Positions 1 to 64,000 of a stretch of 64,000 nt of DNA are shown piece by piece. The notes under the pieces were generated by a model. The model ran no database searches, was not told where the DNA came from, and was given only the letters and a program-made list of their open reading frames with translations. Where the stretch lies: IMG/VR virus record IMGVR_UViG_3300010365_001539, positions 76 through 64,075 of that record; one strand, written 5' to 3'. Position 1 is the stretch's first letter, and the number at the start of each line of letters is the position of its first letter. Position numbers and translations under genes: made by a program. Origin of the DNA: a virus (Duplodnaviria; Heunggongvirae; Uroviricota; Caudoviricetes).

Positions 1-892
1 AGATGGTGTAGAACTTTATTTCAACCATGAAGTAAAAAAACTTAAAAATAAAGAAGGTAAATGGGTAATTAAAGTTAAAGACTTATCTACTGATGAAAAA
101 AGAAAAATAACTACTGACTTTGTATTTATTGGTGCAGGTGGTGGCTCACTTCCTTTATTAGAAAAATCGGGTATTCCAGAAATTGAAGGTTATGGTGGAT
201 TTCCAGTTAGTGGTCAATGGTTAAGATGTACCAACAGAGAAATTATTGAACAACACCAAGCCAAAGTATATGGTAAAGCTGGAGTTGGTGCACCACCAAT
301 GTCAGTTCCTCATGTTGATAGTAGAATGATTAATGGTAAAAAAGAATTATTGTTTGGACCTTATGCAGGATTTTCAACTAAATTCTTAAAAAATGGATCT
401 TATTGGGATTTATTTACTTCTATTAGATTCAATAACATCATTCCAATGATTGGTGTTGGCTTAAAAAACATTCCACTAACAAAGTATCTAATTGAACAAG
501 TTAGACAGTCTGGAAGTGATAGAATGAATGCTTTAAGAGAATATGTACCTGGTGCAAGATCAAAAGACTGGGTTTTAGAAACTGCAGGACAAAGAGTACA
601 AGTTATTAAAAAAGATGCTGATGGACATGGTGTATTAGAGTTTGGGACAGAAGTAATTACATCCGCAGATGGTTCAATTGCTGGTTTGTTAGGAGCTTCT
701 CCTGGTGCATCAACTGCAACATCTATTATGTTAGACTTACTCAAAAGATGTTTTCCTGAACAATTAGCAACAGAAGAATGGCAAACTAAGTTAAAAGAAA
801 TTATTCCTTCTTATGGTGAGAAATTAAATGATAATTCATATCTTTGTACACATACAAGAGTAACAACAAGTGAAATCTTAAAAATAAAATAA
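1..892 (+). CDS. mqo: malate:quinone oxidoreductase, C-terminal ~297 aa (5' end lies upstream of the window)
   Basis: Frame 2 is open from base 2 and continues into the listed ORF 299..892. The translation (GGGSLPLLEKSGIPEIEGYGGFPVSGQWLRCT...GVGAPPMSVPHVDSRMINGKKELLFGPYAGFSTKFLK...ASPGASTA) matches the conserved C-terminal half of Mqo by recall. Confidence 0.85.
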   Translation, partial: DGVELYFNHEVKKLKNKEGKWVIKVKDLSTDEKRKITTDFVFIGAGGGSLPLLEKSGIPEIEGYGGFPVSGQWLRCTNREIIEQHQAKVYGKAGVGAPPMSVPHVDSRMINGKKELLFGPYAGFSTKFLKNGSYWDLFTSIRFNNIIPMIGVGLKNIPLTKYLIEQVRQSGSDRMNALREYVPGARSKDWVLETAGQRVQVIKKDADGHGVLEFGTEVITSADGSIAGLLGASPGASTATSIMLDLLKRCFPEQLATEEWQTKLKEIIPSYGEKLNDNSYLCTHTRVTTSEILKIK

Positions 893-1293
893 TGACTCCA
901 AACAAGTTAAGAGAAGAATATATATTATGTGCAGCCATTTGGTATAAAGATGGGAAAGTTTATAAAGAACAACCTAAAAATATATCAACAGGAATTGTTG
1001 TAAGTGGTAGAAGACATAATAATTGTTTTATGACATTACAACAATTAAAATCCGACTTCAATCCTAATACTGTTAAGAAAGAAGAAGTAGATTTTGGTTT
1101 CTTAACTTCTTTTGATAGATATGTTGATAGAGAAGAAGGGTTTATAATTGCCAAAGAACAAAAACAAATTTGGCATAATTTAATACAACATGATATAAAT
1201 ATAAACTTTGGTGATGAAGTACATGTTCCATATGAGAAAAAGCTTTTAACAAGTGAAGATTTATACTATGATTATGACACAGATAATAAATAA
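892..1293 (+). CDS. hypothetical protein
   Basis: 133-aa ORF. Its start overlaps the mqo stop (TAATG). No recognisable motif. Confidence 0.5.
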   Translation: MTPNKLREEYILCAAIWYKDGKVYKEQPKNISTGIVVSGRRHNNCFMTLQQLKSDFNPNTVKKEEVDFGFLTSFDRYVDREEGFIIAKEQKQIWHNLIQHDININFGDEVHVPYEKKLLTSEDLYYDYDTDNK

Positions 1294-1309
1294 AAAATAA
1301 AAATAAATA

Positions 1310-1588
1310 ATGGCAACACAGACAACAACAAAATCTGGAGGAGTTAGCTTTGCAGGACTTCTTTTCTTACTTTTCTTAGGATTAAAACTAACTAATCAAA
1401 TTGATTGGTCTTGGTGGTGGGTAACTGCACCTTTATGGGGACCAATTGCTTTAGTATTAGGATTTGCATTAACTGTAATATTCATTGCAATTATAATTGC
1501 AGGAGTAGCTTTACTTTTTGGTAAAAAAGTTAATCTTAAAGAGGGATTTAAAAAAGGATTCAACAATAGTATTAAAAATCATAAATAA
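1310..1588 (+). CDS. small integral membrane protein (two hydrophobic segments, W-rich)
   Basis: 92-aa ORF with long hydrophobic stretches (LLFLLFLGL..., LWGPIALVLGFALTVIFIAIIIAGVALLF). Confidence 0.5.
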   Translation: MATQTTTKSGGVSFAGLLFLLFLGLKLTNQIDWSWWWVTAPLWGPIALVLGFALTVIFIAIIIAGVALLFGKKVNLKEGFKKGFNNSIKNHK

Positions 1589-2106
1589 TGACCACCAATT
1601 TGGACTTACTAAAAACAATTTATAATGCAACTATCAGTTTACCTATAAAAAACAGAATTAATCCTGAGAATAAAACATCTGTAACTATTGGTCACTATTA
1701 TAGTAGCAATGAACCTTATTGTAAACTTAATGAGAAGGTTACATACTTTAATTATAGATTAAATAAGACTGGTGATATGAAGTTTAGATATGAAATAGAT
1801 CTTTATAAAACAGAACCATCTAAATTATTTGGATTTGTAATTAACGAGGGTAGATATATTCTAAGAGTACAAATTAGTGAACCTACTAATTATTCCACAA
1901 ACTTTAAAAATGAGTATTTCTTTGATAGTGATGTTATTAAAACACCATTAGTTAAAGATATATTTAATTTTCTAATGAATAGAAATATAGAACTAACTAA
2001 TTTAGAACTATCTGAAAAGTTTGAATTATATGTTAATGATTTAAGTAAATCAGTTGACAAAAGTGTAACAAGAGAAGAAACACTAAATAAAATATTAGAC
2101 AAATAA
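1588..2106 (+). CDS. hypothetical protein
   Basis: 172-aa ORF with an ATAATG junction to the upstream gene. Confidence 0.5.
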   Translation: MTTNLDLLKTIYNATISLPIKNRINPENKTSVTIGHYYSSNEPYCKLNEKVTYFNYRLNKTGDMKFRYEIDLYKTEPSKLFGFVINEGRYILRVQISEPTNYSTNFKNEYFFDSDVIKTPLVKDIFNFLMNRNIELTNLELSEKFELYVNDLSKSVDKSVTREETLNKILDK

Positions 2107-2318
2107 TGAGCAAAAGTGTTTGCTATATAAAAAGAGATAATGATAGATTATCAATCAATGCAATCTACAAAGGTGAAGATGTTTGGGATTTAATTGAACA
2201 AAAAATAAATGAACTCTCTGGGAAAGATATACTTTTAAATATATCATTTCCAGAGGGAACTCAAATTGATTTAGATGGCTACACAAATCACATTAGAGGG
2301 TATCTTACAGAAGTTTGA
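2106..2318 (+). CDS. hypothetical protein
   Basis: 70-aa ORF with an ATAATG overlap to the upstream stop. Confidence 0.4.
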   Translation: MSKSVCYIKRDNDRLSINAIYKGEDVWDLIEQKINELSGKDILLNISFPEGTQIDLDGYTNHIRGYLTEV

Positions 2319-2450
2319 TTATAAAAATAATGGTAGGATATATAGTGAAAAAATTTACAGAGAAGAAGTTAGAAAGTTAGAAATAGAAATCAAGATGAAA
2401 AATAGAAAAAGAAAAATAGAAAATATTCTTTCTAATCTAAAATAAGTTTG

Positions 2451-2458
2451 TATATTTG
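2451..2458 (+). promoter_or_regulatory. Bacteroidetes-type -7 promoter element TATATTTG (TAnnTTTG)
   Basis: Exact TAnnTTTG match 16 nt upstream of the ATG at 2475. A TTTG lies just upstream. Confidence 0.45.
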
Positions 2459-2474
2459 CTTAAAATTATACTAA

Positions 2475-2969
2475 ATGAGACCAGAAAATAAATGGAAACA
2501 TACTTCACAATCTGATGAAGAACTAAAAAAAGTAGCTAAAGACCTTTACAACAATGAAATCTTTAGTAACTTACACTTGAATGAATATGACTCTCTTGAA
2601 AGTCACTTCATGTGTATGTTATTCATGGCTCCTAAAGAACCTCAAGTACCTCAACCAAAATCTGGTGAAAACCAATCTATCATAGACACAAGAGACAACA
2701 AAATCTATGATTTAATCCAACTACAAAAAGACCAAGAACAATATGAAAAAGATATGGTTGATTATCCTTTTGAATTAGAGGACTATCAAGCTTGGCTTAA
2801 AGACCTTGGTTTCATCTATGAATATTACACAGCAGGTCAATCACCAATGGCAATAAATGGTAAACCAGTATTCTTTTCTATGAGATTAATGTGTAAAGAA
2901 GATACAAATAAAATGTTGGAGTTCTATCACCAATACAAAGAAATCAGAGAAACTGCAGACAACTTTTAA
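2475..2969 (+). CDS. hypothetical protein
   Basis: 164-aa ORF downstream of the promoter-like motif. Confidence 0.5.
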   Translation: MRPENKWKHTSQSDEELKKVAKDLYNNEIFSNLHLNEYDSLESHFMCMLFMAPKEPQVPQPKSGENQSIIDTRDNKIYDLIQLQKDQEQYEKDMVDYPFELEDYQAWLKDLGFIYEYYTAGQSPMAINGKPVFFSMRLMCKEDTNKMLEFYHQYKEIRETADNF

Positions 2970-2988
2970 TAATCAAAAACAAATACAT

Positions 2989-5046
2989 ATGAAAAATTTT
3001 CTTACATTACTTACAATTTTCTTAACATCAATTACATTTGGACAAGTTGACACTACTAAAGTAAACACTTTAGATGAAGTTACTGTTACAGCATCAAGAT
3101 TCAAATTAGAATCTGCTTCAGCAAAAACTATTAAAATGGATTCTGTTAAAACTTATCATGCACAAGAAACTCCTTATTTCTTCTCAACAACTCCATCAGT
3201 AGTTGCTCAGAGTGATAATGGTACTCCTTTTGGATATTCTTATTTTACTCTAAGAGGTATGGGTCAAAATCGTATCAACTATACATTAAATGGTGTTCCA
3301 TTAAATGATGGTGAAGATTTAGCAGTTTATACTTCTAATTATACTGACTTACTTAATAGTTTACGTTCTGTTCAAATCACCAGAGGTGCAGGTGTATCTG
3401 CAAATGGTTCAAGTTCTTATATTGGTTTAGTTAATATGGATTTAACAAGTCCATTTGATACTAAATCTGGTGAGTTTACATCTATGTTAGGTAGTTTTAA
3501 CTCAAGAAAGACATCTGTAAAAGTAAATACTGGTGTTAGTAAAAAAGGATTTGGTGCAACTTTTAGAGCATCAGAAACTTATACAGATGGATTTAGAGAC
3601 TTTTCATCTGGTAAAAGTCAATCTTTCTCAACATCTTTAGGATATAGAACAGAATATACATCAATTAGATTTAATGTTGTTTTTGGTAAAACTAAAAATG
3701 GTCAAGCATGGTTACCTGTCCCAGAAGGACTACCTGTTACAACAAATATCTTAGCAACTGCTTTTGGAATTAAACCACAATATGATGATTTTACAAGTGG
3801 TATCTATCAGTTACAAGTTGCTGGTAAATTCTCTGAACAAACTATATTCAATTTGAGTACTTACTTTACTCATGTTGATGGCAATTATGATATGCCTGCT
3901 TTTAGTGAAAACTATCCAGATAATACAAATAACTTAAAACTTAACTCAGCAAATTGGGGTGCATACTATAATGTTAAACACACAAGTAATGGTTTTACAA
4001 TTGAGCCAGGATTTACACTTAATTCATATTCAAGAAAACACACAGGAACAACAGATGGTGTATTTCAATATGATAATTTGGGAGAGAAATTTGATGCAAC
4101 TGCATTCACAAAAGCATCTTATAAATTAGGATTAGATTGGACAATTGAAGGTGACTACCAATTTAGAAGTACTTCTTTTACATATAAAAATGAATCTGAA
4201 AATTTTGGTGCTAAACTATATGAATATAACTTTCATAATTATTCCTTTGGATTGTCATACAGAGGTAATGATGTATTTAAACCTTATATAAGTTTTGGAA
4301 AATCTTCAAGAGAACCAAGTAGAACAAACTTACTATTTAAACTAGATAATACACCAAATAATTATGTAACTGATGGAACAACAATATCAACTGATAATAT
4401 ATCAAACCAGTCACAAATATCAAACACAAAATATGAAACTGTTAGAGATTTAGAAGTAGGTACTAAAATCAATTCTAAGTATATAAATGGATCTTTTAAT
4501 ACATACTATATGTATTTTAATAATGAAATTGTATCTATTGGTCAATTAAACTCAATGGGTATAGCATTAGGAACTAATGCTGATAAAAGTTATAGAGTAG
4601 GATTTGAAGGTGATTTAACATTAAAATTGAAAAAAATAGAAGTAGGAACAACATTTAATTTTTCCAAAAATAAAGTTTGGTTAGATGATGTAAAATCAGA
4701 ACCAGTATTGACACCTAACTTCATATCTAACTTATTTATAGACTATAATATTGGTAAGCTAAGCATTGGAACAAATTATAAATATGTTACACAATCATTT
4801 TTAGATAATAGTAATACATTCATCTGTCCAGAATATCACTTGGTAGATGCACATATTGGTTATAAATTCAAATCTGGTATATTGTTAAACCTATTTGTAA
4901 ATAATTTATTGAATAAAAATTGGACAACTGGTGGTAGTGTAGGATATCCTACAAATCCTGATGGTAGTAGTGCAGGAGATCCTTATAGACAATTTTACTA
5001 CACTGCAGGAACTAATACTTACTTAACACTAAACTATAAGTTCTAA
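2989..5046 (+). CDS. TonB-dependent receptor-like outer-membrane beta-barrel protein
   Basis: Signal peptide is followed by a TonB-box-like DEVTVTASR. Plug-domain-like motifs are present (FTLRGMGQNRINYTLNGVPLND, ITRGAGVSANGSSSYIGLVNM). The protein is long, beta-rich and aromatic-rich, and ends in a terminal Phe (…LNYKF), as TonB-dependent receptors do. Confidence 0.7.
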   Translation: MKNFLTLLTIFLTSITFGQVDTTKVNTLDEVTVTASRFKLESASAKTIKMDSVKTYHAQETPYFFSTTPSVVAQSDNGTPFGYSYFTLRGMGQNRINYTLNGVPLNDGEDLAVYTSNYTDLLNSLRSVQITRGAGVSANGSSSYIGLVNMDLTSPFDTKSGEFTSMLGSFNSRKTSVKVNTGVSKKGFGATFRASETYTDGFRDFSSGKSQSFSTSLGYRTEYTSIRFNVVFGKTKNGQAWLPVPEGLPVTTNILATAFGIKPQYDDFTSGIYQLQVAGKFSEQTIFNLSTYFTHVDGNYDMPAFSENYPDNTNNLKLNSANWGAYYNVKHTSNGFTIEPGFTLNSYSRKHTGTTDGVFQYDNLGEKFDATAFTKASYKLGLDWTIEGDYQFRSTSFTYKNESENFGAKLYEYNFHNYSFGLSYRGNDVFKPYISFGKSSREPSRTNLLFKLDNTPNNYVTDGTTISTDNISNQSQISNTKYETVRDLEVGTKINSKYINGSFNTYYMYFNNEIVSIGQLNSMGIALGTNADKSYRVGFEGDLTLKLKKIEVGTTFNFSKNKVWLDDVKSEPVLTPNFISNLFIDYNIGKLSIGTNYKYVTQSFLDNSNTFICPEYHLVDAHIGYKFKSGILLNLFVNNLLNKNWTTGGSVGYPTNPDGSSAGDPYRQFYYTAGTNTYLTLNYKF

Positions 5047-5441
5047 TGGACAAGAATAAGATTGTTAATAGTTTTGATATATTTGATAAATATGGTGATA
5101 TTGAAAAATTTCACCATTTATTAGAAAGTAAATTTGAAAAATATGAAAATACAATCACAGTAAATATGGGCTCATTCAAATACCCAAACTATGTTAAGAA
5201 AAAAGTTCCAGGTATTGCAGATAACTCAATCTATCTAATTGCAGAAGATGATTATTTTAGATTAATCTATGACAAAGGAATTGCAATGTTTGACTTAACA
5301 ATTAGAAAAGGACTATTAGTGAGTGAGTCAATAAAATTATCATCATCACTAACTAAAAATAAAGAAGATTTAACAAGAGTAATTGAATTATTAATTCACA
5401 AATTAAATGAACCAAGTAGAAATAATAGCAGTAGTCTTTAG
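5046..5441 (+). CDS. hypothetical protein
   Basis: 131-aa ORF with an ATG overlapping the upstream stop (TAATG). Confidence 0.45.
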   Translation: MDKNKIVNSFDIFDKYGDIEKFHHLLESKFEKYENTITVNMGSFKYPNYVKKKVPGIADNSIYLIAEDDYFRLIYDKGIAMFDLTIRKGLLVSESIKLSSSLTKNKEDLTRVIELLIHKLNEPSRNNSSSL

Positions 5442-5955
5442 TTTATTATCTGTAATCCTTGCAGTTAAAAACAACTTTCTTACATGGCCAGTAGGTATTG
5501 TAGGTGTCATATTCTATGGGATTTTGTTTTATCAAACAAAAACTTGGGGAAATATGTTCCTACAATTTCTCTTTATAGCTCAATCATTATATGGTTGGTA
5601 TAATTGGAAGAAAGATAAAGTAATTCTACCTATTGAGAAATTAGATAAACATGATGTAAATCTATTTGCAATAACAACTGGTTTACTATGTTTCTTTATA
5701 TCATTTGTACTTCTAATGACTGGTGATAAACAACCTTATCTTGATGGTATAACAACAGGATTAAGTATAGTTGGAACTTTATTATTAGCATTCAAAAAAA
5801 TAGATAATTGGTATTATTGGATAGCAGCAGATGTACTTTACATTTATTTATTTTATTCTCAGGGACTTTATTGGTCAACTGGAATATATTTTGTATTTTT
5901 GTTACTTGCAATATCAGGATTAAAAACATGGAATATGTCCTTAAAGAAGAGGTAA
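5407..5955 (+). CDS. pnuC: nicotinamide riboside transporter PnuC
   Basis: Multi-pass membrane protein with PnuC-like motifs (LYGWYNWKK, NWYYWIAADVLYIYLF) and the right size (182 aa). Confidence 0.8.
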   Translation: MNQVEIIAVVFSLLSVILAVKNNFLTWPVGIVGVIFYGILFYQTKTWGNMFLQFLFIAQSLYGWYNWKKDKVILPIEKLDKHDVNLFAITTGLLCFFISFVLLMTGDKQPYLDGITTGLSIVGTLLLAFKKIDNWYYWIAADVLYIYLFYSQGLYWSTGIYFVFLLLAISGLKTWNMSLKKR

Positions 5956-5990
5956 TAATTGTAATATATACATAAAAAGAAATTATTAAA

Positions 5991-6836
5991 ATGTATATAA
6001 AAGAAAGTGAAATTGTTAAAATTACAATATCTGATATAAGTAAAACAAAGTGGGAGAAAAAAATAGGTAAAAAAATTGAAGGAAATGAGATTGAAGTACA
6101 CTGGACTCTTCTAAAAGGATCAACATTTAGAACCATATCTATAAATTTAATATGTGATGATTGTAATATAATTCATAAAAGACGTATAAGAGATTTAGAT
6201 GTAGAAAGTAATATACATTATTGTAATAAATGTTTTAATAAAGGTAAAAGAAATGGTAACTTTGGCAAACCTTGTTCAGAAAAATCTAAAGAGGGTACAA
6301 AAAAATTTATGGAGTTAAATGGTAATCCATTTACCTGGGAAAGTAGTAAAATAAAAATAAGAGAGGCAAAACCTTGGGAAAAAGCACATAGTGCAAATAC
6401 TGGAAGTAAAAGAAGTGAAGAGGTTAAAACTAAAATGAGTGAGTCTGCAATTCTTGCTTTTAAAGAAGGTCGTAGAAGTCCTGGTAGTGGTTGGGCAAGA
6501 ATACATACAAAAGAATATAAAGGATTGGACTATCAAAGTAAATATGAACTAAAGTTTATACAATATTTGGAATCTAAAGGTAAATTAGATATTATTGAAA
6601 AAGGACCAACAATTCCTTACTTTGATATGAATGGTAAAGAACATATGTATTTCAGTGATTTTAAAATAAAAAACACAAATATAATATTTGAAATAAAATC
6701 TTGGTATTATTGGGAAAAAAACAAAGAAATAAATATCATAAAAAAAGAAACCGCTTCAAAAATATATGATTTTTATTTAATAATGGACAACAACTTTTCA
6801 GACATTGATAAACTAATTGAAAATGAAAAAATATAA
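5991..6836 (+). CDS. homing-endonuclease-like protein with an N-terminal Cys cluster, three NUMOD3-like repeats and a possible C-terminal PD-(D/E)xK-like region
   Basis: Three repeats resemble the NUMOD3 DNA-binding motif: NGNFGKPCSEKSKEGTKKF, NGNPFTWESSKIKIREA and HSANTGSKRSEEVKTKMSES. A Cys cluster CDDCN...YCNKC is present. The C-terminal segment ...YFSDFKIKNTNIIFEIKSWYYW could be a D...EIK nuclease motif. The gene sits between pnuC and nadR. Confidence 0.5.
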   Translation: MYIKESEIVKITISDISKTKWEKKIGKKIEGNEIEVHWTLLKGSTFRTISINLICDDCNIIHKRRIRDLDVESNIHYCNKCFNKGKRNGNFGKPCSEKSKEGTKKFMELNGNPFTWESSKIKIREAKPWEKAHSANTGSKRSEEVKTKMSESAILAFKEGRRSPGSGWARIHTKEYKGLDYQSKYELKFIQYLESKGKLDIIEKGPTIPYFDMNGKEHMYFSDFKIKNTNIIFEIKSWYYWEKNKEINIIKKETASKIYDFYLIMDNNFSDIDKLIENEKI

Positions 6837-7833
6837 AAATTCACTTGCCTTAATGAAGGCATACCCACCTCACTTAGGTCACTTATACCTAATTGATACT
6901 GCTATAGAAAATAGTGAGCATACTCATGTAGTTATCTCACATAATAAATCTCAGACAATACCTGGTGAAATCAGATTTAATTGTTTAAAAGAAATCTATA
7001 AAGATAATCCTAATGTAACTGTATATAACTTTGATGATACAGGACTTCCTCAATATGATTATGAATGTAAAACTCTTGATGAATTCTACTCTTATTGGGT
7101 TCCAGAAATCTATAAATTAGTTGATGGATTAGATGCAGTATTTACATCTGAAAGTTATGGTGATGATTTTGCTAAATATCTTGGTGTAGAACACTTTTTA
7201 GTTGATAAGGAAAGAACTACATACCCTGTATCAGGAACTGCCATTAGAACCAATACTTTTGATAAATGGGACTATATACCTCAACAAATAAAACCATACT
7301 TTGTGAAAAGAATTGCCATAATGGGTCCAGAATCTGTTGGTAAATCTACAATGACCAGAGAACTGGCAAATTGGTATCAAACTAATTTTGTTGATGAATA
7401 TGGTAGAACAGTTTATGAAGCTAATGGTAATAAAGTAACTCATGAAGATTTTATAACAATTTCAGTTGGTAGACAATCATTAGAAGATTGGAATCTTAAA
7501 AAATCAAATAAATTATTATTCTGTGATACAGAGGATATAACAACATATCTTTTCTTAAAGATGTATTGTGATGATTGGACTAAAGAAGAAGACCAGTGGT
7601 TCTTAAAAACACTCTCAGAGAAGAAACCATATGATTTGTATATCTTATTGAAACCAGATTTTGAAGGAGTACAAGATGGTACAAGAAGTTTTCTTGAAAT
7701 AAGACAAGAACATTATGAAACTATTAGAGAAGAATTAGTATTAAGAGGTTGTAATTTCATAGAAGTTGGTGGAGATTGGAAAGAAAGATTTGAAGAGTGT
7801 AAAAGAAATATAGAATTAAATTTTAATATATAA
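6817..7833 (+). CDS. nadR: bifunctional NMN adenylyltransferase / ribosylnicotinamide kinase (NadR-like, without the HTH domain)
   Basis: The N-terminal nucleotidyltransferase motif YPPHLGHLYL is the (H/T)xGH motif. A Walker-A GPESVGKST lies in the C-terminal kinase half. Overall NadR architecture, immediately downstream of pnuC. Confidence 0.85.
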   Translation: MKMKKYKNSLALMKAYPPHLGHLYLIDTAIENSEHTHVVISHNKSQTIPGEIRFNCLKEIYKDNPNVTVYNFDDTGLPQYDYECKTLDEFYSYWVPEIYKLVDGLDAVFTSESYGDDFAKYLGVEHFLVDKERTTYPVSGTAIRTNTFDKWDYIPQQIKPYFVKRIAIMGPESVGKSTMTRELANWYQTNFVDEYGRTVYEANGNKVTHEDFITISVGRQSLEDWNLKKSNKLLFCDTEDITTYLFLKMYCDDWTKEEDQWFLKTLSEKKPYDLYILLKPDFEGVQDGTRSFLEIRQEHYETIREELVLRGCNFIEVGGDWKERFEECKRNIELNFNI

Positions 7834-7836
7834 TTT

Positions 7837-8151
7837 ATGGAAAAGTTCACAGATAGAATAAATGAATCAGTTAGTAAGAAAGTATTTATAGAACCTGTTG
7901 CAAGTGCATCAGACTTTCTTGAATTTATTGATGAAAATGATTTTGACTTTGATGGTAATGAATTCTTTGATGGTATGGATATGTGGGAAGAAGGTACATT
8001 ATCAAGTAGATATTCTAAAGATTGGTGTCAAAAAGTAATTGATGGTAATACAGGAGAATATTGGGAAAGAAAAAAAGAATATTATCCAGCAATTCTTAAA
8101 TTGTTAGTAGATTACAATTTAGATACAATAAGATTTGCTTGTGATTGGTAA
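7837..8151 (+). CDS. hypothetical acidic protein
   Basis: 104-aa ORF, D/E-rich. Confidence 0.45.
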   Translation: MEKFTDRINESVSKKVFIEPVASASDFLEFIDENDFDFDGNEFFDGMDMWEEGTLSSRYSKDWCQKVIDGNTGEYWERKKEYYPAILKLLVDYNLDTIRFACDW

Positions 8152-8167
8152 AAAATAATTATAATAA

Positions 8168-8545
8168 ATGAAACACTTAAAAAAGTTTAATGAAATGAAT
8201 AATATAGATATGAATATATCTGGTCTTAAATGTGATAATTGTGATTACTCAGATCCATCAGTTAAATTAGAAGACTATGAAAAAAGTATTGGTAAACCTT
8301 GTCCTAAATGTGGTGAAAGTTTATTAACTCAAGAAGATTATGATGGTGTAATGCAAATTGTTCAAGCAGTTGAAATGTTAAATGGATTCTCAGAAGCAGA
8401 TATAGATGCAATTGCAGGTAATCTTTCAGAAGATGAAATTGATGGTGCATTAGATATGATGAACTTATTAAAAATGACCAAAACTGGTGAAACAGAAGAT
8501 GGTAGAGAAAAATGGGATATGGGTGGATTACCTAACAGAATATAA
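8168..8545 (+). CDS. leader-family protein (N-terminal MKHLKKFNE) with a zinc-ribbon-like Cys cluster
   Basis: N-terminal MKHLKKFNEMNN. Cys cluster CDNCDYSD...CPKCGES. Acidic C-terminus. Confidence 0.5.
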   Translation: MKHLKKFNEMNNIDMNISGLKCDNCDYSDPSVKLEDYEKSIGKPCPKCGESLLTQEDYDGVMQIVQAVEMLNGFSEADIDAIAGNLSEDEIDGALDMMNLLKMTKTGETEDGREKWDMGGLPNRI

Positions 8546-8547
8546 TT

Positions 8548-8994
8548 ATGATTAAAAATTATAACCAATTTATAAATGAAGAATTTAGTAATGATACCAT
8601 TATTGAAGTCCTAATAATTTTAGAGGATATACAAAAACAACTTAAAAAAGGTATTTGTCCAATGAAAATTATAAGTGAGAATCCAATTATATTTGAGTAT
8701 CATTCTGGTGCAATATATACAGATCAAATAGGTATAAACTTTAAACCACATCACCATTATGAAAAGGTATCTATAGACAATGAAAATAATCAAATAGTTA
8801 TTAAATGGTTAGATGTTATTGATACTATGTGGCCACACTATACACCAAATGAATTAAGATTTAATAGTGTAGATGAAATTGAAAAATTCCTTAAAAATAG
8901 ATATTTAGATAATAAATGGGAATTAAGAAAACTTAAAAAAGGTAGATATTTAACAGATGATGGTGTAGATGATATACCTTGGAATCTTAGATAA
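8548..8994 (+). CDS. hypothetical protein
   Basis: 148-aa ORF with an ATAATTATG junction. Confidence 0.5.
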   Translation: MIKNYNQFINEEFSNDTIIEVLIILEDIQKQLKKGICPMKIISENPIIFEYHSGAIYTDQIGINFKPHHHYEKVSIDNENNQIVIKWLDVIDTMWPHYTPNELRFNSVDEIEKFLKNRYLDNKWELRKLKKGRYLTDDGVDDIPWNLR

Positions 8995-9000
8995 ATAAAA

Positions 9001-9025
9001 AAGACTCAAATTGAGTCTTTTTCTA
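9001..9025. terminator. bidirectional rho-independent terminator
   Basis: Hairpin AAGACTCAA-ATT-TGAGTCTT is flanked by an A-run upstream and a T-run downstream. It lies between convergent genes 8548..8994 (+) and 9027..9506 (-). Confidence 0.7.
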
Positions 9026-9026
9026 T

Positions 9027-9506
9027 TTAGAAGTTTATTTTCAAACCTAAGTTTTTATTATATGGATCCTTAGAAGCAAATACTGAAATGTTTTTAGTTA
9101 AGTTCAAATTGGCTTGGAATATATTACCAAATGCATTTACATTTGTTATGAATGAACCTTTAGTAGTATATAAAAATTTATCAAAGAAATTCTTATCTAT
9201 ATTATTAACATCACAGAAATTTTCAAAATCCTCTTTTCTAACATCAGCACCTGCAGATGTTAAGAAGTCATAAACTAAATGTGCTTTTTCATCAACTATA
9301 GTATTTAAGTCTTTACTTTGTAATTCAGTTTTATCAAATACAATATTCTTTGCTTTTTTGTGTAGAACTTCTTCTACTTTTTCAGGAGTTACATTCTGTG
9401 AATTTATATAACCCATAGTTACCAATAAAGGTACTAAGAACATATTTTTAAGACCTTCATTTATATGATCTTCATTTACCTCATTAAATTTTTTTAAATA
9501 TTTCAT
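9027..9506 (-). CDS. leader-family protein (N-terminal MKYLKKFNE)
   Basis: 159-aa - strand ORF starting MKYLKKFNEVNE. Flanked by a terminator on one side and a promoter-like region on the other. Confidence 0.55.
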   Translation of the reverse strand: MKYLKKFNEVNEDHINEGLKNMFLVPLLVTMGYINSQNVTPEKVEEVLHKKAKNIVFDKTELQSKDLNTIVDEKAHLVYDFLTSAGADVRKEDFENFCDVNNIDKNFFDKFLYTTKGSFITNVNAFGNIFQANLNLTKNISVFASKDPYNKNLGLKINF

Positions 9507-9535
9507 AACTTATATATTAATTTAAAAAATTATAT

Positions 9536-9543
9536 TATCTTTG
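9536..9543 (+). promoter_or_regulatory. Bacteroidetes-type -7 element TATCTTTG
   Basis: TAnnTTTG match 5 nt upstream of the ATG at 9548. Very AT-rich upstream region. Confidence 0.35.
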
Positions 9544-9547
9544 TAAA

Positions 9548-9886
9548 ATGAAAAAAACACTATTACTATTACTACTTACATTTTATTCCTTTTCTCAAGA
9601 AGGAAAAAAAGAACCATTTGATTCAATCACAAATTGTGAATCAAGATACCTTTATTTTCCCAATTTACAAACATATTATGATTCAAAAACAGAAAAGTAT
9701 CTATATAAAGTTAATGGTGAAATTATAGAATCTGATGAAAGACCAAAAATTGGTTATTCAGTATATAATGGTTATCATGTACAAATAACTGACTATGATG
9801 GTGATGATATTTTTAATTGTTTAGAAATTCACAAGAAATTATATCCATATGTATCATCAAAATCAAGAAAAAGAAATGAGATATGA
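9548..9886 (+). CDS. secreted protein (signal peptide)
   Basis: N-terminal MKKTLLLLLLTFYSFSQE signal-peptide-like sequence. Confidence 0.5.
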   Translation: MKKTLLLLLLTFYSFSQEGKKEPFDSITNCESRYLYFPNLQTYYDSKTEKYLYKVNGEIIESDERPKIGYSVYNGYHVQITDYDGDDIFNCLEIHKKLYPYVSSKSRKRNEI

Positions 9887-10437
9887 TAAATATATTATCT
9901 ATTATAGTACCAATGGTAATAGGTGGGTTAATACTTATGTACATTATATTAGAGACTGTATCTATTTTTGAATTTGGTAGACAAAATGGTAAAGAAATTA
10001 CAAAATTCAAAAACAATATGAACTTTAAACAAAGTTTTATTAATTTTTATAAAGTAATTAAACTTATTAATATTAAAAATTTTGATGATTCATTTGAAAT
10101 TCATACAAGAATGAATGGTGGTTATATACTAAATTCTATTTCATATTATATGAAAATAATTGATGTAGATAATGTACTTTTAATAACTAAGAGTTCATAT
10201 CAGATTGGTTATACTTTATCAACATATAAAAAAATTGATAATGATTTTAAAGAGTATAAAATTAATATTACTGATTCACCAGCACTTCTTTATTGGTATA
10301 GATACTATAAATTAGATAAATTGATAAAGAAAAGCAAATGTAGATTGGTAGAACCTGATGATATAAACAAAATAATAAATGGACACTATACTGTTTATAA
10401 CAGAGATACAAAACTAAAAGAATTACTAAATGACTGA
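9883..10437 (+). CDS. hypothetical protein with an N-terminal TM helix
   Basis: 184-aa ORF with an ATGA overlap to the upstream gene. Confidence 0.45.
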   Translation: MINILSIIVPMVIGGLILMYIILETVSIFEFGRQNGKEITKFKNNMNFKQSFINFYKVIKLINIKNFDDSFEIHTRMNGGYILNSISYYMKIIDVDNVLLITKSSYQIGYTLSTYKKIDNDFKEYKINITDSPALLYWYRYYKLDKLIKKSKCRLVEPDDINKIINGHYTVYNRDTKLKELLND

Positions 10438-10897
10438 TAAAGAAAAAAATTTATATAGAGCAGCAGGTCTTACTTTTAATGTAGGTAAGAATGAGATTGT
10501 TGTTATTCCACCTAAAAAATATTTTGATATTGAAAATCCTGGTAAAAGTATTGACACTTCAAAAATGATTGAAGAGTTGGAATACCTTATTGGTTTTGTT
10601 GAAAAAATTTCTATTAAATTAAGTAATAAAGAATTTACAAGTAGAGCACCTGAGAAAGTTGTTGAAATGGAATATAAAAAGATAAATGATTCTATGAGTA
10701 AAATAAGAATAATTACAGAAACTTTAGACTTTATTTACAATATTTCATCTGACTTAGATAAGAAAAAATTACTTAAAAAGTCTGTTATTGATAATACAAA
10801 GTTTAATGACAAACAAAAAGAATTTCTTATAAATGAGATTGAAGAAGCTGATGAATACTTTATTAATATACTTGAAGAAAAGATAATAAATGATTAG
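10430..10897 (+). CDS. hypothetical protein with a segment resembling the ValRS C-terminal coiled-coil (…LSNKEFTSRAPEKVVEMEYKKI…)
   Basis: Motif L-S-N-x-x-F-x-x-(K/R)-A-P-E-x-V-V-E-x-E resembles the tRNA-synthetase (Val/Leu) C-terminal coiled-coil domain. Confidence 0.4.
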   Translation: MTDKEKNLYRAAGLTFNVGKNEIVVIPPKKYFDIENPGKSIDTSKMIEELEYLIGFVEKISIKLSNKEFTSRAPEKVVEMEYKKINDSMSKIRIITETLDFIYNISSDLDKKKLLKKSVIDNTKFNDKQKEFLINEIEEADEYFINILEEKIIND

Positions 10898-11339
10898 TAG
10901 AAATTATACATACACAGTTGATGAAATAATAGAATTTATTGAAATATATTTTGAAGTAAATCACTATAAGAGAAGAGGTGATGGTCTTATCACCTCTGAA
11001 TTTTCAATAACCAATACTGATATTGATATGGTATTACAATACTTTGATAAAGATATGAAAGTATTTGATATTTCAATGTACACATTTGCAGGTGGTTGGG
11101 AGACTAAAAGAAAATGTATGAAAATACAAATGGATGTTTGTGAAAAAGAAAACAAATATGATTATTGGTTACAAACTCCTGATATACCTTACATTGATAT
11201 GTATTCATTGAAAAAAGTAGGTGCTTTACCAGAGATTGCTAAGGAAGAAATCTTTGGTAAGATAAATGAATTCTTTAAACTAACTTGTAAAAAAGAACAA
11301 TTAAGAGATATAAAATTATTAGAATTGGGTATTAAGTAG
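10890..11339 (+). CDS. hypothetical protein
   Basis: 149-aa ORF. Confidence 0.45.
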   Translation: MISRNYTYTVDEIIEFIEIYFEVNHYKRRGDGLITSEFSITNTDIDMVLQYFDKDMKVFDISMYTFAGGWETKRKCMKIQMDVCEKENKYDYWLQTPDIPYIDMYSLKKVGALPEIAKEEIFGKINEFFKLTCKKEQLRDIKLLELGIK

Positions 11340-13866
11340 TGAATGTTACAGCACCACCAGGTCTTCTCCAGTCAGGTTCAGAGTAAACTCCAACAGTTGA
11401 CCAATAATTCAATCCTCTTGTATCATTAGATGTTGTTGTTTTAAAATCATCAATATTTATCCATCCTGCTGTTCCATCACAATCAACATAAAACTCTAAT
11501 ACACTATCGTGATTTATCACAGGTGTTGTATAAGTTAATATTTGCCAAGTACCATTTGCTGCATTTGTGGCACTAACTGCCATTGTCTCTGCTAAATTTC
11601 CCGCTAAAGGGTTAAATGCATACATCAATCTTGGTTGATTTCCATTATATGCAGCACCGTCACCAACAACTGATTTTCTAATAGCAATAGTAACATTACA
11701 GGTTTGCCCTGAACTAACAGCTATTCGAAAAGGATTTGAAAATGTTTTATTTGTTGTAACCTCAGGTTTTATTCTTATAGTTGGAAGACCATTATAAGTG
11801 ATTACATTATCATTCTGAATAAAACCATTACTTTGAAATTGTCGATATTCATTATTTACTCCACCATGTTTTAATGATGTTACTCCATTAAATCCATTCA
11901 CAGAAGTAAATGCAGCCGTAGAAGCATAAGATGCAGTTATTCCAAAAAATAAACAATTTGTTAATGTAGTTCCAACTTGACCACCTCTTATACATGAAGT
12001 TGAAAAAAGGCTATCTACACCATTAGGATTTTTCCCAAATGTACAATCTGAAAAATGTGTGTAATCATTAAACATTGCTGAATATCCAATAGCAGTTAGA
12101 AGTCCTGTTTTACCTGCCCAAAAGAAGCAATTATTAAACCAAAGTTTTCTAAAAGTACCACCAGAAGAAGAAGCAATTACATTTAAATTTGTTACATTTC
12201 CGTAAAAATAGCAATTTTCAAATTTTTCAAATACTGATCTATCTATGCTTGTAGTTGAGTTACCTGTTATCAATCTAATAGCAATTGAATTATTAAAAAA
12301 TATGTAATTACTCACCGAATATCCAGTAGAATTGGAAGTAAGATAAAGCGCACCATTTCCACCATTTGCATAAAATTTATTACCAGAAGTTCCTGTTAAG
12401 GGATTACTTTGTGAGCCAGCATTACTACAGGATGATATAACATTATTACTACCAATGCTTCCTCCAAAATGTGTAGCAAAACCGGCAAAACCAATTATCA
12501 AATTATTATCATTAATTGTTCCGGAAATTTCAGAGTAACTAAAGAAAATGTTATTAGATAAAGTGTATGTAGTAGTAAATAAACTAGCAAATAATGTACT
12601 TGTACCTGGATTGTTAATTTGCCAAAACGTGCATTGTTGTACATTAAACGTTCCAGTATAAGTTGATGTTCCACTGGCATGAGAATTTGCACCTAATTCA
12701 AAAAATTCTACATCAAAAAATGTAGTTATCCCTTGTAATCCTTGACGGAAACGAGTTTTGAATGTTGCATTTACACTACGTATTTTTATGTTTCGAGTAA
12801 GATTTACTAAGTCCGCTTGCATAAAGATTGCAGCATTACCATCATGAGCAAATGTTGTTGCAGGAATAGTCAATGTAGTTCCAGATGCATTTGAGCTTAA
12901 AACTCTTCGATCAATTTGAGTAGTTGTTCTTGTTGTGCTTGGAATAATGATAGTATCGTTTTGTCTCCATCCAGTAGCAACATTACTTGTTATGGTTGTT
13001 GCACCAACAGCAATATCTGCTGCTAAAAGAGCTCTGTGTAATATAGTAGTTGCATGCTTTGTTTCTAATGTACCATAATTTAAAATTCCAAATTGTAAAG
13101 CTGAGGCACAATTTATTTCTAGAACTGCAGTAGATGTTGCAGGTATTGGATTAGCAAAAGTCCCAATTGTAAATGTAGCTCCTCTACCAATTATTAAATC
13201 ACCATTTAATCTCAATCCATAATTTGTTGATGGTGCTATTCCATAATTAAAGGTTCCATTACTACCCACATAACAATTTCCATATTGTGTTGCAAGAGAA
13301 GTACTATTCATAGTAACTGTTACAATAGTATTAACTCCTGCTGCAGTATATTCACCAGAAGTTATCACTGTATCGGTTGCTACAGGTGCTTGTGTAGTTG
13401 TAGTAACAAGAGCTCGACTCCAGTTATTTGTAACAGCACTTCGATAAACAGTTACTGTACTATTTACTGAAGAAAATGCTCTAACTGAATATTGATTTCC
13501 TGCAATTAGTGTAACACTGCTATCAAATTTAAAATATGTCCAACCAATAAAACCTCCATTTAAAGTACCACCAGTATTGGGTAAATCTGAAATATTTACT
13601 ACAACATCCTTTACAACAGCACCTACTGTATTATTCCATAGCCTTACAGTCATAGTTCCAGAAGGAACTGCTATTCTTGATCCTAATTGTAATGCAACAC
13701 CTGCTACAGTTATAGCACCAGGAGTAAGTGCTACAGAAGCATTGGTTTGGGTTGTAGTCAGAGCTTGTTCACTAGTTCTATTATCTAAATAAGAAGTAGC
13801 TTCAACTAGCCCCCAAGTAGAAGCATCTAAGAAATTACCAGATTGTATTGATTGTAGTATTGCCAT
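11332..13866 (-). CDS. large virion fibre/adhesin-like structural protein (T/S/N/G-rich, probable beta-helix)
   Basis: 844-aa - strand ORF. Composition biased to T, S, N, G and A. Many short beta-strand-like repeats (e.g. FFNNSIAIRLITGNST). Adjacent to and co-oriented with the collagen-like fibre gene. Confidence 0.55.
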   Translation of the reverse strand: MAILQSIQSGNFLDASTWGLVEATSYLDNRTSEQALTTTQTNASVALTPGAITVAGVALQLGSRIAVPSGTMTVRLWNNTVGAVVKDVVVNISDLPNTGGTLNGGFIGWTYFKFDSSVTLIAGNQYSVRAFSSVNSTVTVYRSAVTNNWSRALVTTTTQAPVATDTVITSGEYTAAGVNTIVTVTMNSTSLATQYGNCYVGSNGTFNYGIAPSTNYGLRLNGDLIIGRGATFTIGTFANPIPATSTAVLEINCASALQFGILNYGTLETKHATTILHRALLAADIAVGATTITSNVATGWRQNDTIIIPSTTRTTTQIDRRVLSSNASGTTLTIPATTFAHDGNAAIFMQADLVNLTRNIKIRSVNATFKTRFRQGLQGITTFFDVEFFELGANSHASGTSTYTGTFNVQQCTFWQINNPGTSTLFASLFTTTYTLSNNIFFSYSEISGTINDNNLIIGFAGFATHFGGSIGSNNVISSCSNAGSQSNPLTGTSGNKFYANGGNGALYLTSNSTGYSVSNYIFFNNSIAIRLITGNSTTSIDRSVFEKFENCYFYGNVTNLNVIASSSGGTFRKLWFNNCFFWAGKTGLLTAIGYSAMFNDYTHFSDCTFGKNPNGVDSLFSTSCIRGGQVGTTLTNCLFFGITASYASTAAFTSVNGFNGVTSLKHGGVNNEYRQFQSNGFIQNDNVITYNGLPTIRIKPEVTTNKTFSNPFRIAVSSGQTCNVTIAIRKSVVGDGAAYNGNQPRLMYAFNPLAGNLAETMAVSATNAANGTWQILTYTTPVINHDSVLEFYVDCDGTAGWINIDDFKTTTSNDTRGLNYWSTVGVYSEPDWRRPGGAVTFTT

Positions 13867-13874
13867 TATCCAGA

Positions 13875-16076
13875 TTAATTTTGTGTACCTTGTATTACCA
13901 AAGTTGCTTTTGTTATTGTTGAAACTGAGTCAACATTAAAACGTATTATATCACCAGAATTGATAGTTGTTGTCCAACCTGTTAAAGTTGAACTTTGATT
14001 TTTTATAACTGATGATAATGTTGGTTTAGCAGAACCTGTTATAGTATCTGATTGTGTTGCAGGATAATTAGCATAAGTATCTTTCCAAACATCTATTACA
14101 ATTGAGCCAACCTGGTCTGCAATCAAAGTCCAAGAACTTATAGTCATTGAATAAGGAATAACAATGTCTCCTTGAACACCTGTTGTTATAATCGAACCAG
14201 CACCATCAATAGTAATACCAAAACTTCTTTCTATCTGAGGTGTAGAACCAGTTGCACCAGCAGGACCTGTTGGACCAGTTGGACCAGTTGGACCAATTAA
14301 ACCATCTGCACCTGTAGCACCTTGTGGTCCAGCAGATAATGATGTATCAACTAATTGATTACCATTTACTCTACCAATTACATCTTGAGTTGTTAATTCA
14401 TCTGGTAAATCACCTAAAAAGAACCAACCATCTTGGTCTCTATCAACAACACTTATTTGAGTATTCTTTACAGTTGTATTTGCTTGGTAGAAATAACTTG
14501 AACCACCATCATAGTTATCTGTTCCTCCTTGTGATGCATTATTATCATATAACATATTATAGTTATACGAATTAGTTATAGTACAAGAACCAATAGCAGA
14601 ACCATTATCTAATTTATATTTTGTTAATGTTGATTTTGTTATACTTAATGTAGAAAATTCTGAGTTATTATCTAAATCAAAATAAGATAGCTCACAACTT
14701 TCATAAAAGTCTGTTTTGTTTATAAGTGATGTGTTATTTAGTGTTACATACTTAAACATTAAATCACCATAAGCAACTATATCATTTATTTTAGAACCAT
14801 TATCTAATGTTATATTAGTCATAATAGTTTTACTATTAACACTAATCCTATACATATAAGACTGGTTATTTAATATAACATTATCTTGAGATATACCATC
14901 AAAGTTTATATTGTTGTTATATGAATTTGTAATTCTTTGATTTCCAATTCCCTCAAATCTTTGCTTATCTAAGTTATATGTAAATCCTTTACCCCATTGA
15001 AAAGCTTTTATAGGACAATAATCACCAGTTTCATTTTGTATCTTCTTTAATTCATCATAGTTAAATGAAACCTCGTTTATATTCTTCTCGTTTCTATAAA
15101 CAATTTTATTATTATCTATATCATATTTTATTTTATCATAAGATATATTATAATTTTCATTATCATATAGTATTAATTCCCACTCTTCATTTAACTCATA
15201 GTCACTATTTGCAGAACCTACATTTCCATTTTTGTTTTTCCAAACATAACCACCCCATATAACTCTATCATCTATATTATATGAACCAGTAAATTGCCAT
15301 ATACCAAAATCTCTATATTTAGGTGTATAGAATATACCTGTACCAAATGTATCTAATTTATTATTTTCTAATGCTAATAAGTATATAGTTGAACCCTTAC
15401 CTTCATTACCATAACCATATAATAATCTATCTACATCAACAATTTTATATGTAACACCTCTTATTAATCTTCTATCAGCAATTAGTGTTAATATATTACC
15501 TAAGTTTGTATATATAATGTTTATTTCATCCGGTATTACAACTTCACCACCTAAACTATCAACTAAAGTTAAAGTATTATCACTTGGAGTAAAATAACCA
15601 CTTACAATAGGATTACCAGGTCCCGTAGGTCCTGTAACACCTTGAATACCTTGAATACCTTGAGGTCCAGTTGAACCTGTTGTTCCTCTTGGTCCAGTTG
15701 CTCCAACTGGTCCTTGGATACCCTGAGGTCCTGTTGCACCAGTAACACCTTGACTTCCAGTTGGACCTGTAACACCTTGACTTCCAGTTGAACCTGTAAC
15801 ACCTTGACTTCCAGTTGAACCTGTAACACCTTGACTTCCAGTTGGACCTGTAACACCTTGACTTCCAGTTGGACCTGTAGCACCTTGACTTCCAGTTGGT
15901 CCTGTAGCACCTTGACTTCCAGTTGGTCCTGTAACACCTTGACTACCAGTTGGTCCTGTTGACACACCACCTAAGTCTAATAAATTACCAAATCCATCAT
16001 AATATAAACCACCTACAACTTGAACTAATCTACCATATGTATTTGAGACAGTAAGCCCCGTTAAATTATTACTCAT
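13875..16076 (-). CDS. collagen-like repeat-containing fibre protein
   Basis: About 40 G-X-Y triplets near the N-terminus ([19 protein letters not shown]...). A second G-X-Y run lies near the C-terminus ([28 protein letters not shown]). 733 aa. Confidence 0.75.
15640..15965. repeat. tandem array of ~27-bp repeats (CCTTGACTTCCAGTTGGACCTGTAACA and variants) encoding the collagen-like G-X-Y region
   Basis: Visible periodic near-identical 27-mers between about 15650 and 15960. The antisense ORF 15602..15970 ([12 protein letters not shown] repeats) is an artefact of this array. Confidence 0.8.
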
Positions 16077-16126
16077 ATACTTATATATAATTACAAAGGC
16101 CCTGTAATTTTAAAAATATATAGTTA

Positions 16127-16471
16127 ATGCAGGAAAAAAAATATCTTAAATGGGAAGAGGTTGATAGTATTTGGGATGATACAAACTACCTATGGGAAGA
16201 TGTTGCCATATTTATTGAAATAAATGACTTAGTTAATAGAGGTGGTGGAGATTATGCTGCTTATGTAAAAGGAAATCCATGGGAACAACTTAGAAAAGAT
16301 TTAGGTGAAGAAAAAACCAAAAGAGTTATAAAACTTTATTGTAAACACAAAGGTGTTGAGTATGAAGAATCTAAAGGAATTAATGAAAGTATTAAAGTAA
16401 CTGCTTCTGAATTTGAGATATTTGTTAAAAACTCAATAAGAGAAAGTATAAGTATAAAAGTTAATTTTTAA
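16127..16471 (+). CDS. hypothetical protein
   Basis: 114-aa ORF. Confidence 0.45.
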   Translation: MQEKKYLKWEEVDSIWDDTNYLWEDVAIFIEINDLVNRGGGDYAAYVKGNPWEQLRKDLGEEKTKRVIKLYCKHKGVEYEESKGINESIKVTASEFEIFVKNSIRESISIKVNF

Positions 16472-16506
16472 AATTAATATATAGAAATAATAAAAATAGT
16501 CAAATT

Positions 16507-17136
16507 ATGGAAAAAAGTGATGTATTTAGCTTTGAAGACTTTATGAGTAATGGTACAAAACCAGTTAAAGAGTCTAAAAAAGAAGAAGAAAAAGTTGATG
16601 ATAAAGTAACTGATGTTACTGAACCAGTTAAAGATAAAGAACTTTCAGAACCTAAAAAGAAAGAAGAAAAACCTGTTGAAACTGAAAAAGTAATGCCAGT
16701 TGAAGTTGAAGACTTTGTAATTGATGAAGATGATAACTCTGCATTTGTTGAAAGTACTGATAATGACAATTTCTACAAACTTTATAAAGATATAAATGAA
16801 GAGTTCTCTTGTGATATTGCAATTGAAGGTTCTTCACCAGAAGATACTTATGCAAGAATTATTGTTGAATCAGAAGAATGGTCTTTAGTATTTCCAGGTA
16901 CAATCAGAAATGGTAAATGTATTGTTCCTATTAAAAAATTAGGAATCTTAAAAGAAGGTGAAGTTGGTAATATTAAACTTGAAGTAGTTGCAGAAGGTAA
17001 CTTATTTATTCCGTGGGAAGATACATTCAAAGTTAAAGTTTCTAAGAAAGTAACAGTTAACTTAAATGAAACTAAAGCTGCTCAAAAAGCACCTGTAACA
17101 AGAAATGTTGGTGTTAAAGTAAATGTAAATAGATAA
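16507..17136 (+). CDS. hypothetical protein with a highly acidic, K/E-rich N-terminal half
   Basis: 209-aa ORF. N-terminal EEKVDDKVTDVTEPVKDKELSEPKKKEEKPVETEK low-complexity segment. Beta-rich C-terminal half. Confidence 0.5.
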   Translation: MEKSDVFSFEDFMSNGTKPVKESKKEEEKVDDKVTDVTEPVKDKELSEPKKKEEKPVETEKVMPVEVEDFVIDEDDNSAFVESTDNDNFYKLYKDINEEFSCDIAIEGSSPEDTYARIIVESEEWSLVFPGTIRNGKCIVPIKKLGILKEGEVGNIKLEVVAEGNLFIPWEDTFKVKVSKKVTVNLNETKAAQKAPVTRNVGVKVNVNR

Positions 17137-17137
17137 A

Positions 17138-17168
17138 AAAATCCACTGAAAAGTGGATTTTTATTTTA
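17138..17168. terminator. bidirectional rho-independent terminator
   Basis: Hairpin AAATCCACT-GAAA-AGTGGATTT followed by TTTATTTT. Lies between convergent 16507..17136 (+) and 17166..17999 (-). Confidence 0.7.
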
Positions 17169-17999
17169 GTATTGATCACCTCTACCAGGATTAGGTGGTT
17201 TTGGAAAGTCCATATAATCATCTGACTTTTTAGGGAAAGCATCATTTTCTTTTTGAAAAACTATTCTTTTTCTTGAAAAAGTATCTCCCAAATACCCAAT
17301 GTATATGTTATTATATTCTGAAAATTGATTCTGCATATCTTTTATTAACTCATCTAACCAATCTTGTTCTTTATCATTTATTCTATCCATCCAACCCATT
17401 GCTAGACATATAGACATATTATAATTACCATCTAATTCATCTAATACAATTTTTAAAGGAAAGAACCTACCTATAAACTCATCACTTATATCAATGAATA
17501 ATTGTTCTGCAACAGTTTTATACATTTTATCAAAGTCCATTACTTCTTTAGACTCTTTTATATCAGTATCAAGATTAATCTTGATATAGACATATCTGAT
17601 ATTTTTATCAGTTATATCACTTTCAATTAAATCATCCAATTCTATACCAGAAGGTTCTTCTGAGGCAGAACCTGGAAATTTAGTAACTGCAGTAGCAACC
17701 ACTACATCAAATCTTTCTTTTAATATCTCATAAAAAGGAATCACATCATCCTTTACTTCACTCCAATTATAATCTTTATTATTATGAATCCCTGCCCCAT
17801 AATATGCAGGTTTTAATATATTAATAATGGCCACACTATTACTATCACCTCTACTTACTTTTGTTACAAACCCCTCATCCTTTAAAAATGCTAAGTACTC
17901 ATCACAAAAATCACTCACTTTTCTAAATCCTGTAATTACACTCATCATATGAGATTTAAGTGGGGTAGTAAAACTTTCATATAATTTTAAATATTTCAT
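17166..17999 (-). CDS. leader-family protein (MKYLKLYESF), subfamily with an FCDEYLAFLKDEGF / WSEVKDDVIPF N-domain
   Basis: 277-aa - strand ORF. Shares an N-terminal ~120-aa domain with 34263..34691, 39724..40170 and 46976..47419. Confidence 0.55.
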   Translation of the reverse strand: MKYLKLYESFTTPLKSHMMSVITGFRKVSDFCDEYLAFLKDEGFVTKVSRGDSNSVAIINILKPAYYGAGIHNNKDYNWSEVKDDVIPFYEILKERFDVVVATAVTKFPGSASEEPSGIELDDLIESDITDKNIRYVYIKINLDTDIKESKEVMDFDKMYKTVAEQLFIDISDEFIGRFFPLKIVLDELDGNYNMSICLAMGWMDRINDKEQDWLDELIKDMQNQFSEYNNIYIGYLGDTFSRKRIVFQKENDAFPKKSDDYMDFPKPPNPGRGDQY

Positions 18000-18067
18000 T
18001 ACTTATATATTAATTTTGAAAATCTTTTTAGTAACTTTATTATATAAATAATAAAATATAAATAATT

Positions 18068-18298
18068 ATGGACAGACACAGTTTAATACAAGAGTTTCCT
18101 GAGCACCAGGACAAAATTCACCAATTGAAAATGGAAGACAATCACTTTAAAAAATTATTTGAAAAATACCACATTTTAGAACATGATATTCATAGAATAA
18201 AATCTGGTGCAGAAGTTACTTCTGATGAAGAATTGAACCACAAGAAAATTGAGTTCTTACAATGTAAAGATGAATTGTTTGGTATGATAAAAGGATAA
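18068..18298 (+). CDS. YdcH-like (DUF465) small protein
   Basis: MDRHSLIQEFPEHQDKIHQLKMEDNHFKKLFEKYHILEHDIHRIK fits the YdcH pattern (FPE...I..LK.ED.HF..LF..H.LDHEI.R.E). Confidence 0.55.
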   Translation: MDRHSLIQEFPEHQDKIHQLKMEDNHFKKLFEKYHILEHDIHRIKSGAEVTSDEELNHKKIEFLQCKDELFGMIKG

Positions 18299-18299
18299 T

Positions 18300-18503
18300 A
18301 TGAAAAGTCCACTAACTGGAAAAGAAATGATTCTAATGTCAGAACCTGACACACTTGAATATAAAGGTAAAGTTTATGATGTTATACATCATTTTTACTT
18401 ATGTATAGATACTAATGAAAGGTTCACCACAACTGAATTAGATGAATTAAACTTAAAAGAATTACAAGATGAAGTTAATATGCAAAAAAGTAGGTCCAAC
18501 TAA
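18300..18503 (+). CDS. hypothetical protein
   Basis: 67-aa ORF with an ATAATATG junction. Confidence 0.4.
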   Translation: MKSPLTGKEMILMSEPDTLEYKGKVYDVIHHFYLCIDTNERFTTTELDELNLKELQDEVNMQKSRSN

Positions 18504-18693
18504 AGATAGATTTAGATTAACCATAGGAAAAGAATATAATTCTATTGGACATTACAAAAATAGATATGATGATACTATAATACAAAGTTATAGAGTTGTT
18601 AATGATGATGGTCTTGAATGTCTATATGACTACACAATGTTTCATTCATTAGAAGAAATAAGAGATAGTAAATTAAAAAAATTAGGAATATGA
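18469..18693 (+). CDS. small protein of the C-terminal KLxxLGI-motif family
   Basis: Contains LTIGKEY. Ends EEIRDSKLKKLGI. Its stop overlaps the next ATG (ATATGA). Confidence 0.5.
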   Translation: MKLICKKVGPTKDRFRLTIGKEYNSIGHYKNRYDDTIIQSYRVVNDDGLECLYDYTMFHSLEEIRDSKLKKLGI

Positions 18694-18893
18694 AAGTATA
18701 TTGTCATGATAATAATTGGTTAGATAAAGAACCTAAACTAACAATTGGTAAGATGTATGAAGTGATTGAAGAAAGAGGACACAATTATTTTCTAATTGAA
18801 AATGATGAAGGTAAAAGAGAAATTTTCCCGAGATCTTGTTTTCAGTACATTGAACAAATGAGAGAAACAAAACTAAGAAAATTAGGAATATGA
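18690..18893 (+). CDS. small protein of the C-terminal KLxxLGI-motif family
   Basis: Starts MKVYC. Contains LTIGKMYEV. Ends MRETKLRKLGI. ATGA overlap on both sides. Confidence 0.5.
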   Translation: MKVYCHDNNWLDKEPKLTIGKMYEVIEERGHNYFLIENDEGKREIFPRSCFQYIEQMRETKLRKLGI

Positions 18894-19360
18894 TAGTTAT
18901 AAAACCAGATAGTTTAGAACAAGAATGTAATATGACATCTGTATTTCTTGCAGGTTCAATTGAAATGGGATTAGCAGAAGATTGGCAAACAAAAACTTCT
19001 GAGTTGTTTAAAGACACTGATGTTACTTTCTTTAACCCAAGAAGAGATGGTTGGGATTCAAGTTGGACTCAAGAAAGAATTAATAAAGAGTTTTCACATC
19101 AAGTGAATTGGGAAATGGATAGTTTAGAAGAGTGTGATATAATCTTTATGAATATATTACCTGGTACAAAAAGTCCAATCACTTTATTAGAACTTGGATT
19201 ACATGCCAACTCTAAAAAGATTATAGTTTGTTGTCCAGATGGATTTTGGAGAAAAGGAAATGTAGAAATTGTTTGTAGTAGATTTAAAATACCTCTTTAT
19301 AACAATTTTGAAGAAGCAGTTGAAAAATTAAAAGATATGATAAAAAATTCCTCTAAGTGA
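18890..19360 (+). CDS. nucleoside 2-deoxyribosyltransferase-like protein
   Basis: N-terminal VFLAGSI. The pattern ...NPRRDGW ... PGTKSPITLLELGLHANSKKIIV is typical of the nucleoside 2-deoxyribosyltransferase (NDT/Rcl) fold. Confidence 0.6.
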   Translation: MIVIKPDSLEQECNMTSVFLAGSIEMGLAEDWQTKTSELFKDTDVTFFNPRRDGWDSSWTQERINKEFSHQVNWEMDSLEECDIIFMNILPGTKSPITLLELGLHANSKKIIVCCPDGFWRKGNVEIVCSRFKIPLYNNFEEAVEKLKDMIKNSSK

Positions 19361-19374
19361 GGAATTTTTTTTAT
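19346..19374 (+). terminator. rho-independent terminator overlapping the stop of 18890..19360
   Basis: Hairpin AATTCCTC-TAAGT-GAGGAATT followed by TTTTTTTT. Confidence 0.65.
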
Positions 19375-19396
19375 CTTTACAAAAAATAATATAATA

Positions 19397-19645
19397 ATGG
19401 AAACAAATAATGATAATGGTGACTTCATCTATTTCATAGCTTATCCAGGTGGTGATAGAACTAAAATAACTGTATGTTATGAGTCTATTGCTTGTGATTA
19501 TGAAATAAATGATTATGCATTAGCCTCAAGAGGAAGATGGTATGACTTCAAAGAAGCAAATGAATATTGTAAACAATTAGCAAAGGATAATAATTTAATC
19601 TTCATCAACTCTGATGATGGTGATGGTAATGACTATTTAGACTAA
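19397..19645 (+). CDS. hypothetical acidic protein
   Basis: 82-aa ORF with a D/G-rich C-terminus. Confidence 0.45.
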   Translation: METNNDNGDFIYFIAYPGGDRTKITVCYESIACDYEINDYALASRGRWYDFKEANEYCKQLAKDNNLIFINSDDGDGNDYLD

Positions 19646-20163
19646 TGAAAGATAAATATGAAAATTTTACAAGTGAACAACTTACTAAAGCATTTGAGAA
19701 GTTGGGAATTGTAAAGATGATTGATAGAATAGAATCTGGTGAGGATCCTAATATTAGATTCTCAAGGTTTGATACTTGTTACATAAGTGAGATTCAATAT
19801 GTTGATAGATTATCTGAAATTACAAGAAGATATACAAGATTATCTGACACATTTGAAAGAGCATATCAAGTATTAAAAGATTGGTATGAAATTGATAATC
19901 AATTTTATAGAAGAGAAAAAGATTTTCTAACTTGTGATTATGGATTTGTATGTAGATATGATTTACCAAAGATTACTATTGATATAAATAAGTTTCATAC
20001 TCATTTATATCATATAAGAGTTGCATATCAACATTATGATAGTACTTGGTATGATACAAAAGATTTAGAAAAAGATTTAAACAAAATTTTAGAAAAATTA
20101 CTTGATGAATCAACAGATAAAATTTTAAAAAGAGAACTTAAATTAAGAAAAATACTATGTTAA
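19645..20163 (+). CDS. hypothetical protein
   Basis: 172-aa ORF with an ATGA overlap upstream. Confidence 0.45.
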   Translation: MKDKYENFTSEQLTKAFEKLGIVKMIDRIESGEDPNIRFSRFDTCYISEIQYVDRLSEITRRYTRLSDTFERAYQVLKDWYEIDNQFYRREKDFLTCDYGFVCRYDLPKITIDINKFHTHLYHIRVAYQHYDSTWYDTKDLEKDLNKILEKLLDESTDKILKRELKLRKILC

Positions 20164-20576
20164 TGTATTATAAAGATTGTGTATTTCCAATTAAGTGGAA
20201 AACACTTATGGAAAAAGGAATGTGGTATTCAATGGAACCAAGTCAAATAACTGCAACAATACCTAAAGAAGATTATAAAAAGATTAGAATGTCTTTACTT
20301 AATTCAATTAGACATAGAACTCAGGAAAATTTTATAATTAATAGACCTGGTAAATGGGAAGATGAACATGAATCTGGTAAAGTTTATTTTAAAAACTATC
20401 TTGGTGGATTATATGGGTACATAGATTGTGATATGATGATTAGAAGAGCAACAAAACTTAGTGAAAACTCAAAAGAAGTTAAGATAGTTATAGAGTTTGA
20501 TTGTAACTATGAACAAATTGAAGACAAATCAATAATAAGAGATTTACTATTAAAAAATTTATTACATGAAAATTAA
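20157..20576 (+). CDS. hypothetical protein
   Basis: 139-aa ORF. Confidence 0.45.
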   Translation: MLMYYKDCVFPIKWKTLMEKGMWYSMEPSQITATIPKEDYKKIRMSLLNSIRHRTQENFIINRPGKWEDEHESGKVYFKNYLGGLYGYIDCDMMIRRATKLSENSKEVKIVIEFDCNYEQIEDKSIIRDLLLKNLLHEN

Positions 20577-20919
20577 TAAAATTATATTAAGAATACTACA
20601 CTTCTTTGGTGTGGCAAAAACTCAAGCACATATAGATGATGTTAAAATCTATATACCAAGTGATTATGGTCATAATGGATATAATTTTGAATTTACAACT
20701 CAAATAGTTGATGATATTAAGGAACAAGCATATAGAGAATTAGAAAAGAATACTAAGTTAAAGAAGTGGTGTACCAGAACCAAACAGATATGGGTTGTTT
20801 TACCAGGTGGTCTAATGAAGGTATTTAATTATATTGATGGTACTTTATACTGGCCAGGATTAGAAGATGTTGCAGCACAAAGAGCCAATAAATTAAGTAA
20901 GATATTAAATGAAGAATAA
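20566..20919 (+). CDS. hypothetical protein
   Basis: 117-aa ORF. Confidence 0.45.
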   Translation: MKINKIILRILHFFGVAKTQAHIDDVKIYIPSDYGHNGYNFEFTTQIVDDIKEQAYRELEKNTKLKKWCTRTKQIWVVLPGGLMKVFNYIDGTLYWPGLEDVAAQRANKLSKILNEE

Positions 20920-21076
20920 AGTAACAAAGAAACAGGTAGAAGATTATATTAAGTTCTTAGAGAAAGCTTTAGCAAGTAAAAACTTTAAGAATAATGACCC
21001 TGATAAGTATGAGAAATATAAACAGAAACTTGAAAAAGAAAAATTAAAACTAAAATTGGTTTTTAATAAAGATTAA
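20909..21076 (+). CDS. small hypothetical protein (55 aa, K/E-rich helical)
   Basis: ORF below the 60-aa track cutoff. It fills the gap between 20919 and 21077 with overlap-coupled start and stop. Confidence 0.3.
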   Translation: MKNKVTKKQVEDYIKFLEKALASKNFKNNDPDKYEKYKQKLEKEKLKLKLVFNKD

Positions 21077-21502
21077 ATGAAATTAAATGTAGATTTTATA
21101 GACAGAGAAGATTATATTTGGATATATCAAAATTGTGATATATTCAAAAAATATCTATATGATTACTTTGACTTTAAAGGTAAAGGTCTAACACACTGGG
21201 CAATTAGAGTAAGTGCAAATGGTCATTATATAAAAGTAACTCTACACAAAGCACCTAAATTAAATGAGGTAAGTTGGATGATACTTAATGGTAGTTTAGA
21301 TAGTAACACTGATATTGGTGCAAGAATAGGTGGAGGTATTGGAACAATAACAAACTCAATCAATGTTGCAGGTGCAAAAAATCAACCTATACAATCTAAA
21401 GAATTAGATGGAATAAAAGAAGAAACTCAAGGTACTTACTTTAAGGACATAATGAGAATAATTAAAAGAGATATTAAACTTAAAACAATATTAAATGAAT
21501 AA
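21077..21502 (+). CDS. hypothetical protein
   Basis: 141-aa ORF. Confidence 0.45.
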   Translation: MKLNVDFIDREDYIWIYQNCDIFKKYLYDYFDFKGKGLTHWAIRVSANGHYIKVTLHKAPKLNEVSWMILNGSLDSNTDIGARIGGGIGTITNSINVAGAKNQPIQSKELDGIKEETQGTYFKDIMRIIKRDIKLKTILNE

Positions 21503-21893
21503 AGAAGAATTAAAAACTGTGATTGGTTCACTAATGTCCGATCTTAGACTTTTCAATACTTTTACAACATTTTCTCCTAAATTAGGGAATTGGGCATATG
21601 ACTATTTAGAAAGAATGAAATTACTTATTGAACTATTAAATGAATTGAAATCATTAGAACCTGAACTTGAATCAGATTGTGACAACTTAATCAGTCATAC
21701 AGAAAGAGAGATTGAAGATCCATTTGATGGTAGAACTTTTAGAGGTGCTTTTCTTTATGCATATCAAAGTGAAGAAGGTTGTACCAGAGAAGTACATACA
21801 TATTTAGAGAGAATTTTAACACATCCAGAATATAATAACATTGAAGTAAATATTGCAACTCAAAGAGAAGAAAAACTAAACCAAATACTATGA
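21495..21893 (+). CDS. hypothetical protein
   Basis: 132-aa ORF ending REEKLNQIL (a weak variant of the C-terminal motif). Confidence 0.45.
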   Translation: MNKEELKTVIGSLMSDLRLFNTFTTFSPKLGNWAYDYLERMKLLIELLNELKSLEPELESDCDNLISHTEREIEDPFDGRTFRGAFLYAYQSEEGCTREVHTYLERILTHPEYNNIEVNIATQREEKLNQIL

Positions 21894-22252
21894 TACTTTA
21901 TCAATTAATACTATCACATTTAACGTTTGACTATGGTAAAGCTTTAACACCAGAAATGATTAAAGCTAAGTCAAAAGGTTATCCTTATATTCCAATTGCT
22001 AAACAAGCACTCTTACATGCAATTGGTATATGTTTAGTTTTAATATTTAACTCAATTAGTATTCAAAAAATAGTTGTGGTAAGTTCATTTGAGTTCTCAG
22101 CTCACTTCTTTATAGATGTGATGAAAGGTAGAATTGAAACTAAATGGCCTAAACTAAAGGATCCAACTAATCCTTATCACTGGCATTTATTTCAAATAGA
22201 CCAGTTTTTACATATTACTTGCAAATACTTAATCTATTTATTTGTTGTATAA
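21890..22252 (+). CDS. hypothetical membrane protein
   Basis: 120-aa ORF with hydrophobic segments. Confidence 0.45.
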   Translation: MILYQLILSHLTFDYGKALTPEMIKAKSKGYPYIPIAKQALLHAIGICLVLIFNSISIQKIVVVSSFEFSAHFFIDVMKGRIETKWPKLKDPTNPYHWHLFQIDQFLHITCKYLIYLFVV

Positions 22253-22284
22253 AAAAAGGTGAGAATTATTTCTCACCTTTTTTC
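22253..22284. terminator. bidirectional rho-independent terminator
   Basis: AAAAAGGTGAGAA-TTAT-TTCTCACCTTTTTT, between convergent 21890..22252 (+) and 22266..22904 (-). Confidence 0.7.
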
Positions 22285-22904
22285 ATAAAATACTTTTCTA
22301 TTCTTTTACTTAATCTCACATTTGGATCTTCATCAGTTCTTCCTAATAAACTATATGGTGTTAAAAAACCAATACTTAGAAAAATCCTTCTACTTGAAAA
22401 TGCATCTGTCCAATGTTTATATAAAGAAGCCTCAAAACAATACATATCAGTGGCTTTTACTTCAAAAACATCTTTGTCTATGTAAAAGTTATAATCTTCT
22501 GCTACAACGCTTATATTACACTTATAGTTTATATATCCTTCTTTAGATACATCATAATGTGCATTTATCTTTCCACCTTTATTCATATCAACAACTTGTA
22601 CAAATGAATTATCTGTTGGTAATCCCATTTCATCTGCAACTCTTTTAATAATTGATTTTAAAAAGTCAGGTAATTCTTCTTTATGAACTTCTGATGCAGA
22701 CTGAAATGTTGTAATATAGTTTGTTAGTGGTGTATCTGATATATCAAACATATGAGATTTACCTTTTAATTCTTTAGAAAATTCAGTAATATAATAATTA
22801 CTTTCTCTACTTTTAAAATCAATAGTATCAACCCATTCAGTTATTAATTTTACTTCTTCATTTGAAATAAAACTTCTTTTTATTTTATAATTTTTAGATT
22901 CCAT
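22266..22904 (-). CDS. 2OG-Fe(II) oxygenase superfamily-like protein (possible prolyl/lysyl hydroxylase type)
   Basis: Candidate HxD (GGKINAHYDVS), a distal His (LYKHW) and an RxS-like motif (RRIFLSIGF) in the right order and spacing for the double-stranded beta-helix fold. Confidence 0.45.
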   Translation of the reverse strand: MESKNYKIKRSFISNEEVKLITEWVDTIDFKSRESNYYITEFSKELKGKSHMFDISDTPLTNYITTFQSASEVHKEELPDFLKSIIKRVADEMGLPTDNSFVQVVDMNKGGKINAHYDVSKEGYINYKCNISVVAEDYNFYIDKDVFEVKATDMYCFEASLYKHWTDAFSSRRIFLSIGFLTPYSLLGRTDEDPNVRLSKRIEKYFMKKGEK

Positions 22905-23194
22905 TTTGATAAAAATTCTTTTGGTCCATTTTCTTCTATTATTGAATGTTCTTGAACAGATAACAACTTATCATAACCTGTTTGGTCAACATTAATAAAA
23001 CAAAACCAATGTGTTGCAGGTAATTCACCTGTCTCAGAAACCGGAATACTTAAATGTCCTTTAGGTAAAGTTTCTTTATATGCTTGTAAACCTGGATGTA
23101 ATACATTTTTATTTTGATTTGGAACTAATACACCTTTACTATTTTCTCTTGCTAACTCTACTTTAGAGTCTTCGCATAATATACATAACTTCAT
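22880..23194 (-). CDS. hypothetical protein (overlaps the start of 22266..22904 by 25 nt; the two may be one gene)
   Basis: 104-aa ORF with His-rich segments PKGHLSIP...ATHWF. Confidence 0.35.
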   Translation of the reverse strand: MKLCILCEDSKVELARENSKGVLVPNQNKNVLHPGLQAYKETLPKGHLSIPVSETGELPATHWFCFINVDQTGYDKLLSVQEHSIIEENGPKEFLSKWNLKIIK

Positions 23195-23204
23195 ATTTTC
23201 TTAT

Positions 23205-24476
23205 TTATTTTTTATCTATAATATTTGTGTATAAATATTCACCACCATAAACATCTAAAGGAACAGAATATAAATAATCTACTTCACCAGTTTCTACATT
23301 TAATTCTCCAATACATTGAAATTCATTATTTGTTTCTTTATCATTTGAAATTAAATTACAATATATTTTACCATCAACATTTATAGCACTAATTGTATAC
23401 CATACTTTTGACATAGTAATATCAGGAACATTGTTTATAACAATTTGATTCATATTTTCATAATCAAATAATCCAGTATTTACATCATATCTACTTACAG
23501 ATGATATTGGCAATCCATTTGCAGTAAAAACACCCCATGTTTCATCATTGTATCTAAATAAACTTGTTGGGAAAAGTCCATCATAATCAAGATTGTGAAC
23601 TGATAATAATGATGCAGTTCCATAATATGTATCTACCATATAAGTTTTAGGGAAAATATAATCATTATCAAATTTATCAAAAAATAAAAATCTATCTAAA
23701 CATACAAACTGACTTTCACCATAATAATACATAGATGTTGGTGTTGATGCACCTTTAAGACTATTAATAGTTATTGTAATATGTTGTGATGCAGAACCAC
23801 CAAATTGACTTGCATTTATACTAATTGTATCACCAATTTTATATAAATCACCTCTATTATTAGTAAAAACACTTGAAACTGTTCCACCACTAACAACAAT
23901 ATCAAAACTTGCTGCATAACCAGAACCTGTTGTACTTCCGGTTAATCCATTATATGTATTATCTGTACCTGCAATTTTAGTAAAACTCAAGTCATCAATT
24001 GCACCACCAATAATTCCTACTATATCAATATCTATATATGACATACTACCAGAATTATCCATCTTACCAAATAAAATTGGATTTGATGGATCATAAATAT
24101 CTTTACTTGCAAAATATTTTAATCCATCATCTGGATTATCTGCAAATACAGTAGGTCCATAAAAAATATCACTTGTTGCAAATGGTGTAACTTCATTATT
24201 TTTCAATAAATCAAATAAAACATAGTCATCTGGTGGTAAAGTTGGTACACTTTTAAGACCAAATATTAAAAAATCTGTTGATTGTTTTTTATTTCCAGAT
24301 CCTCCACCTGCACCAGCCCCAGCACCTGCTGCTGCAGAAGATGCAGCTGCAGCAGCATTATTAAAACTTGACTCCATCATCATATTTGACTGATGTATAA
24401 AGTATTGTCTTGCTTGCTCTTGAGCACTTAATCCTTGATTTTTTGGTAAATTCCTAAATTGATTCCAACTCCACAT
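23205..24476 (-). CDS. hypothetical large protein with an Ala/Gly low-complexity region, possibly structural
   Basis: 423-aa - strand ORF with AAAAASSAAAGAGAGAGGGSG. Beta-rich. Confidence 0.5.
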   Translation of the reverse strand: MWSWNQFRNLPKNQGLSAQEQARQYFIHQSNMMMESSFNNAAAAASSAAAGAGAGAGGGSGNKKQSTDFLIFGLKSVPTLPPDDYVLFDLLKNNEVTPFATSDIFYGPTVFADNPDDGLKYFASKDIYDPSNPILFGKMDNSGSMSYIDIDIVGIIGGAIDDLSFTKIAGTDNTYNGLTGSTTGSGYAASFDIVVSGGTVSSVFTNNRGDLYKIGDTISINASQFGGSASQHITITINSLKGASTPTSMYYYGESQFVCLDRFLFFDKFDNDYIFPKTYMVDTYYGTASLLSVHNLDYDGLFPTSLFRYNDETWGVFTANGLPISSVSRYDVNTGLFDYENMNQIVINNVPDITMSKVWYTISAINVDGKIYCNLISNDKETNNEFQCIGELNVETGEVDYLYSVPLDVYGGEYLYTNIIDKK

Positions 24477-24570
24477 ATTATTTAATTAGTTTTCAGTATA
24501 TATAAAATAATACCATTGTAAATTTGTATAATTGGTTTTTTATTTTTATTTTTGTCCAAAATATTATAAT

Positions 24571-25701
24571 ATGAATTCATTTACTTATAAAGATATAGAA
24601 TATAAATCAGGAGATGCAATAATTTTCAAAATTGATGGTGTTGTGGTCAGAGGTAAATTATATACCGAAAAACGTCCAAAAAGTGAAAATTGGGTAAATG
24701 CTCATGTATGTCACAATAATGAAAGATTTGATGGAGATTGTGCATCAGATAAGTTTGGATATGATTACTCTTGGTCATTCTCATTTGACCTTAATGATAC
24801 AGATCCATTTAGTGGTAGTGATGTTATTATTCTATGCCATGACATAGAATCTAATGAAAAAGAAAACTTCCAAGTATCTGATGAATTTGAAAACTTTCTA
24901 TCAACAAAAGAATTAGAATTGGTTTCTGTTTTACTTGAGAGAGAATGTGTATTTAAACAATATAACAAATTTGAAATTTCAGAGAAAACAGGTTATATTA
25001 AACTTACTGATACAGACAAAAATAGATTTGTAGATATTAAGTTTGGTAGATTCTTGACTACTTTATTCACTACAGTTAAAGGTCTTTATAAAGTTGAAAT
25101 TAATTATACAAACAGAGATATAGAAAATTTCTATAACTCATTTGTATCATTCCAAAGTGATAGCTGTATTGAGTTAGTTGAACTTAAAGGTGATGAAATA
25201 ATTGAAGCATATAAGTCCGAAAATTACTTATACCAAAAATCTTCATTAGGTGGTTCTTGTATGACTGATAATACTGACTATCTAAAATTATATACTTCAA
25301 ATCCTGATATTGTTAGTTTATTGGCAATTAAAACCTATGGTAAAATTGTTGGTAGATGTCTAATCTGGAATACTAATCAAGGTAGAATAATGGATAAAAG
25401 ATATACTTGTTTTGATTGGGTTAATTCAAAATTTGAAACAATTATAGAAGAAAGTGATTACATTTGTTGTTCTACTTTAGAAGATTATCCAAAATGTAAG
25501 AAAATTGATATTAAATTAGAAAACTTTGAAGAGTTAAAAGATATTGAATATCCTTATCTTGATACATTCAAATATTTTAATACTGTTCAAGGATTTCTAA
25601 CCAATACTATTAATGAAGAAATGTATGCACCACATACTGAACAAGAGAAAAAAGAGTTTTTACAATTAACAAGATCCAATGGTAGATCAGATAGAATATA
25701 A
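24571..25701 (+). CDS. paralog-family A protein (conserved C-terminal GRxLxW / MDxRYT / YPYLDTFKYF domain)
   Basis: The ATG at 24571 is preferred: it is in frame with the track ORF 24532..25701 and sits after a TAAATTTG promoter-like element. The C-terminal ~150 aa align by eye with 27920..29170 and 47410..48369. Confidence 0.55.
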   Translation: MNSFTYKDIEYKSGDAIIFKIDGVVVRGKLYTEKRPKSENWVNAHVCHNNERFDGDCASDKFGYDYSWSFSFDLNDTDPFSGSDVIILCHDIESNEKENFQVSDEFENFLSTKELELVSVLLERECVFKQYNKFEISEKTGYIKLTDTDKNRFVDIKFGRFLTTLFTTVKGLYKVEINYTNRDIENFYNSFVSFQSDSCIELVELKGDEIIEAYKSENYLYQKSSLGGSCMTDNTDYLKLYTSNPDIVSLLAIKTYGKIVGRCLIWNTNQGRIMDKRYTCFDWVNSKFETIIEESDYICCSTLEDYPKCKKIDIKLENFEELKDIEYPYLDTFKYFNTVQGFLTNTINEEMYAPHTEQEKKEFLQLTRSNGRSDRI

Positions 25702-25702
25702 A

Positions 25703-25724
25703 AAGGCCTTTGGCCTTTTTTATT
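25703..25724. terminator. bidirectional rho-independent terminator
   Basis: AAAGGCC-TTT-GGCCTTTTTT, between convergent 24571..25701 (+) and 25720..26052 (-). Confidence 0.7.
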
Positions 25725-26052
25725 TTAATTTTATTTCTGGAAGTTCAACTTGATGAAATACTACATTCATTTCATTTATAAAAGTATCAATCCTACTTCC
25801 CAAATCCTCTAATTCTTTTACAATTAATCTATTAAGAGCTAATTTATTTATCTCATTCTTATATTCTTCAAAACATGACACAAAATATTTATTAACATCA
25901 TCAAAGTCTTCTATTAAAATAAGTTTAAGTTTAAAATCTCTATCATTCATCAATTCTTTATACTCTAACTCTAACATATTTAAGTGTTCTATTAAATATA
26001 GAAAATACTCTAATTCTTTTTTCTCATTTATTACTTGTTTATAAAAATCCAT
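25720..26052 (-). CDS. hypothetical helical protein
   Basis: 110-aa - strand ORF. Confidence 0.45.
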   Translation of the reverse strand: MDFYKQVINEKKELEYFLYLIEHLNMLELEYKELMNDRDFKLKLILIEDFDDVNKYFVSCFEEYKNEINKLALNRLIVKELEDLGSRIDTFINEMNVVFHQVELPEIKLK

Positions 26053-26084
26053 AAAATATTTTTGTTTATTATATTATTAATTTA

Positions 26085-26092
26085 TATCTTTG
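26085..26092 (+). promoter_or_regulatory. Bacteroidetes-type -7 element TATCTTTG
   Basis: TAnnTTTG 17 nt upstream of the ATG at 26109. Confidence 0.4.
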
Positions 26093-26108
26093 TCTAAATT
26101 AATTTTAT

Positions 26109-26396
26109 ATGAAGAATATTAAGTACATAGATGGTCAAACTAACTTCTCTTTTGATAATAGATTAGAATATGATGGGTTAGAATTACCAATTCTACCAAT
26201 TGGTGCAACAGTATCTACAAGATATACACAAGATGTAATTGTGGGTATTGAATATTTAGGTTGTGGTTTCAGATACAAAATACAAACTGTAAAAGTAAAA
26301 CCAGGACCTGAATTTCTTACTAAGGATTTATTTGTTGGTAAGATTACAGAAACTTATGCACACCAATTAACTACAATTGATAAAATCTCTGTATAA
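26109..26396 (+). CDS. hypothetical protein
   Basis: 95-aa ORF. Confidence 0.45.
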   Translation: MKNIKYIDGQTNFSFDNRLEYDGLELPILPIGATVSTRYTQDVIVGIEYLGCGFRYKIQTVKVKPGPEFLTKDLFVGKITETYAHQLTTIDKISV

Positions 26397-26776
26397 TGGA
26401 TGAAATACAACATGACCTTATTGTAGAATATATCAAAAATGGTGGTGAAATGTGGGTACTTGAAGCCATAAATACTTACAGGGATGGTGGTACTAAATCA
26501 TTGGAGACTAATATGAAAAAACCTAATAGCACAGGTTTTATACAATATTACATCCACAAAAATAATTGGACAATACATTATAGTTATCCAACTTATATTG
26601 GTAATGATGAAGAAAGTATTATTACTAACAAACCAACCATTGCATATATAATGGATAGACTTAATAGATATAAAGAGAATATAGAACATAAGTTAAAATC
26701 AACTAATTCAATTATAGAAAACCTTTCAATTGAGGGAATTAGAGACAGAAAAATTAATGAAATTTTAGATAAATGA
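26396..26776 (+). CDS. hypothetical protein with a C-terminal RDRKINEILDK motif variant
   Basis: 126-aa ORF with an ATAATG junction. Confidence 0.45.
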   Translation: MDEIQHDLIVEYIKNGGEMWVLEAINTYRDGGTKSLETNMKKPNSTGFIQYYIHKNNWTIHYSYPTYIGNDEESIITNKPTIAYIMDRLNRYKENIEHKLKSTNSIIENLSIEGIRDRKINEILDK

Positions 26777-27243
26777 AAGAAGAATTGATAAATAAAATAT
26801 TAGATTCCTTATATGAAGGAACTAAAGCAGGTGCAGTAATATGGTCACTAAGAAAAACTATTTTCAATAGTGAAACTAGTCATAATATGAATACATTGTC
26901 AACTGATGGTGAAACTGAATTTCAGGTTGAAATACATTTAGATGATAGTTTAAAATTAAAATCAGGAACCAGTCTTATTATACGTAATAAGAAAATATTA
27001 GATGGTTATGCATCTACTTCTTCTTATAAAAATGATACTCTAAAAGAATTGGAAAAACTCATCTTTGAAAATTTTATTAAACCAACTCTTAAACCAAGAA
27101 GTAATGATGAATATGTACTTGAAGATATTCTAAATAGTATTGGATCCAAAGAATATATGAGAGATAAAAAATTAGAACAGATATTAGGTGAAGATAAAGA
27201 AGAAACAAAAACAGAAGAAAAGAAAAATTGGAGATTATGGTAA
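26773..27243 (+). CDS. hypothetical protein
   Basis: 156-aa ORF. Internal RDKKLEQILGE motif variant near the C-terminus. Confidence 0.45.
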   Translation: MKEELINKILDSLYEGTKAGAVIWSLRKTIFNSETSHNMNTLSTDGETEFQVEIHLDDSLKLKSGTSLIIRNKKILDGYASTSSYKNDTLKELEKLIFENFIKPTLKPRSNDEYVLEDILNSIGSKEYMRDKKLEQILGEDKEETKTEEKKNWRLW

Positions 27244-27533
27244 GAGTTTGTTATAGTACAGAGTTTGGTGATTATGAAAAAGTAATTTCTATTAATGAGA
27301 TTGCAGACTTCTCTAAAGATTATACAATAACTTCTGTTGAAGAGGTTGAACAAGAAAAAGAATATCAAGTAATCACAAGACAGATGGCAAAAGAAATGGC
27401 CAGAAGTAGAGATTGTCATTGTGTTTTAGGTAAAGATAGAGATAGTAACTTTGACCAAGTTATAGATAAAGTCTATGATTACTTTGAACAATATGAAAGA
27501 AATAAAAAACTAGAACAAATATTATCCAAATAA
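27228..27533 (+). CDS. hypothetical protein with a C-terminal ERNKKLEQILSK motif variant
   Basis: 101-aa ORF. Confidence 0.45.
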   Translation: MEIMVRVCYSTEFGDYEKVISINEIADFSKDYTITSVEEVEQEKEYQVITRQMAKEMARSRDCHCVLGKDRDSNFDQVIDKVYDYFEQYERNKKLEQILSK

Positions 27534-27569
27534 TTTTTTTATTAACCCAATTTATATTACATTTGTACT

Positions 27570-27665
27570 ATGAAAAAAATACTATTACTATTAACATTAT
27601 TTTTGAGTTTCACTTCACAATCTCAAAATTTTACCCCAAACTTAAATGACAAATTACTTTCATAA
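27570..27665 (+). pseudogene. truncated copy of a lipoprotein gene start (31 codons)
   Basis: TTTGTACTATGAAAAAAATACTATTA...TTAACATTA is near-identical to the promoter and first codons of 41453..41752. The reading frame stops after 31 codons. Confidence 0.35.
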
Positions 27666-27712
27666 ACTTAGTTTTATAATAATATATAAAGTTATAAAAA
27701 AAAATCTTAATT

Positions 27713-27901
27713 ATGTTTAATTGGTTAAAAAATATTTTTAAAAAAAAACTTATAAGAAAAAGAATTATATCTGATGATGAATATAATTCACTTAAAAAAG
27801 ATAAACAAGATAGAATAAATGAAATACTTGATAAGATTTCAGAAAAAGGATATTCATCTTTAACCAAAAAAGAAATTGACTTCTTAAATAAAAATAGTTA
27901 A
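27713..27901 (+). CDS. small hypothetical protein
   Basis: 62-aa K-rich ORF. Confidence 0.3.
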   Translation: MFNWLKNIFKKKLIRKRIISDDEYNSLKKDKQDRINEILDKISEKGYSSLTKKEIDFLNKNS

Positions 27902-27919
27902 TATTTTTATATATAGTCT

Positions 27920-29170
27920 ATGAAGATTAATAAATATGAACATTTTCTTTTAGAATCTGTAGTTAATGAACTTATATTAGAAGCAAATATAACATTTAAA
28001 AAAGATTTTATAGAAGTTTTAGATGATATGAAAACAGGATTCCCTGGACCTGTTGATAATATATGTGATGTTCTTTTAGATATGATAGGAACTGATTTAG
28101 ATATAAATCAAAATAATATTGGATTATCAACTGAAACAGACAAAATTACTTTTATACCAGAAGATAAAATTGATCAAGCAAATGTTAAAATAATTAAGAA
28201 TGTAGTTTCTTACTCACAAGATAATGATTTACATCCTGTACAAAAAGAAGCTAAACTTCCTACAGAAGGAATGATATTCATAGAAGTAGAAAATTTCTTA
28301 GAAAATGATATTATAAATAGTTGGAAAATAATCAAAACCATTAATATGGCAATAGTTCCAGATTCTAACTATAATGATTGTATATTATACTACTTACAAA
28401 ATACTGATGATCCTACTAAATTTACAACAATATTTCAATACAGTAATAAACCAAATGATATGCCTTATGAATATATTTTACCTGAAAATAAAATGGGTAA
28501 AATTAAAATAGGTAGATATGTAAATAGATTATTAGATTTAGAGTTCAAAGGTGACCAAAGAAAAGAATACACTGCATCAGATGTTGAACAATTCACCAAT
28601 AAATTTATTAGTACAGTTGAATATAAACTAAAAGCACTTGACCATTTCAGAATAATTTCAGGTGGTGAAATTAAACATTGGTATCTATTGGATAATTATG
28701 CAGGAAAAACAGGACAATTAGGACAATCTTGTATGAAATATTCACATTGTCAAGAATTTTTTGATATTTATCTTGATAATCCTGAGGTATGTAAATTATT
28801 AATCTTTACTGATCCAAAAGATAAATTACTAGGTAGAGCACTTCTTTGGAAATTAGAAAATGGTACTAATTATATGGATCGTATCTACACAACCAGAGAT
28901 TCTAATATAGATTTATTTATTAAGTGGGGTAAAGAAAATGGGTATACCAAATATTATGAAAGAACATCAAATAATAAACTTTCTGTAAAGGTTGAATCAA
29001 AAGATTATGCACAATATCCTTTTATGGACACTTTTAAATATTATAAACCAGAAGATGGAATTCTATCAAATAAAGAACTTGAAAAACCTTATTTAGAAAT
29101 ACAAGAACAAAATGGACAAGCTTTAAGAAGAATTGATGGTGAAACTTCAAGAAGACCAGAAGATATGTAA
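27920..29170 (+). CDS. paralog-family A protein
   Basis: C-terminal GRALLWKLENGTNYMDRIYT...YPFMDTFKYY shared with 24571..25701 and 47410..48369. Confidence 0.55.
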   Translation: MKINKYEHFLLESVVNELILEANITFKKDFIEVLDDMKTGFPGPVDNICDVLLDMIGTDLDINQNNIGLSTETDKITFIPEDKIDQANVKIIKNVVSYSQDNDLHPVQKEAKLPTEGMIFIEVENFLENDIINSWKIIKTINMAIVPDSNYNDCILYYLQNTDDPTKFTTIFQYSNKPNDMPYEYILPENKMGKIKIGRYVNRLLDLEFKGDQRKEYTASDVEQFTNKFISTVEYKLKALDHFRIISGGEIKHWYLLDNYAGKTGQLGQSCMKYSHCQEFFDIYLDNPEVCKLLIFTDPKDKLLGRALLWKLENGTNYMDRIYTTRDSNIDLFIKWGKENGYTKYYERTSNNKLSVKVESKDYAQYPFMDTFKYYKPEDGILSNKELEKPYLEIQEQNGQALRRIDGETSRRPEDM

Positions 29171-29221
29171 ACAATTATAATTTTCATTGTATAAATTAAA
29201 AATAATTTATATCTTTGTTAC

Positions 29222-29935
29222 ATGAAAAATTTAATTGAAGTCTTTGAAGATACTAAACAATATACTTTAGATAATAATCTAATTAATAGTAAAACCACTA
29301 AACACACATTCTTAGAAATTGAAACTGCACATGGACTACCAAAGTCTAATATTTCTGTTATAAACTCTGATACAGTATCTGCAGCACTTGATTTTACATT
29401 ACTTGGTAAAACTGCCTTACTTAATATGGCTTCTTATAAAAGACCTGGAGGTGGTGTTAGAAATGGCGCAAGAGCACAAGAAGAATGTTTATTCAGATGT
29501 TCTAATCTATCAGAAGTAATACCTACATCACACTACCTTTTAAAAGAAGATGAATGTCTTTATACAAGTGCAGGAGTTTTCTTTAAAGACTTCAACTATG
29601 ATTACATAACACCAACTGAAATAGATGTAATCACTATACCAGCCATTAACCTAAATGGATTTGAACTAACTAATATCAAACAATACATTAAGACTAATAA
29701 AGACAAAATTAGATTGATGTTATCATTAGCAATCAAAAATGAAGTAAAGAATATTATCTTAGGTGCTTGGGGTTGTGGAGTATTTAAAAACAATCCAGTT
29801 CAAATTGCTACTTTCTTTAAAGAAGTTTTAGATGAAGGTTACAATTCATACTTTGATAATGTTGTATTTGCAATTATCAATGACCACAATTCAGTAGATA
29901 ATAATTTAGAAATCTTTAAATCAATCTTACAATGA
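29222..29935 (+). CDS. macrodomain / bacterial PARG-like (TIGR02452-like) ADP-ribose-processing protein
   Basis: LNMASYKRPGGGVRNGARAQEECLFRCSNL and GAWGCGVFKNNP match the signature motifs of the TIGR02452 (DUF2263) macro/PARG-like family by recall. Confidence 0.65.
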   Translation: MKNLIEVFEDTKQYTLDNNLINSKTTKHTFLEIETAHGLPKSNISVINSDTVSAALDFTLLGKTALLNMASYKRPGGGVRNGARAQEECLFRCSNLSEVIPTSHYLLKEDECLYTSAGVFFKDFNYDYITPTEIDVITIPAINLNGFELTNIKQYIKTNKDKIRLMLSLAIKNEVKNIILGAWGCGVFKNNPVQIATFFKEVLDEGYNSYFDNVVFAIINDHNSVDNNLEIFKSILQ

Positions 29936-30327
29936 AACCAGGAGAAAGCTTAGTTATAATGGGATTCTTAGTAGTTATGTTACTAATATTATTTATATTA
30001 GGTTACTTTGCAAGAAGATGTTCCACAAAAGAAAAATTCATATTCTCTCAGAAAATTAAAAACATAAATTGGAGAAAAACTTTTAAGTATTGGTTTTTTA
30101 TTCAAGGGTTTATGTTACTTGGTAGTATGGGTAATAACAATATGTACTGGTATGAGATTGTTGGTCTACCACTTATTGTAATGTTATTAATATTTGTAAA
30201 TGGTCTTGGTGTAAATACTAATAAAGAATATGGTGAATTAGTAAGAACTAAAGACTTTGAAGATTGGGAGAAAGTAGAAGAAAGAGATAAGAAATTAAAA
30301 AAGATATTAAAAAAGAACATATTCTAA
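29932..30327 (+). CDS. membrane protein
   Basis: 131-aa ORF with three hydrophobic segments. Confidence 0.5.
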   Translation: MKPGESLVIMGFLVVMLLILFILGYFARRCSTKEKFIFSQKIKNINWRKTFKYWFFIQGFMLLGSMGNNNMYWYEIVGLPLIVMLLIFVNGLGVNTNKEYGELVRTKDFEDWEKVEERDKKLKKILKKNIF

Positions 30328-30361
30328 AAAAATTTATTAACTTTGTATAAAATATAAAACT

Positions 30362-30646
30362 ATGAAAACATATCAAGCATCAAAATTGGCATCTGGAGTA
30401 AGTAAAATTTTCCCTCACAAAATTACAATTACTGATAACTCTGTTACAATTACAGAACCAGGATTATTCAGTAATAAAGAAAAAACAATTCCTTTTTCTA
30501 AAATTGCTTCTGTAAATGTAGATTGTCCTATGTTAGGCTTCTCAACAATCAAAATTGAAACTACTGGTAATGATAGTTTAACTATTGTTGGTTTCACTAA
30601 AGATGAAGTAAATGAAATGAAACAAACAATCTTATCTAAAATCTAA
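30362..30646 (+). CDS. small beta-rich protein, possibly bacterial PH-domain-like
   Basis: 94-aa ORF preceded by a TAACTTTG promoter-like element. Confidence 0.4.
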   Translation: MKTYQASKLASGVSKIFPHKITITDNSVTITEPGLFSNKEKTIPFSKIASVNVDCPMLGFSTIKIETTGNDSLTIVGFTKDEVNEMKQTILSKI

Positions 30647-30897
30647 TGTACTTACTTAGTGATCATGGAACTCATGAAATAATGAGTGGTGCAGGTGATG
30701 AGCTTGGTGAAACAATTGAAGCTTGTATCAGATGGTGTGAGTCAAAAGATTGTCAAGTTATTTTACACTTTAATGGTATGAAAAGACATATCAATAAAGG
30801 AACATATGCTAAAGGTTTAACAGATAATTGGTTTGATCCAAAATATGTTTCTTTACAAGATACAAGAGAGAAAAAATTAAATGACTTAGGTATATGA
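30646..30897 (+). CDS. small protein of the C-terminal KLxxLGI-motif family
   Basis: Ends DTREKKLNDLGI. Confidence 0.5.
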   Translation: MYLLSDHGTHEIMSGAGDELGETIEACIRWCESKDCQVILHFNGMKRHINKGTYAKGLTDNWFDPKYVSLQDTREKKLNDLGI

Positions 30898-30964
30898 AAC
30901 AAAGATTAATAACTTGGTTATTAATCCATACAACATGTATTTGGTTAAGATGGATAAAAAATAA

Positions 30965-31065
30965 ACGGGAGTAGAACAGTGGTAGTTCAGCTTGCTAGGA
31001 AATATAATGTTGTAATGTTATATTTCTGACCAGGATGGTCGTAGGTTCGAGCCCTACCTCCCGTA
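30965..31065 (+). tRNA. atypical tRNA-like gene (101 nt) with a ~22-nt hairpin insertion in the anticodon-arm region; isotype unresolved
   Basis: Acceptor stem ACGGGAG/CTCCCGT is a perfect 7 bp. D-arm GAAC-AGTGGTA-GTTC. T-arm GTAGG-TTCGAGC-CCTAC is canonical. Between the D- and T-arms lie 51 nt, including the long hairpin GAAATATAA-N10-TTATATTTC, so there is no canonical 17-nt anticodon arm. Confidence 0.5.
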
Positions 31066-31078
31066 CAAAAATAAAAAT

Positions 31079-31240
31079 ATGAAAGTAAGAGATAAACAAA
31101 CTGGAAAAATTGAAACTGTTATAGATAAAACTATCAATAGTTTCTGTGTTACAAGAACCAAATTAACCGAAGATGGTATTAACTGTACTCAGTGGTTCAC
31201 ACAAGGTGACTTCTATAAAAAATTTGAAGAAGTTAAGTAA
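31079..31240 (+). CDS. small hypothetical protein (53 aa)
   Basis: Fills the gap with a TAATG overlap to 31240. Below the track cutoff. Confidence 0.35.
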   Translation: MKVRDKQTGKIETVIDKTINSFCVTRTKLTEDGINCTQWFTQGDFYKKFEEVK

Positions 31241-31533
31241 TGACTTACCTTGTAAAATATACTGATGATATAAGTAGACCAGGTCTTATTGATAGAACTG
31301 AAAGTTGGGAAATAATTGATAAAGTATGCAAAGGTAATTCATTACTTGATATAAATCCTTATTTAAGAAAAAAAGAATTACCAATACTTAGTGACCTAAC
31401 CACTTTCAGAATTAATGGTATCATATTAGTTTACTTCTATGATATATCAGAACAACTTTACATATTGGATTCAGAACACAAAGATTGTATTCAAATAGTA
31501 AGAGATTATAAATTAAAAAATATTTTAAAATAA
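31240..31533 (+). CDS. hypothetical protein (C-terminal RDYKLKNILK motif variant)
   Basis: 97-aa ORF. Confidence 0.45.
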   Translation: MTYLVKYTDDISRPGLIDRTESWEIIDKVCKGNSLLDINPYLRKKELPILSDLTTFRINGIILVYFYDISEQLYILDSEHKDCIQIVRDYKLKNILK

Positions 31534-31600
31534 CTTTGGTGGTTTATAAAAATCACCTATCTTTGTACTCAACAAAAAATAACAAATAAAAAAACAAATT

Positions 31601-32422
31601 ATGACAAAATTTTTAAGATTTTCTTTTTTAGCATTACTTATGCTTACATGTTTAACTTCTTGTTACCGAGTATCTCCTGATGCAGGACAAGAAAGTGTAT
31701 TAGTTTATAAACCAATGTTCTTTGGACATGGTGGTGTAGATGAATCTCCAGTATCAACAGGTTCTACCTGGGTATCAATGACAACTGACCACTTTGAGTT
31801 TGTATTAACTCCAATTACAATTACAGAAGATTTTGTAAATATGATTCCTTCTGATAATACTCCAGTTTCTTTTAGTGCTTACTTAAAAGTTCAAGTAAGA
31901 CAAGGTTCAACACCTACTTTATATTCAAAATTTGGTGAGAAATGGTATGAACATTCATTACAAGCAACATTTAGAACATTAGTAAGAGATAGAGCATCAC
32001 AATTTAAAATGTTAGAGTTAGCAAGTAAGAGAGAGATTTCTGCTAAGTTAGAGAAAGATATTTTTGCAGAGATTTCAGAATATGCAAAAAAATTAAACTT
32101 ACCTGTTGATGTATTACAAGTATCTATTGGTGCAATTACTCCACCACAAGAAGTATTAACAGAGACTAAAAATACTGCTGCACAAAACCAAAGTATCTTG
32201 ACACAAGCATCAAGAGCTAATGCTGAGGCTGCAAGAAAACAAGCAGAGATTAATAAAGCAGATGCAGATAAAGCTTATAGAACTGAAATGGGTATGACTA
32301 CTCCAGAGTATTTACAACTAAGACAATTAGAGATTGAAAAAGAAAAAGTTGAATTGATTAAAGATAATAAAAATATCTCAATCATCTTTGGAAATGCAAG
32401 TCCTGTGACTCCAATAAAATAA
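31601..32422 (+). CDS. SPFH/band-7 (prohibitin/stomatin-like) domain lipoprotein
   Basis: Lipobox LTSC after a signal peptide. SPFH-like core followed by an A/E/K-rich coiled-coil tail (AEAARKQAEINKADADKAYR). Confidence 0.55.
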   Translation: MTKFLRFSFLALLMLTCLTSCYRVSPDAGQESVLVYKPMFFGHGGVDESPVSTGSTWVSMTTDHFEFVLTPITITEDFVNMIPSDNTPVSFSAYLKVQVRQGSTPTLYSKFGEKWYEHSLQATFRTLVRDRASQFKMLELASKREISAKLEKDIFAEISEYAKKLNLPVDVLQVSIGAITPPQEVLTETKNTAAQNQSILTQASRANAEAARKQAEINKADADKAYRTEMGMTTPEYLQLRQLEIEKEKVELIKDNKNISIIFGNASPVTPIK

Positions 32423-32441
32423 TAAAATATAAAAAAGTTAA

Positions 32442-32474
32442 AAAAGGTGTAGAGAAATCTACACCTTTTTTTGT
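32442..32474 (+). terminator. rho-independent terminator
   Basis: AAAAGGTGTAGA-GAAA-TCTACACCTTTTTTTGTTTT. Confidence 0.7.
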
Positions 32475-32493
32475 TTTATAAAAAAACTATTCA

Positions 32494-32501
32494 TATATTT
32501 G
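32494..32501 (+). promoter_or_regulatory. Bacteroidetes-type -7 element TATATTTG
   Basis: TAnnTTTG 18 nt upstream of the ATG at 32520. Confidence 0.4.
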
Positions 32502-32519
32502 TAACTATAAAATATTACT

Positions 32520-32672
32520 ATGGGAAATAAAAATTTTAATTATGATAAATTAGCTAGAGAAAGAAATAAAACTTTGTTTCAAATAGCACTGGTTGCAGGT
32601 ATAGTTATACTTGCTGCAAATGACTTGGATGGTTGGGGTTGGTTAGTATTCATCTTATTATGTACTGTTTAA
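32520..32672 (+). CDS. small membrane protein (50 aa)
   Basis: Short ORF with a hydrophobic core, downstream of a promoter-like element. Confidence 0.3.
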   Translation: MGNKNFNYDKLARERNKTLFQIALVAGIVILAANDLDGWGWLVFILLCTV

Positions 32673-32673
32673 T

Positions 32674-32913
32674 ATGTTTAAAACAATAAAACTATTTAAT
32701 AAATTGTCTGATAGACAAGAACAACTATTTGATGAATGTGTTGCACACTCTCAATCTCTTTCCAGAGTAGTTTACACTGGTTTAAGTGAATACCGAGCAG
32801 TAAACAATGCAGTTAGAAAGGTTAGAAAAAAAGTACCAAGAATTTATTTTATACTATTGTTTTTAAATAACAATATATTTGTACCACTTATTAATGGAAT
32901 AGCACACATATGA
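32674..32913 (+). CDS. hypothetical protein
   Basis: 79-aa ORF. Confidence 0.4.
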   Translation: MFKTIKLFNKLSDRQEQLFDECVAHSQSLSRVVYTGLSEYRAVNNAVRKVRKKVPRIYFILLFLNNNIFVPLINGIAHI

Positions 32914-33395
32914 TAGACTTAATTAAAGAAGAAATAAAGAAAGATAATCCAGATTGGTTACTTATATCTAACTTATCACAGAAGATTTATCTGGAGTCAA
33001 ATAAAGCCAATTTATTAGGCATTAGAGAGAATATTATCAACTTAGTTAAAGTTGGTGCACATGGTGTTGGTGATGTAGTTGATTTATTAGAACCAATTTA
33101 CCCTGGTAAAGTTATTGGTGTTGGTGGTTATAGAGCAATGACAGTAAATGCTGGTGCCAAATTAGTAAGAGCAAGAGGTGAAAATGAAACTATGATTATA
33201 GTGACTGATCGTGATGCACTTATTAAACATCTTGGACCTCACCAATTTTTTAGATGTAATATAGCAAATCAATACAATAACAATAAAATAACTGTTAAAT
33301 GGACTAATGTTGATACTGGTGAGATTACAAGTTTTGAACCAAAAGAATTAAAATCAATGATTAGAGAACAAAAAATAAATGAAATTTTAAATTAA
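32910..33395 (+). CDS. hypothetical protein (C-terminal REQKINEILN motif variant)
   Basis: 161-aa ORF. Confidence 0.45.
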   Translation: MIDLIKEEIKKDNPDWLLISNLSQKIYLESNKANLLGIRENIINLVKVGAHGVGDVVDLLEPIYPGKVIGVGGYRAMTVNAGAKLVRARGENETMIIVTDRDALIKHLGPHQFFRCNIANQYNNNKITVKWTNVDTGEITSFEPKELKSMIREQKINEILN

Positions 33396-33400
33396 AATAT

Positions 33401-33757
33401 ATGATACAGTTAATAAGAGAGAAGTTCCCAATTTTTTTAGCAATAATAGCTGCTTGTTTATTACTATTTTTAGGTAAAGCATTTTATGATGATCAATTGG
33501 CAACTACAAAATATAAAGGTGTTGTTGTTGATAAAGGATATGAATTACCAACATCTGGTTATAAATCACATACTGATCCAAAGTATATAATTTATATGAA
33601 AGAAGACATTACTCAAAAAGTTATTAGAGTAGAAGTTAAAGTACCTGTTTACTTTTCATTAAACAAAGGTGATAGAACAGAATTTGAATTATCTAATCCA
33701 GCTATGTATAAATCAGGTAATACTGATAGTCCAAATGATAATTTATATGGTAAATAA
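33401..33757 (+). CDS. membrane-anchored hypothetical protein
   Basis: 118 aa with an N-terminal TM segment. Confidence 0.45.
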   Translation: MIQLIREKFPIFLAIIAACLLLFLGKAFYDDQLATTKYKGVVVDKGYELPTSGYKSHTDPKYIIYMKEDITQKVIRVEVKVPVYFSLNKGDRTEFELSNPAMYKSGNTDSPNDNLYGK

Positions 33758-33983
33758 TCTAAAAGAAATTATAGAAGAGTACTACCCTTCATCAGATGTA
33801 ATGTTTGCTGAACTATCCAACAATGAATTAAAAATAGTATTGGAAGATGGACAAGTAAGATGGTATGGTTTTGAAGGTGATACACTTTATTGCTATGAAC
33901 CAAAATCAATAACAGGTGATAGAAACATTCAAAAGTTTAAATCAATATTTAGAGAAGCTAAAATAAATCAAATAATAGAATGA
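33747..33983 (+). CDS. hypothetical protein (C-terminal REAKINQIIE motif variant)
   Basis: The ATG at 33747 overlaps the upstream stop (ATGGTAAATAA). It is in frame with the track ORF 33669..33983. Confidence 0.45.
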   Translation: MVNNLKEIIEEYYPSSDVMFAELSNNELKIVLEDGQVRWYGFEGDTLYCYEPKSITGDRNIQKFKSIFREAKINQIIE

Positions 33984-34270
33984 AATTTTTTTCAATAGAT
34001 ACTGCAATAGATAATGAATATAGATTTTATAATATTCAAGGAGGTAATGTATTTTTTATTTTAAAAGAAAAGTTTGGAAAATATCATACTTCACAATTAT
34101 TTGAATATGAACCAATAGTTGAAGAACTAAAAGAATGGTCTATAAAAGTTATTCAAAATAATCCTAAAATAGGATTAGAAGATTTATCATTTAATTATGA
34201 TAAAGTAATCAAGCCAATGTTTATTTTACATCAGAGAGATAGTAAATTAACTCAACTTGGTATTACCTAA
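33980..34270 (+). CDS. hypothetical protein (ends RDSKLTQLGIT)
   Basis: 96-aa ORF. Confidence 0.45.
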   Translation: MKFFSIDTAIDNEYRFYNIQGGNVFFILKEKFGKYHTSQLFEYEPIVEELKEWSIKVIQNNPKIGLEDLSFNYDKVIKPMFILHQRDSKLTQLGIT

Positions 34271-34691
34271 TATCAGAAATGCCTATCTTTCTATTTATCT
34301 GTAAACTAACACCAGTACAAGAAGCATACTCAGGAACTTTACCATCTATTACATCTTTTACAGAAAAAACTTTATTAAATTGATTAGGTGCAATTTGTGG
34401 TTCATAACTATCAAAACCAACATTACTATATGCAATTACATATCTTTCAGATAATATTTGTAAGAATGGAATAAAATCATCTTCTATTTCATTCCAGTAA
34501 AATCTTCTACCTCTACCTGGAAAATTTATATCATTATAATCTCTATCAAGTATAGTTATATGAGTATTAACATCATTACTATTAACATAACATTCAAACT
34601 TTCCATCTGTTAGATAAGCCAAATACTCTTTACAAAACTCTTCCAATTCATCACCAAGTTTTGATTCATTAAACTTTTTTAAATATTTCAT
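34263..34691 (-). CDS. leader-family protein (MKYLKKFNE), FC-E-LAYL-D-GF / W-EI-DDFIPF subfamily
   Basis: 142-aa - strand ORF. Contains the EEFCKEYLAYLTDGKF and WNEIEDDFIPFLQILSERY motifs. Confidence 0.55.
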   Translation of the reverse strand: MKYLKKFNESKLGDELEEFCKEYLAYLTDGKFECYVNSNDVNTHITILDRDYNDINFPGRGRRFYWNEIEDDFIPFLQILSERYVIAYSNVGFDSYEPQIAPNQFNKVFSVKDVIDGKVPEYASCTGVSLQINRKIGISDIR

Positions 34692-34733
34692 AAACTATAT
34701 ATAAAAAATTAAATATTAATCCTTATATTTGTA

Positions 34734-34741
34734 ATCAACTT
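34734..34741 (+). promoter_or_regulatory. Bacteroidetes-type -7 element TATATTTG
   Basis: 13 nt upstream of the ATG at 34755. Confidence 0.4.
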
Positions 34742-34754
34742 AAAATTAAATAAT

Positions 34755-35384
34755 ATGTTTTTAGCATTAACACCACCTGGAGAAGGAATGGACATTGGTA
34801 CTGCAATTTTCTTATCAGTATATTTTGTATGTATGGCAGCTGTACTTATTGCACTTCTTATGAGCTTTGTAATAGGTAATGAACATATATCAAATCAACT
34901 AGTAAATAGTTTCTTCTCAAATGCAATGGATATCACTTCATTCTTAAATGATGGTATTGTATTTAGTATTGGGAAAGAACTTCCTAATACTGAATGGAAA
35001 CAACAATGGATGAAATATTGTAGAATGATTATGCCACACTCTGGTTATAGAATAGAATATTCACATCCTTACAAATCAGATAAGTATAAAGAAATCACTG
35101 AATATGAAATCTATAAAGGTGATAAATTTATTGATGGTAACCAAACATGGGGATTAGAGAATGCAGAATCTCAAGCTTATATAAAAATATCACAGCTATC
35201 TACATTTGGTAATTTATATAAAAATGAAGTAGAAAAAGCAAAATGGGTTATAGACAAAATACCATCATTCAGAATAAATACTGATATTTATGATAGACAT
35301 TATAGAATAAATAGAGACCTTGAAAAAATTATAAACAATAAAACTCTTTTAAGAGAGTGGAAATTATCACTATTAGAAATATGA
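34755..35384 (+). CDS. hypothetical protein with an N-terminal TM segment
   Basis: 209-aa ORF. Confidence 0.45.
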   Translation: MFLALTPPGEGMDIGTAIFLSVYFVCMAAVLIALLMSFVIGNEHISNQLVNSFFSNAMDITSFLNDGIVFSIGKELPNTEWKQQWMKYCRMIMPHSGYRIEYSHPYKSDKYKEITEYEIYKGDKFIDGNQTWGLENAESQAYIKISQLSTFGNLYKNEVEKAKWVIDKIPSFRINTDIYDRHYRINRDLEKIINNKTLLREWKLSLLEI

Positions 35385-35803
35385 CATTTGAAGAATTAGA
35401 TAAATTAGTTTACACATCACTAAAAAATAGATGGGGTAAAAAAACAGAACGTAGAGACTATAGAAAACTTGAAAGAAAAAAACCTGAATTTTATAAAGGT
35501 AAAACAAGTACAAGTGGTTTGATGTTTCTTGTTGATGTTACTTATGATCTTTATGTTGATATAAATATCTTTGAAGACTATGTAACAATGAAGTTTAGAA
35601 AAGATGATGATAAACTTATGATGATAGATTCACGTAGAAGCCATGGTAGAAATGGATTTTGGAATTGTGATAAACTATTAGACTACTTTTTAAAACTAAT
35701 TGATGAATACTTATATCTTGATGAAAGATTTAAACTAATCAATTCGGGTAATATTCCAACAGACTTAGTAAGAGAAAATAAAATAGATTCAATATTATCA
35801 TGA
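35357..35803 (+). CDS. hypothetical protein (C-terminal RENKIDSILS motif variant)
   Basis: 148-aa ORF. Confidence 0.45.
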   Translation: MEIITIRNMTFEELDKLVYTSLKNRWGKKTERRDYRKLERKKPEFYKGKTSTSGLMFLVDVTYDLYVDINIFEDYVTMKFRKDDDKLMMIDSRRSHGRNGFWNCDKLLDYFLKLIDEYLYLDERFKLINSGNIPTDLVRENKIDSILS

Positions 35804-35973
35804 AGAAATCTCCAGGAATAAAAACAAAACTATACAAAGCATTTGTAATAGAAAATGATAAGGAAATAGAACTTCCAGGTTGGGTAATTGCAAAGAATAA
35901 AGAATTAGCAATTGAAGAATTTATAACTAAATATCCAGAGTATAAAGAATTTAAACTAAAACAAAGGCACTAA
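35800..35973 (+). CDS. small hypothetical protein (57 aa)
   Basis: ATGA overlap with the upstream gene. Its stop abuts the next ATG. Confidence 0.3.
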   Translation: MKKSPGIKTKLYKAFVIENDKEIELPGWVIAKNKELAIEEFITKYPEYKEFKLKQRH

Positions 35974-36245
35974 TGACAAAATCAACTAATCAAATAAATG
36001 TAAAAGATGGTCAGTACAAAGCTACTTGGTCAGGTTTTAATGTTGAAATAATTAGACCAATAACTTTTGATTGGAATGCACCTACTGATTTTAAAAATGG
36101 TGGACTTGCAGTAGATGTGAAAGTTAATAGAGGTATAAAAGGCACAACAAGAAAAAAGGTTGATGTAATTGATGGTTGGGTTTATATTGACTTATCAGTT
36201 GAGGATAAAAGAGAATTAAAATTAAAAAAAATATTAGATGAATAA
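35973..36245 (+). CDS. hypothetical protein (ends RELKLKKILDE)
   Basis: 90-aa ORF. Confidence 0.45.
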   Translation: MTKSTNQINVKDGQYKATWSGFNVEIIRPITFDWNAPTDFKNGGLAVDVKVNRGIKGTTRKKVDVIDGWVYIDLSVEDKRELKLKKILDE

Positions 36246-36453
36246 TTTAGAAAATGATAAAGACTTTCAAAAGAAGTTACAAAAAGGATATGAAAGAATG
36301 AGCATTGTAGTTTGTTTATGGTCAACCATACTAGTACCAATATTATTTATAGTTCCTGATGAAAGTAAATTCTTTGCAGTCTTAACCTGGATGGTTTGGA
36401 TAATTTTAGGAATTTTATTATCACCAAAAATAGTAGAAAAGATATGGCATTAA
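36238..36453 (+). CDS. small membrane protein
   Basis: 71-aa ORF with two hydrophobic segments. Confidence 0.4.
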   Translation: MNNLENDKDFQKKLQKGYERMSIVVCLWSTILVPILFIVPDESKFFAVLTWMVWIILGILLSPKIVEKIWH

Positions 36454-36674
36454 TAATTTATAGTGGTGCAATTGCAGCAGCACATAGAAAAAGTAAAAGA
36501 AGAAAGTCAACTAAAAAGTCAGAAGAAGTTAAATTGGATCCTGATGGTATGAAACCTTATACTCAAGAGTGGAAAGATAAACACCTTAAATGGGTTGAAG
36601 ATGGTTTATGTGGAAGTTGTGGTGCTCCATCTGGTGAAGAAAAGGGAATCTGTGATGAATGTAGATGGTCATAA
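36396..36674 (+). CDS. basic protein with a C-terminal Cys cluster (CGSCG...CDEC); the in-frame ATG at 36444 is an alternative start
   Basis: 92-aa ORF with KSKRRKSTKK and C-x2-C ... C-x2-C. Confidence 0.4.
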   Translation: MDNFRNFIITKNSRKDMALIIYSGAIAAAHRKSKRRKSTKKSEEVKLDPDGMKPYTQEWKDKHLKWVEDGLCGSCGAPSGEEKGICDECRWS

Positions 36675-36679
36675 ACTAA

Positions 36680-36910
36680 ATGAAAATCTCCCATATAATA
36701 TGTATGGGAGATTCAAGAACTAAATATTATGATGATTGGGATGATTACAGAGATTTCTGTGATTCATTGAAAATACAACCTAAAGATGATTTCTATACAC
36801 ATCAAAGAGAACTACTGAATGAATTAGGTTTTAAACACCTAAATGAATACTATGAAAATCTTAGAACTATTGAAGTAAGAGATAAGAAGATTAATCAAAT
36901 TCTGGATTAA
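36680..36910 (+). CDS. hypothetical protein (ends RDKKINQILD)
   Basis: 76-aa ORF. Confidence 0.45.
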   Translation: MKISHIICMGDSRTKYYDDWDDYRDFCDSLKIQPKDDFYTHQRELLNELGFKHLNEYYENLRTIEVRDKKINQILD

Positions 36911-37451
36911 TATCATCAAATGGTTCAACTAAATCAATATCTTCTTCCTCTATTAAGTGGTCAATTACTTGTCTTTGAATAGACTCCATTCTTTTTCTTG
37001 CTTTATTCAATGGGAAAAATTTAATATTATAAATTTCCTCTTCACCTAAAACTCTTTTCATAGTTTTATTTCTCAATACTAAACTATTAGGTTTTAAATA
37101 CTTTGCAAAATCCTCCCTTGTCTTATGATAAACAAAAACTTCTAACTCTTTAGTAATACCACTCTTTCTATAGTTTACTATAAATTTATAATCATAACGT
37201 CTGTCCAATTTAATACCAGCTTCTTCTTTAAGCTCTTTAAGTGCAGATGTTAAAGAGTTTCTACCTTCAATGTGTCCTTTAGGTAAAGACCATTTTACTC
37301 TTGAATGTTTGAACTTATCTGGTAATACTAATAGAATATTATCATCTACTAAAACTGCTACACCTGATAGTTTGTTTACTTTTTCCTGTTTGAATGCTTC
37401 AAATAATTTTAACCAAATCATAAAACTATATATTAAAGTTTGTTTATTCAA
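36891..37451 (-). CDS. Nudix hydrolase
   Basis: Nudix box GHIEGRNSLTSALKELKEEAGI (G-x5-E-x7-[RK]-E-x2-EE-x-G-I). Preceded by the beta-strand region VAVLVDDNILLVLP. Confidence 0.7.
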   Translation of the reverse strand: MNKQTLIYSFMIWLKLFEAFKQEKVNKLSGVAVLVDDNILLVLPDKFKHSRVKWSLPKGHIEGRNSLTSALKELKEEAGIKLDRRYDYKFIVNYRKSGITKELEVFVYHKTREDFAKYLKPNSLVLRNKTMKRVLGEEEIYNIKFFPLNKARKRMESIQRQVIDHLIEEEDIDLVEPFDDINPEFD

Positions 37452-37889
37452 AAATATTATTTATATTTGTATAAATTATTTTATATGGACATATTTGAAA
37501 TAGATAGAAAACTAAAAGAGAACTTAGACTTAATTGCTTTAAAAAACACTGAGATTAGTGAATTACAAATAAAACATAATCTATTACTACAACAAAAAAG
37601 GGTTGCTAAATTTGAACTTGTTGTAGAGAATGTTGAAATTGGACAAGTAATAGAATTACCTAATGCACTTACACCACTTAGATATGGTGATAAAATAAAA
37701 ATCATCAGAAAAAATGTAAAGTCTGTAACTGTAGAAATATTAGACAATCCACATAGTTGGAATAGAGATAAAAGAGTAGGTACAATAAAAAGAGTTCCTG
37801 CTTTAAACTTTGGTGAAACTATTTTCTATTGTAAAGAGATACAAACAATGATTGAAAGAAATGAAAAATTAAAAATGATATTAGGATAA
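37440..37889 (+). CDS. hypothetical protein (ends ERNEKLKMILG)
   Basis: 149-aa ORF preceded by TATATTTG. Confidence 0.45.
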   Translation: MFIQKYYLYLYKLFYMDIFEIDRKLKENLDLIALKNTEISELQIKHNLLLQQKRVAKFELVVENVEIGQVIELPNALTPLRYGDKIKIIRKNVKSVTVEILDNPHSWNRDKRVGTIKRVPALNFGETIFYCKEIQTMIERNEKLKMILG

Positions 37890-38104
37890 TGTTTAAGAAA
37901 GGACAACATGTACTTTGTATTGATGCAGGTGAAGATAATAAATACAGACTAACTGTTGGTAAATATTATCTAATTGAACATGACCACAATTCAAAAGTTT
38001 ATGTAAAAAATGATAGAGGTGTATCAGGTAATTATTGGGCTGGTAGATTTGATAATGTACAACAAATAAGAGAAGAGAAACTAAAACAATTAGGTATAGA
38101 ATAA
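37889..38104 (+). CDS. small protein of the C-terminal KLxxLGI-motif family
   Basis: Contains LTVGKYYLIEHD...NDRG. Ends QQIREEKLKQLGIE. Confidence 0.5.
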   Translation: MFKKGQHVLCIDAGEDNKYRLTVGKYYLIEHDHNSKVYVKNDRGVSGNYWAGRFDNVQQIREEKLKQLGIE

Positions 38105-38114
38105 TATAATCATT

Positions 38115-38384
38115 ATGTTAAGAAGTGTAATTAAATTAAAAGGTGAAGACCTATTTGTGTACTCAGGTACTTTACAAAACTATATACTATTTCCAACTCC
38201 AAATATATTTGAAGATGATGAAGTTGGTTATGTTCTACAAGACTTAGAAAACTATGTTACTGAAAGTACTAAACCTGGTTTCATTGAAGTAATTAGGTCA
38301 ACAATATCAGCTTCTAAGAAAAGAGAATATGCCAAAATTGAAGATCTTGAAATTAAACAAGTAACAATAAGCATTGAAGACTAA
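38115..38384 (+). CDS. hypothetical protein
   Basis: 89-aa ORF. Confidence 0.45.
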   Translation: MLRSVIKLKGEDLFVYSGTLQNYILFPTPNIFEDDEVGYVLQDLENYVTESTKPGFIEVIRSTISASKKREYAKIEDLEIKQVTISIED

Positions 38385-38716
38385 TCAATAGTTTCCTGAC
38401 ATCTTTTTAAGATTTCTTCCCTGTAAGGACTATCTTTTGCAATATCACTAAATGAACCATTTATCTTTATGATAATAATTGGATCTCTGTGAGGATATTC
38501 TAAATGTTGAACTAATATACTTTTACTATTTACTTTAAATCTAAATGTTGTTTCAGTAGTATCACCACTTGCTCTAAATGTTGGTTTAACTTCTACTTCT
38601 TTTTCCGCATCTTGAATTACATCATCATCAAATGCTTTAAGTATTTCATCACCTTCTGGCTCAGTCCATAAAGATTCTTTATCAAAGTAATCTTCAAATA
38701 TTTTTAAGTATTTCAT
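38381..38716 (-). CDS. leader-family protein (MKYLKIFEDY)
   Basis: 111-aa - strand ORF. Confidence 0.5.
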   Translation of the reverse strand: MKYLKIFEDYFDKESLWTEPEGDEILKAFDDDVIQDAEKEVEVKPTFRASGDTTETTFRFKVNSKSILVQHLEYPHRDPIIIIKINGSFSDIAKDSPYREEILKRCQETID

Positions 38717-38763
38717 TATCTATATATTATTTTTAATATATAATAAAAACTATATTTGAAAAT

Positions 38764-39027
38764 ATGAAATACTTAAAGAAATTTAATGAGTCTGAATCAA
38801 CAGAAATGAGTCGTGAGATAAAAAGACTTCAAGATGAAGCACTTACTAAAAGTTCAAATGTTGCTCTATCGGGTACTAAATGGATTGATGTTGTTAAAAA
38901 TTATTTAGATAAAGAAGGAATTGATGTAAAAGAAACAACAAGTACTAAACTATTAAGTATTATAAGAGAATTAGGTGTACCTGATAATGTAGTTTATACA
39001 ACTCTTGAAGAAGTAAGAAAATTATAA
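38764..39027 (+). CDS. leader-family protein (MKYLKKFNESES)
   Basis: 87-aa + strand ORF. Confidence 0.5.
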   Translation: MKYLKKFNESESTEMSREIKRLQDEALTKSSNVALSGTKWIDVVKNYLDKEGIDVKETTSTKLLSIIRELGVPDNVVYTTLEEVRKL

Positions 39028-39717
39028 AAATTTACTCATATCATTGAATAATCCTTCAATAAACATTCTTAATCCTTTCTCTTTATAAACAAAATAGTTT
39101 ATATAATCTTTTAGAACTTCCTCATTATTACATTGTAATTTAACATAATAAGATTCATTTTTCTTAGCACAAGAAACTGGATGTATTTCAAAGTATAATC
39201 TATCAACTTTAGTTAATTCCATTGAATTAAAATCACTAACCTCATGTAATGTATTAAATGGTGAAATAAGCTCAGGTGAATAGTTTTTATTTTCATAAAC
39301 AATATACTTATAATTAAATGTTTCTTCCACTGTATAAAATTCATCTTTAATATATTTAGAATACCAATCATCAATATGATTATTCTTATCAAAACCTATT
39401 TCTATACTTTCTAAGGTAGGTTGCCAGTAAACCTTGTACAAATTGTCATCATAGAACTTTAATTGCTCTAAAACCTCTGAAAATGTGTTAAATTGATAGT
39501 ATTCAAATGGTTGTTCACCTGGTTTACCAGTATCTTTCTTACCATCATATTTACTTACCATAAATTGGTCTCCATTATTATAAATAGTAAATGTTACTTT
39601 ATCTTCTGATAAAATGTGAAATCTTGTTATTCCATTATCAACTGGGATATAATCTAAGTCATTTAACTCAATATATTCAATTAATCTTTGTTTATTTTGT
39701 TCATTTATTACTTCCAT
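39022..39717 (-). CDS. hypothetical protein
   Basis: 231-aa - strand ORF, first gene of a - strand block. Confidence 0.5.
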   Translation of the reverse strand: MEVINEQNKQRLIEYIELNDLDYIPVDNGITRFHILSEDKVTFTIYNNGDQFMVSKYDGKKDTGKPGEQPFEYYQFNTFSEVLEQLKFYDDNLYKVYWQPTLESIEIGFDKNNHIDDWYSKYIKDEFYTVEETFNYKYIVYENKNYSPELISPFNTLHEVSDFNSMELTKVDRLYFEIHPVSCAKKNESYYVKLQCNNEEVLKDYINYFVYKEKGLRMFIEGLFNDMSKFL

Positions 39718-39723
39718 AATTAA

Positions 39724-40170
39724 TTACTTTCTTATTTTATAATCCTGTATATAAAATCTTATACTTACTAAATCTTTTAACAAGGTAGGTGTTAAATTAT
39801 CATTTATTAAATCATCAATCTGAACTTGATGAAATCCAAATGTGTTAAAAATGGCACCATTCATGAATAAATATTTCTCATTACACATCTCTATAAATGG
39901 AATAAAATCATCTTTAATTTCTTCCCAAGTAAATTTTTCTACTTTAATAGTATTATATTCATCAACTTCACCTTTCTTCTTTAGTATAGAAAATTCTGGT
40001 AAATAACCCTTTATGGGATTATATGACTTTCTACCAACTGATACCGAGAACCCATCATCAATTAAATAAGCTAAACTATCATTTGCAAAATTTCTAAGGT
40101 CATCTACTAACTTTATTAAATTAGGATCAGTCATTCCATTAAACTCTTCATTATATTTTAAGTATCTCAT
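39724..40170 (-). CDS. leader-family protein (MRYLKYNEEF), LAYLxDDGF / WEEIKDDFIPF subfamily
   Basis: 148-aa - strand ORF. Confidence 0.55.
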   Translation of the reverse strand: MRYLKYNEEFNGMTDPNLIKLVDDLRNFANDSLAYLIDDGFSVSVGRKSYNPIKGYLPEFSILKKKGEVDEYNTIKVEKFTWEEIKDDFIPFIEMCNEKYLFMNGAIFNTFGFHQVQIDDLINDNLTPTLLKDLVSIRFYIQDYKIRK

Positions 40171-40961
40171 TCTTTAAACCATTCTTTTGTATAATCTTCT
40201 TCTGCACTTTCCTGTTCTAACAATACAACTGGACCACTACACCATATTTGTTTATCATAACTAACATCAAAATTATCATCATAAGTAAGTAATTTAAAGC
40301 CTCTTTTCTCAGGATTAAATAGTTCATCTTTTATGAAGTTAAAACAATCTTCACCATTGTAATCTCCATCACCTAACTCTCTATACATTATATCAAGAAA
40401 CTTACAACCATCACAATTCTCAATTTCAGGTACACCTAATTCTTTTAATCTTGTTTCAATAGTACCACCATCTAATTGTTCCCAATTATCAGGATCTATA
40501 TGACATAATTCTAAAAAATCACTAGTGGCATAAATATATTGTCCAAACTCATAACCATATTTAGAAAAACTTTCCCATATTGTAGCAGATGGACAAACAC
40601 CAATTTTAATATTATCAAAAGGAACCATTTCATATAAAGTATTACCATAACTTGGTAATTCATCAGACAATCCAATTATTCCTTCACTATACTTAGGATA
40701 TTCTTTCCAGCAATCTAAATTATCCATTAATACTACATGTAATTGTATATTCTCAATAGAACCTCTATAAGTCCCTCTTGCATCAGTATAAACAAATGGA
40801 CCCATATCTTTTTGACTTCTAAATAGTGTAGAATGAGCATTACCATCAAGCCAAACTTTACAATTAACATTAATCATTTCTCTTACCTCAGATTTGGTAA
40901 GAGATTTAGAACCTCTACTATTAAGAGTTTCAAATACTTTATACCTATTTAGATGTTTCAT
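40167..40961 (-). CDS. leader-family protein (MKHLNRYKVFE), 264 aa
   Basis: - strand ORF with an ATGA overlap to the downstream gene. Confidence 0.5.
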   Translation of the reverse strand: MKHLNRYKVFETLNSRGSKSLTKSEVREMINVNCKVWLDGNAHSTLFRSQKDMGPFVYTDARGTYRGSIENIQLHVVLMDNLDCWKEYPKYSEGIIGLSDELPSYGNTLYEMVPFDNIKIGVCPSATIWESFSKYGYEFGQYIYATSDFLELCHIDPDNWEQLDGGTIETRLKELGVPEIENCDGCKFLDIMYRELGDGDYNGEDCFNFIKDELFNPEKRGFKLLTYDDNFDVSYDKQIWCSGPVVLLEQESAEEDYTKEWFKE

Positions 40962-41400
40962 CCTCCAATTTAATTTTAATTCTAAATATACTTATTTTTG
41001 GTACATCTTTATGAAATGTATGATTCTTATCTATTCTTCTTTGTATAAAATGACTATATTCCACTTCATTATAATTTATACCATCAATCATATAAGAAAA
41101 TTCAATGGGATATTCTTTTAAGTAATCTGTAACCATTTCCATATACTCATATATATCACTGAAATTATAACTCTTATTATATGATGTACCATCTCTTAGT
41201 TGACTTTTAGTTACTGTAATATCAATCTCATATCTACCAACATTATCTTTCATGTACAACCACTGTAACTTTTCTTTATTATCAGTAATCTCAACATCAA
41301 ATTCAATGTCTGTTAGTTCAACACACATATTTTTAATATCAGATTTTATTTTATCAACTATTGATGTTGTTAATCCTTCAAATGTTTTTAAGTATTTCAT
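40945..41400 (-). CDS. leader-family protein (MKYLKTFEGL)
   Basis: 151-aa - strand ORF. Confidence 0.5.
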   Translation of the reverse strand: MKYLKTFEGLTTSIVDKIKSDIKNMCVELTDIEFDVEITDNKEKLQWLYMKDNVGRYEIDITVTKSQLRDGTSYNKSYNFSDIYEYMEMVTDYLKEYPIEFSYMIDGINYNEVEYSHFIQRRIDKNHTFHKDVPKISIFRIKIKLEDETSK

Positions 41401-41452
41401 ATTTTTTATATATTAATTTGGTCAACTCGAATTACTACCTTATATTTGTACT

Positions 41453-41752
41453 ATGAAAAAAATACTATTAACATTAGCATTAGTAGCAACTCTTATTAGT
41501 TGTAAGCAACCTATCTTAAAAGATGGTACTGAACCAGAAGTTAAAGAAATACCTAAACCTAAAAAAGTAGTAGTTGTACAAAGAATCTCACTATCAGAAG
41601 GTAAATACCAAGAATTTATTGTAAGTGGTAAAGGATTTGAGTTTAGAACAAAAGAATTAACATTTGGTGTTAGAGATACTATTGTAATTCAAGGTGAATA
41701 TGTTTATCCAAAAATTGACTCTACTCAAACCATTAAAAAGAATTGGCTATGA
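41453..41752 (+). CDS. lipoprotein
   Basis: MKKILLTLALVATLISCKQP (lipobox LISC). Preceded by TATATTTG. Confidence 0.5.
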   Translation: MKKILLTLALVATLISCKQPILKDGTEPEVKEIPKPKKVVVVQRISLSEGKYQEFIVSGKGFEFRTKELTFGVRDTIVIQGEYVYPKIDSTQTIKKNWL

Positions 41753-41949
41753 AAATAAAAATATTTAAACAAAAAGTAAGACTTGAAACAATAATTGTAA
41801 TTTCAATGTTAGCTCTTATATTATTAGGTCTTACAAGTTGTAATGCAGAGAAAAGAATTTACAACTATAGTTACACTGATAGTTGGTACTATGAACAAAA
41901 TCAAAGATACCAAGTTTATCAAACTGCAAGAGGTAACAAATACAATTGA
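41743..41949 (+). CDS. small lipoprotein-like ORF; the downstream +1 frame carries an orphan C-terminal family motif
   Basis: Contains LLGLTSC. After its stop, the +1 frame reads ...TIEELREQKLKELGIYV*. Confidence 0.35.
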   Translation: MAMKIKIFKQKVRLETIIVISMLALILLGLTSCNAEKRIYNYSYTDSWYYEQNQRYQVYQTARGNKYN

Positions 41950-41987
41950 AGAGTTAAGAGAACAAAAATTAAAAGAACTAGGAATAT

Positions 41988-42224
41988 ATGTATAGTAGAT
42001 TAAAAAAAATACCTGAAAATAGTGATAGACTTGTACTCAATCAAGTATATGAGATTAAACCAATTGATGAAGAAATGTATAAATCAAACCACTTTATACT
42101 TGAGAATAAAGAAATCTGGTGGGAAGTATTTCAAGATGGAATATCAATGGGACTATATGATAGAAAATGTTTTGAAAAATTAAGTGAAGTAAGAAATCAG
42201 AAATTAAAACAATTAGGATTATGA
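41988..42224 (+). CDS. small protein of the C-terminal KLxxLGI-motif family
   Basis: Ends VRNQKLKQLGL with an ATGA overlap. Confidence 0.5.
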   Translation: MYSRLKKIPENSDRLVLNQVYEIKPIDEEMYKSNHFILENKEIWWEVFQDGISMGLYDRKCFEKLSEVRNQKLKQLGL

Positions 42225-42466
42225 TATACAAGAAAGGTGAGTTTGTAAAATGTAAAAGTATGAAAATTGAAACACTAAGAGGTTGGATTACTTATCCTGT
42301 TACTGTTGGTAAACTATATGAGATACAAAGAGATAGTTATGCATGTGATATTATAAATGATAGAGGAACTACAGTTACATTTGAATCAATAAAAGCAGAA
42401 GAACTATTTATGAATATGGCAGAAATCAGAGAAGAAAAATTAAATAAAATATTATATGAAGAGTAA
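42221..42466 (+). CDS. small protein of the C-terminal motif family
   Basis: Contains VTVGKLYEI...NDRG. Ends IREEKLNKILYEE. Confidence 0.5.
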   Translation: MIYKKGEFVKCKSMKIETLRGWITYPVTVGKLYEIQRDSYACDIINDRGTTVTFESIKAEELFMNMAEIREEKLNKILYEE

Positions 42467-42716
42467 CAATTTAGAATTAGTAAATGATGTAATAGATTTT
42501 ATTATATCAGATTCACCAGACTTTAGAGAAAGAGATTCAAAAGTTCTATTCTCAACAATTTTTAAAGAAGCAAGTGAAATAAACATTGGTGATTATAGAT
42601 TTGATGAAGATATGTATGAGTTAAGAATAAATAACAAATTAACTGTATTTGTAGTTAAGGACCATTTCCATAAGTGGAGTATTAGAAACAAAGCATTAAA
42701 TTTATTAGGAATTTAA
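42456..42716 (+). CDS. small protein of the C-terminal motif family
   Basis: Ends IRNKALNLLGI. Confidence 0.45.
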   Translation: MKSNNLELVNDVIDFIISDSPDFRERDSKVLFSTIFKEASEINIGDYRFDEDMYELRINNKLTVFVVKDHFHKWSIRNKALNLLGI

Positions 42717-42842
42717 TCTAACTTTTTTGGTAATTAAAATATAAGTTGTATATTTGCTCTGTGGTTAATATGATAGATAGAGGGTATCAGGTTAGATAAT
42801 ACTATGACAATTTATAGATATGAGGTTATGACCACAATTTTT

Positions 42843-42914
42843 GGCCCCATCGTCTATCGGTTAGGACGCCAGGTTTTCATCCTGGAAAGTCGGGTTCGAC
42901 TCCCGGTGGGGCTA
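42843..42914 (+). tRNA. tRNA-Glu (anticodon TTC)
   Basis: Cloverleaf: acceptor GGCCCCA/TGGGGCT, D-arm GTC-TATCGGTTAG-GAC, anticodon stem CCAGG/CCTGG with loop TTTTCAT, T-arm TCGGG-TTCGACT-CCCGG, discriminator A. TATATTTG lies about 75 nt upstream. Confidence 0.65.
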
Positions 42915-43024
42915 CTCCGTTTCTCACAACAGAAGAGTAAAACCACTTAATGATTAGTTGGTGAGGTAACAGCTCACAAAGGTTACTAAGTGCTGAGATA
43001 GGGGTTTCCACCTATTGTTACTCA

Positions 43025-43058
43025 AAAGAGTGTTAGATTTTTCTAACACTCTTTTTTT
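43025..43058 (+). terminator. rho-independent terminator
   Basis: AAAGAGTGTTAGA-TTTTT-CTAACACTCTTTTTTTAT. Confidence 0.7.
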
Positions 43059-43085
43059 ATATATAGATAAAATATAATTTCTATA

Positions 43086-43679
43086 ATGAAACACTTAAAC
43101 AAGTTTAAAACCTTTGAAGAAAAATATATCTTAGATGATATTCTATCTGTTAATGAAGGAGTAGGTTCTATAATTGATAAAGTTAAAGACTATGCAAGAA
43201 AAGGTTTATTAACTGCAACTTTAATAACTACACTATTGGCTTCTCCAAAAATATCTGCCCAAGATAAAGAAACAATAAAAGAAATAACTAAAACTGAAAC
43301 TGCAGCACCAACTTATGCAGAGAAGAGAGCTGCTGCACTTGTTAAGAGAGCTAATAATAGAAAACTAATGAGTGACCAATATATAAAATCTGCAATAATT
43401 GCAGGATATGGTGAAGCAATGACTGATGAAGATTTTGCAATTGCATTGGAAAAAGATGATAAGACTATTGAAGATGTTGATAAAGATATTTGTTATAGAG
43501 AAATTGGTGGTACTAAATTTAAAGTTAATCTTAAAAGATATAGAAAGTTTAGAGATAAACAAGGTAAACAAGAAGATGTACCACAAGAAGGTTTACAAGA
43601 TCCAAGTTTCACATCAACATCTTGTGGTATTTCAAAAGCACATGCCAAAGAAGATAAGAAAGAGTGGAGTAAAAAATAA
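43086..43679 (+). CDS. leader-family protein (MKHLNKFKTFEE) with an internal hydrophobic segment
   Basis: 197-aa ORF with LLTATLITTLLASPKISAQ after the leader. Confidence 0.5.
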   Translation: MKHLNKFKTFEEKYILDDILSVNEGVGSIIDKVKDYARKGLLTATLITTLLASPKISAQDKETIKEITKTETAAPTYAEKRAAALVKRANNRKLMSDQYIKSAIIAGYGEAMTDEDFAIALEKDDKTIEDVDKDICYREIGGTKFKVNLKRYRKFRDKQGKQEDVPQEGLQDPSFTSTSCGISKAHAKEDKKEWSKK

Positions 43680-43690
43680 TAAAAATAATA

Positions 43691-43721
43691 AGTGTTAAAC
43701 TAATCTTTAACACTTTTTTTA
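43691..43721 (+). terminator. rho-independent terminator
   Basis: AGTGTTAAA-CTAATC-TTTAACACTTTTTTT. Confidence 0.65.
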
Positions 43722-44014
43722 TGTATATTTGTATTATGAAAACTATATCAATAATTTTAATTGCAATTGTCATACTATTTGTATTGGGTATGATTAATCA
43801 CTATGCCATCAATTCTCATGAATCTGATATTAGAAAACATTTTACAGAACAAAATAAGGAAGTTAAAACTTGTGAATACCAATTTACTACAATAGGTTCA
43901 CCATTCTTTTATTGTAATAAAGGACAATATATCTTCAAAGTAGAACTTACTGATGGAGAAGTTTGGTGGGTAAGAACAGGTATGTTCTCAAATGATTATG
44001 AAAAAGATAAATAA
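43721..44014 (+). CDS. membrane-anchored hypothetical protein
   Basis: 97 aa with an N-terminal TM segment. Preceded by TATATTTG. Confidence 0.45.
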   Translation: MYICIMKTISIILIAIVILFVLGMINHYAINSHESDIRKHFTEQNKEVKTCEYQFTTIGSPFFYCNKGQYIFKVELTDGEVWWVRTGMFSNDYEKDK

Positions 44015-44448
44015 TGAAAGATAAACTAATACAACTAATTAAACAACTAGCAAATAAGAGGGAATTTGATAAGTTAAGATTTTCTCTTACTATTAATTTT
44101 GAGAAACTTATAAATGAACATAGATCAAAAGATATGTTCTATGATAATACAGAAAAAATAATTGATATAATCAACTCTAAAGAAGTTGTCAGTAGTTTTA
44201 ACTTTACTTTATATGAAAGTGATGAAAGTAAAACTGATGATTATAATGAAGAAAGATATGAACAATATTGGTTTGAAACCAAATTAATATTCCATGGTAA
44301 GAAAAAAATTAAAACCAATTTCAACTTCTTATCTAAAGGATTATCAATTAGTTTTTTGGAAAAAGAAAATAAAACTATTGAGGAACTAATTGAAATAAAT
44401 GAGTTCTATAAATCAACAAGTCAAAAATTACATAAGCTATTGAAGTAA
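44014..44448 (+). CDS. hypothetical protein
   Basis: 144-aa ORF. Confidence 0.45.
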   Translation: MKDKLIQLIKQLANKREFDKLRFSLTINFEKLINEHRSKDMFYDNTEKIIDIINSKEVVSSFNFTLYESDESKTDDYNEERYEQYWFETKLIFHGKKKIKTNFNFLSKGLSISFLEKENKTIEELIEINEFYKSTSQKLHKLLK

Positions 44449-44678
44449 TGAAGTTCTTATGTAAAATATTTGGGCATCACTGGGGACATGGTTATGAACA
44501 TAGAAAAGATATGAAATCAAACCCACCAGGTCTTCCATTACTTGAAGAAGTAAGATGTTGTTTTAGATGTAAAGTAAAAGAGTTTGCACACTGGGATAGT
44601 AAAACAGGTGAATATAATTTTTTCCCAACTATTGCAGAGCAAAGAGATATTAAACTAAGAAAGTTAGGAATAAAATAA
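44448..44678 (+). CDS. Cys/His-rich small protein of the C-terminal motif family
   Basis: CKIFGHHWGH...CCFRC. Ends QRDIKLRKLGIK. Confidence 0.45.
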   Translation: MKFLCKIFGHHWGHGYEHRKDMKSNPPGLPLLEEVRCCFRCKVKEFAHWDSKTGEYNFFPTIAEQRDIKLRKLGIK

Positions 44679-44860
44679 TGGAGAATGAGAATCTTATAGA
44701 GATAAAAATTAAATGTGAGACTTGTAAAGAACCTTTTGAAACTTTATTTGTAGTGAAAGATGGTCAACCTTATGACTACTGTTGCTCTATTAAATGTTAT
44801 AATGTGTATCATTCAATAGAGAATATAAGAGATAGAAAAATAAAAAGTATAATAAATTGA
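44678..44860 (+). CDS. Cys-rich small protein (C-x2-C ... CC-x3-C)
   Basis: 60 aa. Ends IRDRKIKSIIN. Confidence 0.4.
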   Translation: MENENLIEIKIKCETCKEPFETLFVVKDGQPYDYCCSIKCYNVYHSIENIRDRKIKSIIN

Positions 44861-45090
44861 AAACTGTTGATGGATATTTAGTTCCAGAAGAACATCTTGA
44901 AATAATTAGAAATACTTGTAAACTACAAAATGGTTTAGACTTTCATATAACTCTTATACAGAAGATGAAAACTGCATATGAAGTAGAAGGTACTTATAAT
45001 GGTATTGATCGATTATACACTGCTGAAATTGAATTTGATTATATTAAAACAGAAATTAGAAATAATAGAATAAATAAAATATTAGAATGA
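44857..45090 (+). CDS. hypothetical protein (ends IRNNRINKILE)
   Basis: 77-aa ORF. Confidence 0.45.
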   Translation: MKTVDGYLVPEEHLEIIRNTCKLQNGLDFHITLIQKMKTAYEVEGTYNGIDRLYTAEIEFDYIKTEIRNNRINKILE

Positions 45091-45509
45091 AAGTCATATT
45101 TACAGACATTGATGGTGTGTTAAATCCTCACTGGAAAACCAAGTGGAGTAAGTCTGCTATATCAATATACAATCAAATCTGTCAGGAATATGATTTAAAA
45201 CCTGTAATTAGTTCTACTTGGAGAATTAACCATACAAAAGAACAATTACAAAAGATATTTGATGAACAAGGTATTGAAGTGGAAATCTATGATTATACAC
45301 CACATCTTGACCAAAAAGACAGAGGATTAGAGATAAAAGAGTGGTTAAACAACAATAAAGTTGATAATTATGTTGTAATTGATGATATTGTACACAATAT
45401 TACACCTCATGTTGATAATGTAATTAAAGTTAGAAATTGGGTGGGTTTAACCACAGAAGAATATATTGAAATGAAAAAAATATTAGATAATGGCAATGAT
45501 GACAAATAG
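45087..45509 (+). CDS. HAD-superfamily phosphatase-like protein
   Basis: N-terminal motif I FTDIDGVLN (DxDG[TV]). A later hhhDD acidic motif (VVIDDIV). Confidence 0.55.
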   Translation: MKVIFTDIDGVLNPHWKTKWSKSAISIYNQICQEYDLKPVISSTWRINHTKEQLQKIFDEQGIEVEIYDYTPHLDQKDRGLEIKEWLNNNKVDNYVVIDDIVHNITPHVDNVIKVRNWVGLTTEEYIEMKKILDNGNDDK

Positions 45510-45783
45510 CTATAACCAAAGTTATAGAGGAGCTGGTAGAAGTAAAAGTACAACAACTACAAGTGTACAACCTGAAATGGAAATAGTACTTAATAAACAA
45601 GAAGTTATTTATACAGATCAAGATAATAGACATTTACTTGTTACTAGAATACAAACAAATAATAGAGCTTATTGGATGTATAATAATGAGATATTGGAAA
45701 CTGATGATGGTTTTGAAGAAATGTATAGAGTAGTAAATAGAGATTCTAAAATTGATACTATACTAAGTAATGAATTGGGATAA
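45490..45783 (+). CDS. hypothetical protein
   Basis: 97-aa ORF. C-terminal RDSKIDTILSNELG motif variant. Confidence 0.4.
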   Translation: MAMMTNSYNQSYRGAGRSKSTTTTSVQPEMEIVLNKQEVIYTDQDNRHLLVTRIQTNNRAYWMYNNEILETDDGFEEMYRVVNRDSKIDTILSNELG

Positions 45784-46102
45784 AGAGTTTTACTATGTAG
45801 AATGTCATACATCATTCACCTATTCTTATGGTAAAATAACAACTGATGTAAATGAATTTGATCCTATTTTCATTAAAGGATTAGTTTATAAAATGACAAT
45901 AGAACATACAAAAAGTCCTGGAATTAAAGATTATTTAGCAGGATGGGTAAAGTATGATACTTGTAATAACTATGGACCTGGTGGTAGATTTATGGTTGAA
46001 GGGGATAGTAATGGTTGGTTAAAAAATCACTATACAGAATTTTTTTTAACACCAACACAAACAGAAAGAGAACAAAAATTAAAAGAATTGTTATATGAGT
46101 AA
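45770..46102 (+). CDS. hypothetical protein (ends EREQKLKELLYE)
   Basis: 110-aa ORF. Confidence 0.45.
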   Translation: MNWDKEFYYVECHTSFTYSYGKITTDVNEFDPIFIKGLVYKMTIEHTKSPGIKDYLAGWVKYDTCNNYGPGGRFMVEGDSNGWLKNHYTEFFLTPTQTEREQKLKELLYE

Positions 46103-46182
46103 TACAGAATTAATAGTAAAGTCATTCTTTACAATAGTAGTATTAGTAGTAGCAATTTATCATATTAAAAAATATATAAAAA

Positions 46183-46539
46183 ATGAAAGATAAAATAGAA
46201 TTTGCAGAGTTTTTAGATATACAATCTAAATTAGAAATTAAAGTAGGTACAATTCAATCAGTAACTGATGTACCTAAATCAGACAAACTTATTAAATTAG
46301 AAATTGACTTTGGTGAAGACCAATTTAGAACTGTTGTAACAAATATTAAACCTTCATTAGGTGAAGATTATGTTGCTAATTTAACAGGCAAAACATTATT
46401 ATTTGTTACTAACTTAAAACCAGTTAAGATGATGGGTATTGAATCAACCGCAATGATTATGCCAGGATTCTATGATGATTGGGCAGGTAGACTATCACTA
46501 TCAACAATACATTCTAAACCAGGACTTTCAATACTATAA
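46183..46539 (+). CDS. tRNA-binding domain protein (Trbp111/CsaA/EMAP-like OB fold)
   Basis: FLDIQSKLEIKVGTIQSV...SDKLIKLEIDFGED...KTLLFVTNLKPVKMMGIESTAMIM matches the tRNA_bind (Myf) domain pattern found in Trbp111, CsaA and the MetRS C-terminus. Confidence 0.6.
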   Translation: MKDKIEFAEFLDIQSKLEIKVGTIQSVTDVPKSDKLIKLEIDFGEDQFRTVVTNIKPSLGEDYVANLTGKTLLFVTNLKPVKMMGIESTAMIMPGFYDDWAGRLSLSTIHSKPGLSIL

Positions 46540-46666
46540 TGAAAGTCCTTGTTTGGTTTTAAAAACTATTTGTAAAAGAGGAAACATTTGATAGCTTCTT
46601 AAAAGAATTAGTTAAGGAAAGAAGAGAAGCTAAGTATGTTAAGGGTACAAGAGATACTGGACCTCA

Positions 46667-46966
46667 TTAGTTAAATGGATCCCAATCTTTATCATCATCA
46701 AATGCATTATCTCTACTACTAGGTCTATTACTTCCAATTTCATCAAGTTCTGCTACTAAATCAGAATCATCTAATATTCTTTGTAAAAGAACTTTATCCC
46801 ACTTTGTTAACCCTGTTAAGTTATCATCATAGTCATTCAATATCTCTAAAGCATTTACTGTTTCTTCTGGATCATAGTTAGCTTCATTCTCATTATAGAA
46901 GTCTATTAGTCTGTCTTTTAGAGAACCTTCTTCTACATTCTCATTAAATCTTTTTAAGTATTTCAT
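46667..46966 (-). CDS. leader-family protein (MKYLKRFNEN), acidic
   Basis: 99-aa - strand ORF. Confidence 0.5.
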   Translation of the reverse strand: MKYLKRFNENVEEGSLKDRLIDFYNENEANYDPEETVNALEILNDYDDNLTGLTKWDKVLLQRILDDSDLVAELDEIGSNRPSSRDNAFDDDKDWDPFN

Positions 46967-46975
46967 ATCTATTTT

Positions 46976-47419
46976 TTATTTTTCTGAATTAAGAACATCT
47001 ATTTCTATAGTTCTTATTAAGTCTGCTCTAAAAGTTGGATAACCACAATTTTCCATTTTATCATTTAGTAATTCATCTATTGAAAAGTAATAATGATTAC
47101 CATCACTTTTCTTTTCTGGTCTAGCCCAAATTAAAACCTCTTCTGTTTCTCTATTATCAATATCATACTTCTCTCTTAATAATTCAAGAAATGGTGAGAA
47201 ATCATCTTTTATATCATTCCAAATAATATTTTTCCCTCTAAAAGTAAATCTTATCTTTGAATAATCACCATTATCAGAAATGTTAAAATAATAACCTTCA
47301 TCTAATAAATAAGCTAAGTTTTCTTCACAAAAATCTTCTAACTTACTTATAAAAAGTTCATGACTTGATGTATCAATTATTTTTGCTTCATTAAATCTTT
47401 TTAAGTATTTTAATTCCAT
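46976..47419 (-). CDS. leader-family protein (MELKYLKRFNEA), FCEENLAYLLDEGYYF / WNDIKDDFSPF subfamily
   Basis: 147-aa - strand ORF. Confidence 0.55.
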   Translation of the reverse strand: MELKYLKRFNEAKIIDTSSHELFISKLEDFCEENLAYLLDEGYYFNISDNGDYSKIRFTFRGKNIIWNDIKDDFSPFLELLREKYDIDNRETEEVLIWARPEKKSDGNHYYFSIDELLNDKMENCGYPTFRADLIRTIEIDVLNSEK

Positions 47420-48369
47420 TCAAAATCAGATTCTTTATATCCACCATCAGTATTACAAACTAAAATGTCTGCATCAATTTCTTCTTTATCATTACATAAC
47501 TGACCAGTATCTCTATTATAATAACAAAATGTATCTAAATAAGGATATTTATTGAAACCATAATTGTCCAACTGAACAATCAAATCTCCTTTTTTCATTT
47601 CACCATTTTTTTCAATTTGAAAGAAATAATGAAAATCACTTCTATACTTATAAGAACTTGTTTGTAATTCTTTACTCCAAGCATCTATACTACCTGCATA
47701 CATCTTAAATAAGGCAACATCACTATCTTTTGATGTATAGATACGATCCATAAATAAACCTTCATTAGTTTGCCATAAAAGAGCTCTACCAATAATCTTT
47801 TCAGATCCTGGTGCCTTTAATATAACCAATTGAACAACATTTGGATTCATAACATACATATCAAAAATTGCATGTGGTTTGTTATTCAAACAAGAATGTC
47901 CTAACTGACCTTCATCAAAATCTTCATAGTTATTTATATTATAATACTTTAATATTTCTTCACCTGATACAATTTCAAATCTGTCAAATGATCCTTTTGA
48001 ATCCATAACTGCCTTAAACTTATTTACAAATTCTTCAATTTGTCTTTCAGTAAATGATTCACCACTTAGCTTTACTAAACTTCTTACAATCTTACCAACT
48101 CTAATTTCATTTCTACTTTGTTTCCAAGGTTCACCTAAAGTCTTTGCCTTAGCATCAATCACAAATGATATTGAATCATTACCTTTACCTAAGTCTAAAT
48201 AATTCTTTTCAATATCTTTTTCAGTATTCTGTAATGATAAAATAACCTTTGATAAAGGACTATCAATCTTTGATACTACATTACAAAACCCATCAGAAAA
48301 CTCAACCTTACTCTCAATAATTATTGGTAGGTCTTTAGCATACTCATCATACTCTTTAATTAATCTCAT
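47410..48369 (-). CDS. paralog-family A protein
   Basis: GRALLWQTNEGLFMDRIYT...KYPYLDTFCYY shared with 24571..25701 and 27920..29170. Confidence 0.55.
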   Translation of the reverse strand: MRLIKEYDEYAKDLPIIIESKVEFSDGFCNVVSKIDSPLSKVILSLQNTEKDIEKNYLDLGKGNDSISFVIDAKAKTLGEPWKQSRNEIRVGKIVRSLVKLSGESFTERQIEEFVNKFKAVMDSKGSFDRFEIVSGEEILKYYNINNYEDFDEGQLGHSCLNNKPHAIFDMYVMNPNVVQLVILKAPGSEKIIGRALLWQTNEGLFMDRIYTSKDSDVALFKMYAGSIDAWSKELQTSSYKYRSDFHYFFQIEKNGEMKKGDLIVQLDNYGFNKYPYLDTFCYYNRDTGQLCNDKEEIDADILVCNTDGGYKESDFEWN

Positions 48370-48419
48370 ACTTGTATATATTAAAAAAATTAATTATATT
48401 TGTAAATTAAAAATTAATT

Positions 48420-49145
48420 ATGAAAATATTTATATTATATGAGGGTAACTTACCCTATTCAGAAAATGCAATGTATGCTGCACTTGGTTTTACCAAAATG
48501 GGTTATGAAGTTATTCCAATCTATGACCTAAGAGAACTTGATGATAATAAAGAACCAGAAGATATTGTCTTTGCAGGAATTGGAAATGTACTTTACAGAT
48601 TAGAAACTCAACTTGGTCTTTCTAAACCAGAAGAGATTTGTTATCCAGAAGAACTAAACTATTTACTTGGTAGAAAAGTTGAAGTAGCTACCTATGCTGA
48701 TATTGTTAATGATCATTCAGAACCTTCATTTATAAAACCTTATGGTACAACTAAATACTTTAATGGTTGTGTAGTTGAACACTTTAGAGATTTACCAGCA
48801 GCTGATTTAACTACAAAGATTTACAAAAGTGAATTGGTTAACTTTGTAACTGAATACAGATGTTTTATTTTAAGAGGTAAAATTATGGGAGCTAAACATT
48901 ATAAAGGTGACTTCTCTGTTGGGTTTGATAGAAAAGTTTTAGAAGAAGCTGTTGAGAAATATACATCTGCACCAATTGCTTATTCACTTGACTTAGGTGT
49001 TGATGAACAAGGTAGAACATTATTAGTTGAGTGTAATGATAGTCACTCAATGGGACACTATGGACTTAATCCATCTTTCTATGCAAGAATGATTTCTGCA
49101 AGATGGGCTCAAATGACAAATACAAAAGATTATTTGGAAGTATAA
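48420..49145 (+). CDS. ATP-grasp fold protein
   Basis: Size and pattern (central ...TEYRCFILRGKIMGAKHYKGD..., C-terminal ...LLVECNDSHSMGHYGL) are consistent with an ATP-grasp enzyme. Preceded by TATATTTG. Confidence 0.45.
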   Translation: MKIFILYEGNLPYSENAMYAALGFTKMGYEVIPIYDLRELDDNKEPEDIVFAGIGNVLYRLETQLGLSKPEEICYPEELNYLLGRKVEVATYADIVNDHSEPSFIKPYGTTKYFNGCVVEHFRDLPAADLTTKIYKSELVNFVTEYRCFILRGKIMGAKHYKGDFSVGFDRKVLEEAVEKYTSAPIAYSLDLGVDEQGRTLLVECNDSHSMGHYGLNPSFYARMISARWAQMTNTKDYLEV

Positions 49146-49168
49146 ATAATCTTTTGTACTTTTGTACT

Positions 49169-49477
49169 ATGACAAGCACAGAGAGAAAAGTTATAAGTAT
49201 AATGGACAAATATTATTTCAGACCTAAAGCTGATGTGCCTTTAGATGAACTGAGAGAAATTAGACTTAATGAATTGTTAGGTAAAGGAAAACCTAAGAAA
49301 AGAAGAAAAGACACCTTTGTTTTTATTGGTGTAGTTCCCAACTCTGGTGAACATAAAGAAAGAAAAATGGTTTATGAATTCTATTATAAACAAAATAAAA
49401 CAGATAGTGAAATACAAGCAATCTGGCAACAAACTCAAAGAACAAAATCAACAAGATATAAAAACAGGATATACTAA
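49169..49477 (+). CDS. hypothetical basic protein
   Basis: The ATG at 49169 follows TACTTTTG and is in frame with the track ORF 49103..49477. Confidence 0.4.
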   Translation: MTSTERKVISIMDKYYFRPKADVPLDELREIRLNELLGKGKPKKRRKDTFVFIGVVPNSGEHKERKMVYEFYYKQNKTDSEIQAIWQQTQRTKSTRYKNRIY

Positions 49478-49478
49478 T

Positions 49479-49646
49479 ATGAAATTTGTAAGACTTGCAA
49501 CAAATGCACCATCAGATAAAAGAAAAGAAGTAGCAGACAAAATTAGTAAAGGTCAATTAAAACTATCACACTTTGCAGTTGATGGTGAATTAAGTTACCA
49601 CTACTATGAAGTTCTAAATGTAAGAGTACCAAGAACCAAGAAATAA
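49479..49646 (+). CDS. small hypothetical protein (55 aa)
   Basis: The ATG at 49479 is 1 nt after the upstream stop. It is in frame with the track ORF 49347..49646. Confidence 0.3.
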   Translation: MKFVRLATNAPSDKRKEVADKISKGQLKLSHFAVDGELSYHYYEVLNVRVPRTKK

Positions 49647-49729
49647 TTTGGTTGATTAATAAATTATTAGTCTAAAAATAATTAAGAGGGAATAATTATT
49701 TTATATATAATTAAAAATAAAATAATTAT

Positions 49730-50392
49730 ATGGACTTAAACAACATCCAAACTGAACAAGATCTTTTTTTACTTAAAGAGAAAGTTAAAGAGATTGAAAA
49801 GAAAATTAAAGAGAATAATAAACCTAAAACTATTACTATCTCTGGGAATGCACACAATACAATAAAAAGATTCTGTACTAGTCTTAATCTTAATATAGGT
49901 GATTGGTGTGAAAAAATACTTTTAAAAGAAATTGAAGATAATAATTGTATAATATTAACAGAAGATATAAAAAGTGATGAAGATAGAATTAAAGAAGATT
50001 CAGAAATTTTAAAAGATAAATACATAAAAGAAAAACAAAAAACAAAATATCTTATTAAAGCAAATAAATTAATACTTAGTAGTCAACTTAAATTTAATGG
50101 TTATTCAAGATTAGATGGTCAACCTATCTATGAATTTACTGGTGAGGATATGAATCACTTCAAAATGGTTAATGATTTTGATAGTCTTGGTGTTACTTTT
50201 GATAAAATAGATATGGATTTTGGTTTTATAAAAACTAATGCAAGTTTAGAAGATTATGTTATTCTTGATGGTAAATCAATTGAATATGAAGTTCCAAAGT
50301 ATCAAAGTTCTATACCAAATAATTTCTTTGAACAACCTGTTGTTAAACTATCAGGAAATGTTTTTATACCTGATTTCTCTAAAAATAATTAG
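49730..50392 (+). CDS. hypothetical protein
   Basis: 220-aa ORF. Confidence 0.45.
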   Translation: MDLNNIQTEQDLFLLKEKVKEIEKKIKENNKPKTITISGNAHNTIKRFCTSLNLNIGDWCEKILLKEIEDNNCIILTEDIKSDEDRIKEDSEILKDKYIKEKQKTKYLIKANKLILSSQLKFNGYSRLDGQPIYEFTGEDMNHFKMVNDFDSLGVTFDKIDMDFGFIKTNASLEDYVILDGKSIEYEVPKYQSSIPNNFFEQPVVKLSGNVFIPDFSKNN

Positions 50393-50448
50393 AAACTTTT
50401 TTATTTAGTATTTTTTTTATTATCTTTGTAGAACTTAAAAACATATAT

Positions 50449-50754
50449 ATGACACTTGATAATAAAATTATAGGTACTGCAGTAGATTATTTTGCAAATG
50501 TTAAAGATTGTGACTCAGATGATATTCCTGTTGACTGGGATGAAACTGGTGATCCAAACCTTATCTCTTTAAAAGAGTTTAACCTTGTTGGTGAAATAAT
50601 TGCATCACAAGTTTCTTTTTGGGCTCTTAGAAGAATGTATAACTCTTGTCAATCAAATTGTGATTACATGCAAACCATTATGAGAAATAAAATCAAAGAG
50701 TATGAAGATCAATTTGGTGAGTTCAAAAACTATAATTCTAAAAGTATATGGTAA
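50449..50754 (+). CDS. hypothetical protein
   Basis: 101-aa ORF preceded by TATCTTTG. Confidence 0.45.
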   Translation: MTLDNKIIGTAVDYFANVKDCDSDDIPVDWDETGDPNLISLKEFNLVGEIIASQVSFWALRRMYNSCQSNCDYMQTIMRNKIKEYEDQFGEFKNYNSKSIW

Positions 50755-50984
50755 TCAAAATAGGAGACACTGTACACATCTTAAATTTTACTCATAAAAG
50801 ATTACCTAGACTTAAAACAGGTGAAATATGTAGGGTTAAACAAATAACAAAAACCTACAAGTTTAATCCACCATCAACTACTATCAAATATCTACTTGAT
50901 AATGGTAAAGAATATGATGGTAAAGAACTAGAATTTGATAAAGAACTATCCAGAGATAACAGATTAAAAGACCTACTTAAATGA
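50748..50984 (+). CDS. small protein of the C-terminal motif family
   Basis: Ends SRDNRLKDLLK. Confidence 0.45.
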   Translation: MVIKIGDTVHILNFTHKRLPRLKTGEICRVKQITKTYKFNPPSTTIKYLLDNGKEYDGKELEFDKELSRDNRLKDLLK

Positions 50985-51478
50985 TAATTGCAAGTGAAGC
51001 CTTAATAGGTAAAAAATTCAAAGTTAAATGTATAAAAGAACATTTAAACCTCACATTGGGAAAAGAATATGATGTTTGTTATGTTGTAAGTGATGTAAAA
51101 TACTATCTTATTGAAAATGATAGAGGTATAAGATTATATAAACCTGCTTACTATTTTGAACCAATTGATATAAAAGAAGCAGAAAAAATAGAAGAAATTG
51201 TAATAAAAGACTTAGAATACTACAATAGTATCAAAAAAGTAGTATGTATTACTAAAGAATACAGAGGTTCTACCTATAATGGTGGTGCAATTGTAGGGGA
51301 AATATATGATGTAGTAGAATATCTTGCCAATGTTCATCCAAATGGTAGATTTAGAATAAAAGGTAAATTAGAAGGTATTGAATATTCTTCTGGTATACAA
51401 ACAATTGACATTTTCCCAAAAGAATTATTTATTACATTAGAACAACATAGACAAAACCAATTAGAAAAAATATTATGA
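50981..51478 (+). CDS. C-terminal motif family protein (165 aa)
   Basis: Contains KVKCIKEHLNLTLGKEYDV...ENDRG. Ends HRQNQLEKIL. Confidence 0.45.
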   Translation: MIIASEALIGKKFKVKCIKEHLNLTLGKEYDVCYVVSDVKYYLIENDRGIRLYKPAYYFEPIDIKEAEKIEEIVIKDLEYYNSIKKVVCITKEYRGSTYNGGAIVGEIYDVVEYLANVHPNGRFRIKGKLEGIEYSSGIQTIDIFPKELFITLEQHRQNQLEKIL

Positions 51479-51699
51479 TAAATGCTAAAGTAAAAGTTAT
51501 AAATGAAACAAGTGAATATGCTTTTGAAAAAGAACTTAATAACTTTTTAGAAACTATTGATTCTAGACAAATAGTTAAGACTGAATTCTCAACATGTTGT
51601 ACTAGTGCTGGTAGTGTTAAATTTTCTGTATTAATATACTATGTAGGTATTGATGATATTAGAGATGTAAAAATTGAAAACATATTAGAAATTAAATAG
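51475..51699 (+). CDS. Cse60-like small protein with an appended C-terminal DIRDVKIENILEIK motif
   Basis: MINAKVKVINE...LNNFLETID...IYYVGID resembles the Cse60 family pattern. First copy of a tandem duplicate. Confidence 0.45.
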   Translation: MINAKVKVINETSEYAFEKELNNFLETIDSRQIVKTEFSTCCTSAGSVKFSVLIYYVGIDDIRDVKIENILEIK

Positions 51700-51921
51700 A
51701 TGATAAATGCCAAAGTAAAAATATTAACAGCAGGTTATACTGGTGACTTAGAAAAAAATGTAAATGAATTCCTAGAAACAATTGATATTAGACAAGTAGT
51801 TAAAATGGATTTTACTGCAACTGGTGACCAAGATAATAAAAGAATCTATTGTAACATTATCTATGTAGGTATTGATGATATTAGAGATGCAAAAATTGAT
51901 AACATATTAGAAATTAAATAA
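51700..51921 (+). CDS. Cse60-like small protein, tandem paralog of 51475..51699
   Basis: MINAKVKILTAG...VNEFLETIDIRQVVK...IIYVGIDDIRDAKIDNILEIK. Confidence 0.45.
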   Translation: MINAKVKILTAGYTGDLEKNVNEFLETIDIRQVVKMDFTATGDQDNKRIYCNIIYVGIDDIRDAKIDNILEIK

Positions 51922-51923
51922 TT

Positions 51924-52142
51924 ATGAATGAATTAGTAAAAGTTGGTAGAACTATGAAATCTACCTTTGAACAAATTTCAGAACAAGGTTTCCTTAATCA
52001 GTTTCCAGATTCTGAATTTAGAAATGAATCCCACTTCTCTGGGATAGGTGATGTTTACATCAAAAGTGAATTAGTAGAGGATTTCAAACAATTGAAAGCA
52101 GACATGATTGAAGCAAATGGTAGCTTTCCAATTCTTGACTAA
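51924..52142 (+). CDS. hypothetical protein
   Basis: 72-aa ORF. Confidence 0.4.
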   Translation: MNELVKVGRTMKSTFEQISEQGFLNQFPDSEFRNESHFSGIGDVYIKSELVEDFKQLKADMIEANGSFPILD

Positions 52143-52432
52143 TGGAACTAAAAGAATTTTTAGAAACCTTCATCTGTAGAAACTCCATAATAAGATTATG
52201 GTATACTGCTAAAGGTGGTCATGAAATGGTTGTACCGGATGATAAAAAATCTGCTTGTATAGAATGGTCCATAATAAAAGGAGAAGGTGTTTATAAAAAA
52301 TACTTAAAACATAAGGTAATTGGTGTTACTGATATATTTAGTTCTGGTGCTTACCCAGAAGCAATTAATATTGTAATTGAAAAAATTGAACTTGATGATT
52401 GGAGACAACAACAGCTAAATAAATTAATATAA
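52142..52432 (+). CDS. hypothetical protein (ends WRQQQLNKLI)
   Basis: 96-aa ORF. Confidence 0.45.
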   Translation: MELKEFLETFICRNSIIRLWYTAKGGHEMVVPDDKKSACIEWSIIKGEGVYKKYLKHKVIGVTDIFSSGAYPEAINIVIEKIELDDWRQQQLNKLI

Positions 52433-52839
52433 TGAATAAAGAAATAATTATGATTGAAGAATTGAGAAAATATTTTGAATTTAGTGGAACCATATCAGGT
52501 ACACAATACATTCTTAGAAACCTTGTATCATCTATTGCAGCATTCACAGCAGGTGGTGTAATTGGATTAGGCTTAGTAATAAACAGTTTAGTAGTAATAC
52601 TCTTAGGAATGTTAATATTACTACCAGTATTATGGTTTGCAACTGCAAATATCTACAAAAGAATTAAAGCTTTCTTCCCTAACCAAGCTATTGCTCTTAC
52701 TACAGGATTAGCCTTGTTACAACTAATCTCACCTTTTGGTAAAGGTGAAACCTGGGGAGTCTTACTAAACTTAGTACTACTTATCATTGGAATATTACTT
52801 ATATTCTGTAACTCTAATACCAAAGAACACAATGGATAA
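52432..52839 (+). CDS. integral membrane protein (4 predicted TM segments)
   Basis: 135-aa ORF with long hydrophobic stretches. Confidence 0.5.
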   Translation: MNKEIIMIEELRKYFEFSGTISGTQYILRNLVSSIAAFTAGGVIGLGLVINSLVVILLGMLILLPVLWFATANIYKRIKAFFPNQAIALTTGLALLQLISPFGKGETWGVLLNLVLLIIGILLIFCNSNTKEHNG

Positions 52840-53149
52840 TAAACCACTAAAGTATGTTGTATGTGAACACTTAACATACTTTCCATCAAGAGAATCAAGT
52901 TGGTTAAAATCAGCACCTCTTACTATTGGTAAAGTCTATGAAATAGGTAAAACTATGATTGCAAAGGATTTTAGGGATGATGATGAATATCAAGTACTTG
53001 AACCTGATGAAAAAAGATTTAATGATTGTATTACTATCTCCAGTTCTATTAAAGAATACTATTATCCTAAAACCTTATTCAGAGAAGCCACACAAGAAGA
53101 AATAACTTCTTTTAAAAGAAATAGAAAACTAAATGATATAGGAATATAA
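52787..53149 (+). CDS. C-terminal motif family protein
   Basis: Contains LTIGKVYEIGK. Ends KRNRKLNDIGI. Confidence 0.45.
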   Translation: MEYYLYSVTLIPKNTMDNKPLKYVVCEHLTYFPSRESSWLKSAPLTIGKVYEIGKTMIAKDFRDDDEYQVLEPDEKRFNDCITISSSIKEYYYPKTLFREATQEEITSFKRNRKLNDIGI

Positions 53150-53433
53150 TGAGTGATTTTGTAATACCTGGTGAGAAACCTAAGTTTGAATCTCATACAG
53201 ATGAAGTTGTGTTCATTCCCAATAGTGCTTTAGAAAGTAATGATTCAACATTACAAGACTGGATGCTTATGGAAATTACACCTGAGAAATATTATGAGGC
53301 AACTATATCAGAGAAATCAGTATCTTTTTCAAATGATTTAAACCGTTGGAGAACATACAAAAGACAATTCTTTGAAACTAAACAAGAAAGAAGAGATAAA
53401 AAAATTGAAATACTTTTAAACATTGATAATTAA
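53149..53433 (+). CDS. hypothetical protein (C-terminal RRDKKIEILLNIDN motif variant)
   Basis: 94-aa ORF. Confidence 0.45.
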   Translation: MSDFVIPGEKPKFESHTDEVVFIPNSALESNDSTLQDWMLMEITPEKYYEATISEKSVSFSNDLNRWRTYKRQFFETKQERRDKKIEILLNIDN

Positions 53434-53450
53434 TTTTATCAATGTTTTTT
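53421..53450 (+). terminator. putative rho-independent terminator (AT-rich stem)
   Basis: CATTGATAA-TTAATT-TTATCAATG followed by TTTTTT. It overlaps the stop of 53149..53433. TATATTTG follows immediately. Confidence 0.4.
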
Positions 53451-53466
53451 GTATATTTGTAAAAAC

Positions 53467-53549
53467 TATTGGGTAATACATAATGGCAAAATGGTATGTC
53501 ATCCTGTAATAAGGTTGTATTGTTGGAGGTTCGAATCCTTCCCCAATAA
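53467..53549 (+). tRNA. tRNA-like gene (83 nt); anticodon arm not cleanly resolvable by eye
   Basis: Acceptor stem TATTGGG/CCCAATA is a perfect 7 bp. T-arm GGAGG-TTCGAAT-CCTTC is canonical. The internal 51 nt have a GG-containing D-loop-like segment. One candidate anticodon loop, ATGTCAT (GTC, Asp), has a weak stem. A promoter-like TATATTTG lies about 12 nt upstream. Confidence 0.35.
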
Positions 53550-53551
53550 CT

Positions 53552-53989
53552 ATGAATAAAATCTACCTTAAACTTAAAACAGATATATCAATACTAGTAG
53601 CAGATGGTTACTGGTCACTTCATTGTGGTGATATGATTGTATTACATAAAATTGGAACCAGAAGTGAAATTAAACGTAATGAATATAAGGCAAATGAATA
53701 TATTCATGAAGATTCTTATTTATTAACTGGATTTGAATATAAAACCATTAAAGATATTAGAACTATGGAATATCATACAGTTTGGAATGAATGCAATTCA
53801 GTTGATACTTTAATAACAATATCTACAGGTAAACCTTTATATCATAGTAGAACTTATAACTATTATGATATACTACAACTAACTAAATCAAATACACCAT
53901 TAGTTGACAAGTTTAGATATGATGATATATTTGAAGATGTATCAACCCCATATAACAGAGAAAATAAATTAGAAGAAATATTACAATGA
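53552..53989 (+). CDS. hypothetical protein (ends NRENKLEEILQ)
   Basis: 145-aa ORF. Confidence 0.45.
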   Translation: MNKIYLKLKTDISILVADGYWSLHCGDMIVLHKIGTRSEIKRNEYKANEYIHEDSYLLTGFEYKTIKDIRTMEYHTVWNECNSVDTLITISTGKPLYHSRTYNYYDILQLTKSNTPLVDKFRYDDIFEDVSTPYNRENKLEEILQ

Positions 53990-54405
53990 AAAACTTTCTA
54001 CCATATAAAGAATCAATTGCTATGAAAGAAATAGGTTTTGATGAACCTTGTTTAGGTGCTTGGAGTAATATTGACAACAAACCTGAATTTTCTTATAATA
54101 AGAAACCAACCAAGTACTCTAAAATGTTTACTAAGAAATCACCACATTGTGTTGCACCTTTATACCAAGAAGCATTTGACTGGTTCACTGAACAAGGTTT
54201 ATTCTCATATGTTGATAGAACCTATACAAATGGTAAATATGAATATGAATTTCATATTGAAGGTAATAGTGGTTTATTTGGATTTGAAACTAAAAAACTG
54301 GCAGAACAAGCATGTATACGTTCTTTAATATCTATATTGAGAATGGATAAAAATTATATGAAGAAATTAAATAGAGATAACAAATTAAATGAATTAGGAA
54401 TATGA
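53986..54405 (+). CDS. C-terminal motif family protein (ends NRDNKLNELGI)
   Basis: 139-aa ORF. Confidence 0.45.
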   Translation: MKNFLPYKESIAMKEIGFDEPCLGAWSNIDNKPEFSYNKKPTKYSKMFTKKSPHCVAPLYQEAFDWFTEQGLFSYVDRTYTNGKYEYEFHIEGNSGLFGFETKKLAEQACIRSLISILRMDKNYMKKLNRDNKLNELGI

Positions 54406-54590
54406 GTAAATGGATAAACCCACCACTTCACATTATCTGTGGTAAATGTGGTAATAAAAATGAATTAACCTTTAAAATTGATCCTAAAGGTAATGAAGAT
54501 GAAGATGGTAATGAATACCCAGCAGTATATATTAGTTGTGGTAATTGTGGAACACTTACTGGTTTAGATGAAGTTATAGATGAAAAATAA
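54402..54590 (+). CDS. zinc-ribbon small protein
   Basis: CGKCGNKN...CGNCGT (two C-x2-C pairs). Confidence 0.45.
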   Translation: MSKWINPPLHIICGKCGNKNELTFKIDPKGNEDEDGNEYPAVYISCGNCGTLTGLDEVIDEK

Positions 54591-54828
54591 AACAGTTAAA
54601 GAATGGTTGATAGAACATATAAGTGATAACCCAGACATAACTTGGGGTAGTTTATATAGAGATACCTGTTATAGCAAATATAGTAGGGAAATTGATATGT
54701 TAGGTTCTGTATTAAAAAAATTAGTTGATGATGAAGTAATATCTGAAACTAGGAAAGATAATAATAGTTACTACAATTTAGGAAAACAATTACAAAGAAA
54801 TAAGTTATTAAAAAAATTAGGAATATGA
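54580..54828 (+). CDS. C-terminal motif family protein (ends QRNKLLKKLGI)
   Basis: 82-aa ORF. Confidence 0.45.
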   Translation: MKNKTVKEWLIEHISDNPDITWGSLYRDTCYSKYSREIDMLGSVLKKLVDDEVISETRKDNNSYYNLGKQLQRNKLLKKLGI

Positions 54829-55037
54829 GTACTTACAAAATTAGAATATTAATGAATTCTGCCACATCAAACTGGTGGGCAGATGAAACAATCACAGGTG
54901 TAAAACTTGCCACTGCAAGTGGTAATAACTATCAATTCTATGATGATAAAAATAGATGGAAATACTATCCAGTTGCTTATACTATTGTAGAACAAATTGA
55001 TGATCCAACACCTGAAAAAATAACTTTGGATATATAA
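54825..55037 (+). CDS. hypothetical protein
   Basis: 70-aa ORF. Confidence 0.45.
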   Translation: MSTYKIRILMNSATSNWWADETITGVKLATASGNNYQFYDDKNRWKYYPVAYTIVEQIDDPTPEKITLDI

Positions 55038-55709
55038 CTATACTAAATCAAATAGAATGATTTCTGTTTCCTTTGTTGTAATAATATCAATTTTATTTTC
55101 TTCAATAAAACTTAACCCATCACCTTCTATTAGATTTAAGTTATTAATGGTCACCTCACCTGATATAACATATAGATAATATTTACGATTATTATCAATA
55201 TGAAATGTGTAATTCTCTGTAAATATACCTGATAGTAACCTGGCATCCTGCTTTATAGGTAACTTCTCAGTTATATCACAAAACTTATTTAGTTTATCTT
55301 CTCTTGTGAATTGATACCAATCATGTATAGGTTCAGTATCAAGTACATTAGGCTTAATCCATAATTGAAGATACCTATTAGGTTGATCAGATGCATTACC
55401 CTCAGTATGTTTGATACCACTACCAGTACTCATTCTTTGTACAGAACCCGCTGGTATATCTAAAACACTTCCATGACTATCTGTATGCCTACATACCCCT
55501 TCAATAACATAACCAAATATTTCCATATTCTTATGTTCATGTAAAGGAACATGACCACCAGGTTGTACCCTATCATCATTAATTGTTTGTAAATGCCCAA
55601 AGTTAATATACTTAGGATCATAGTATGATGGGAAACTAAATGTTCTATATGAACTAATCCAACTTGCTCTTGGGTTACCTCTTGTATGTGCAGGTCTATG
55701 TATTATCAT
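55038..55709 (-). CDS. pirin-family cupin protein
   Basis: HRPAHTRGN...FGHLQTINDDRVQPGGHVPLHEHKNMEIFGYVIEGVCRHTDSHG...GSVQRMSTGSGIKHTEGN...RYLQLWI matches the pirin N-terminal cupin with its His/Glu metal ligands. Confidence 0.7.
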   Translation of the reverse strand: MIIHRPAHTRGNPRASWISSYRTFSFPSYYDPKYINFGHLQTINDDRVQPGGHVPLHEHKNMEIFGYVIEGVCRHTDSHGSVLDIPAGSVQRMSTGSGIKHTEGNASDQPNRYLQLWIKPNVLDTEPIHDWYQFTREDKLNKFCDITEKLPIKQDARLLSGIFTENYTFHIDNNRKYYLYVISGEVTINNLNLIEGDGLSFIEENKIDIITTKETEIILFDLV

Positions 55710-55794
55710 ACTATAATTTTATTTTTATATATTAATAATTAGTTGGTATATAAAAATATTTTCTATATCTTTGTTGAAATAATAACAAACTAAT

Positions 55795-56016
55795 ATGACA
55801 AAATTACAAAAATTTGCATTAACTTTACTAATAACAGTTGGTATCTATTGCTTACTCACACTACCTTTCTTTATTGCATTTTTTACACTGGATATTAATA
55901 CAGGTCACTACTATGGATTAATATATCCTACCTGGTTTGTTTACACTTGTTCTTTAGTATCAGTAATATTTGGTAATCTGATTGCAAACTATTTATATAA
56001 TAAATCAAAAAAATAA
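55795..56016 (+). CDS. small membrane protein
   Basis: 73 aa with two TM segments. Preceded by TATCTTTG. Confidence 0.4.
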   Translation: MTKLQKFALTLLITVGIYCLLTLPFFIAFFTLDINTGHYYGLIYPTWFVYTCSLVSVIFGNLIANYLYNKSKK

Positions 56017-56059
56017 ATAGGTATTGGACAGAGACTTGAACTATTTTTATATATAGTAT

Positions 56060-56986
56060 ATGGAAATAAATAAAGAGTCTTTTATTGTTTATAAAATAAT
56101 AAATAATACAAATAATAAAATTTATATTGGAGTTCATAAGACTTTTAATATAAATGATAGTTATATGGGTTCTAGTGTTAAACTAAAACAAGATATAATT
56201 GAAATAGGTATACAAAAATTCACAAAAGAAATTCTATTTATATTTGATAACAAAGAAGAAATGTTATCAAAAGAATCAGAATTAGTAGATAAACCTTTTG
56301 TAGAAAGAGAAGATACATATAATATAATGTTGGGTGGAGGATTTCTCTGTGGTGAACTAACCAAGAATACAATAGTTGTTAGAGATTTTCAAGGAAATAA
56401 ATTTAGAGTAAATTCAGATGATGAAAGGTATATAAATGGAGAATTTACACCTATTACAAAAGGATATTTAACCGTAAAAGACTTTAACAATAAAACATAT
56501 TTTGTAGAAAAAAATGATGAAAGATATTTAAGTGGAGATTTGGTTCCATATTGGAAAGGAAATAAAAAATCAATAGAATCTATCGAAAAAATAAAAGGTG
56601 TTAATAATCCATTCTATGGTAAAAAACATTCTGATGAAGCCAAATTAAAAATATCCAATGCAAACAAACTAAATGTAGGTGAACTTAATGCATTCTTTGG
56701 TAAAAAACATTCTGATGAAACTAAAGAGATGCTAAGTATAATTGGTAAAGACTTATATAAAAGTGGAAAGAATAAAGGATTTCTTGGTAAAAAACATTCT
56801 GATGAAACCAAATTAAAACTATCACTCATAGACAGAAGTAAAGAGAAAAATTCACAATTTGGTACTTGTTGGATATATAATGAACAACTAAAGAAAAATA
56901 AAAAAATAAAAAAAGATGAACTTGAAATCTGGATAAAGAATGGCTGGATAAAAGGAATGAATAAAAAATTTTTTAATAAACTGTAA
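56060..56986 (+). mobile_element. free-standing GIY-YIG homing endonuclease with three NUMOD3 repeats
   Basis: N-terminal GIY...YIG (FIVYKIINNTNNKIYIGVHKT ... YMGS). Three repeats NPFYGKKHSDEAKLKIS, NAFFGKKHSDETKEMLS and KGFLGKKHSDETKLKLS. The NUMOD3 repeats also create nucleotide repeats at about 56590-56830. Confidence 0.8.
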
Positions 56987-57243
56987 TGAAAGTAATTGCC
57001 TTACAAACATTTCCTGATTACTTTATAACTAAAGGTAATATCTATGAAGTAGAAGAAACTCCCTGGATATATGAACCTATTGAGTTTAATAGATATAAAG
57101 ATATGATTATAAAATGTGATGATGGTAAAAGTAGAAAAATTCAAGGTCAAGATAATGTTTATGACCATAGAGAAGTAAAATACACTCACTTCAAAGATGT
57201 AAGAGAATTAAGAGAAGAAAAATTAAACCAATTAGGTATATGA
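56986..57243 (+). CDS. C-terminal motif family protein (ends LREEKLNQLGI)
   Basis: 85-aa ORF. Confidence 0.45.
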   Translation: MKVIALQTFPDYFITKGNIYEVEETPWIYEPIEFNRYKDMIIKCDDGKSRKIQGQDNVYDHREVKYTHFKDVRELREEKLNQLGI

Positions 57244-57545
57244 AACAAAAAAGAAGATGGTTCTTTGCATCTGCAACTGATGAAACTGACCTTACAGAAA
57301 TAAACTTTAAACAAGAATTACTTGAGAATGGTGAACCTGTTAAAGATGTTGTTGACTTCTATGATGGTAGACTTATACCTCAACCAACAGAAGGTGAAAC
57401 TTATCTCAAAAGAACCAATGAGAAAGTAAGAATGCTTGTTACTAAAGTAACTCCTACTAAAGTAGAATATATGGAACATCACTTTCCAGCAGGGAAAGAA
57501 CAACCAATAAAAGATTTTTTAACCAAATTCAAATTAGAACAATAA
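57240..57545 (+). CDS. hypothetical protein
   Basis: 101-aa ORF. Confidence 0.45.
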   Translation: MKQKRRWFFASATDETDLTEINFKQELLENGEPVKDVVDFYDGRLIPQPTEGETYLKRTNEKVRMLVTKVTPTKVEYMEHHFPAGKEQPIKDFLTKFKLEQ

Positions 57546-57757
57546 TGACTGACTTAAAATTTATCAAAACATTTGGACTTGTACTTATTGCTATAGGTCT
57601 TGTAATATCTGTATCAACTGCACTTTATATAACTGCAAATCCTGAGGTTATGTTAGGACCAACCAATTCATACTATGCAGGATTAATTGGTGGAACTGCT
57701 ATTGGTTTGGCCTTATCTGGTGCTCTTTTAAGACTTTATTCAGCAGCTAACTCATAA
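57545..57757 (+). CDS. small membrane protein
   Basis: 70 aa with two TM segments. Confidence 0.45.
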   Translation: MTDLKFIKTFGLVLIAIGLVISVSTALYITANPEVMLGPTNSYYAGLIGGTAIGLALSGALLRLYSAANS

Positions 57758-57767
57758 AATTAGAGCA

Positions 57768-58007
57768 ATGGCAAGAAAATTAGTAACCATAGATATAGAA
57801 ACATCACCATTAGGTCCTTTTTCACTTGAATCAATTGATATGGTGAACAAAAGATGTCCTTGTGGAAAAGGCAGATTCAGAGAAATGTACCTACATAATG
57901 ATTGGAATGGTACACTAAATTGTAAAGCTTGTGATAAAGAAACTAAAAGATATATAACCTTGGCAGATTATAGAGAACAACAAATCAATAAAATATTAGA
58001 TGAATAA
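57768..58007 (+). CDS. Cys-containing small protein (ends YREQQINKILDE)
   Basis: C-x-C-G...C-x2-C. 79 aa. Confidence 0.45.
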   Translation: MARKLVTIDIETSPLGPFSLESIDMVNKRCPCGKGRFREMYLHNDWNGTLNCKACDKETKRYITLADYREQQINKILDE

Positions 58008-58359
58008 AATAGAATTATACTTAGTTAAATCAAGCTCAGGTTCCTATGATGATTATAGAGAATCCAATGAACCTATTATTTATGCCACCTTAGAAGCAGC
58101 AGAGAAGAGAAAACAAGAAATAATTGATGCACATAAAGTAGAACCATTTCCACTTGATTGGTGTACTGAACAAGAGTTTGACGAACTTAGATATGATGAT
58201 GAAGTAAAGAGAAGTAAGATAACTAATGAACATATAGAAATTGTTGATCAATGGGAAATGGAAAATCATTATGCACAAGACTTTGGATCAGCTTGGGTAC
58301 AAACTATTGAATTAGATATGCAAAGCTGGAGAGAAAGGCAATTAAATGGACTTATCTAA
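58000..58359 (+). CDS. hypothetical protein (ends WRERQLNGLI)
   Basis: 119-aa ORF. Confidence 0.45.
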   Translation: MNKIELYLVKSSSGSYDDYRESNEPIIYATLEAAEKRKQEIIDAHKVEPFPLDWCTEQEFDELRYDDEVKRSKITNEHIEIVDQWEMENHYAQDFGSAWVQTIELDMQSWRERQLNGLI

Positions 58360-58784
58360 TGGAAGATGTTGCAAAGAAAATAGTTAGTAAGTGGAAAGAA
58401 ATTATTGAGTCCTACTCTATTAAAGTTGGTGATATAAGTTTATTTAGAATGAATAAATACTATACAGGTTATCCTGAAATAGAATACTGTTATAAAGTTA
58501 ACTTTGACTTTGGATTAAATCCATCAGATGGAATGACTTCTTGGGAAAAGAATAAAAGAGATAGACTTATGAAAGAACTTGAGTTAAACTTTATTGATAG
58601 ATTTCAACCTCAACTTGTTGATAAAACATTAGGTACAGATTATAATAGTGGTGAAACTAAATTCCATAATGATAAAGTAGATTACTTTACCAACCAAGGT
58701 CACAGAATAATTATACAATTCTATCCACAAGGATTTATAGATGAATTAAGAGAAGATAAACTAAACCAATTAGGAATAATATAA
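58359..58784 (+). CDS. C-terminal motif family protein (ends LREDKLNQLGII)
   Basis: 141-aa ORF. Confidence 0.45.
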   Translation: MEDVAKKIVSKWKEIIESYSIKVGDISLFRMNKYYTGYPEIEYCYKVNFDFGLNPSDGMTSWEKNKRDRLMKELELNFIDRFQPQLVDKTLGTDYNSGETKFHNDKVDYFTNQGHRIIIQFYPQGFIDELREDKLNQLGII

Positions 58785-58789
58785 TCAAT

Positions 58790-58987
58790 ATGAAAAATAA
58801 AATTAAATCAATTAAAGAAAAAGTACCACAAGTAACTACATTACCTGATGGTTATTACAATGGTGTATGGGGTGGTTACTCAATAGATGTAAAATATAAA
58901 ACCAAAACATATGAACTGGAAACAGAAGAAGGTGTTAGGTGCTATGGAAGCTACATTAGTAATGGAAGGCCATTTAGAATATGCTAA
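58790..58987 (+). CDS. small hypothetical protein; overlaps 58911..59099 in another frame
   Basis: 65-aa ORF. Confidence 0.3.
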   Translation: MKNKIKSIKEKVPQVTTLPDGYYNGVWGGYSIDVKYKTKTYELETEEGVRCYGSYISNGRPFRIC

Positions 58988-59099
58988 ACCATTTGAATAC
59001 CAAGAAACTAAAGGTCTTTTTGGTAATACAACTGAAACCTATGGTGAAGTTATTTTAAGAAATACAAAAGAGTTTTTAACAATTAAAGAAGTACTATAA
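58911..59099 (+). CDS. small hypothetical protein; possibly the 3' part of a frameshifted gene
   Basis: 62-aa ORF overlapping the upstream ORF by 77 nt. Confidence 0.3.
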   Translation: MNWKQKKVLGAMEATLVMEGHLEYAKPFEYQETKGLFGNTTETYGEVILRNTKEFLTIKEVL

Positions 59100-59470
59100 T
59101 GGAATATAACTATGAACAACATATTGACTCTATTGGTGAAATTGCTGATAGAATCAACCTTGATAAAATTACAATCCTTACCGGTAGAAATGCTGGTGGG
59201 AAAAGCTTAGTAAGAAAAGTACTAAGACAAAATATGAAAAAACTTAAATGTATTAAGAAGAATGAATGGCCTAATGGTAAAATAACCATAGGTAAACTTT
59301 ATGAGTTTGATTCTATAAGTGTTATACATGAATTAGAAGATGCTTATGTAGGTTCAACTTCATCTTACTATATTAAAGATGATAATGGTCAATATAAATA
59401 TTTCCTTAAAGAATGCTTCATAGATATAGTAGAAGATAGAGATAATAAATTAAATGAATTAGGTATATGA
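59099..59470 (+). CDS. C-terminal motif family protein
   Basis: Contains LKCIKKNEWPNGKITIGKLYEF...DDNG. Ends DRDNKLNELGI. Confidence 0.45.
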   Translation: MEYNYEQHIDSIGEIADRINLDKITILTGRNAGGKSLVRKVLRQNMKKLKCIKKNEWPNGKITIGKLYEFDSISVIHELEDAYVGSTSSYYIKDDNGQYKYFLKECFIDIVEDRDNKLNELGI

Positions 59471-59721
59471 AACCAGGTGATATAGTAGTATGTGTTAGTT
59501 TAGATAATAGTGAATATTCTAATAGAACTAAATTTGAAAGTAGAAATGAACTAACCATTGGTAAATCTTATACCATACAAGAATCTTGGCCAGGTAATAC
59601 CAATTGTGTAGTGATTAATGACAAGAATAGCTTAGGTGAATACTGGTCCTATAGATTCATTTCATTAGAGAAATGGAGAGAACAACAACTAAATCAGATA
59701 TTAGATGAAGAGACCTTTTAA
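59467..59721 (+). CDS. C-terminal motif family protein
   Basis: Contains ELTIGKSYTIQE...NDKN. Ends WREQQLNQILDEETF. Confidence 0.45.
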   Translation: MKPGDIVVCVSLDNSEYSNRTKFESRNELTIGKSYTIQESWPGNTNCVVINDKNSLGEYWSYRFISLEKWREQQLNQILDEETF

Positions 59722-59947
59722 CCTACCTTCCATAGCAGAACTGGCTATAGCACAGTCAACAGCTTATCATAATGATATGTTACTATATCAAAAACAATTA
59801 GAAGAACTTGAAGCCATAGCTAACCAATCAGTGTATGACCTATTCAAATGTGAAGAGCTAAGAAGAAAGATTAATGATTGTGTTGTTATGTTAGATAAAT
59901 ATAAACCAGAGATAAGAGAAGAAAAACTAAAACAACTTGGTATATGA
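59705..59947 (+). CDS. C-terminal motif family protein (ends IREEKLKQLGI)
   Basis: 80-aa ORF. Confidence 0.45.
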   Translation: MKRPFNLPSIAELAIAQSTAYHNDMLLYQKQLEELEAIANQSVYDLFKCEELRRKINDCVVMLDKYKPEIREEKLKQLGI

Positions 59948-60165
59948 AAGTAATGTGTATAAAAGAAATGACATCAACTGATACGGTATTCAATAGTATC
60001 AAGATAGGTGACTGGATTGAAGTAAATGAAAAGTCTATATACACCAAAACTAATGAAGATCCTAATAAGAATAACTATTACTACTTTATTAGAAATGGCG
60101 AATATGCTCTTCATAAAAGTAACTTCATTACTCTAAGAGAATATAACCTAAACAAACTGATATGA
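59944..60165 (+). CDS. C-terminal motif family protein (starts MKVMCIKE, ends REYNLNKLI)
   Basis: 73-aa ORF. Confidence 0.45.
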   Translation: MKVMCIKEMTSTDTVFNSIKIGDWIEVNEKSIYTKTNEDPNKNNYYYFIRNGEYALHKSNFITLREYNLNKLI

Positions 60166-60408
60166 AATTAGTTAAATGTGTTAATAAAGGTGCAGGTGAA
60201 TACTTAACCATTGGAAAACTTTATGAAGTCAGTAGAGTAGTCAATCAAACCAACTCAAAATGGTTGGCTGAGTTTGGTGAACAAATGTTTATAGAAGTTA
60301 TAAATGATAAAGGTGTTTCTCTTCTATTTTAATATGACTGGAGATAAACCTAACTTCATAGATATTGAAGAAGATAGAAATAATAAACTAAATCAATTAG
60401 GTATATGA
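60162..60408 (+). pseudogene. family member split by a +1 frame change: a 56-aa body (60162..60332) and a 24-aa orphan tail carrying the C-terminal motif (60334..60408)
   Basis: Body is MKLVKCVNKGAGEYLTIGKLYEV...SLLF*. Its frame stops at a TAA at 60330. The ATG at 60334 opens the +1 frame, which reads MTGDKPNFIDIEEDRNNKLNQLGI*. That tail ends in the family motif and has the usual ATGA overlap with the next gene. Confidence 0.45.
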
Positions 60409-60635
60409 AATGGGTTAAATGTGTAAATAAATTAGGTAATGGTTTTACCTATGATAAAATCTATGAAGTTAAAAACTACTTTGATTGGAATGGTCTAAAA
60501 TACATAGAACTAATAGATGATAATGGTAGATTAATTGTACAGGATATGTTTCCATCACATCCAAATGCTAGATTATGGTTTGAAGATGTAACATCAGATA
60601 TGAGAGATAATAAACTAAATGACTTAGGAATATGA
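60405..60635 (+). CDS. C-terminal motif family protein
   Basis: Starts MKWVKCVNK. Contains DDNGRLIV. Ends MRDNKLNDLGI. Confidence 0.5.
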   Translation: MKWVKCVNKLGNGFTYDKIYEVKNYFDWNGLKYIELIDDNGRLIVQDMFPSHPNARLWFEDVTSDMRDNKLNDLGI

Positions 60636-60922
60636 TGACACTAAGTAAAATAAATAACTCTGAATGGAAACTAAGTAGATACAATGAACAAGGTAAATCA
60701 CTTGCTTTCTTTATACTTAGGCAAAAAGATGATAAGTACTATATTGCTCCAGCAGAGACTTTTATACCAATAAAAAATCAAATAAAAGAGTGGCTAATAG
60801 AAGAAGCTATACCACAATTCTTCTCAAGAAAACTAGGATCACTCAAAACAGATATGGACTTTGATTATGGTATAATAACATCAATGTTTAGAGATAATAA
60901 ATTAAATGATTTGGGAATATGA
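60632..60922 (+). CDS. C-terminal motif family protein (ends FRDNKLNDLGI)
   Basis: 96-aa ORF. Confidence 0.45.
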   Translation: MMTLSKINNSEWKLSRYNEQGKSLAFFILRQKDDKYYIAPAETFIPIKNQIKEWLIEEAIPQFFSRKLGSLKTDMDFDYGIITSMFRDNKLNDLGI

Positions 60923-61191
60923 CCGAACAAGAAAAAGATGATTATATACTAATGATAAATCAAGTAGTTGATACTGGTAGAGAATTGCTTTGTATAGATG
61001 ATTCACAACAAGAAGAATATCTAACCAAAGGGAAAAGATATAAAGTTTATTCTCATATTGATAATCCTTCTATTAGAATCAAAACTAAAGATATAAATGG
61101 TAGAGAGGTATATAGTTCTTTCTCAGGATCAAGATTTCAAAGTATAGAAGATATTAGAGAAGAAAAACTAAAACAATTAGGAATACTGTAA
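60919..61191 (+). CDS. C-terminal motif family protein (ends IREEKLKQLGIL)
   Basis: 90-aa ORF. Confidence 0.45.
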   Translation: MTEQEKDDYILMINQVVDTGRELLCIDDSQQEEYLTKGKRYKVYSHIDNPSIRIKTKDINGREVYSSFSGSRFQSIEDIREEKLKQLGIL

Positions 61192-61200
61192 GTCAAGACT

Positions 61201-61431
61201 ATGTTAGTAAAATGTATTAAAAATTCATATATAGATAGAAACAACCTTGAGTATTATTATAATAATGAAACTTTTGGTAACCTAATCATTGGGAATACTT
61301 ACACTGTAGTCAAACAATATGATAATGGTGATACATATGTGATTAAAGAAATATCTAGATTTGTTCCTGCACACCTATTCATTAATTTAGAAGATTTAAG
61401 AGAACAAAAATTAAACCAATTGGGTATATGA
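61201..61431 (+). CDS. C-terminal motif family protein
   Basis: Starts MLVKCIKN. Contains IGNTYTVV...DNGDTYVI. Ends LREQKLNQLGI. Confidence 0.5.
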   Translation: MLVKCIKNSYIDRNNLEYYYNNETFGNLIIGNTYTVVKQYDNGDTYVIKEISRFVPAHLFINLEDLREQKLNQLGI

Positions 61432-61610
61432 AAGTGATGTGTATAAAAAAATGCCAATTCCAAACATTTACAATTGAACCTGGTGAATGGTTAGAAGTTT
61501 ACCAAGAATCATTTGACCATAGTAGAACAAATGGAAATTTTGGAACTTATACCTTTGAGAAAAATGGTAATGAACACTTATGTAAAAGAGATTACTTTAT
61601 CATACTTTAA
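61428..61610 (+). CDS. family member with an N-terminal MKVMCIKK but lacking the C-terminal motif in frame
   Basis: 60-aa ORF. Overlapped in the +1 frame by 61513..61791. Confidence 0.35.
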   Translation: MKVMCIKKCQFQTFTIEPGEWLEVYQESFDHSRTNGNFGTYTFEKNGNEHLCKRDYFIIL

Positions 61611-61791
61611 ACAAGGAGGAGATATTAAACTAATCAAAGAGTATATACATACAAGATCTGGTCCATTCTTAAATGGTCAATGGCACTATAACTCTGGTGG
61701 GACTCAACTTGAATGGAGAAAAATGGAGAATGCAGAAGAAATCAAACTGATTGAAGATGTGTTCTTAGAAACAAGAGCTAAACAACTATAA
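61513..61791 (+). CDS. overlapping ORF in the +1 frame; its 3' part may be the displaced C-terminus of 61428..61610
   Basis: 92-aa ORF. Its first ~32 codons lie inside the upstream ORF. Confidence 0.25.
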   Translation: MTIVEQMEILELIPLRKMVMNTYVKEITLSYFKQGGDIKLIKEYIHTRSGPFLNGQWHYNSGGTQLEWRKMENAEEIKLIEDVFLETRAKQL

Positions 61792-61802
61792 ATATATATA
61801 AT

Positions 61803-62150
61803 ATGACAAGTCTTAATAGATTAAAGAAGATTGTAGAGAATGGTTTATCTGAACAAGATGAATTAACCATACCACAAGTAAATGACTTCTTACAACAAGC
61901 TAAGAAAGCTTCTACCTTAGGTAAACAATTCACATCTATATTAAATATAGTTAATAGATATCCATCTGGGTCTGTACCAGCTGATATACACACACATCTT
62001 TTGAAATATGACCATATACTTGAATTAATCAGAATATTCAATAAAATAGTCTTAAATGAGATTCCTGGTGAGTCTGATGTAAATACTTTAACTGACCAAG
62101 AGAAATTACAAAAACAATATCAAATAGTAGTGGATCAATTCAATTGTTAA
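61803..62150 (+). CDS. hypothetical protein
   Basis: 115-aa ORF followed by the conserved intergenic repeat. Confidence 0.45.
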   Translation: MTSLNRLKKIVENGLSEQDELTIPQVNDFLQQAKKASTLGKQFTSILNIVNRYPSGSVPADIHTHLLKYDHILELIRIFNKIVLNEIPGESDVNTLTDQEKLQKQYQIVVDQFNC

Positions 62151-62200
62151 AATCTGTGCATTTTTTAACAATGATTTGGTAAATACATATATTTGATGTA
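62146..62200 (+). promoter_or_regulatory. conserved ~55-nt intergenic element (copy 1) containing a TATATTTG -7 motif
   Basis: GTTAAAATCTGTGCATTTTTTAACAATGATTTGGTAAATACATATATTTGATGTA is near-identical to 63419..63473. Confidence 0.5.
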
Positions 62201-62269
62201 CTGGAAGTTGTTTATATGAAATATAAACACTATCTTTGTTAAGATAAAAAAAACACACAAAACACACCT

Positions 62270-62446
62270 ATGGAAAGTAAATTAACACTTGCAAATATTC
62301 TTAGTGCTTATAAAGCATATAAACAAGATAGAGATAATATGGGTCCTTGGAGTTCAGGTAGATACCTTGGGTACCTTGAAGCTGGTCTACAAGTATATGG
62401 TTGTCAAGAAACTGTTAAGAATGAAGATCCAAAATCTAAGTTCTAG
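62270..62446 (+). CDS. small hypothetical protein (58 aa)
   Basis: The ATG at 62270 follows a TATCTTTG element and encodes MESKLTLANILSAYKAYKQDRDNMGPWSSGRYLGYLEAGLQVYGCQE.... This looks more protein-like than the overlapping track ORF 62289..62483. Confidence 0.3.
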   Translation: MESKLTLANILSAYKAYKQDRDNMGPWSSGRYLGYLEAGLQVYGCQETVKNEDPKSKF

Positions 62447-62578
62447 GTCAATCAGAAGTAAAAAGAGAAGTTATCAAAAATAAAAAATGGTGGAAAAAAG
62501 ATAAACCTGAAACTATGGAACAAGCCATCATCAGACAAGTAGAAAATATGTTCAACAAAAATAATATCAAATTCTAAT

Positions 62579-62902
62579 ATGAAAAAAATCCTAACACTAC
62601 TTATCCTATTAATAACCCTTACTTCTTGTGAAGATAAAGGTGTAACCAAACAATGGTTATCTGGTGATGAATCAACACTACCTCAAGAACTAAAAGGTCT
62701 TAAAGTCTATAGAGTATCTTGTGGTGAAGGTGAATATGTAAGAGTAGGTGTTTTAAACAACCAAGCTGTTTCTACAACCTATCAATCAGGTAAAGTACAA
62801 GAATCAATAATCCTTGTGAATAAAGCAACTGCAAGAACTATCAATGTAGAATCAATTATATCTGAAAATGATTCTATTGTAGTAATCAAAAAATATAAAT
62901 AA
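62579..62902 (+). CDS. lipoprotein
   Basis: MKKILTLLILLITLTSCEDKG (lipobox LTSC). Confidence 0.5.
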   Translation: MKKILTLLILLITLTSCEDKGVTKQWLSGDESTLPQELKGLKVYRVSCGEGEYVRVGVLNNQAVSTTYQSGKVQESIILVNKATARTINVESIISENDSIVVIKKYK

Positions 62903-62903
62903 T

Positions 62904-63185
62904 ATGAAAGTATCTCAATTCTTTTTAATCATTGGTCTAACCCTAATTGCTCTTGGTTTATGTCTAAGACTATTTGTAGCCAGTGTTGAAACAGCCACTA
63001 AAAAACAATTCAAAGAGAATTCTAAATCATTTGCCATTGATAGTGTTATTTATCACCAAGCTGGTAAAGATAATACTCTACAAGTAACTCCCTATTGGAT
63101 GTGTCACTTAAAAGGAACCAATGAATGGATCCATGTATATCAAAACAAAGAAGTAGGTGATAGCTTACATATGATAATTAAATAA
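62904..63185 (+). CDS. membrane-anchored hypothetical protein
   Basis: 93 aa with an N-terminal TM segment. Confidence 0.45.
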   Translation: MKVSQFFLIIGLTLIALGLCLRLFVASVETATKKQFKENSKSFAIDSVIYHQAGKDNTLQVTPYWMCHLKGTNEWIHVYQNKEVGDSLHMIIK

Positions 63186-63186
63186 T

Positions 63187-63423
63187 ATGTATGTTAAGAT
63201 AACTGCTTCAGATCAAGATTTAGAATCATTCTGTTATCTACCTCTAGTATCTGGTCAAGTATATCAAGCTAACCATGCAAAACAAGGTGATGTTGAATAT
63301 CATACCTTCTTTGATGTGATAGTTGATTGGAAAACAATAGTAAGAGGGGTTCATGAATCAAGATTACAAATACTGACTAAAGAAGAAGTAAGAGAATATA
63401 GAATCAACCAAATAATATGTTAA
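63187..63423 (+). CDS. hypothetical protein (ends REYRINQIIC)
   Basis: 78-aa ORF followed by the conserved intergenic repeat. Confidence 0.45.
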   Translation: MYVKITASDQDLESFCYLPLVSGQVYQANHAKQGDVEYHTFFDVIVDWKTIVRGVHESRLQILTKEEVREYRINQIIC

Positions 63424-63479
63424 AATCTGTTCATTTTTTAACAATGTCTTGGTATATACATATATTTGATGTATCTTTG
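63419..63479 (+). promoter_or_regulatory. conserved intergenic element (copy 2) with adjacent TATATTTG and TATCTTTG -7 motifs
   Basis: GTTAAAATCTGTTCATTTTTTAACAATGTCTTGGTATATACATATATTTGATGTATCTTTG. Four mismatches against copy 1 over ~55 nt. Confidence 0.5.
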
Positions 63480-63502
63480 TTAAACAAATAAAGAGATATA
63501 TT

Positions 63503-63799
63503 ATGATACTAATAGGAATCAAATCAATCACAACCAGTACAGGTGACTATTCATCTGTAACACACCAACAAACTGATGTCTTAGCTCAAGGAACTACAGA
63601 AGAACTTACAGAGTCTTATAACAAAGCAGTAACCAAAGGTAAAGTATCACAAAAGAAATACTCTGAATTAGCAGATACTTTAGAATGGTCTAATATCTCA
63701 GAGAAAGAATATGATAAGTTATCTACTCAGTATATCAGAGATATTGCTATACTCAAGTATGATAAAGTCTTAATCATTGAAGGAAAAGTCTTAAAATAA
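63503..63799 (+). CDS. hypothetical protein
   Basis: 98-aa ORF. Confidence 0.45.
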   Translation: MILIGIKSITTSTGDYSSVTHQQTDVLAQGTTEELTESYNKAVTKGKVSQKKYSELADTLEWSNISEKEYDKLSTQYIRDIAILKYDKVLIIEGKVLK

Positions 63800-63901
63800 C
63801 AAATAATAGCTTGTAACTGACCAGGTGTGAATTCAGTAATCCTCCCATCTACACATCGCAAGGAGGTAATCAATTACAAGCTTTTTTAAAAATATAAACT
63901 T

Positions 63902-64000
63902 ATGAACACAAACAATACATTAACAATTGGTGGTAGAACTTTAACCTTTGAAGTATACCTTTCAGATGAATCTTATGATAGAACTTACTTCTATGAAGGA
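63902..64000 (+). CDS. hypothetical protein, 5' part only (runs off the window)
   Basis: ATG at 63902 with an open frame to the window end (MNTNNTLTIGGRTLTFEVYLSDESYDRTYFYEG). Confidence 0.3.
   Translation, partial: MNTNNTLTIGGRTLTFEVYLSDESYDRTYFYEG

Follow-up and report, generated by a model that had tools for sequence, protein, structure and literature searches.

A TonB-dependent receptor, PnuC and NadR form a probable NAD+ salvage module in a huge phage that carries a homing-endonuclease-like gene at its pnuC/nadR overlap

INTRODUCTION

Why would a phage carry genes for importing nicotinamide riboside and converting it to NAD+, and how did a further reading frame come to lie between them? 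These questions are raised by a 64,000-nucleotide stretch of viral DNA (positions 76 to 64,075 of IMG/VR record IMGVR_UViG_3300010365_001539; the whole stretch is called the window below), in which the initial annotation had recognized a pnuC-nadR pair interrupted by a homing-endonuclease-like gene. We consider it likely that a salvage operon comprising a TonB-dependent receptor (TBDR), PnuC, and NadR was captured whole from bacteria by a huge phage, and that a homing endonuclease gene was inserted at the pnuC/nadR overlap.

RESULTS AND DISCUSSION

Origin of the window

The only DNA matches of the window in the phage collection are LR745206 and LR756502, uncultured phages of 635 to 642 kb. Its nearest relatives are uncultured phage genomes of 635 to 735 kb and 640-kb contigs, and homologues sit on contigs of 641, 640, 483, and 463 kb. 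The gene content is phage-like, with a collagen-like tail fiber, a tRNA, and about a hundred small orphan ORFs that make up the bulk of the window ORFs, at a GC content of 25 to 33%. These relatives assign the window to a huge phage with a genome of about 640 kb, whose host group is probably the Bacteroidota, in agreement with the initial annotation, which had treated the DNA as phage rather than host chromosome. It is very improbable that the window comes from a bacterial chromosome, or from a genomic island free of prophage, with the operon being the host's own. The operon is indeed common in Bacteroidota chromosomes, and cellular-type genes (an Mqo fragment, Pirin, and SPFH) are present in the window; however, complete megaphage genomes and viral contigs of 460 to 640 kb are nearest at both the DNA and the protein level, the receptor shares just 28 to 33% identity with the best bacterial copies, and the orphan ORFs, the tail fiber, two homing endonuclease genes, and the low GC content fit a huge phage.

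PnuC and a divergent NadR

5407-5955, + strand: PnuC-type nicotinamide riboside transporter, 182 aa
6823-7833, + strand: NadR-type bifunctional enzyme lacking the HTH domain, with NMN adenylyltransferase (NMNAT) and ribosylnicotinamide kinase (RNK) domains
about 6865-7251, + strand: NMNAT domain of NadR
about 7309-7788, + strand: RNK domain of NadR

Both genes lie where they had been placed, with the 281-aa ORF between them, and domain searches support both assignments. PnuC matches Pfam NMN_transporter (PF04973, E = 2.2e-45), PHROG 1880 (8.3e-27), and PDB entry 4QTN (5.3e-7), and its score against the TIGR01528 equivalog (84.2 bits) is above the cut-off of 42.45. For nadR, the automated ORF call begins at TTG 6817, whereas the homologous start is ATG 6823. 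The protein is matched by AAA_28 (RNK; 2.5e-27), CTP_transf_like (1.2e-4), TIGR01526 (8.4e-64), and PHROG 3462 (5.4e-72), and it aligns over the full length of Escherichia coli NadR (8X7F, 3.5e-40), Haemophilus influenzae NadR (1LW7, 7.5e-36), and Bas30_86 (9X6F/9X6H, 2.4e-33; full-length alignment to 9X6F). The last of these is the enzyme of NARP3, a pathway of Escherichia and Salmonella phages that consists of the PnuC-like transporter Bas30_87 and the HTH-less NadR Bas30_86 (Sci Adv 2026; PMC13464706). Profile searches found no HTH domain in the window NadR, which lacks it because the protein begins at the NMNAT motif. The motifs HLGH, SGTAIR, GPESVGKST (Walker A), and CDTED are recognizable in the sequence and align with 8X7F, 1LW7, and 9X6F; in the GxFxPxHxGH motif, G-K-F is replaced by M-K-A. 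Scores fall under the NCBIfam equivalog cut-offs for both TIGR01526 (215.8 versus 341.15) and NF005988 (155.5 versus 201), and the window NadR is a divergent family member.

An upstream receptor completes a three-gene module

2989-5046, + strand: TonB-dependent outer-membrane receptor, 685 aa, first gene of the module
5046-5441, + strand: ORF131, a variable small ORF between the receptor gene and pnuC

The initial annotation was right that pnuC and nadR are real, but the unit has three genes and the receptor upstream was overlooked. The receptor matches Plug (2.5e-9) and TonB_dep_Rec_b-barrel (3.3e-21) in Pfam; a TonB-dependent receptor should have a plug, a 22-strand barrel, a signal peptide, and a TonB box, and the last two, with LDEVTVTA as a TonB-box-like stretch, were read directly from the sequence. 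The C terminus reads YKF. Its gene is followed by ORF131, whose ATG overlaps the receptor stop codon (ATGA) and whose last 35 nt are shared with pnuC. A terminator search of the + strand between 2300 and 9100 found none. The order TBDR-PnuC-NadR is found in loci L001 to L007, L010, L116, and L124; when IMG/VR was queried with NadR alone, 17 of the 22 loci retrieved showed it as well. Among the best 80 bacterial loci, retrieved with the receptor alone (L013 to L092), 60 contain NadR and 47 contain receptor, PnuC, and NadR, most of them with this gene order and overlapping reading frames; these three-gene loci are mainly from Bacteroidota and Gemmatimonadota. The phage module has gene order and overlapping frames in common with most of the 47 bacterial operons. 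The phage copies differ in having gained ORF131, ORF281, small ORFs, and a helicase-like gene at the two junctions. No published description of a bacterial TBDR-pnuC-nadR operon was found in the literature searched.

The megaphage receptor (in Mar_Mega_1 and LR745206) was annotated as SusC by Michniewski et al., who suggested carbohydrate uptake (PMC9723777). With this annotation in view, the receptor could be unrelated to NAD+ salvage, either a SusC-like carbohydrate importer or a superinfection-exclusion surface protein that happens to lie beside pnuC. Lak phages have a related receptor with neither PnuC nor NadR within 5 kb, and the receptor family therefore need not always serve NAD+ salvage; in addition, the best relatives among solved structures are metallophore receptors, matched weakly (about 2e-6) over the C-terminal barrel. 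We nevertheless hold an unrelated receptor to be quite unlikely, since 47 of 80 bacterial loci retrieved with the receptor alone and 17 of 22 viral loci retrieved with NadR alone share the TBDR-PnuC-NadR arrangement, often with overlapping frames. A receptor of the SusC/RagA type, which would have about 1000 aa and a SusD-like gene next to it, was considered and rejected: the protein has 685 aa, its NCBIfam matches are siderophore-type families with no SusC/RagA family among them, and the genes downstream are ORF131 and pnuC, with no SusD-like neighbor. ORF131, a second variable ORF at the receptor/pnuC junction, had likewise gone unnoticed.

ORF281 resembles a homing endonuclease with a PD-(D/E)xK domain

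5991-6836, + strand: ORF281, free-standing homing-endonuclease-like gene (281 aa, 846 nt), with its stop 14 nt inside nadR
6153-6233, + strand: zinc ribbon of ORF281 (C55, C58, C78, and C81)
6240-6467, + strand: helical part of ORF281, including two NUMOD3-like stretches at aa 84-101 and 137-159
6498-6836, + strand: PD-(D/E)xK nuclease domain of ORF281 (E186, D223, and E234-x-K236)

Sixty homologues of ORF281 were collected. Across 49 homologues the four zinc-ribbon cysteines are invariant, as are E186, D223, E234, and K236, and the catalytic residues of the nuclease domain are intact in ORF281. The protein matches PHROG families named "endonuclease" at about 1e-9. Sequence comparison with solved structures gave no significant match (best I-MsoI, E of 0.069); in the AF2 model (pLDDT of 89.9), the predicted nuclease fold is closest to a known homing endonuclease.

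The initial annotation had described NUMOD3-like repeats in ORF281. The ORF stands and so does a NUMOD3 signal in its family, where Pfam NUMOD3 matches 23 of 49 members (best 3.9e-6), but the signal is marginal and below threshold in the window copy: Pfam NUMOD3 gives nothing at E of ≤1, and the two stretches align weakly in BLASTP (E of about 0.08 to 0.09) with the genuine NUMOD3 pair of the second homing endonuclease gene in the window (56060-56986, GIY-YIG plus NUMOD3). DUF7836 matches 42 of the 49 family members and DUF7487 matches 39 of 49 at E of ≤1, with distant relatives reaching 1e-58 and 199 bits. ORF281 itself scores 24 bits against DUF7487, under the 27-bit gathering threshold, and may be regarded as a divergent member. 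The wider family, which corresponds to DUF7487, comprises 2179 cluster representatives; Pfam lists it as of unknown function, and the present analysis suggests a homing-endonuclease-like role that combines NUMOD3 with PD-(D/E)xK.

Among known homing endonucleases, the EDxHD family includes I-Bth0305I and free-standing phage Hef (PMC3239194). The EDxHD composite motif is absent from ORF281, in which D223 is followed by F-K-I and not by x-H-D; the catalytic signature is instead the classical E...D...ExK. Unlike I-Bth0305I, ORF281 has an extra N-terminal zinc ribbon, and its gene is free-standing rather than intron encoded.

ORF281 lies at an ancestral gene overlap and has a distribution discordant with its flanks

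5928-5975, + strand: left copy of the ancestral pnuC/nadR overlap and a vestigial ORF, from alignment with the insert-free locus L124

In L124, from a 640-kb relative, ORF281 is exactly missing and pnuC and nadR overlap by 28 nt. The DNA of L124 and L125 is 87 to 97% identical to the window on both flanks, with ORF281 alone missing. The L124 alignment is identical up to window position 5933, and the ATG-to-stop distance is 28 nt in both. The left copy of the ancestral 28-nt overlap occupies 5928-5955 and still codes for the PnuC C terminus, and a vestigial 15-codon ORF begins where the ancestral nadR ATG stood. Both genes are intact because the overlap exists on both sides of the insert.

Relatives with a contiguous pair, which the initial annotation had proposed to look for, are clearly present: the genes overlap without an insert in L124, L125, L001, L002, and most IMG/VR loci (ten overlapping). 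Only one of 20 IMG/VR loci with pnuC-nadR has ORF281, and none of the best 80 bacterial loci does. At this one site, the insert is carried by the window, L119, and L120 and is missing from L124 and L125, and along the ranking by NadR identity, carriers and noncarriers of ORF281 alternate. Identity to the window is far higher in the endonuclease than in its neighbors, both for L099 (endonuclease, 87%; NadR, 62%; PnuC, 47%; receptor, 34%) and for L003 (85, 68, 50, and 32%, respectively). Members of the ORF281 family also occur in unrelated gene neighborhoods (L008/L009 and L011/L012). The nuclease fold, the clean absence from L124 and L125, and a distribution at odds with the phylogeny of the flanking genes bear out the homing-endonuclease-like interruption, and on these grounds we class ORF281 as a free-standing homing endonuclease gene. 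Free-standing homing endonucleases of T4-like phages (the Seg and Mob families) have catalytic domains of the GIY-YIG or HNH type. Their genes are inserted between conserved genes, differ in presence from one close relative to another, and spread when an insert-free genome is cut and then repaired by recombination. ORF281 shares the intergenic insertion and the presence/absence pattern with them and differs in its PD-(D/E)xK nuclease domain.

The synonymous divergence of ORF281 (0.62 to 0.69) is just modestly below that of the flanks (0.72 to 1.34), so its spread is not recent. Its dN/dS of 0.12 to 0.16 indicates strong purifying selection, compared with 0.32 to 0.41 for PnuC and similar or higher values for NadR. 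The stop codon overlaps the nadR start by 14 to 35 nt in six loci (the window, L003, L004, L007, L010, and L099). Such long persistence under a dN/dS below that of PnuC and similar to or below that of NadR, the constancy of the stop/start overlap, and homologues down to 49 to 53% identity at the same site would suit a domesticated nuclease or DNA-binding protein that is kept for the benefit of the phage and is not, or no longer, selfish, for instance one that degrades competitor or host DNA or controls the nadR translated directly behind it. We judge domestication unlikely, though not negligible, given that ORF281 is cleanly absent from a 93%-identical NadR background (L124 and L125), from most modules sampled without bias (present in one of the 20 IMG/VR pnuC-nadR loci), and from all 80 bacterial loci, that its relatives sit in unrelated contexts, and that its identity exceeds that of the flanks by 20 to 50 points; moreover, a fixed site is the expected product of a site-specific homing enzyme.

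A diverged patch at the nadR start alters a catalytic motif

6826-6861, + strand: diverged patch, nadR codons 2 to 13, directly downstream of the insert

Compared with L124, the patch has 13 substitutions in 12 aligned codons and a one-codon deletion, whereas the next 36 nt are identical (36/36). The substitutions include the synonymous multinucleotide changes AGT>TCA and TTA>CTT, and the patch turns GKF of the GxFxPxHxGH motif, which is retained in L124, into MKA. L007, a distant carrier, likewise has MKAY; carriers L004, L006, and L010 keep GKF or GKY, and the patch is not common to all carriers. It may be what is left of the endonuclease target, a candidate immunity patch. In Bas30_86, the K10A/F11A double mutation lowered NAD+ regeneration (PMC13464706). 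K10 and F11 would be the K and F of GKF if, as the alignment leads us to infer, the crystal construct has a six-residue offset; with MKA in place of GKF, the adenylyltransferase step of the window NadR may be weakened.

Dispersed PARG, Nudix, and NDT-like genes

18890-19360, + strand: nucleoside 2-deoxyribosyltransferase-like (NDT-like) protein (Nuc_deoxyri_tr2, PF15891, 1.6e-32)
29222-29935, + strand: microbial-type PARG, a macrodomain protein (PARG_cat_microb, PF10021, 1.4e-19)
36891-37451, - strand: Nudix hydrolase with a degenerate Nudix box (PF00293, 1.7e-9; 38.2 bits versus a cut-off of 21.1)

All three genes exist, as had been proposed; the coherent NAD/ADP-ribose toolkit that they were said to form with the salvage pair does not hold in the same way, as they are scattered over 30 kb, at 11 to 30 kb from the module with none adjacent, and no evidence ties them to it.

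Proposed function and relation to known NAD+ pathways

During infection, the receptor would be exported to the host outer membrane, where the host TonB system would power the uptake of nicotinamide riboside or a related NAD+ precursor. PnuC would then carry the riboside across the inner membrane, the RNK domain of NadR would convert it to NMN, and the NMNAT domain would convert NMN to NAD+, so that NAD+ would stay available to the phage and could offset NAD+-depleting defense systems, by analogy with NARP3. ORF281, with its zinc ribbon, NUMOD3-like and putatively DNA-binding region, and PD-(D/E)xK nuclease, would have been inserted precisely at the 28-nt overlap, and nadR is now read immediately after it. 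When genomes with and without the insert meet in a mixed infection, the enzyme would presumably cleave the insert-free ones close to the start of nadR, and recombinational repair would copy its gene into them.

Experiments with E. coli and Salmonella phages showed that NARP3 restores NAD+ and that phages are rescued by it from Sir2-HerA and DSR1 (PMC13464706), and an anti-defense role of the window pnuC-nadR is suggested by this homology. The two have in common a phage-borne PnuC and an HTH-less NadR (NMNAT plus RNK), whose genes are adjacent in the insert-free relatives of the window. The window module differs from NARP3 in its conserved third gene, the upstream TonB-dependent outer-membrane receptor; in its carrier, a 640-kb megaphage with bacterial relatives of the module in Bacteroidota rather than an enterobacterial phage; in the homing endonuclease gene (846 nt) that splits the pair; and in a shorter PnuC (182 aa) and an NMNAT motif that reads MKA instead of GKF. 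TonB, the outer membrane, jumbo phages, and homing all go unmentioned in the NARP3 paper (PMC13464706). Because the two-gene core was published in 2026, novelty is confined to the receptor-coupled megaphage version and the endonuclease insertion.

A broader proposal is offered tentatively, at somewhat less than even confidence. Megaphages of >600 kb would equip the host outer membrane with their own TonB-dependent gate, through which nicotinamide riboside, NMN, or NAD+ is scavenged from the surroundings, and the same receptor family would be the hitherto unassigned outer-membrane NAD+-precursor transporter of Bacteroidota and Gemmatimonadota; DUF7487 would represent a homing endonuclease lineage of a seventh style, combining a zinc ribbon, NUMOD3, and classical PD-(D/E)xK, whose invasion of the overlapping pair left an immunity patch that rewrote a NadR catalytic motif. 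If this is true, the receptor-coupled module is a three-tier version of NARP3 in megaphages.

Alternatively, the module may be a general metabolic booster for the 640-kb replication cycle and for NAD+-consuming enzymes of the phage, independent of host NADase immunity, a view to which we give about one chance in three. NAD+ synthesis genes are common in jumbo phages, and in a study of "NAD-jumbo phages" pnuC was present in 68 of 174 (PMC11662467). Bacteria use the same operon for housekeeping salvage, and the PARG, Nudix, and NDT-like proteins of the window suggest ADP-ribose and nucleotide turnover. Against a purely metabolic role, the homologous two-gene system neutralizes Sir2-HerA and DSR1; both roles are compatible, and the sequence does not separate them.

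NARP2 and the NadV-NatV pathway of Vibrio phage KVP40 are another phage-encoded NAD+ salvage route (cited in PMC13464706 and PMC9723777). This route likewise ends in an NMNAT step; it differs from the window module in that its starting point is nicotinamide, used via Nampt, that a Nudix domain takes the place of RNK in NatV, and that there is no dedicated outer-membrane receptor.

Identity and phage origin of the pnuC-nadR locus

The receptor, transporter, and salvage genes lie on one strand in the following arrangement.

2989-5046, plus strand: TonB-dependent receptor, 685 aa, with Plug and barrel domains, directly preceding the pnuC-nadR pair
5046-5441, plus strand: ORF131, a 131-aa ORF between the receptor gene and pnuC
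5407-5955, plus strand: PnuC, 182 aa (Pfam NMN_transporter, 2.2e-45; PHROG 1880 match; solved PnuC 4QTN, 5.3e-7)
5991-6836, plus strand: ORF281, 281 aa, between pnuC and nadR, with its stop codon 14 nt inside nadR
6817/6823-7833, plus strand: NadR-type protein, nucleotidyltransferase domain at the N terminus and AAA_28 kinase domain at the C terminus (TIGR01526, 8.4e-64; PHROG 3462, 5.4e-72)

PnuC, the 281-aa ORF, and NadR were found exactly where the initial annotation had placed them, and the PnuC and NadR assignments are backed by Pfam, NCBIfam, PHROG, and solved-structure matches. PnuC scored 84.2 bits against the NCBIfam equivalog TIGR01528 (cut-off, 42.45), and NadR could be aligned end to end with the NadR proteins of Escherichia coli (8X7F, 3.5e-40) and Haemophilus influenzae (1LW7, 7.5e-36) and with phage Bas30_86 (9X6F/9X6H, 2.4e-33). 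The window NadR lacks an HTH domain. Homology with relatives identifies ATG 6823 as the predicted true start of nadR, not TTG 6817 of the ORF listing.

The proviso that the region might be host chromosome can be answered from its relatives and content. DNA matches among 50,697 phage records were confined to uncultured phages of 635 to 642 kb, homologues occur on contigs of 460 to 641 kb, and the window combines 25 to 33% GC with about 100 small orphan ORFs, a collagen-like tail fiber, a GIY-YIG homing endonuclease gene, and a tRNA; this evidence points to phage, not host, DNA. The phage collection contains no relative of the largest protein in the window (844 aa). Three further genes had been grouped with the pair as an NAD/ADP-ribose toolkit.

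29222-29935: PARG
18890-19360: deoxyribosyltransferase-like gene
36891-37451, minus strand: Nudix gene, degenerate Nudix by Pfam

These genes are real, but they are 11 to 30 kb from the module, and in relatives they are not linked with it. Searching the window for a strict Nudix box with a regular expression gave no match. In one related locus (L001), a Nudix gene is directly upstream of the receptor gene, and a connection of the toolkit genes with NAD+ salvage is plausible.

ORF281 belongs to a family of putative PD-(D/E)xK endonucleases

ORF281 has 60 homologues of about 280 aa. Residues C55, C58, C78, and C81 as well as E186, D223, E234, and K236 are invariant across the 49 homologues compared, and the last four form a classical PD-(D/E)xK signature. 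Pfam scanning of 49 family members detected the zinc ribbon DUF7836 in 42, DUF7487 in 39, and a TnsA-like endonuclease in 8. The NUMOD3-like repeats initially ascribed to the 281-aa ORF are found in the family, with NUMOD3 in 23 of the 49 members (best, 3.9e-6), but the window copy gave no NUMOD3 match in the same scan, and a bona fide NUMOD3 pair from another protein of the window shows only weak alignment with the two candidate stretches of this copy. Searching 1.84 billion representatives with a profile yielded 2179 related clusters, and all 10 of the distant relatives sampled carry DUF7487. Because of these Pfam matches in family members and distant relatives, DUF7487 ("unknown function") is probably a lineage of NUMOD3 plus PD-(D/E)xK endonucleases. 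The ORF281 profile retrieved nothing significant from PDB sequences, and no second copy of the family was found in the window. A homing endonuclease gene of a different class is located at 56060-56986; it is of the GIY-YIG type (SegE-like) and has a strong pair of NUMOD3 motifs (7.9e-19).

ORF281 is a probable mobile insert between conserved genes

The close relative L124, a 640,004-bp contig recovered via the neighboring ORF131, has pnuC and nadR contiguous, as the initial annotation had proposed to check. Its receptor, ORF131, PnuC, and NadR are 81%, 79%, 88%, and 93% identical to the window proteins, and the DNA is 87 to 97% identical on both sides, with ORF281 cleanly missing and pnuC and nadR overlapping by 28 nt. 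The insert is present in two other contigs (L119 and L120) that hardly differ from the window. Both allele types are represented in samples such as ERZ27257450, SRR29782974, and ERZ28593091. In a ranking of all loci by the identity of their NadR to that of the window, ORF281 carriers and noncarriers alternate. Similarity is also discordant: ORF281 is 87% identical to its counterpart in L099 (NadR, 62%; PnuC, 47%; receptor, 34%) and 85% identical to that in L003 (NadR, 68%; PnuC, 50%; receptor, 32%), and at the DNA level, identity rises from about 60% in pnuC to 78 to 90% in ORF281. Elsewhere, relatives of ORF281 reside beside sulfur-metabolism genes (L008 and L009) or beside a 1582-aa protein (L011 and L012). 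Four lines of sequence evidence, i.e., the clean indel, the patchy distribution, the discordant similarity, and the other contexts, therefore argue that ORF281 is mobile, and the insertion polymorphism and distribution bear out the reading of a homing endonuclease gene wedged between conserved genes.

IMG/VR loci recovered with NadR provided a sample unbiased by the endonuclease; a single-protein query gave no match in this viral-contig scan, whereas an alignment query worked. Only one of these loci contains ORF281, and in ten pnuC and nadR overlap; others have different inserts at the junction, either small ORFs or a 462-aa helicase-like gene. The junction is a hotspot for unrelated inserts. 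The inserts observed (L098, L099, L105, L108, and L109/L110) comprise two small ORFs, one of which resembles DUF1653 by eye, an 87-aa ORF, and the 462-aa helicase-like gene with a GTGKT Walker A motif. ORF281 was absent from all 80 of the best bacterial loci found with the receptor. An exact-match scan for a nadR segment gave no locus in viral contigs and only one extra locus in metagenome contigs (L126), where the insert is present with a mosaic central region. This 285-aa variant (L126 385-1242) matches the window copy almost exactly at its two ends, whereas unrelated sequence takes the place of the central NUMOD3-like segment, a pattern suggestive of mosaicism at the domain level in this endonuclease family.

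The dN/dS of ORF281 is 0.12 to 0.16, and its dS is 0.62 to 0.69, compared with 0.72 to 1.34 in the flanks; the gene thus appears to be functional and old, not the product of a recent sweep. Low synonymous divergence was also considered as proof of recent transfer, and although lower than in the flanks, it is not decisive. The same selection figures are the main support for the rival explanation that ORF281 has been domesticated, which we regard as improbable; we retain the reading of a mobile homing endonuclease gene.

Insertion site and the 5' end of nadR

In L124, the nadR ATG lies 28 nt ahead of the pnuC stop (ATGGAAAAAAGATTTAAAAATAGTTTAG). The window has two diverged copies of this overlap segment: the left copy (5928-5955) is still the end of pnuC and leaves a vestigial 15-codon ORF from the old nadR ATG, and the right copy is the start of the working nadR at 6823. 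Between the window and L124, codons 2 to 13 of nadR show 13 substitutions over the 12 codons that align, among them the synonymous multibase switches AGT to TCA and TTA to CTT, together with the deletion of one codon; the following 36 nucleotides are identical. Target-site immunity patches occur beside other phage homing endonuclease genes, and codons 2 to 13 are, by analogy, a candidate for such a patch. The patch is not common to other carriers; a search for a nadR 5' signature present in all carriers and no noncarriers found none consistent, and only the window lineage and L007 have MKAY.

Within the patch, GKF of the NMNAT (NMN adenylyltransferase) motif GxFxPxHxGH reads MKA (6853-6861, NadR residues 11 to 13), a change shared with the distant L007 and absent from the 93%-identical L124. 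The K10A/F11A double mutant of Bas30_86 has reduced NAD+ regeneration (PMC13464706); K10 and F11 would correspond to the K and F of the window motif if numbering of the crystal construct is shifted by six residues. Because MKA replaces GKF and the double mutant is impaired, the adenylyltransferase step of the window allele may be weakened.

A receptor-coupled three-gene module

The receptor gene adjoins pnuC in most relatives, and all of the related phage loci examined (among them that of the 735-kb LR756501) as well as 17 of 22 IMG/VR loci have the order receptor-PnuC-NadR. Bacterial genomes were searched with the receptor alone as the query, using one genome per species. Among the 80 best loci, mostly from Bacteroidota and Gemmatimonadota, 47 encode both PnuC and NadR, and in most of these the gene order is that of the phages and the reading frames overlap; 60 have NadR. 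Such operons occur in tractable Bacteroidota such as Zobellia or a Flavobacterium (L026 and L027). Since bacterial loci share this order, the phage module appears to be a captured bacterial operon, and the most likely substrate of the receptor in this gene context is nicotinamide riboside or a related precursor. We found no paper describing the three-gene operon in a literature search. The megaphage receptor was earlier annotated as SusC for carbohydrate uptake (PMC9723777); this identity is not supported, as there is no SusC/RagA signature, no SusD neighbor, and the length is wrong.

Receptor homologues in the phage collection are almost confined to genomes larger than 540 kb. All Lak megaphages (for instance, the Prevotella Lak phages L115 and L117) have one at about 30% identity, and neither PnuC nor NadR was found within 5 kb of these receptors, with or without TAG recoding. 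DNA identity of the receptor gene (3100-4900) with L004 and L124 reaches 89 to 97% in some 100- to 150-nt windows and 54 to 73% in others; parts of the barrel may have undergone recombination or diversifying change. Structure prediction for ORF131 gave a confident model in only one of five cases, and comparison of folds gave weak matches. In L116 (LR756501, 735 kb), receptor and PnuC are separated (6940-7735) by two ORFs, one Cys-rich and 80 aa long and the other 205 aa long with a HAD-type DFDNT motif. The H. influenzae phosphatase e(P4) converts NMN to the riboside ahead of PnuC uptake, and one idea, by analogy, is that an e(P4)-like role might be filled here. No Rfam riboswitch, including the pnuC and NAD+ classes, was detected, either at gathering thresholds or with E of ≤1 in 2000-8200; a sigma-70 promoter scan was uninformative (44 sites versus 48.7 expected), and no plus-strand terminator was found in 2300-9100.

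Relation to NARP3

The PnuC-NadR pair was published in August 2026 as NARP3, which rescued T7 and lambda from Sir2-HerA and DSR1 (PMC13464706), and PnuC and NadR in jumbo phages had been noted previously (PMC11662467). By homology, the counter-defense role initially proposed for the window module would be right in kind and is no longer new; a general role in NAD+ supply is equally compatible. Whereas NARP3 was described in enterobacterial phages and without an outer-membrane uptake step, the window module includes a receptor. The core combines NARP3 with a free-standing homing endonuclease gene, both of a known kind; modest novelty lies in the receptor-coupled megaphage form, the likely DUF7487 function, and the natural pairing of insert and insert-free alleles. 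If these readings are true, NARP3 counter-defense would extend to the largest known phages and another host phylum, with outer-membrane uptake; the megaphage "SusC" receptor would be reassigned from carbohydrate to NAD+-precursor uptake, providing a candidate Bacteroidota outer-membrane nicotinamide riboside transporter and a testable function for a large receptor family; Pfam DUF7487 and DUF7836 would gain a likely function; and the natural alleles of the window and L124 would be a ready-made substrate for mapping the endonuclease target. Basic concepts are unchanged, as the core pathway and the behavior of homing endonuclease genes are already known.

Other features of the window

At 299-892, an ORF covers only the C-terminal 197 residues of malate:quinone oxidoreductase (Pfam Mqo 294-489 of 489, 1.4e-91), and a stop codon interrupts the frame upstream. 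Close to the edge of the window, this gene may be split or truncated. The otherwise ~100% identical L119 is without the three ORFs at 7837-8994, so that nadR is directly followed by the homologue of 9027-9506, a further indel polymorphism within one phage population. An Rfam tRNA match at 30965-31065 (101 nt, 42.5 bits), which ARAGORN did not call, may represent a tRNA gene interrupted by an insertion or intron.

A C-terminal tail, R-[ED]-x-K-[LI]-[NK]-x-[LI]-[GL]-(I) (for instance, REEKLNQLGI), is shared by 39 of 143 nonoverlapping ORFs, all on the plus strand, compared with a mean of 0.4 matches in random internal 16-aa windows. These ORFs occur across the whole window and are densest at 50.7 to 61.4 kb (e.g., 56986-57243, 59099-59470, and 60405-61431), and the last codons of the motif often overlap the start of the next gene (ATATGA). 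Third codon positions vary, so it is the protein sequence of the tail that is conserved; a tag for sorting, packaging, or degradation would be one explanation, and the mark of a large paralogous family another. A nearly identical N terminus, MKYLKKFNE, is found in at least six ORFs (8168; 38764; and, on the minus strand, 9027-9506, 34263-34691, 46667-46966, and 46976-47419), which look like a second multicopy family; such starts are also present in ORFs of L001 and L002, and similar ones occur in the related megaphages LR756502 and LR745206.

Follow-up and report, generated by a model that had tools for sequence, protein, structure and literature searches.

The window, a 64,000-nt stretch of DNA from a giant freshwater phage (megaphage), contains a set of genes whose products begin with nearly the same short peptide (Table 1). 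All 12 open reading frames listed in the preliminary description start with a sequence of the type M[KR][YH]L[KN].[FY]..E, with the coordinates, strands and protein sizes (87-277 aa) given there, and the gene at 16127 bears a degenerate thirteenth copy. The tag resembles MKYLKKFNE, is 9-12 residues long and takes three forms (MKYLKTFE, MKYLKKFNE and MKHLNRYKVFE); its Glu lies at position 8, 9 or 11-12, and alignment does not bear out a Glu invariant at position 9. Most leader genes are co-oriented with the tail-fibre genes, as claimed, and the latter match PHROG tail-fibre families with E down to 1e-28. The claim that leader genes lie between bidirectional terminators holds in part: a hairpin with a T-run follows 9027, 17166 and 43086 only, while the remaining minus-strand leader genes run into the 3′ end of a convergent gene or belong to operons 41400→39022 and 48369→46667.

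Table 1. Leader genes, AT-rich motifs and associated features of the window. A slash in the N-terminus marks the end of the tag.
Position	Strand	Feature	Length (aa)	N-terminus	Remarks
7826-7832, 16116-16122, 38736-38742, 43057-43065	+	AT-rich motif			
8168-8545	+	Leader gene	125	MKHLKKFNE/M	Second in unit headed by 7837
9027-9506	-	Leader gene	159	MKYLKKFNE/V	Singleton; terminator-like hairpin 3′
9511-9517	-	AT-rich gene-start motif [AT]TATATA			Within TTAATATATA; 4 nt before ATG of 9027-9506
11332-16076	-	Tail-fibre operon	733, 844		Collagen-like fibre (733 aa) and 844-aa protein
16082-16090	-	AT-rich motif			5-7 nt before ATG of tail-fibre operon
16127-16471	+	Degenerate/offset leader	114	MQEKKYLKWEE	
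17166-17999	-	Leader gene	277	MKYLKLYE/S	34263 family with C-terminal extension; terminator-like hairpin 3′
18004-18010, 34696-34704, 38721-38727, 41407-41413, 48375-48381	-	AT-rich motif			
34263-34691	-	Leader gene	142	MKYLKKFNE/S	Reference member of paralogue family
38381-38716	-	Leader gene	111	MKYLKIFE/D	
38764-39027	+	Leader gene	87	MKYLKKFNE/S	
39724-40170	-	Leader gene	148	MRYLKYNEE	34263-family paralogue; third gene of operon 41400→39022
40167-40961	-	Leader gene	264	MKHLNRYKVFE/T	Cargo domain with predicted ADP-ribosyltransferase fold
40945-41400	-	Leader gene	151	MKYLKTFE/G	First gene of operon 41400→39022
43086-43679	+	Leader gene	197	MKHLNKFKTFE/E	Terminator-like hairpin and T-run 3′
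46667-46966	-	Leader gene	99	MKYLKRFNE/N	Very acidic; last in operon 48369→46667
46976-47419	-	Leader gene	147	MEL-KYLKRFNE/A	Two-residue offset; 34263-family paralogue
47410-48369	-	First gene of operon with 46976 and 46667		MRLIKEYDEY	Loose leader; paralogue of 24532 and 27920

Among the 136 crude window genes, 11 matches to the core pattern [KR][YH][LI][KN].[FY] fall in the first 5 residues, where 0.03 are expected, and the 19,892 internal residues contain a single one. All 10 matches to M[KR][YH][LI][KN].[FY] in the six frames of the window fall at called gene starts, and under a position matrix 15 window N-termini score higher than 99% of internal-Met controls, where 1.4 would be expected. 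Beyond the window, the tag is virus-specific and characterises a single clade of huge T4-related phages, whose predicted hosts are Bacteroidetes. A relative, LR745206.1 (634,780 bp), has 72 strict tagged genes among 917 and a tagged fraction of 8-12% (72-114 genes), roughly one gene in ten, with 60 N-terminal core matches against 0.41 expected; only 17 of the 136 window genes have a homologue there. In IMG/VR, 24 loci contain leader DNA, and roughly half of their genes match LR745206 or the window; among 185,579 bacterial and archaeal species genomes, it occurs in one MAG only, on phage-like contigs. Leader genes and the capsid gene occur together on two contigs.

Most leader genes lie in units headed by an AT-rich motif, a 7-mer and thus short given a G+C content of about 27-29%: 13 of 15 in the window and 66 of 81 in LR745206, versus 27% and 45% of other genes. 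Units headed by a host-type TAnnTTTG element contain 1 of 81 leader genes, versus 17% of other genes; 38764 is preceded by both, the AT-rich motif at 21 nt and the host-type element at 5 nt. The AT-rich motif stands 4 nt before the ATG of 16127, 6 nt before that of 40945-41400, and, in LR745206, 19-45 nt upstream of the portal, protease-scaffold, capsid, sheath, terminase and tube genes. The copy ahead of the tail-fibre operon ties the leader genes to the structural, presumably late, expression class. The motif precedes all the structural genes; the leader genes share this promoter class with them, and genes of the class would be expressed late. A search for a gp55 homologue gave none at E < 0.01.

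Synonymous codons in the leader vary about as they do genome-wide (Lys AAA/AAG 79/21 versus 75/25; the Leu codons TTA, CTA and TTG all in use), which supports selection on the peptide and not on the RNA and weighs against a 5′ mRNA or translational element, the alternative that the preliminary description had raised against itself. Replacements are conservative (Y/H, L/I, K/R, F/Y). A genome of ~27% G+C makes Lys, Tyr, Leu, Phe, Asn and Glu codons common, and the pattern might be a by-product of AT-rich composition or ORF calling; however, the N-terminal enrichment over expectation, the near absence of the motif internally or out of frame, and its conservation in orthologues from independent contigs refute such an artefact and leave it a negligible probability. 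Another explanation is that the conserved start is a translation feature with no targeting role, an optimised set of first ten codons on mRNAs almost without a 5′ leader, spread through duplication or recombination. Consistent with that explanation, of the 93 LR745206 genes with the AT-rich motif no more than 12 nt from the ATG, 71 have it at a constant distance of 4-5 nt, so the transcripts would be leaderless or nearly so; in addition, no Shine-Dalgarno sequences were seen, and the leader is somewhat richer in Tyr TAC and Glu GAG. Against it, most synonymous sites are genome-like, replacements keep chemistry rather than AU content, the leader persists despite a two-residue offset (MEL-KYLK), the motif is missing next to 50 of 72 leader genes, many of them operon-internal, and the same motif and spacing precede genes without a leader, such as fibre gene 16076 and 56060. 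We consider a pure translation feature improbable.

The encoded proteins share a layout of tag, linker and domain. In AlphaFold models, the tag is predicted to be disordered ahead of unrelated folded domains, with pLDDT below 50 for residues 1-9 and 1-11 preceding two confident, different folds. In the 34263 model (pLDDT 81.7 overall, residues 1-9 below 50), an alpha/beta domain begins at residue 12, and no fold match to the predicted structure was found in the PDB. The diversity claimed downstream of the leader is largely borne out, since 96 leader-trimmed proteins from the window and its relative fall into 86 BLAST clusters, but 17166, 34263, 39724 and 46976 are paralogous. The leader is the most conserved block in a family whose overall identity is only ~30%, and indels follow the leader immediately. 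Tagged proteins are poor in transmembrane-like segments (2/83 versus 104/970), and the cargo is acidic, with a median pI of about 5. Specifically, 8168 has an acidic domain with a zinc-ribbon-like CxxC...CxxC pattern (Pfam zinc-ribbon matches are sub-threshold only), belongs to phrog_4875 (function unknown) and has a homologue in LR745206, while 43086, preceded by a tRNA-Glu gene and a strong terminator, is moderately hydrophobic around residues 40-55. Cargo in relatives includes a NUDIX hydrolase and HExxH proteins. The search for anti-defence families returned no match for any cargo domain. Cargo with ADP-ribosyltransferase-fold, NUDIX and HExxH domains would suit proteins that act at once in taking over the host or countering its defences.

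The head genes, found in relatives and not in the window, indicate that the clade has a T4-type head. The portal matches Portal_T4 (gp20-type, E 2.7e-57), the terminase Terminase_6N, and the major capsid protein Gp23 (PF07068, E 1.8e-26). The search for a prohead protease gene, negative in the window, identified a gp21-type domain in relatives: it aligns with T4 gp21 over 145 columns (hhalign E 4e-5), with the His, Ser and Asp motifs of gp21/S77-type proteases matched, as are NRNxRxY, GExxHP and VSSRxxG, and has a Pfam score of 16.8 bits, below the cut-off of 27. Protease and repeat scaffold form one fused protein, whose scaffold part contains about 9-10 YSEY[LI]AEN repeats and some 50 hydrophobic-x-Glu sites; in 79 of 80 loci, the capsid gene comes immediately downstream of this fusion. 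Where T4 gp23 has ...FLTE/AEIGGDHGYNATN, the capsid protein shows a conserved ...HSINE/NAYxNASN. A hydrophobic-x-Glu motif ending at residues 8-14 is present in 81% of leaders, versus 25% of other N-termini, and absent from 19%; P1′ is Ser in 28 of 67 leaders, and Phe or Tyr predominates at P3. Cleavage after Glu is common to all gp21-family proteases (PMC5694885).

Taken together, MK[YH][LI]K.[FY](..)E is probably a T4-type capsid-targeting propeptide, used on a very large scale in this clade, and most likely sends otherwise unrelated proteins into the head for injection with the DNA. The capsid-targeting, protease-removed leader that had been proposed is supported, though not proven, because of the T4-type head, the T4-like residues, the hydrophobic-x-Glu ends, the selection on the peptide, the structural-gene promoter class and the presence of Atu_ph07 homologues in virions, and every computational test that was run points in its direction. 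In such a mechanism, the tagged genes, which share the AT-rich phage promoter with the structural genes, would be transcribed late. The exposed, disordered tag would, by analogy to T4, dock each protein onto the scaffolding core assembling on the gp20-type portal. Once the gp23-type shell closes, the scaffold-fused gp21-type protease would cut after the tag Glu, which fits its motif, and the mostly acidic, soluble cargo would stay in the head and reach the next host with the DNA. If so, one tag on ~10% of genes represents a greatly expanded use of a known T4 mechanism.

That scale itself counts against capsid targeting, as the tagged share of 8-12% is far beyond any known targeting-sequence repertoire; the Phe/Tyr bias at P3, the leaders without the Glu motif, the acidic cargo and the sub-cut-off protease score weigh in the same direction. 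The unusual number of tagged genes would suit a tag that addresses a non-capsid target, such as a chaperone, a tail or whisker assembly hub, a proteolytic timer or an intracellular compartment, with a convergent likeness to the T4 sequence; disorder and peptide-level selection are silent on destination, and mass spectrometry of Atu_ph07 reports virion association rather than location in the head. Another destination is nevertheless unlikely: the prohead machinery of the clade is of the complete T4 type, Glu-specific protease family included, the motif that closes the tag matches it, the tag resembles the T4 sequences at position after position, and no alternative receptor system was identified. 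It is still less probable, and marginally less likely than a translation feature, that the leader genes form one huge, fast-diverging paralogue family with the N-terminus as its best-conserved structural element. Four window members are demonstrably paralogous and a ...D.F.EL.D.G[FY] motif follows the leader in many relatives, but the leader lies outside both predicted folds, the post-leader domains (ADP-ribosyltransferase fold, NUDIX, zinc-ribbon-like, HExxH) are unrelated, and the trimmed proteins scatter over nearly as many clusters as there are sequences.

[quoted passage not shown] The T4 sequences in NC_000866, MKTYQEFIAE (IPII, IPIII) and MKTFKEF... (IPI), share with the tag M1, K2, a hydrophobic residue at 4, K/Q5, F7 and a closing Glu. 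In both systems a short N-terminal peptide is common to proteins that are otherwise unrelated, and the phage head is of the gp20/gp21/gp22/gp23 type. An ADP-ribosyltransferase-fold cargo recalls Alt, although the cargo shows no sequence homology to T4 and 40167 nothing significant against Alt. T4 differs in scale, with a handful of tagged proteins against ~13 genes in 64 kb and 72-114 in the 635-kb relative here, in P3 (Leu or Ile there), and in its internal proteins, which are basic and not acidic; here, in addition, the protease is fused to the scaffold. T-even internal proteins are described as diverse defence proteins that have only the targeting sequence in common (PMC3012670).

Experimental support for cargo packaging comes from a single family, through Atu_ph07, a cultured Agrobacterium jumbo phage that is likewise T4-related and has homologues of gp20, gp21 and gp23 (PMC6102473 Table S3). 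Its eleven tandem genes gp053-063 all start with M[KR]W.[QD]L[TNI]E, an analogous 8-residue leader ending in hydrophobic-x-Glu (e.g., MRWEQLTE), and six of them (gp053-056, 058 and 059) are true homologues of 40167-40961, the best at E 1.9e-19. Mass spectrometry of virions detected every one of the eleven, from 3-31 unique peptides per protein (PMC6102473 Table S5), a measure of virion association and not of head location or N-terminal processing; the virions were PEG-purified, and the list also contains ribonucleotide reductase and a topoisomerase subunit (PMC6102473). The Atu_ph07 leader is distinct and lineage-specific, and in the 30 kb of that genome examined it occupies one tandem array instead of being scattered genome-wide; we found no description of it in the Atu_ph07 paper, where the words 'prohead' and 'paralog' are absent (PMC6102473).

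In the giant phages phiKZ, 201phi2-1 and SPN3US, ejection or inner-body proteins carry long N-terminal propeptides proposed to be CTS-like, a gp21-family protease cuts after Glu in x-X-E, and SPN3US has paralogues with identical N-termini, such as gp53/gp54 MANFVKSKLARESVE (PMC5694885). Those propeptides are mostly 80-160 residues long, vary between proteins and mark about 8 proteins, whereas here one 9-12-residue consensus occurs on about 10% of genes. Outside viruses, encapsulin cargo-loading peptides and bacterial microcompartment encapsulation peptides direct unrelated proteins into a protein shell, which in encapsulins has the HK97 fold of phage capsids, through a short terminal peptide, usually C-terminal in encapsulins, and a flexible linker, without removal by a protease. 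Although unrelated to the tag in sequence, these systems are alike in working principle.

Translation of every open reading frame (ORF) in the window confirms, in position and strand, all twelve MKYLKKFNE-like N-termini listed in the preliminary description, and adds a degenerate thirteenth, MQEKKYLKWEE, at 16127-16471(+). The window has ~27% G+C and small, densely packed ORFs. The leader core [KR][YH][LI][KN].[FY] occurs 11 times in the first five residues of the 136 crude window genes, against 0.03 expected, and once among their 19,892 internal residues; six-frame translation yields ten matches to M[KR][YH][LI][KN].[FY], each of them at a gene start. In addition, a position matrix places 15 window N-termini above the 99th percentile of internal-Met controls, with 1.4 expected. 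The closing Glu is not invariant at position 9, as had been suggested, and shifts from MKYLKTFE (E8) through MKYLKKFNE (E9) to MKHLNRYKVFE (E11-12). The proposed placement of the leader genes (named here by start coordinate) between terminators stands for 9027, 17166 and 43086 only, which are followed by terminator-like hairpins; the remaining minus-strand leader genes overlap convergent genes or belong to two operons.

The NadR-like gene at 6817-7833 is 61% identical to its counterpart in the uncultured phage genome LR745206.1 (634,780 bp) and 55% identical to that in LR756502.1. Both genomes are among the largest complete phage genomes and belong to the 'Mahaphage' clade, with Bacteroidetes as predicted host (Al-Shayeb et al. 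2020, PMC7162821). Homologues of 34263 and 40167 are found on contigs of 305-641 kb. LR745206 has homologues of just 17 of the 136 window genes, and we therefore take the window to be a hypervariable part of a rather distant member of the clade. In LR745206.1 as a whole, 72 of 917 crude genes (7.9%) carry a strict leader; they are spread around the entire genome and occur on either strand. The matrix score of 114 N-termini lies above the 99th percentile, where 9 would be expected. Exact copies of the leader DNA ATGAAATAYTTAAARAARTTYAATGAR are present at 24 IMG/VR loci, many with tandem leader-gene arrays; about half of the genes there are homologous to genes of LR745206 or the window, which assigns the loci to the same clade. 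At LR745206.1 351859(+), a MKYLNHY start is followed immediately by a stop codon and may be a decayed leader gene.

Among 185,579 bacterial and archaeal species (one genome each), the leader pattern occurs on only three contigs of a single metagenome-assembled genome (MAG), and nearly all genes on these contigs match megaphage. The leader is therefore virus- and clade-specific, and a host-type signal was rejected on its near-absence from bacterial genomes. The MAG is 'Candidatus Muiribacterium halophilum' (JALOAD010000014.1, JALOAD010000028.1 and JALOAD010000098.1; fetched as loci L038-L041); 32 of 33 genes in the fetched stretches have megaphage homologues, and the contigs are probably phage contigs misbinned with the bacterium. 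Neither megablast of window positions 1-20000 nor tblastn of 46976 found a match among cultured and deposited phages. A literature search with the motif strings returned nothing relevant and no paper mentioning the leader motif, and 'capsid targeting sequence' was not found together with 'huge phage'.

The leader could be a module of translation rather than a peptide signal, a reading that we consider very improbable. Synonymous codon use in the leader tracks genome usage (Lys2 AAA/AAG 79/21 vs 75/25 genome-wide; Asn codons 85/15 vs 81/19; TTA, CTA and TTG all used for Leu4), with a moderate excess of TAC and GAG, and its replacements (Y/H, L/I, K/R, F/Y) keep chemistry, not AU content. An adjacent promoter motif is absent from 50 of the 72 leader genes of LR745206, the leader being kept in operon-internal genes, and fibre gene 16076 and gene 56060 carry that motif upstream at identical spacing yet lack a leader. 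Furthermore, a two-residue offset is tolerated (MEL-KYLKRFNE in the window). Selection thus acts on the leader peptide. Plain paralogy, in which the shared start is a family trait, is a shade less probable still. The claim that the tagged proteins are otherwise diverse holds for eight, which share nothing detectable past the leader, and fails for 17166, 34263, 39724 and 46976, which are paralogues; after trimming of the leader, 96 proteins form 86 BLAST clusters.

The leader is the best-conserved block of a ~30%-identical family, with indels beginning right after it, and the alignment of the 40167 family has the same pattern. AlphaFold predicts two different domains with pLDDT of 81.7 and 87.3, the leader residues (1-9 and 1-11) falling below 50, that is, disordered. 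The tagged proteins are soluble and acidic, with a median pI of about 5, and transmembrane-like segments are rarer in them (2/83) than in other genes (104/970). The leader proteins therefore have a tag-linker-cargo layout. As in a capsid-targeting sequence (CTS), a short N-terminal peptide (10-20 residues in the CTS type) is common to otherwise non-homologous proteins of one phage, here 12 (+1) window genes and the 72 of LR745206. A Sec, Tat or lipoprotein signal peptide, defined by a hydrophobic h-region of 10-20 residues after a basic n-region, was rejected, since the leader has 9-12 residues, is amphipathic and ends in Glu, and the tagged proteins are depleted in transmembrane-like segments.

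The head genes were identified in clade relatives (LR745206 and IMG/VR loci). LR745206 encodes a T4-type portal (Portal_T4, E 2.7e-57), a T4-type large terminase, a sheath, a gp23-type capsid protein (Pfam Gp23, E 1.8e-26) and homologues of gp43, gp44, gp46 and gp47. The prohead protease that the preliminary description sought elsewhere in the genome has a gp21-type candidate in these relatives, a 707-aa protein whose gene immediately precedes the capsid gene. Pairwise BLAST matches the first ~170 residues of this protein to T4 gp21 (E 2e-4), a 23-sequence profile aligns with gp21 over 145 columns (hhalign probability 70%, E 4e-5), and the motifs NRNxRxY, GExxHP, VSSRxxG and D.V..P are aligned between the two. 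The Pfam Peptidase_S77 score is 16.8 bits, below cut-off, and phmmer found no gp21 match among PDB sequences; the assignment is based on hhalign, pairwise BLAST, conserved motifs and gene order. The remaining ~500 residues, with 9-10 copies of a 14-residue repeat (NIAYSEY[LI]AENLDK), then an acidic tail, look like a scaffold with about 50 hydrophobic-x-Glu sites, and the whole protein like a protease-scaffold fusion. Its gene lies directly upstream of the capsid gene at 79 of 80 IMG/VR loci, and two contigs carry both the capsid locus and a leader locus. The components of a T4-type core (gp20 portal, gp21 protease, scaffold and gp23 shell) thus have counterparts in the clade relatives.

The leader motif would suit such a protease. 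Specifically, [FYLIVMW]-x-E ends at residues 8-14 in 81% of 83 strict leaders vs 25% of other N-termini, a count that tests the motif and not cleavage, and P1' is Ser in 28 of 67 leaders. The gp21-family proteases studied (T4, phiKZ, 201phi2-1 and SPN3US) all cut after Glu at an x-X-E motif, and T4 head proteins bear propeptides of 10-20 residues that direct them to the core (PMC5694885). In 120 clade members, the capsid protein contains a conserved ...EYAEFHSINE/NAYxNASNV (slash, predicted site), and at the matching place T4 gp23, which loses 65 residues (PMC5694885), reads ...SFLTE/AEIGGDHGYNATNI. The predicted capsid site I-N-E/N resembles F-N-E/S of the leader.

In LR745206, 93 genes have an AT-rich motif, [AT]TATATA (within TTAATATATA), at most 12 nt before the ATG, and in 71 of them it ends 4-5 nt from that codon; 142 of 191 copies of TAATATATA in that genome lie ≤60 nt upstream of a co-oriented gene start. 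All the structural genes identified in LR745206 (portal, protease-scaffold, capsid, sheath, terminase and tube) have the motif 19-45 nt ahead of them, and the genes for DNA polymerase, NadR and the RNase R-like protein have no copy upstream; in the window, the tail-fibre operon is preceded by it. By a crude assignment of transcription units, motif-headed units hold 13 of 15 leader genes in the window vs 27% of other genes (p = 1e-5) and 66 of 81 in LR745206 vs 45% (p = 2e-10), while units headed by the Bacteroidetes-type element TAnnTTTG hold 1 of 81 vs 17%. We infer that the motif-headed class is late. No gp55 sigma, on which the T4-type late promoter (TATAAATA) depends, was found in LR745206 (phmmer, E < 0.01), and a generic sigma-70 scan was uninformative (101 sites vs 112 expected).

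The window copies of the AT-rich motif end at a fixed 4-7 nt before the ATG, without a Shine-Dalgarno sequence; if the motif is a -10-like promoter element, the mRNAs are leaderless or nearly so. TAnnTTTG, a Bacteroidetes-type -7 element, ends 4-5 nt before the ATG of 9548, 24532, 29222, 38764 and 41453 and heads several plus-strand small-gene operons, adjoining the start codon. This element fits the predicted Bacteroidetes host and points to a further class of near-leaderless transcripts, made by the host polymerase, in which leader genes hardly occur.

Several other window genes were annotated. Three paralogues of 319-416 aa have loose leader-like starts (MKINKYEHFLLES, MRLIKEYDEY), one of them heading a leader-gene operon, and match no Pfam or PHROG family. 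A family of small plus-strand paralogues, with at least 10 members of 67-123 aa, is scattered in presumed early operons.

Coordinates of features in the window and, where stated, in clade relatives
Feature	Coordinates	Strand	Remarks
Tail-fibre protein	13875-16076	-	collagen-like N-terminal region ~36-166; C-terminal domain matches phrog_35197
HNH-type homing endonuclease	56060-56986	+	PHROG 314, E 3.9e-35; AT-rich motif upstream
Paralogues of 319-416 aa	24532-25701(+), 27920-29170(+), 47410-48369(-)		E down to 6e-28
Small-paralogue family	18469-18893, 37889-38104, 41988-42466, 57768-58007, 59099-59721, 60919-61431	+	
Tandem duplicate pair	51475-51699 and 51700-51921	+	73-74 aa, 54% identity
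tRNA-Glu (anticodon TTC)	42843-42915	+	upstream neighbour of leader gene 43086
Strong terminator, 14-bp stem	43024-43055		follows tRNA-Glu; upstream neighbour of leader gene 43086
AT-rich motif ([AT]TATATA, often TTAATATATA)	9511-9517, 16082-16090, 18004-18010, 27907-27915, 34696-34704, 38721-38727, 41407-41413, 46172-46178, 48375-48381, 56047-56055, 61792-61800		
Putative protease-scaffold fusion	LR745206.1 198546-200669		fetched loci L028/L029; in fetched loci L046-L125 at about 1700-3920

The product of 40167-40961 has a predicted ADP-ribosyltransferase fold, with no match in a Pfam search. Tested for a catalytic motif (R-S-E or H-Y-E), the family alignment has R48, S68 and E70 invariant and E111 near-invariant. 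A TL[FY]RSQ string is common to 40167 and T4 Alt, the similarity not being significant, and the homologues in the cultured Agrobacterium jumbo phage Atu_ph07 have YRGM. The family comprises 2,765 clusters at E ≤ 0.001, and its distant members have related start motifs, e.g. MRLNTYINEGRS. By tblastn, the cultured jumbo phages Atu_ph07, RsoM2USA and SCTP-2, all T4-related, have homologues; RsoM2USA_404 starts MTTFKEYLTE, and the proteomics of RsoM2USA, with ten gel bands only, is uninformative on the homologues there. Pfam gave nothing above cut-off for ten window leader proteins and nothing for the remainder, and their PHROG matches are unknown-function families only; the anti-restriction role raised for the cargo thus found no Acr or anti-restriction match in these libraries. 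The 34263 fold has no PDB match (Foldseek). The larger leader proteins of relatives gave a single Pfam domain, a NUDIX domain directly behind the leader (relative protein L017), and the relatives' cargo includes two HExxH proteins.

Atu_ph07 has gp20, gp21 and gp23 homologues (PMC6102473 Table S3). Its gp053-gp063 are encoded by eleven tandem genes, all starting M[KR]W.[QD]L[TNI]E; six of the eleven products are 40167 homologues (E down to 1.9e-19), and all eleven were detected in PEG-purified virions by ESI-MS/MS, gp53 with 31 unique peptides and 45.5% coverage and gp56 with 11 (PMC6102473 Table S5). In positions 28000-58000 (fetched as L127), M[KR]W.QL.E or the looser MRL..LLE is also present on gp043, gp047, gp057 and gp060-063, virion proteins outside the ADP-ribosyltransferase-like homologue family. 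The zip-code principle seems to apply in Atu_ph07 too, because the leader precedes non-homologous virion proteins as well. The words 'prohead' and 'paralog' are absent from PMC6102473, which gives no sign of describing the leader.

On this sequence evidence and the analogy with T4, the leader is likely a T4-type capsid-targeting propeptide on an unprecedented scale. This reading is supported by a tag that is real, peptide-selected, modular and clade-restricted, by the T4-type head genes, the fit to the protease motif and the promoter class of structural genes, and by the virion association of one tagged family's homologues in a cultured relative. Against it count the very large number of tagged genes, the acidic cargo, Phe/Tyr instead of Leu/Ile at P3, the PEG purification of the Atu_ph07 virions and a protease match under the Pfam threshold. 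Weighed on the same evidence, a tag that addresses another destination is unlikely. In the capsid-targeting reading, tagged genes would be expressed late, the tag would dock cargo onto the scaffold core, cleavage would follow the leader Glu, and the cargo would be retained in the head and then ejected.

Huge phages are known almost only via metagenomes, and most of their genes are without predicted function. We tentatively propose, at just under an even chance, that about a tenth of the genes of the largest known phages (about 80-110 per 635-kb genome) encode a capsid-packaged, protease-matured 'ejectome', whose members can be recognised by an N-terminal zip code of 9-12 residues. If this holds, megaphage ORFan families by the hundred would encode effectors that are injected for host takeover or counter-defence, and foreign proteins could be loaded into such capsids with the zip code as a portable tag. 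An N-terminal address would give ~10% of huge-phage proteins a location (inside the head) and a timing (with the DNA) without cultivation, and would direct the search for injected anti-defence or host-takeover enzymes, of which the ADP-ribosyltransferase-fold protein is an example.

T-even internal proteins have been described as varied defence proteins with only the targeting sequence in common (PMC3012670). In T4 (NC_000866), IPII and IPIII start MKTYQEFIAE/A, IPI starts MKTFKEFTST... and Alt starts MELITELFDE. The megaphage leader has M1, K2, a hydrophobic residue at position 4, K/Q5, F7 and the closing Glu in common with the T4 CTS, a likeness in a peptide too short for a statistical homology test; it differs at P3, which is mostly Phe or Tyr in the leader but Leu or Ile in T4. 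The mechanism is known from T4, and what would be new is the scale, a tag on ~10% of genes: T4 targeting would grow from a few proteins to a genome-scale system.
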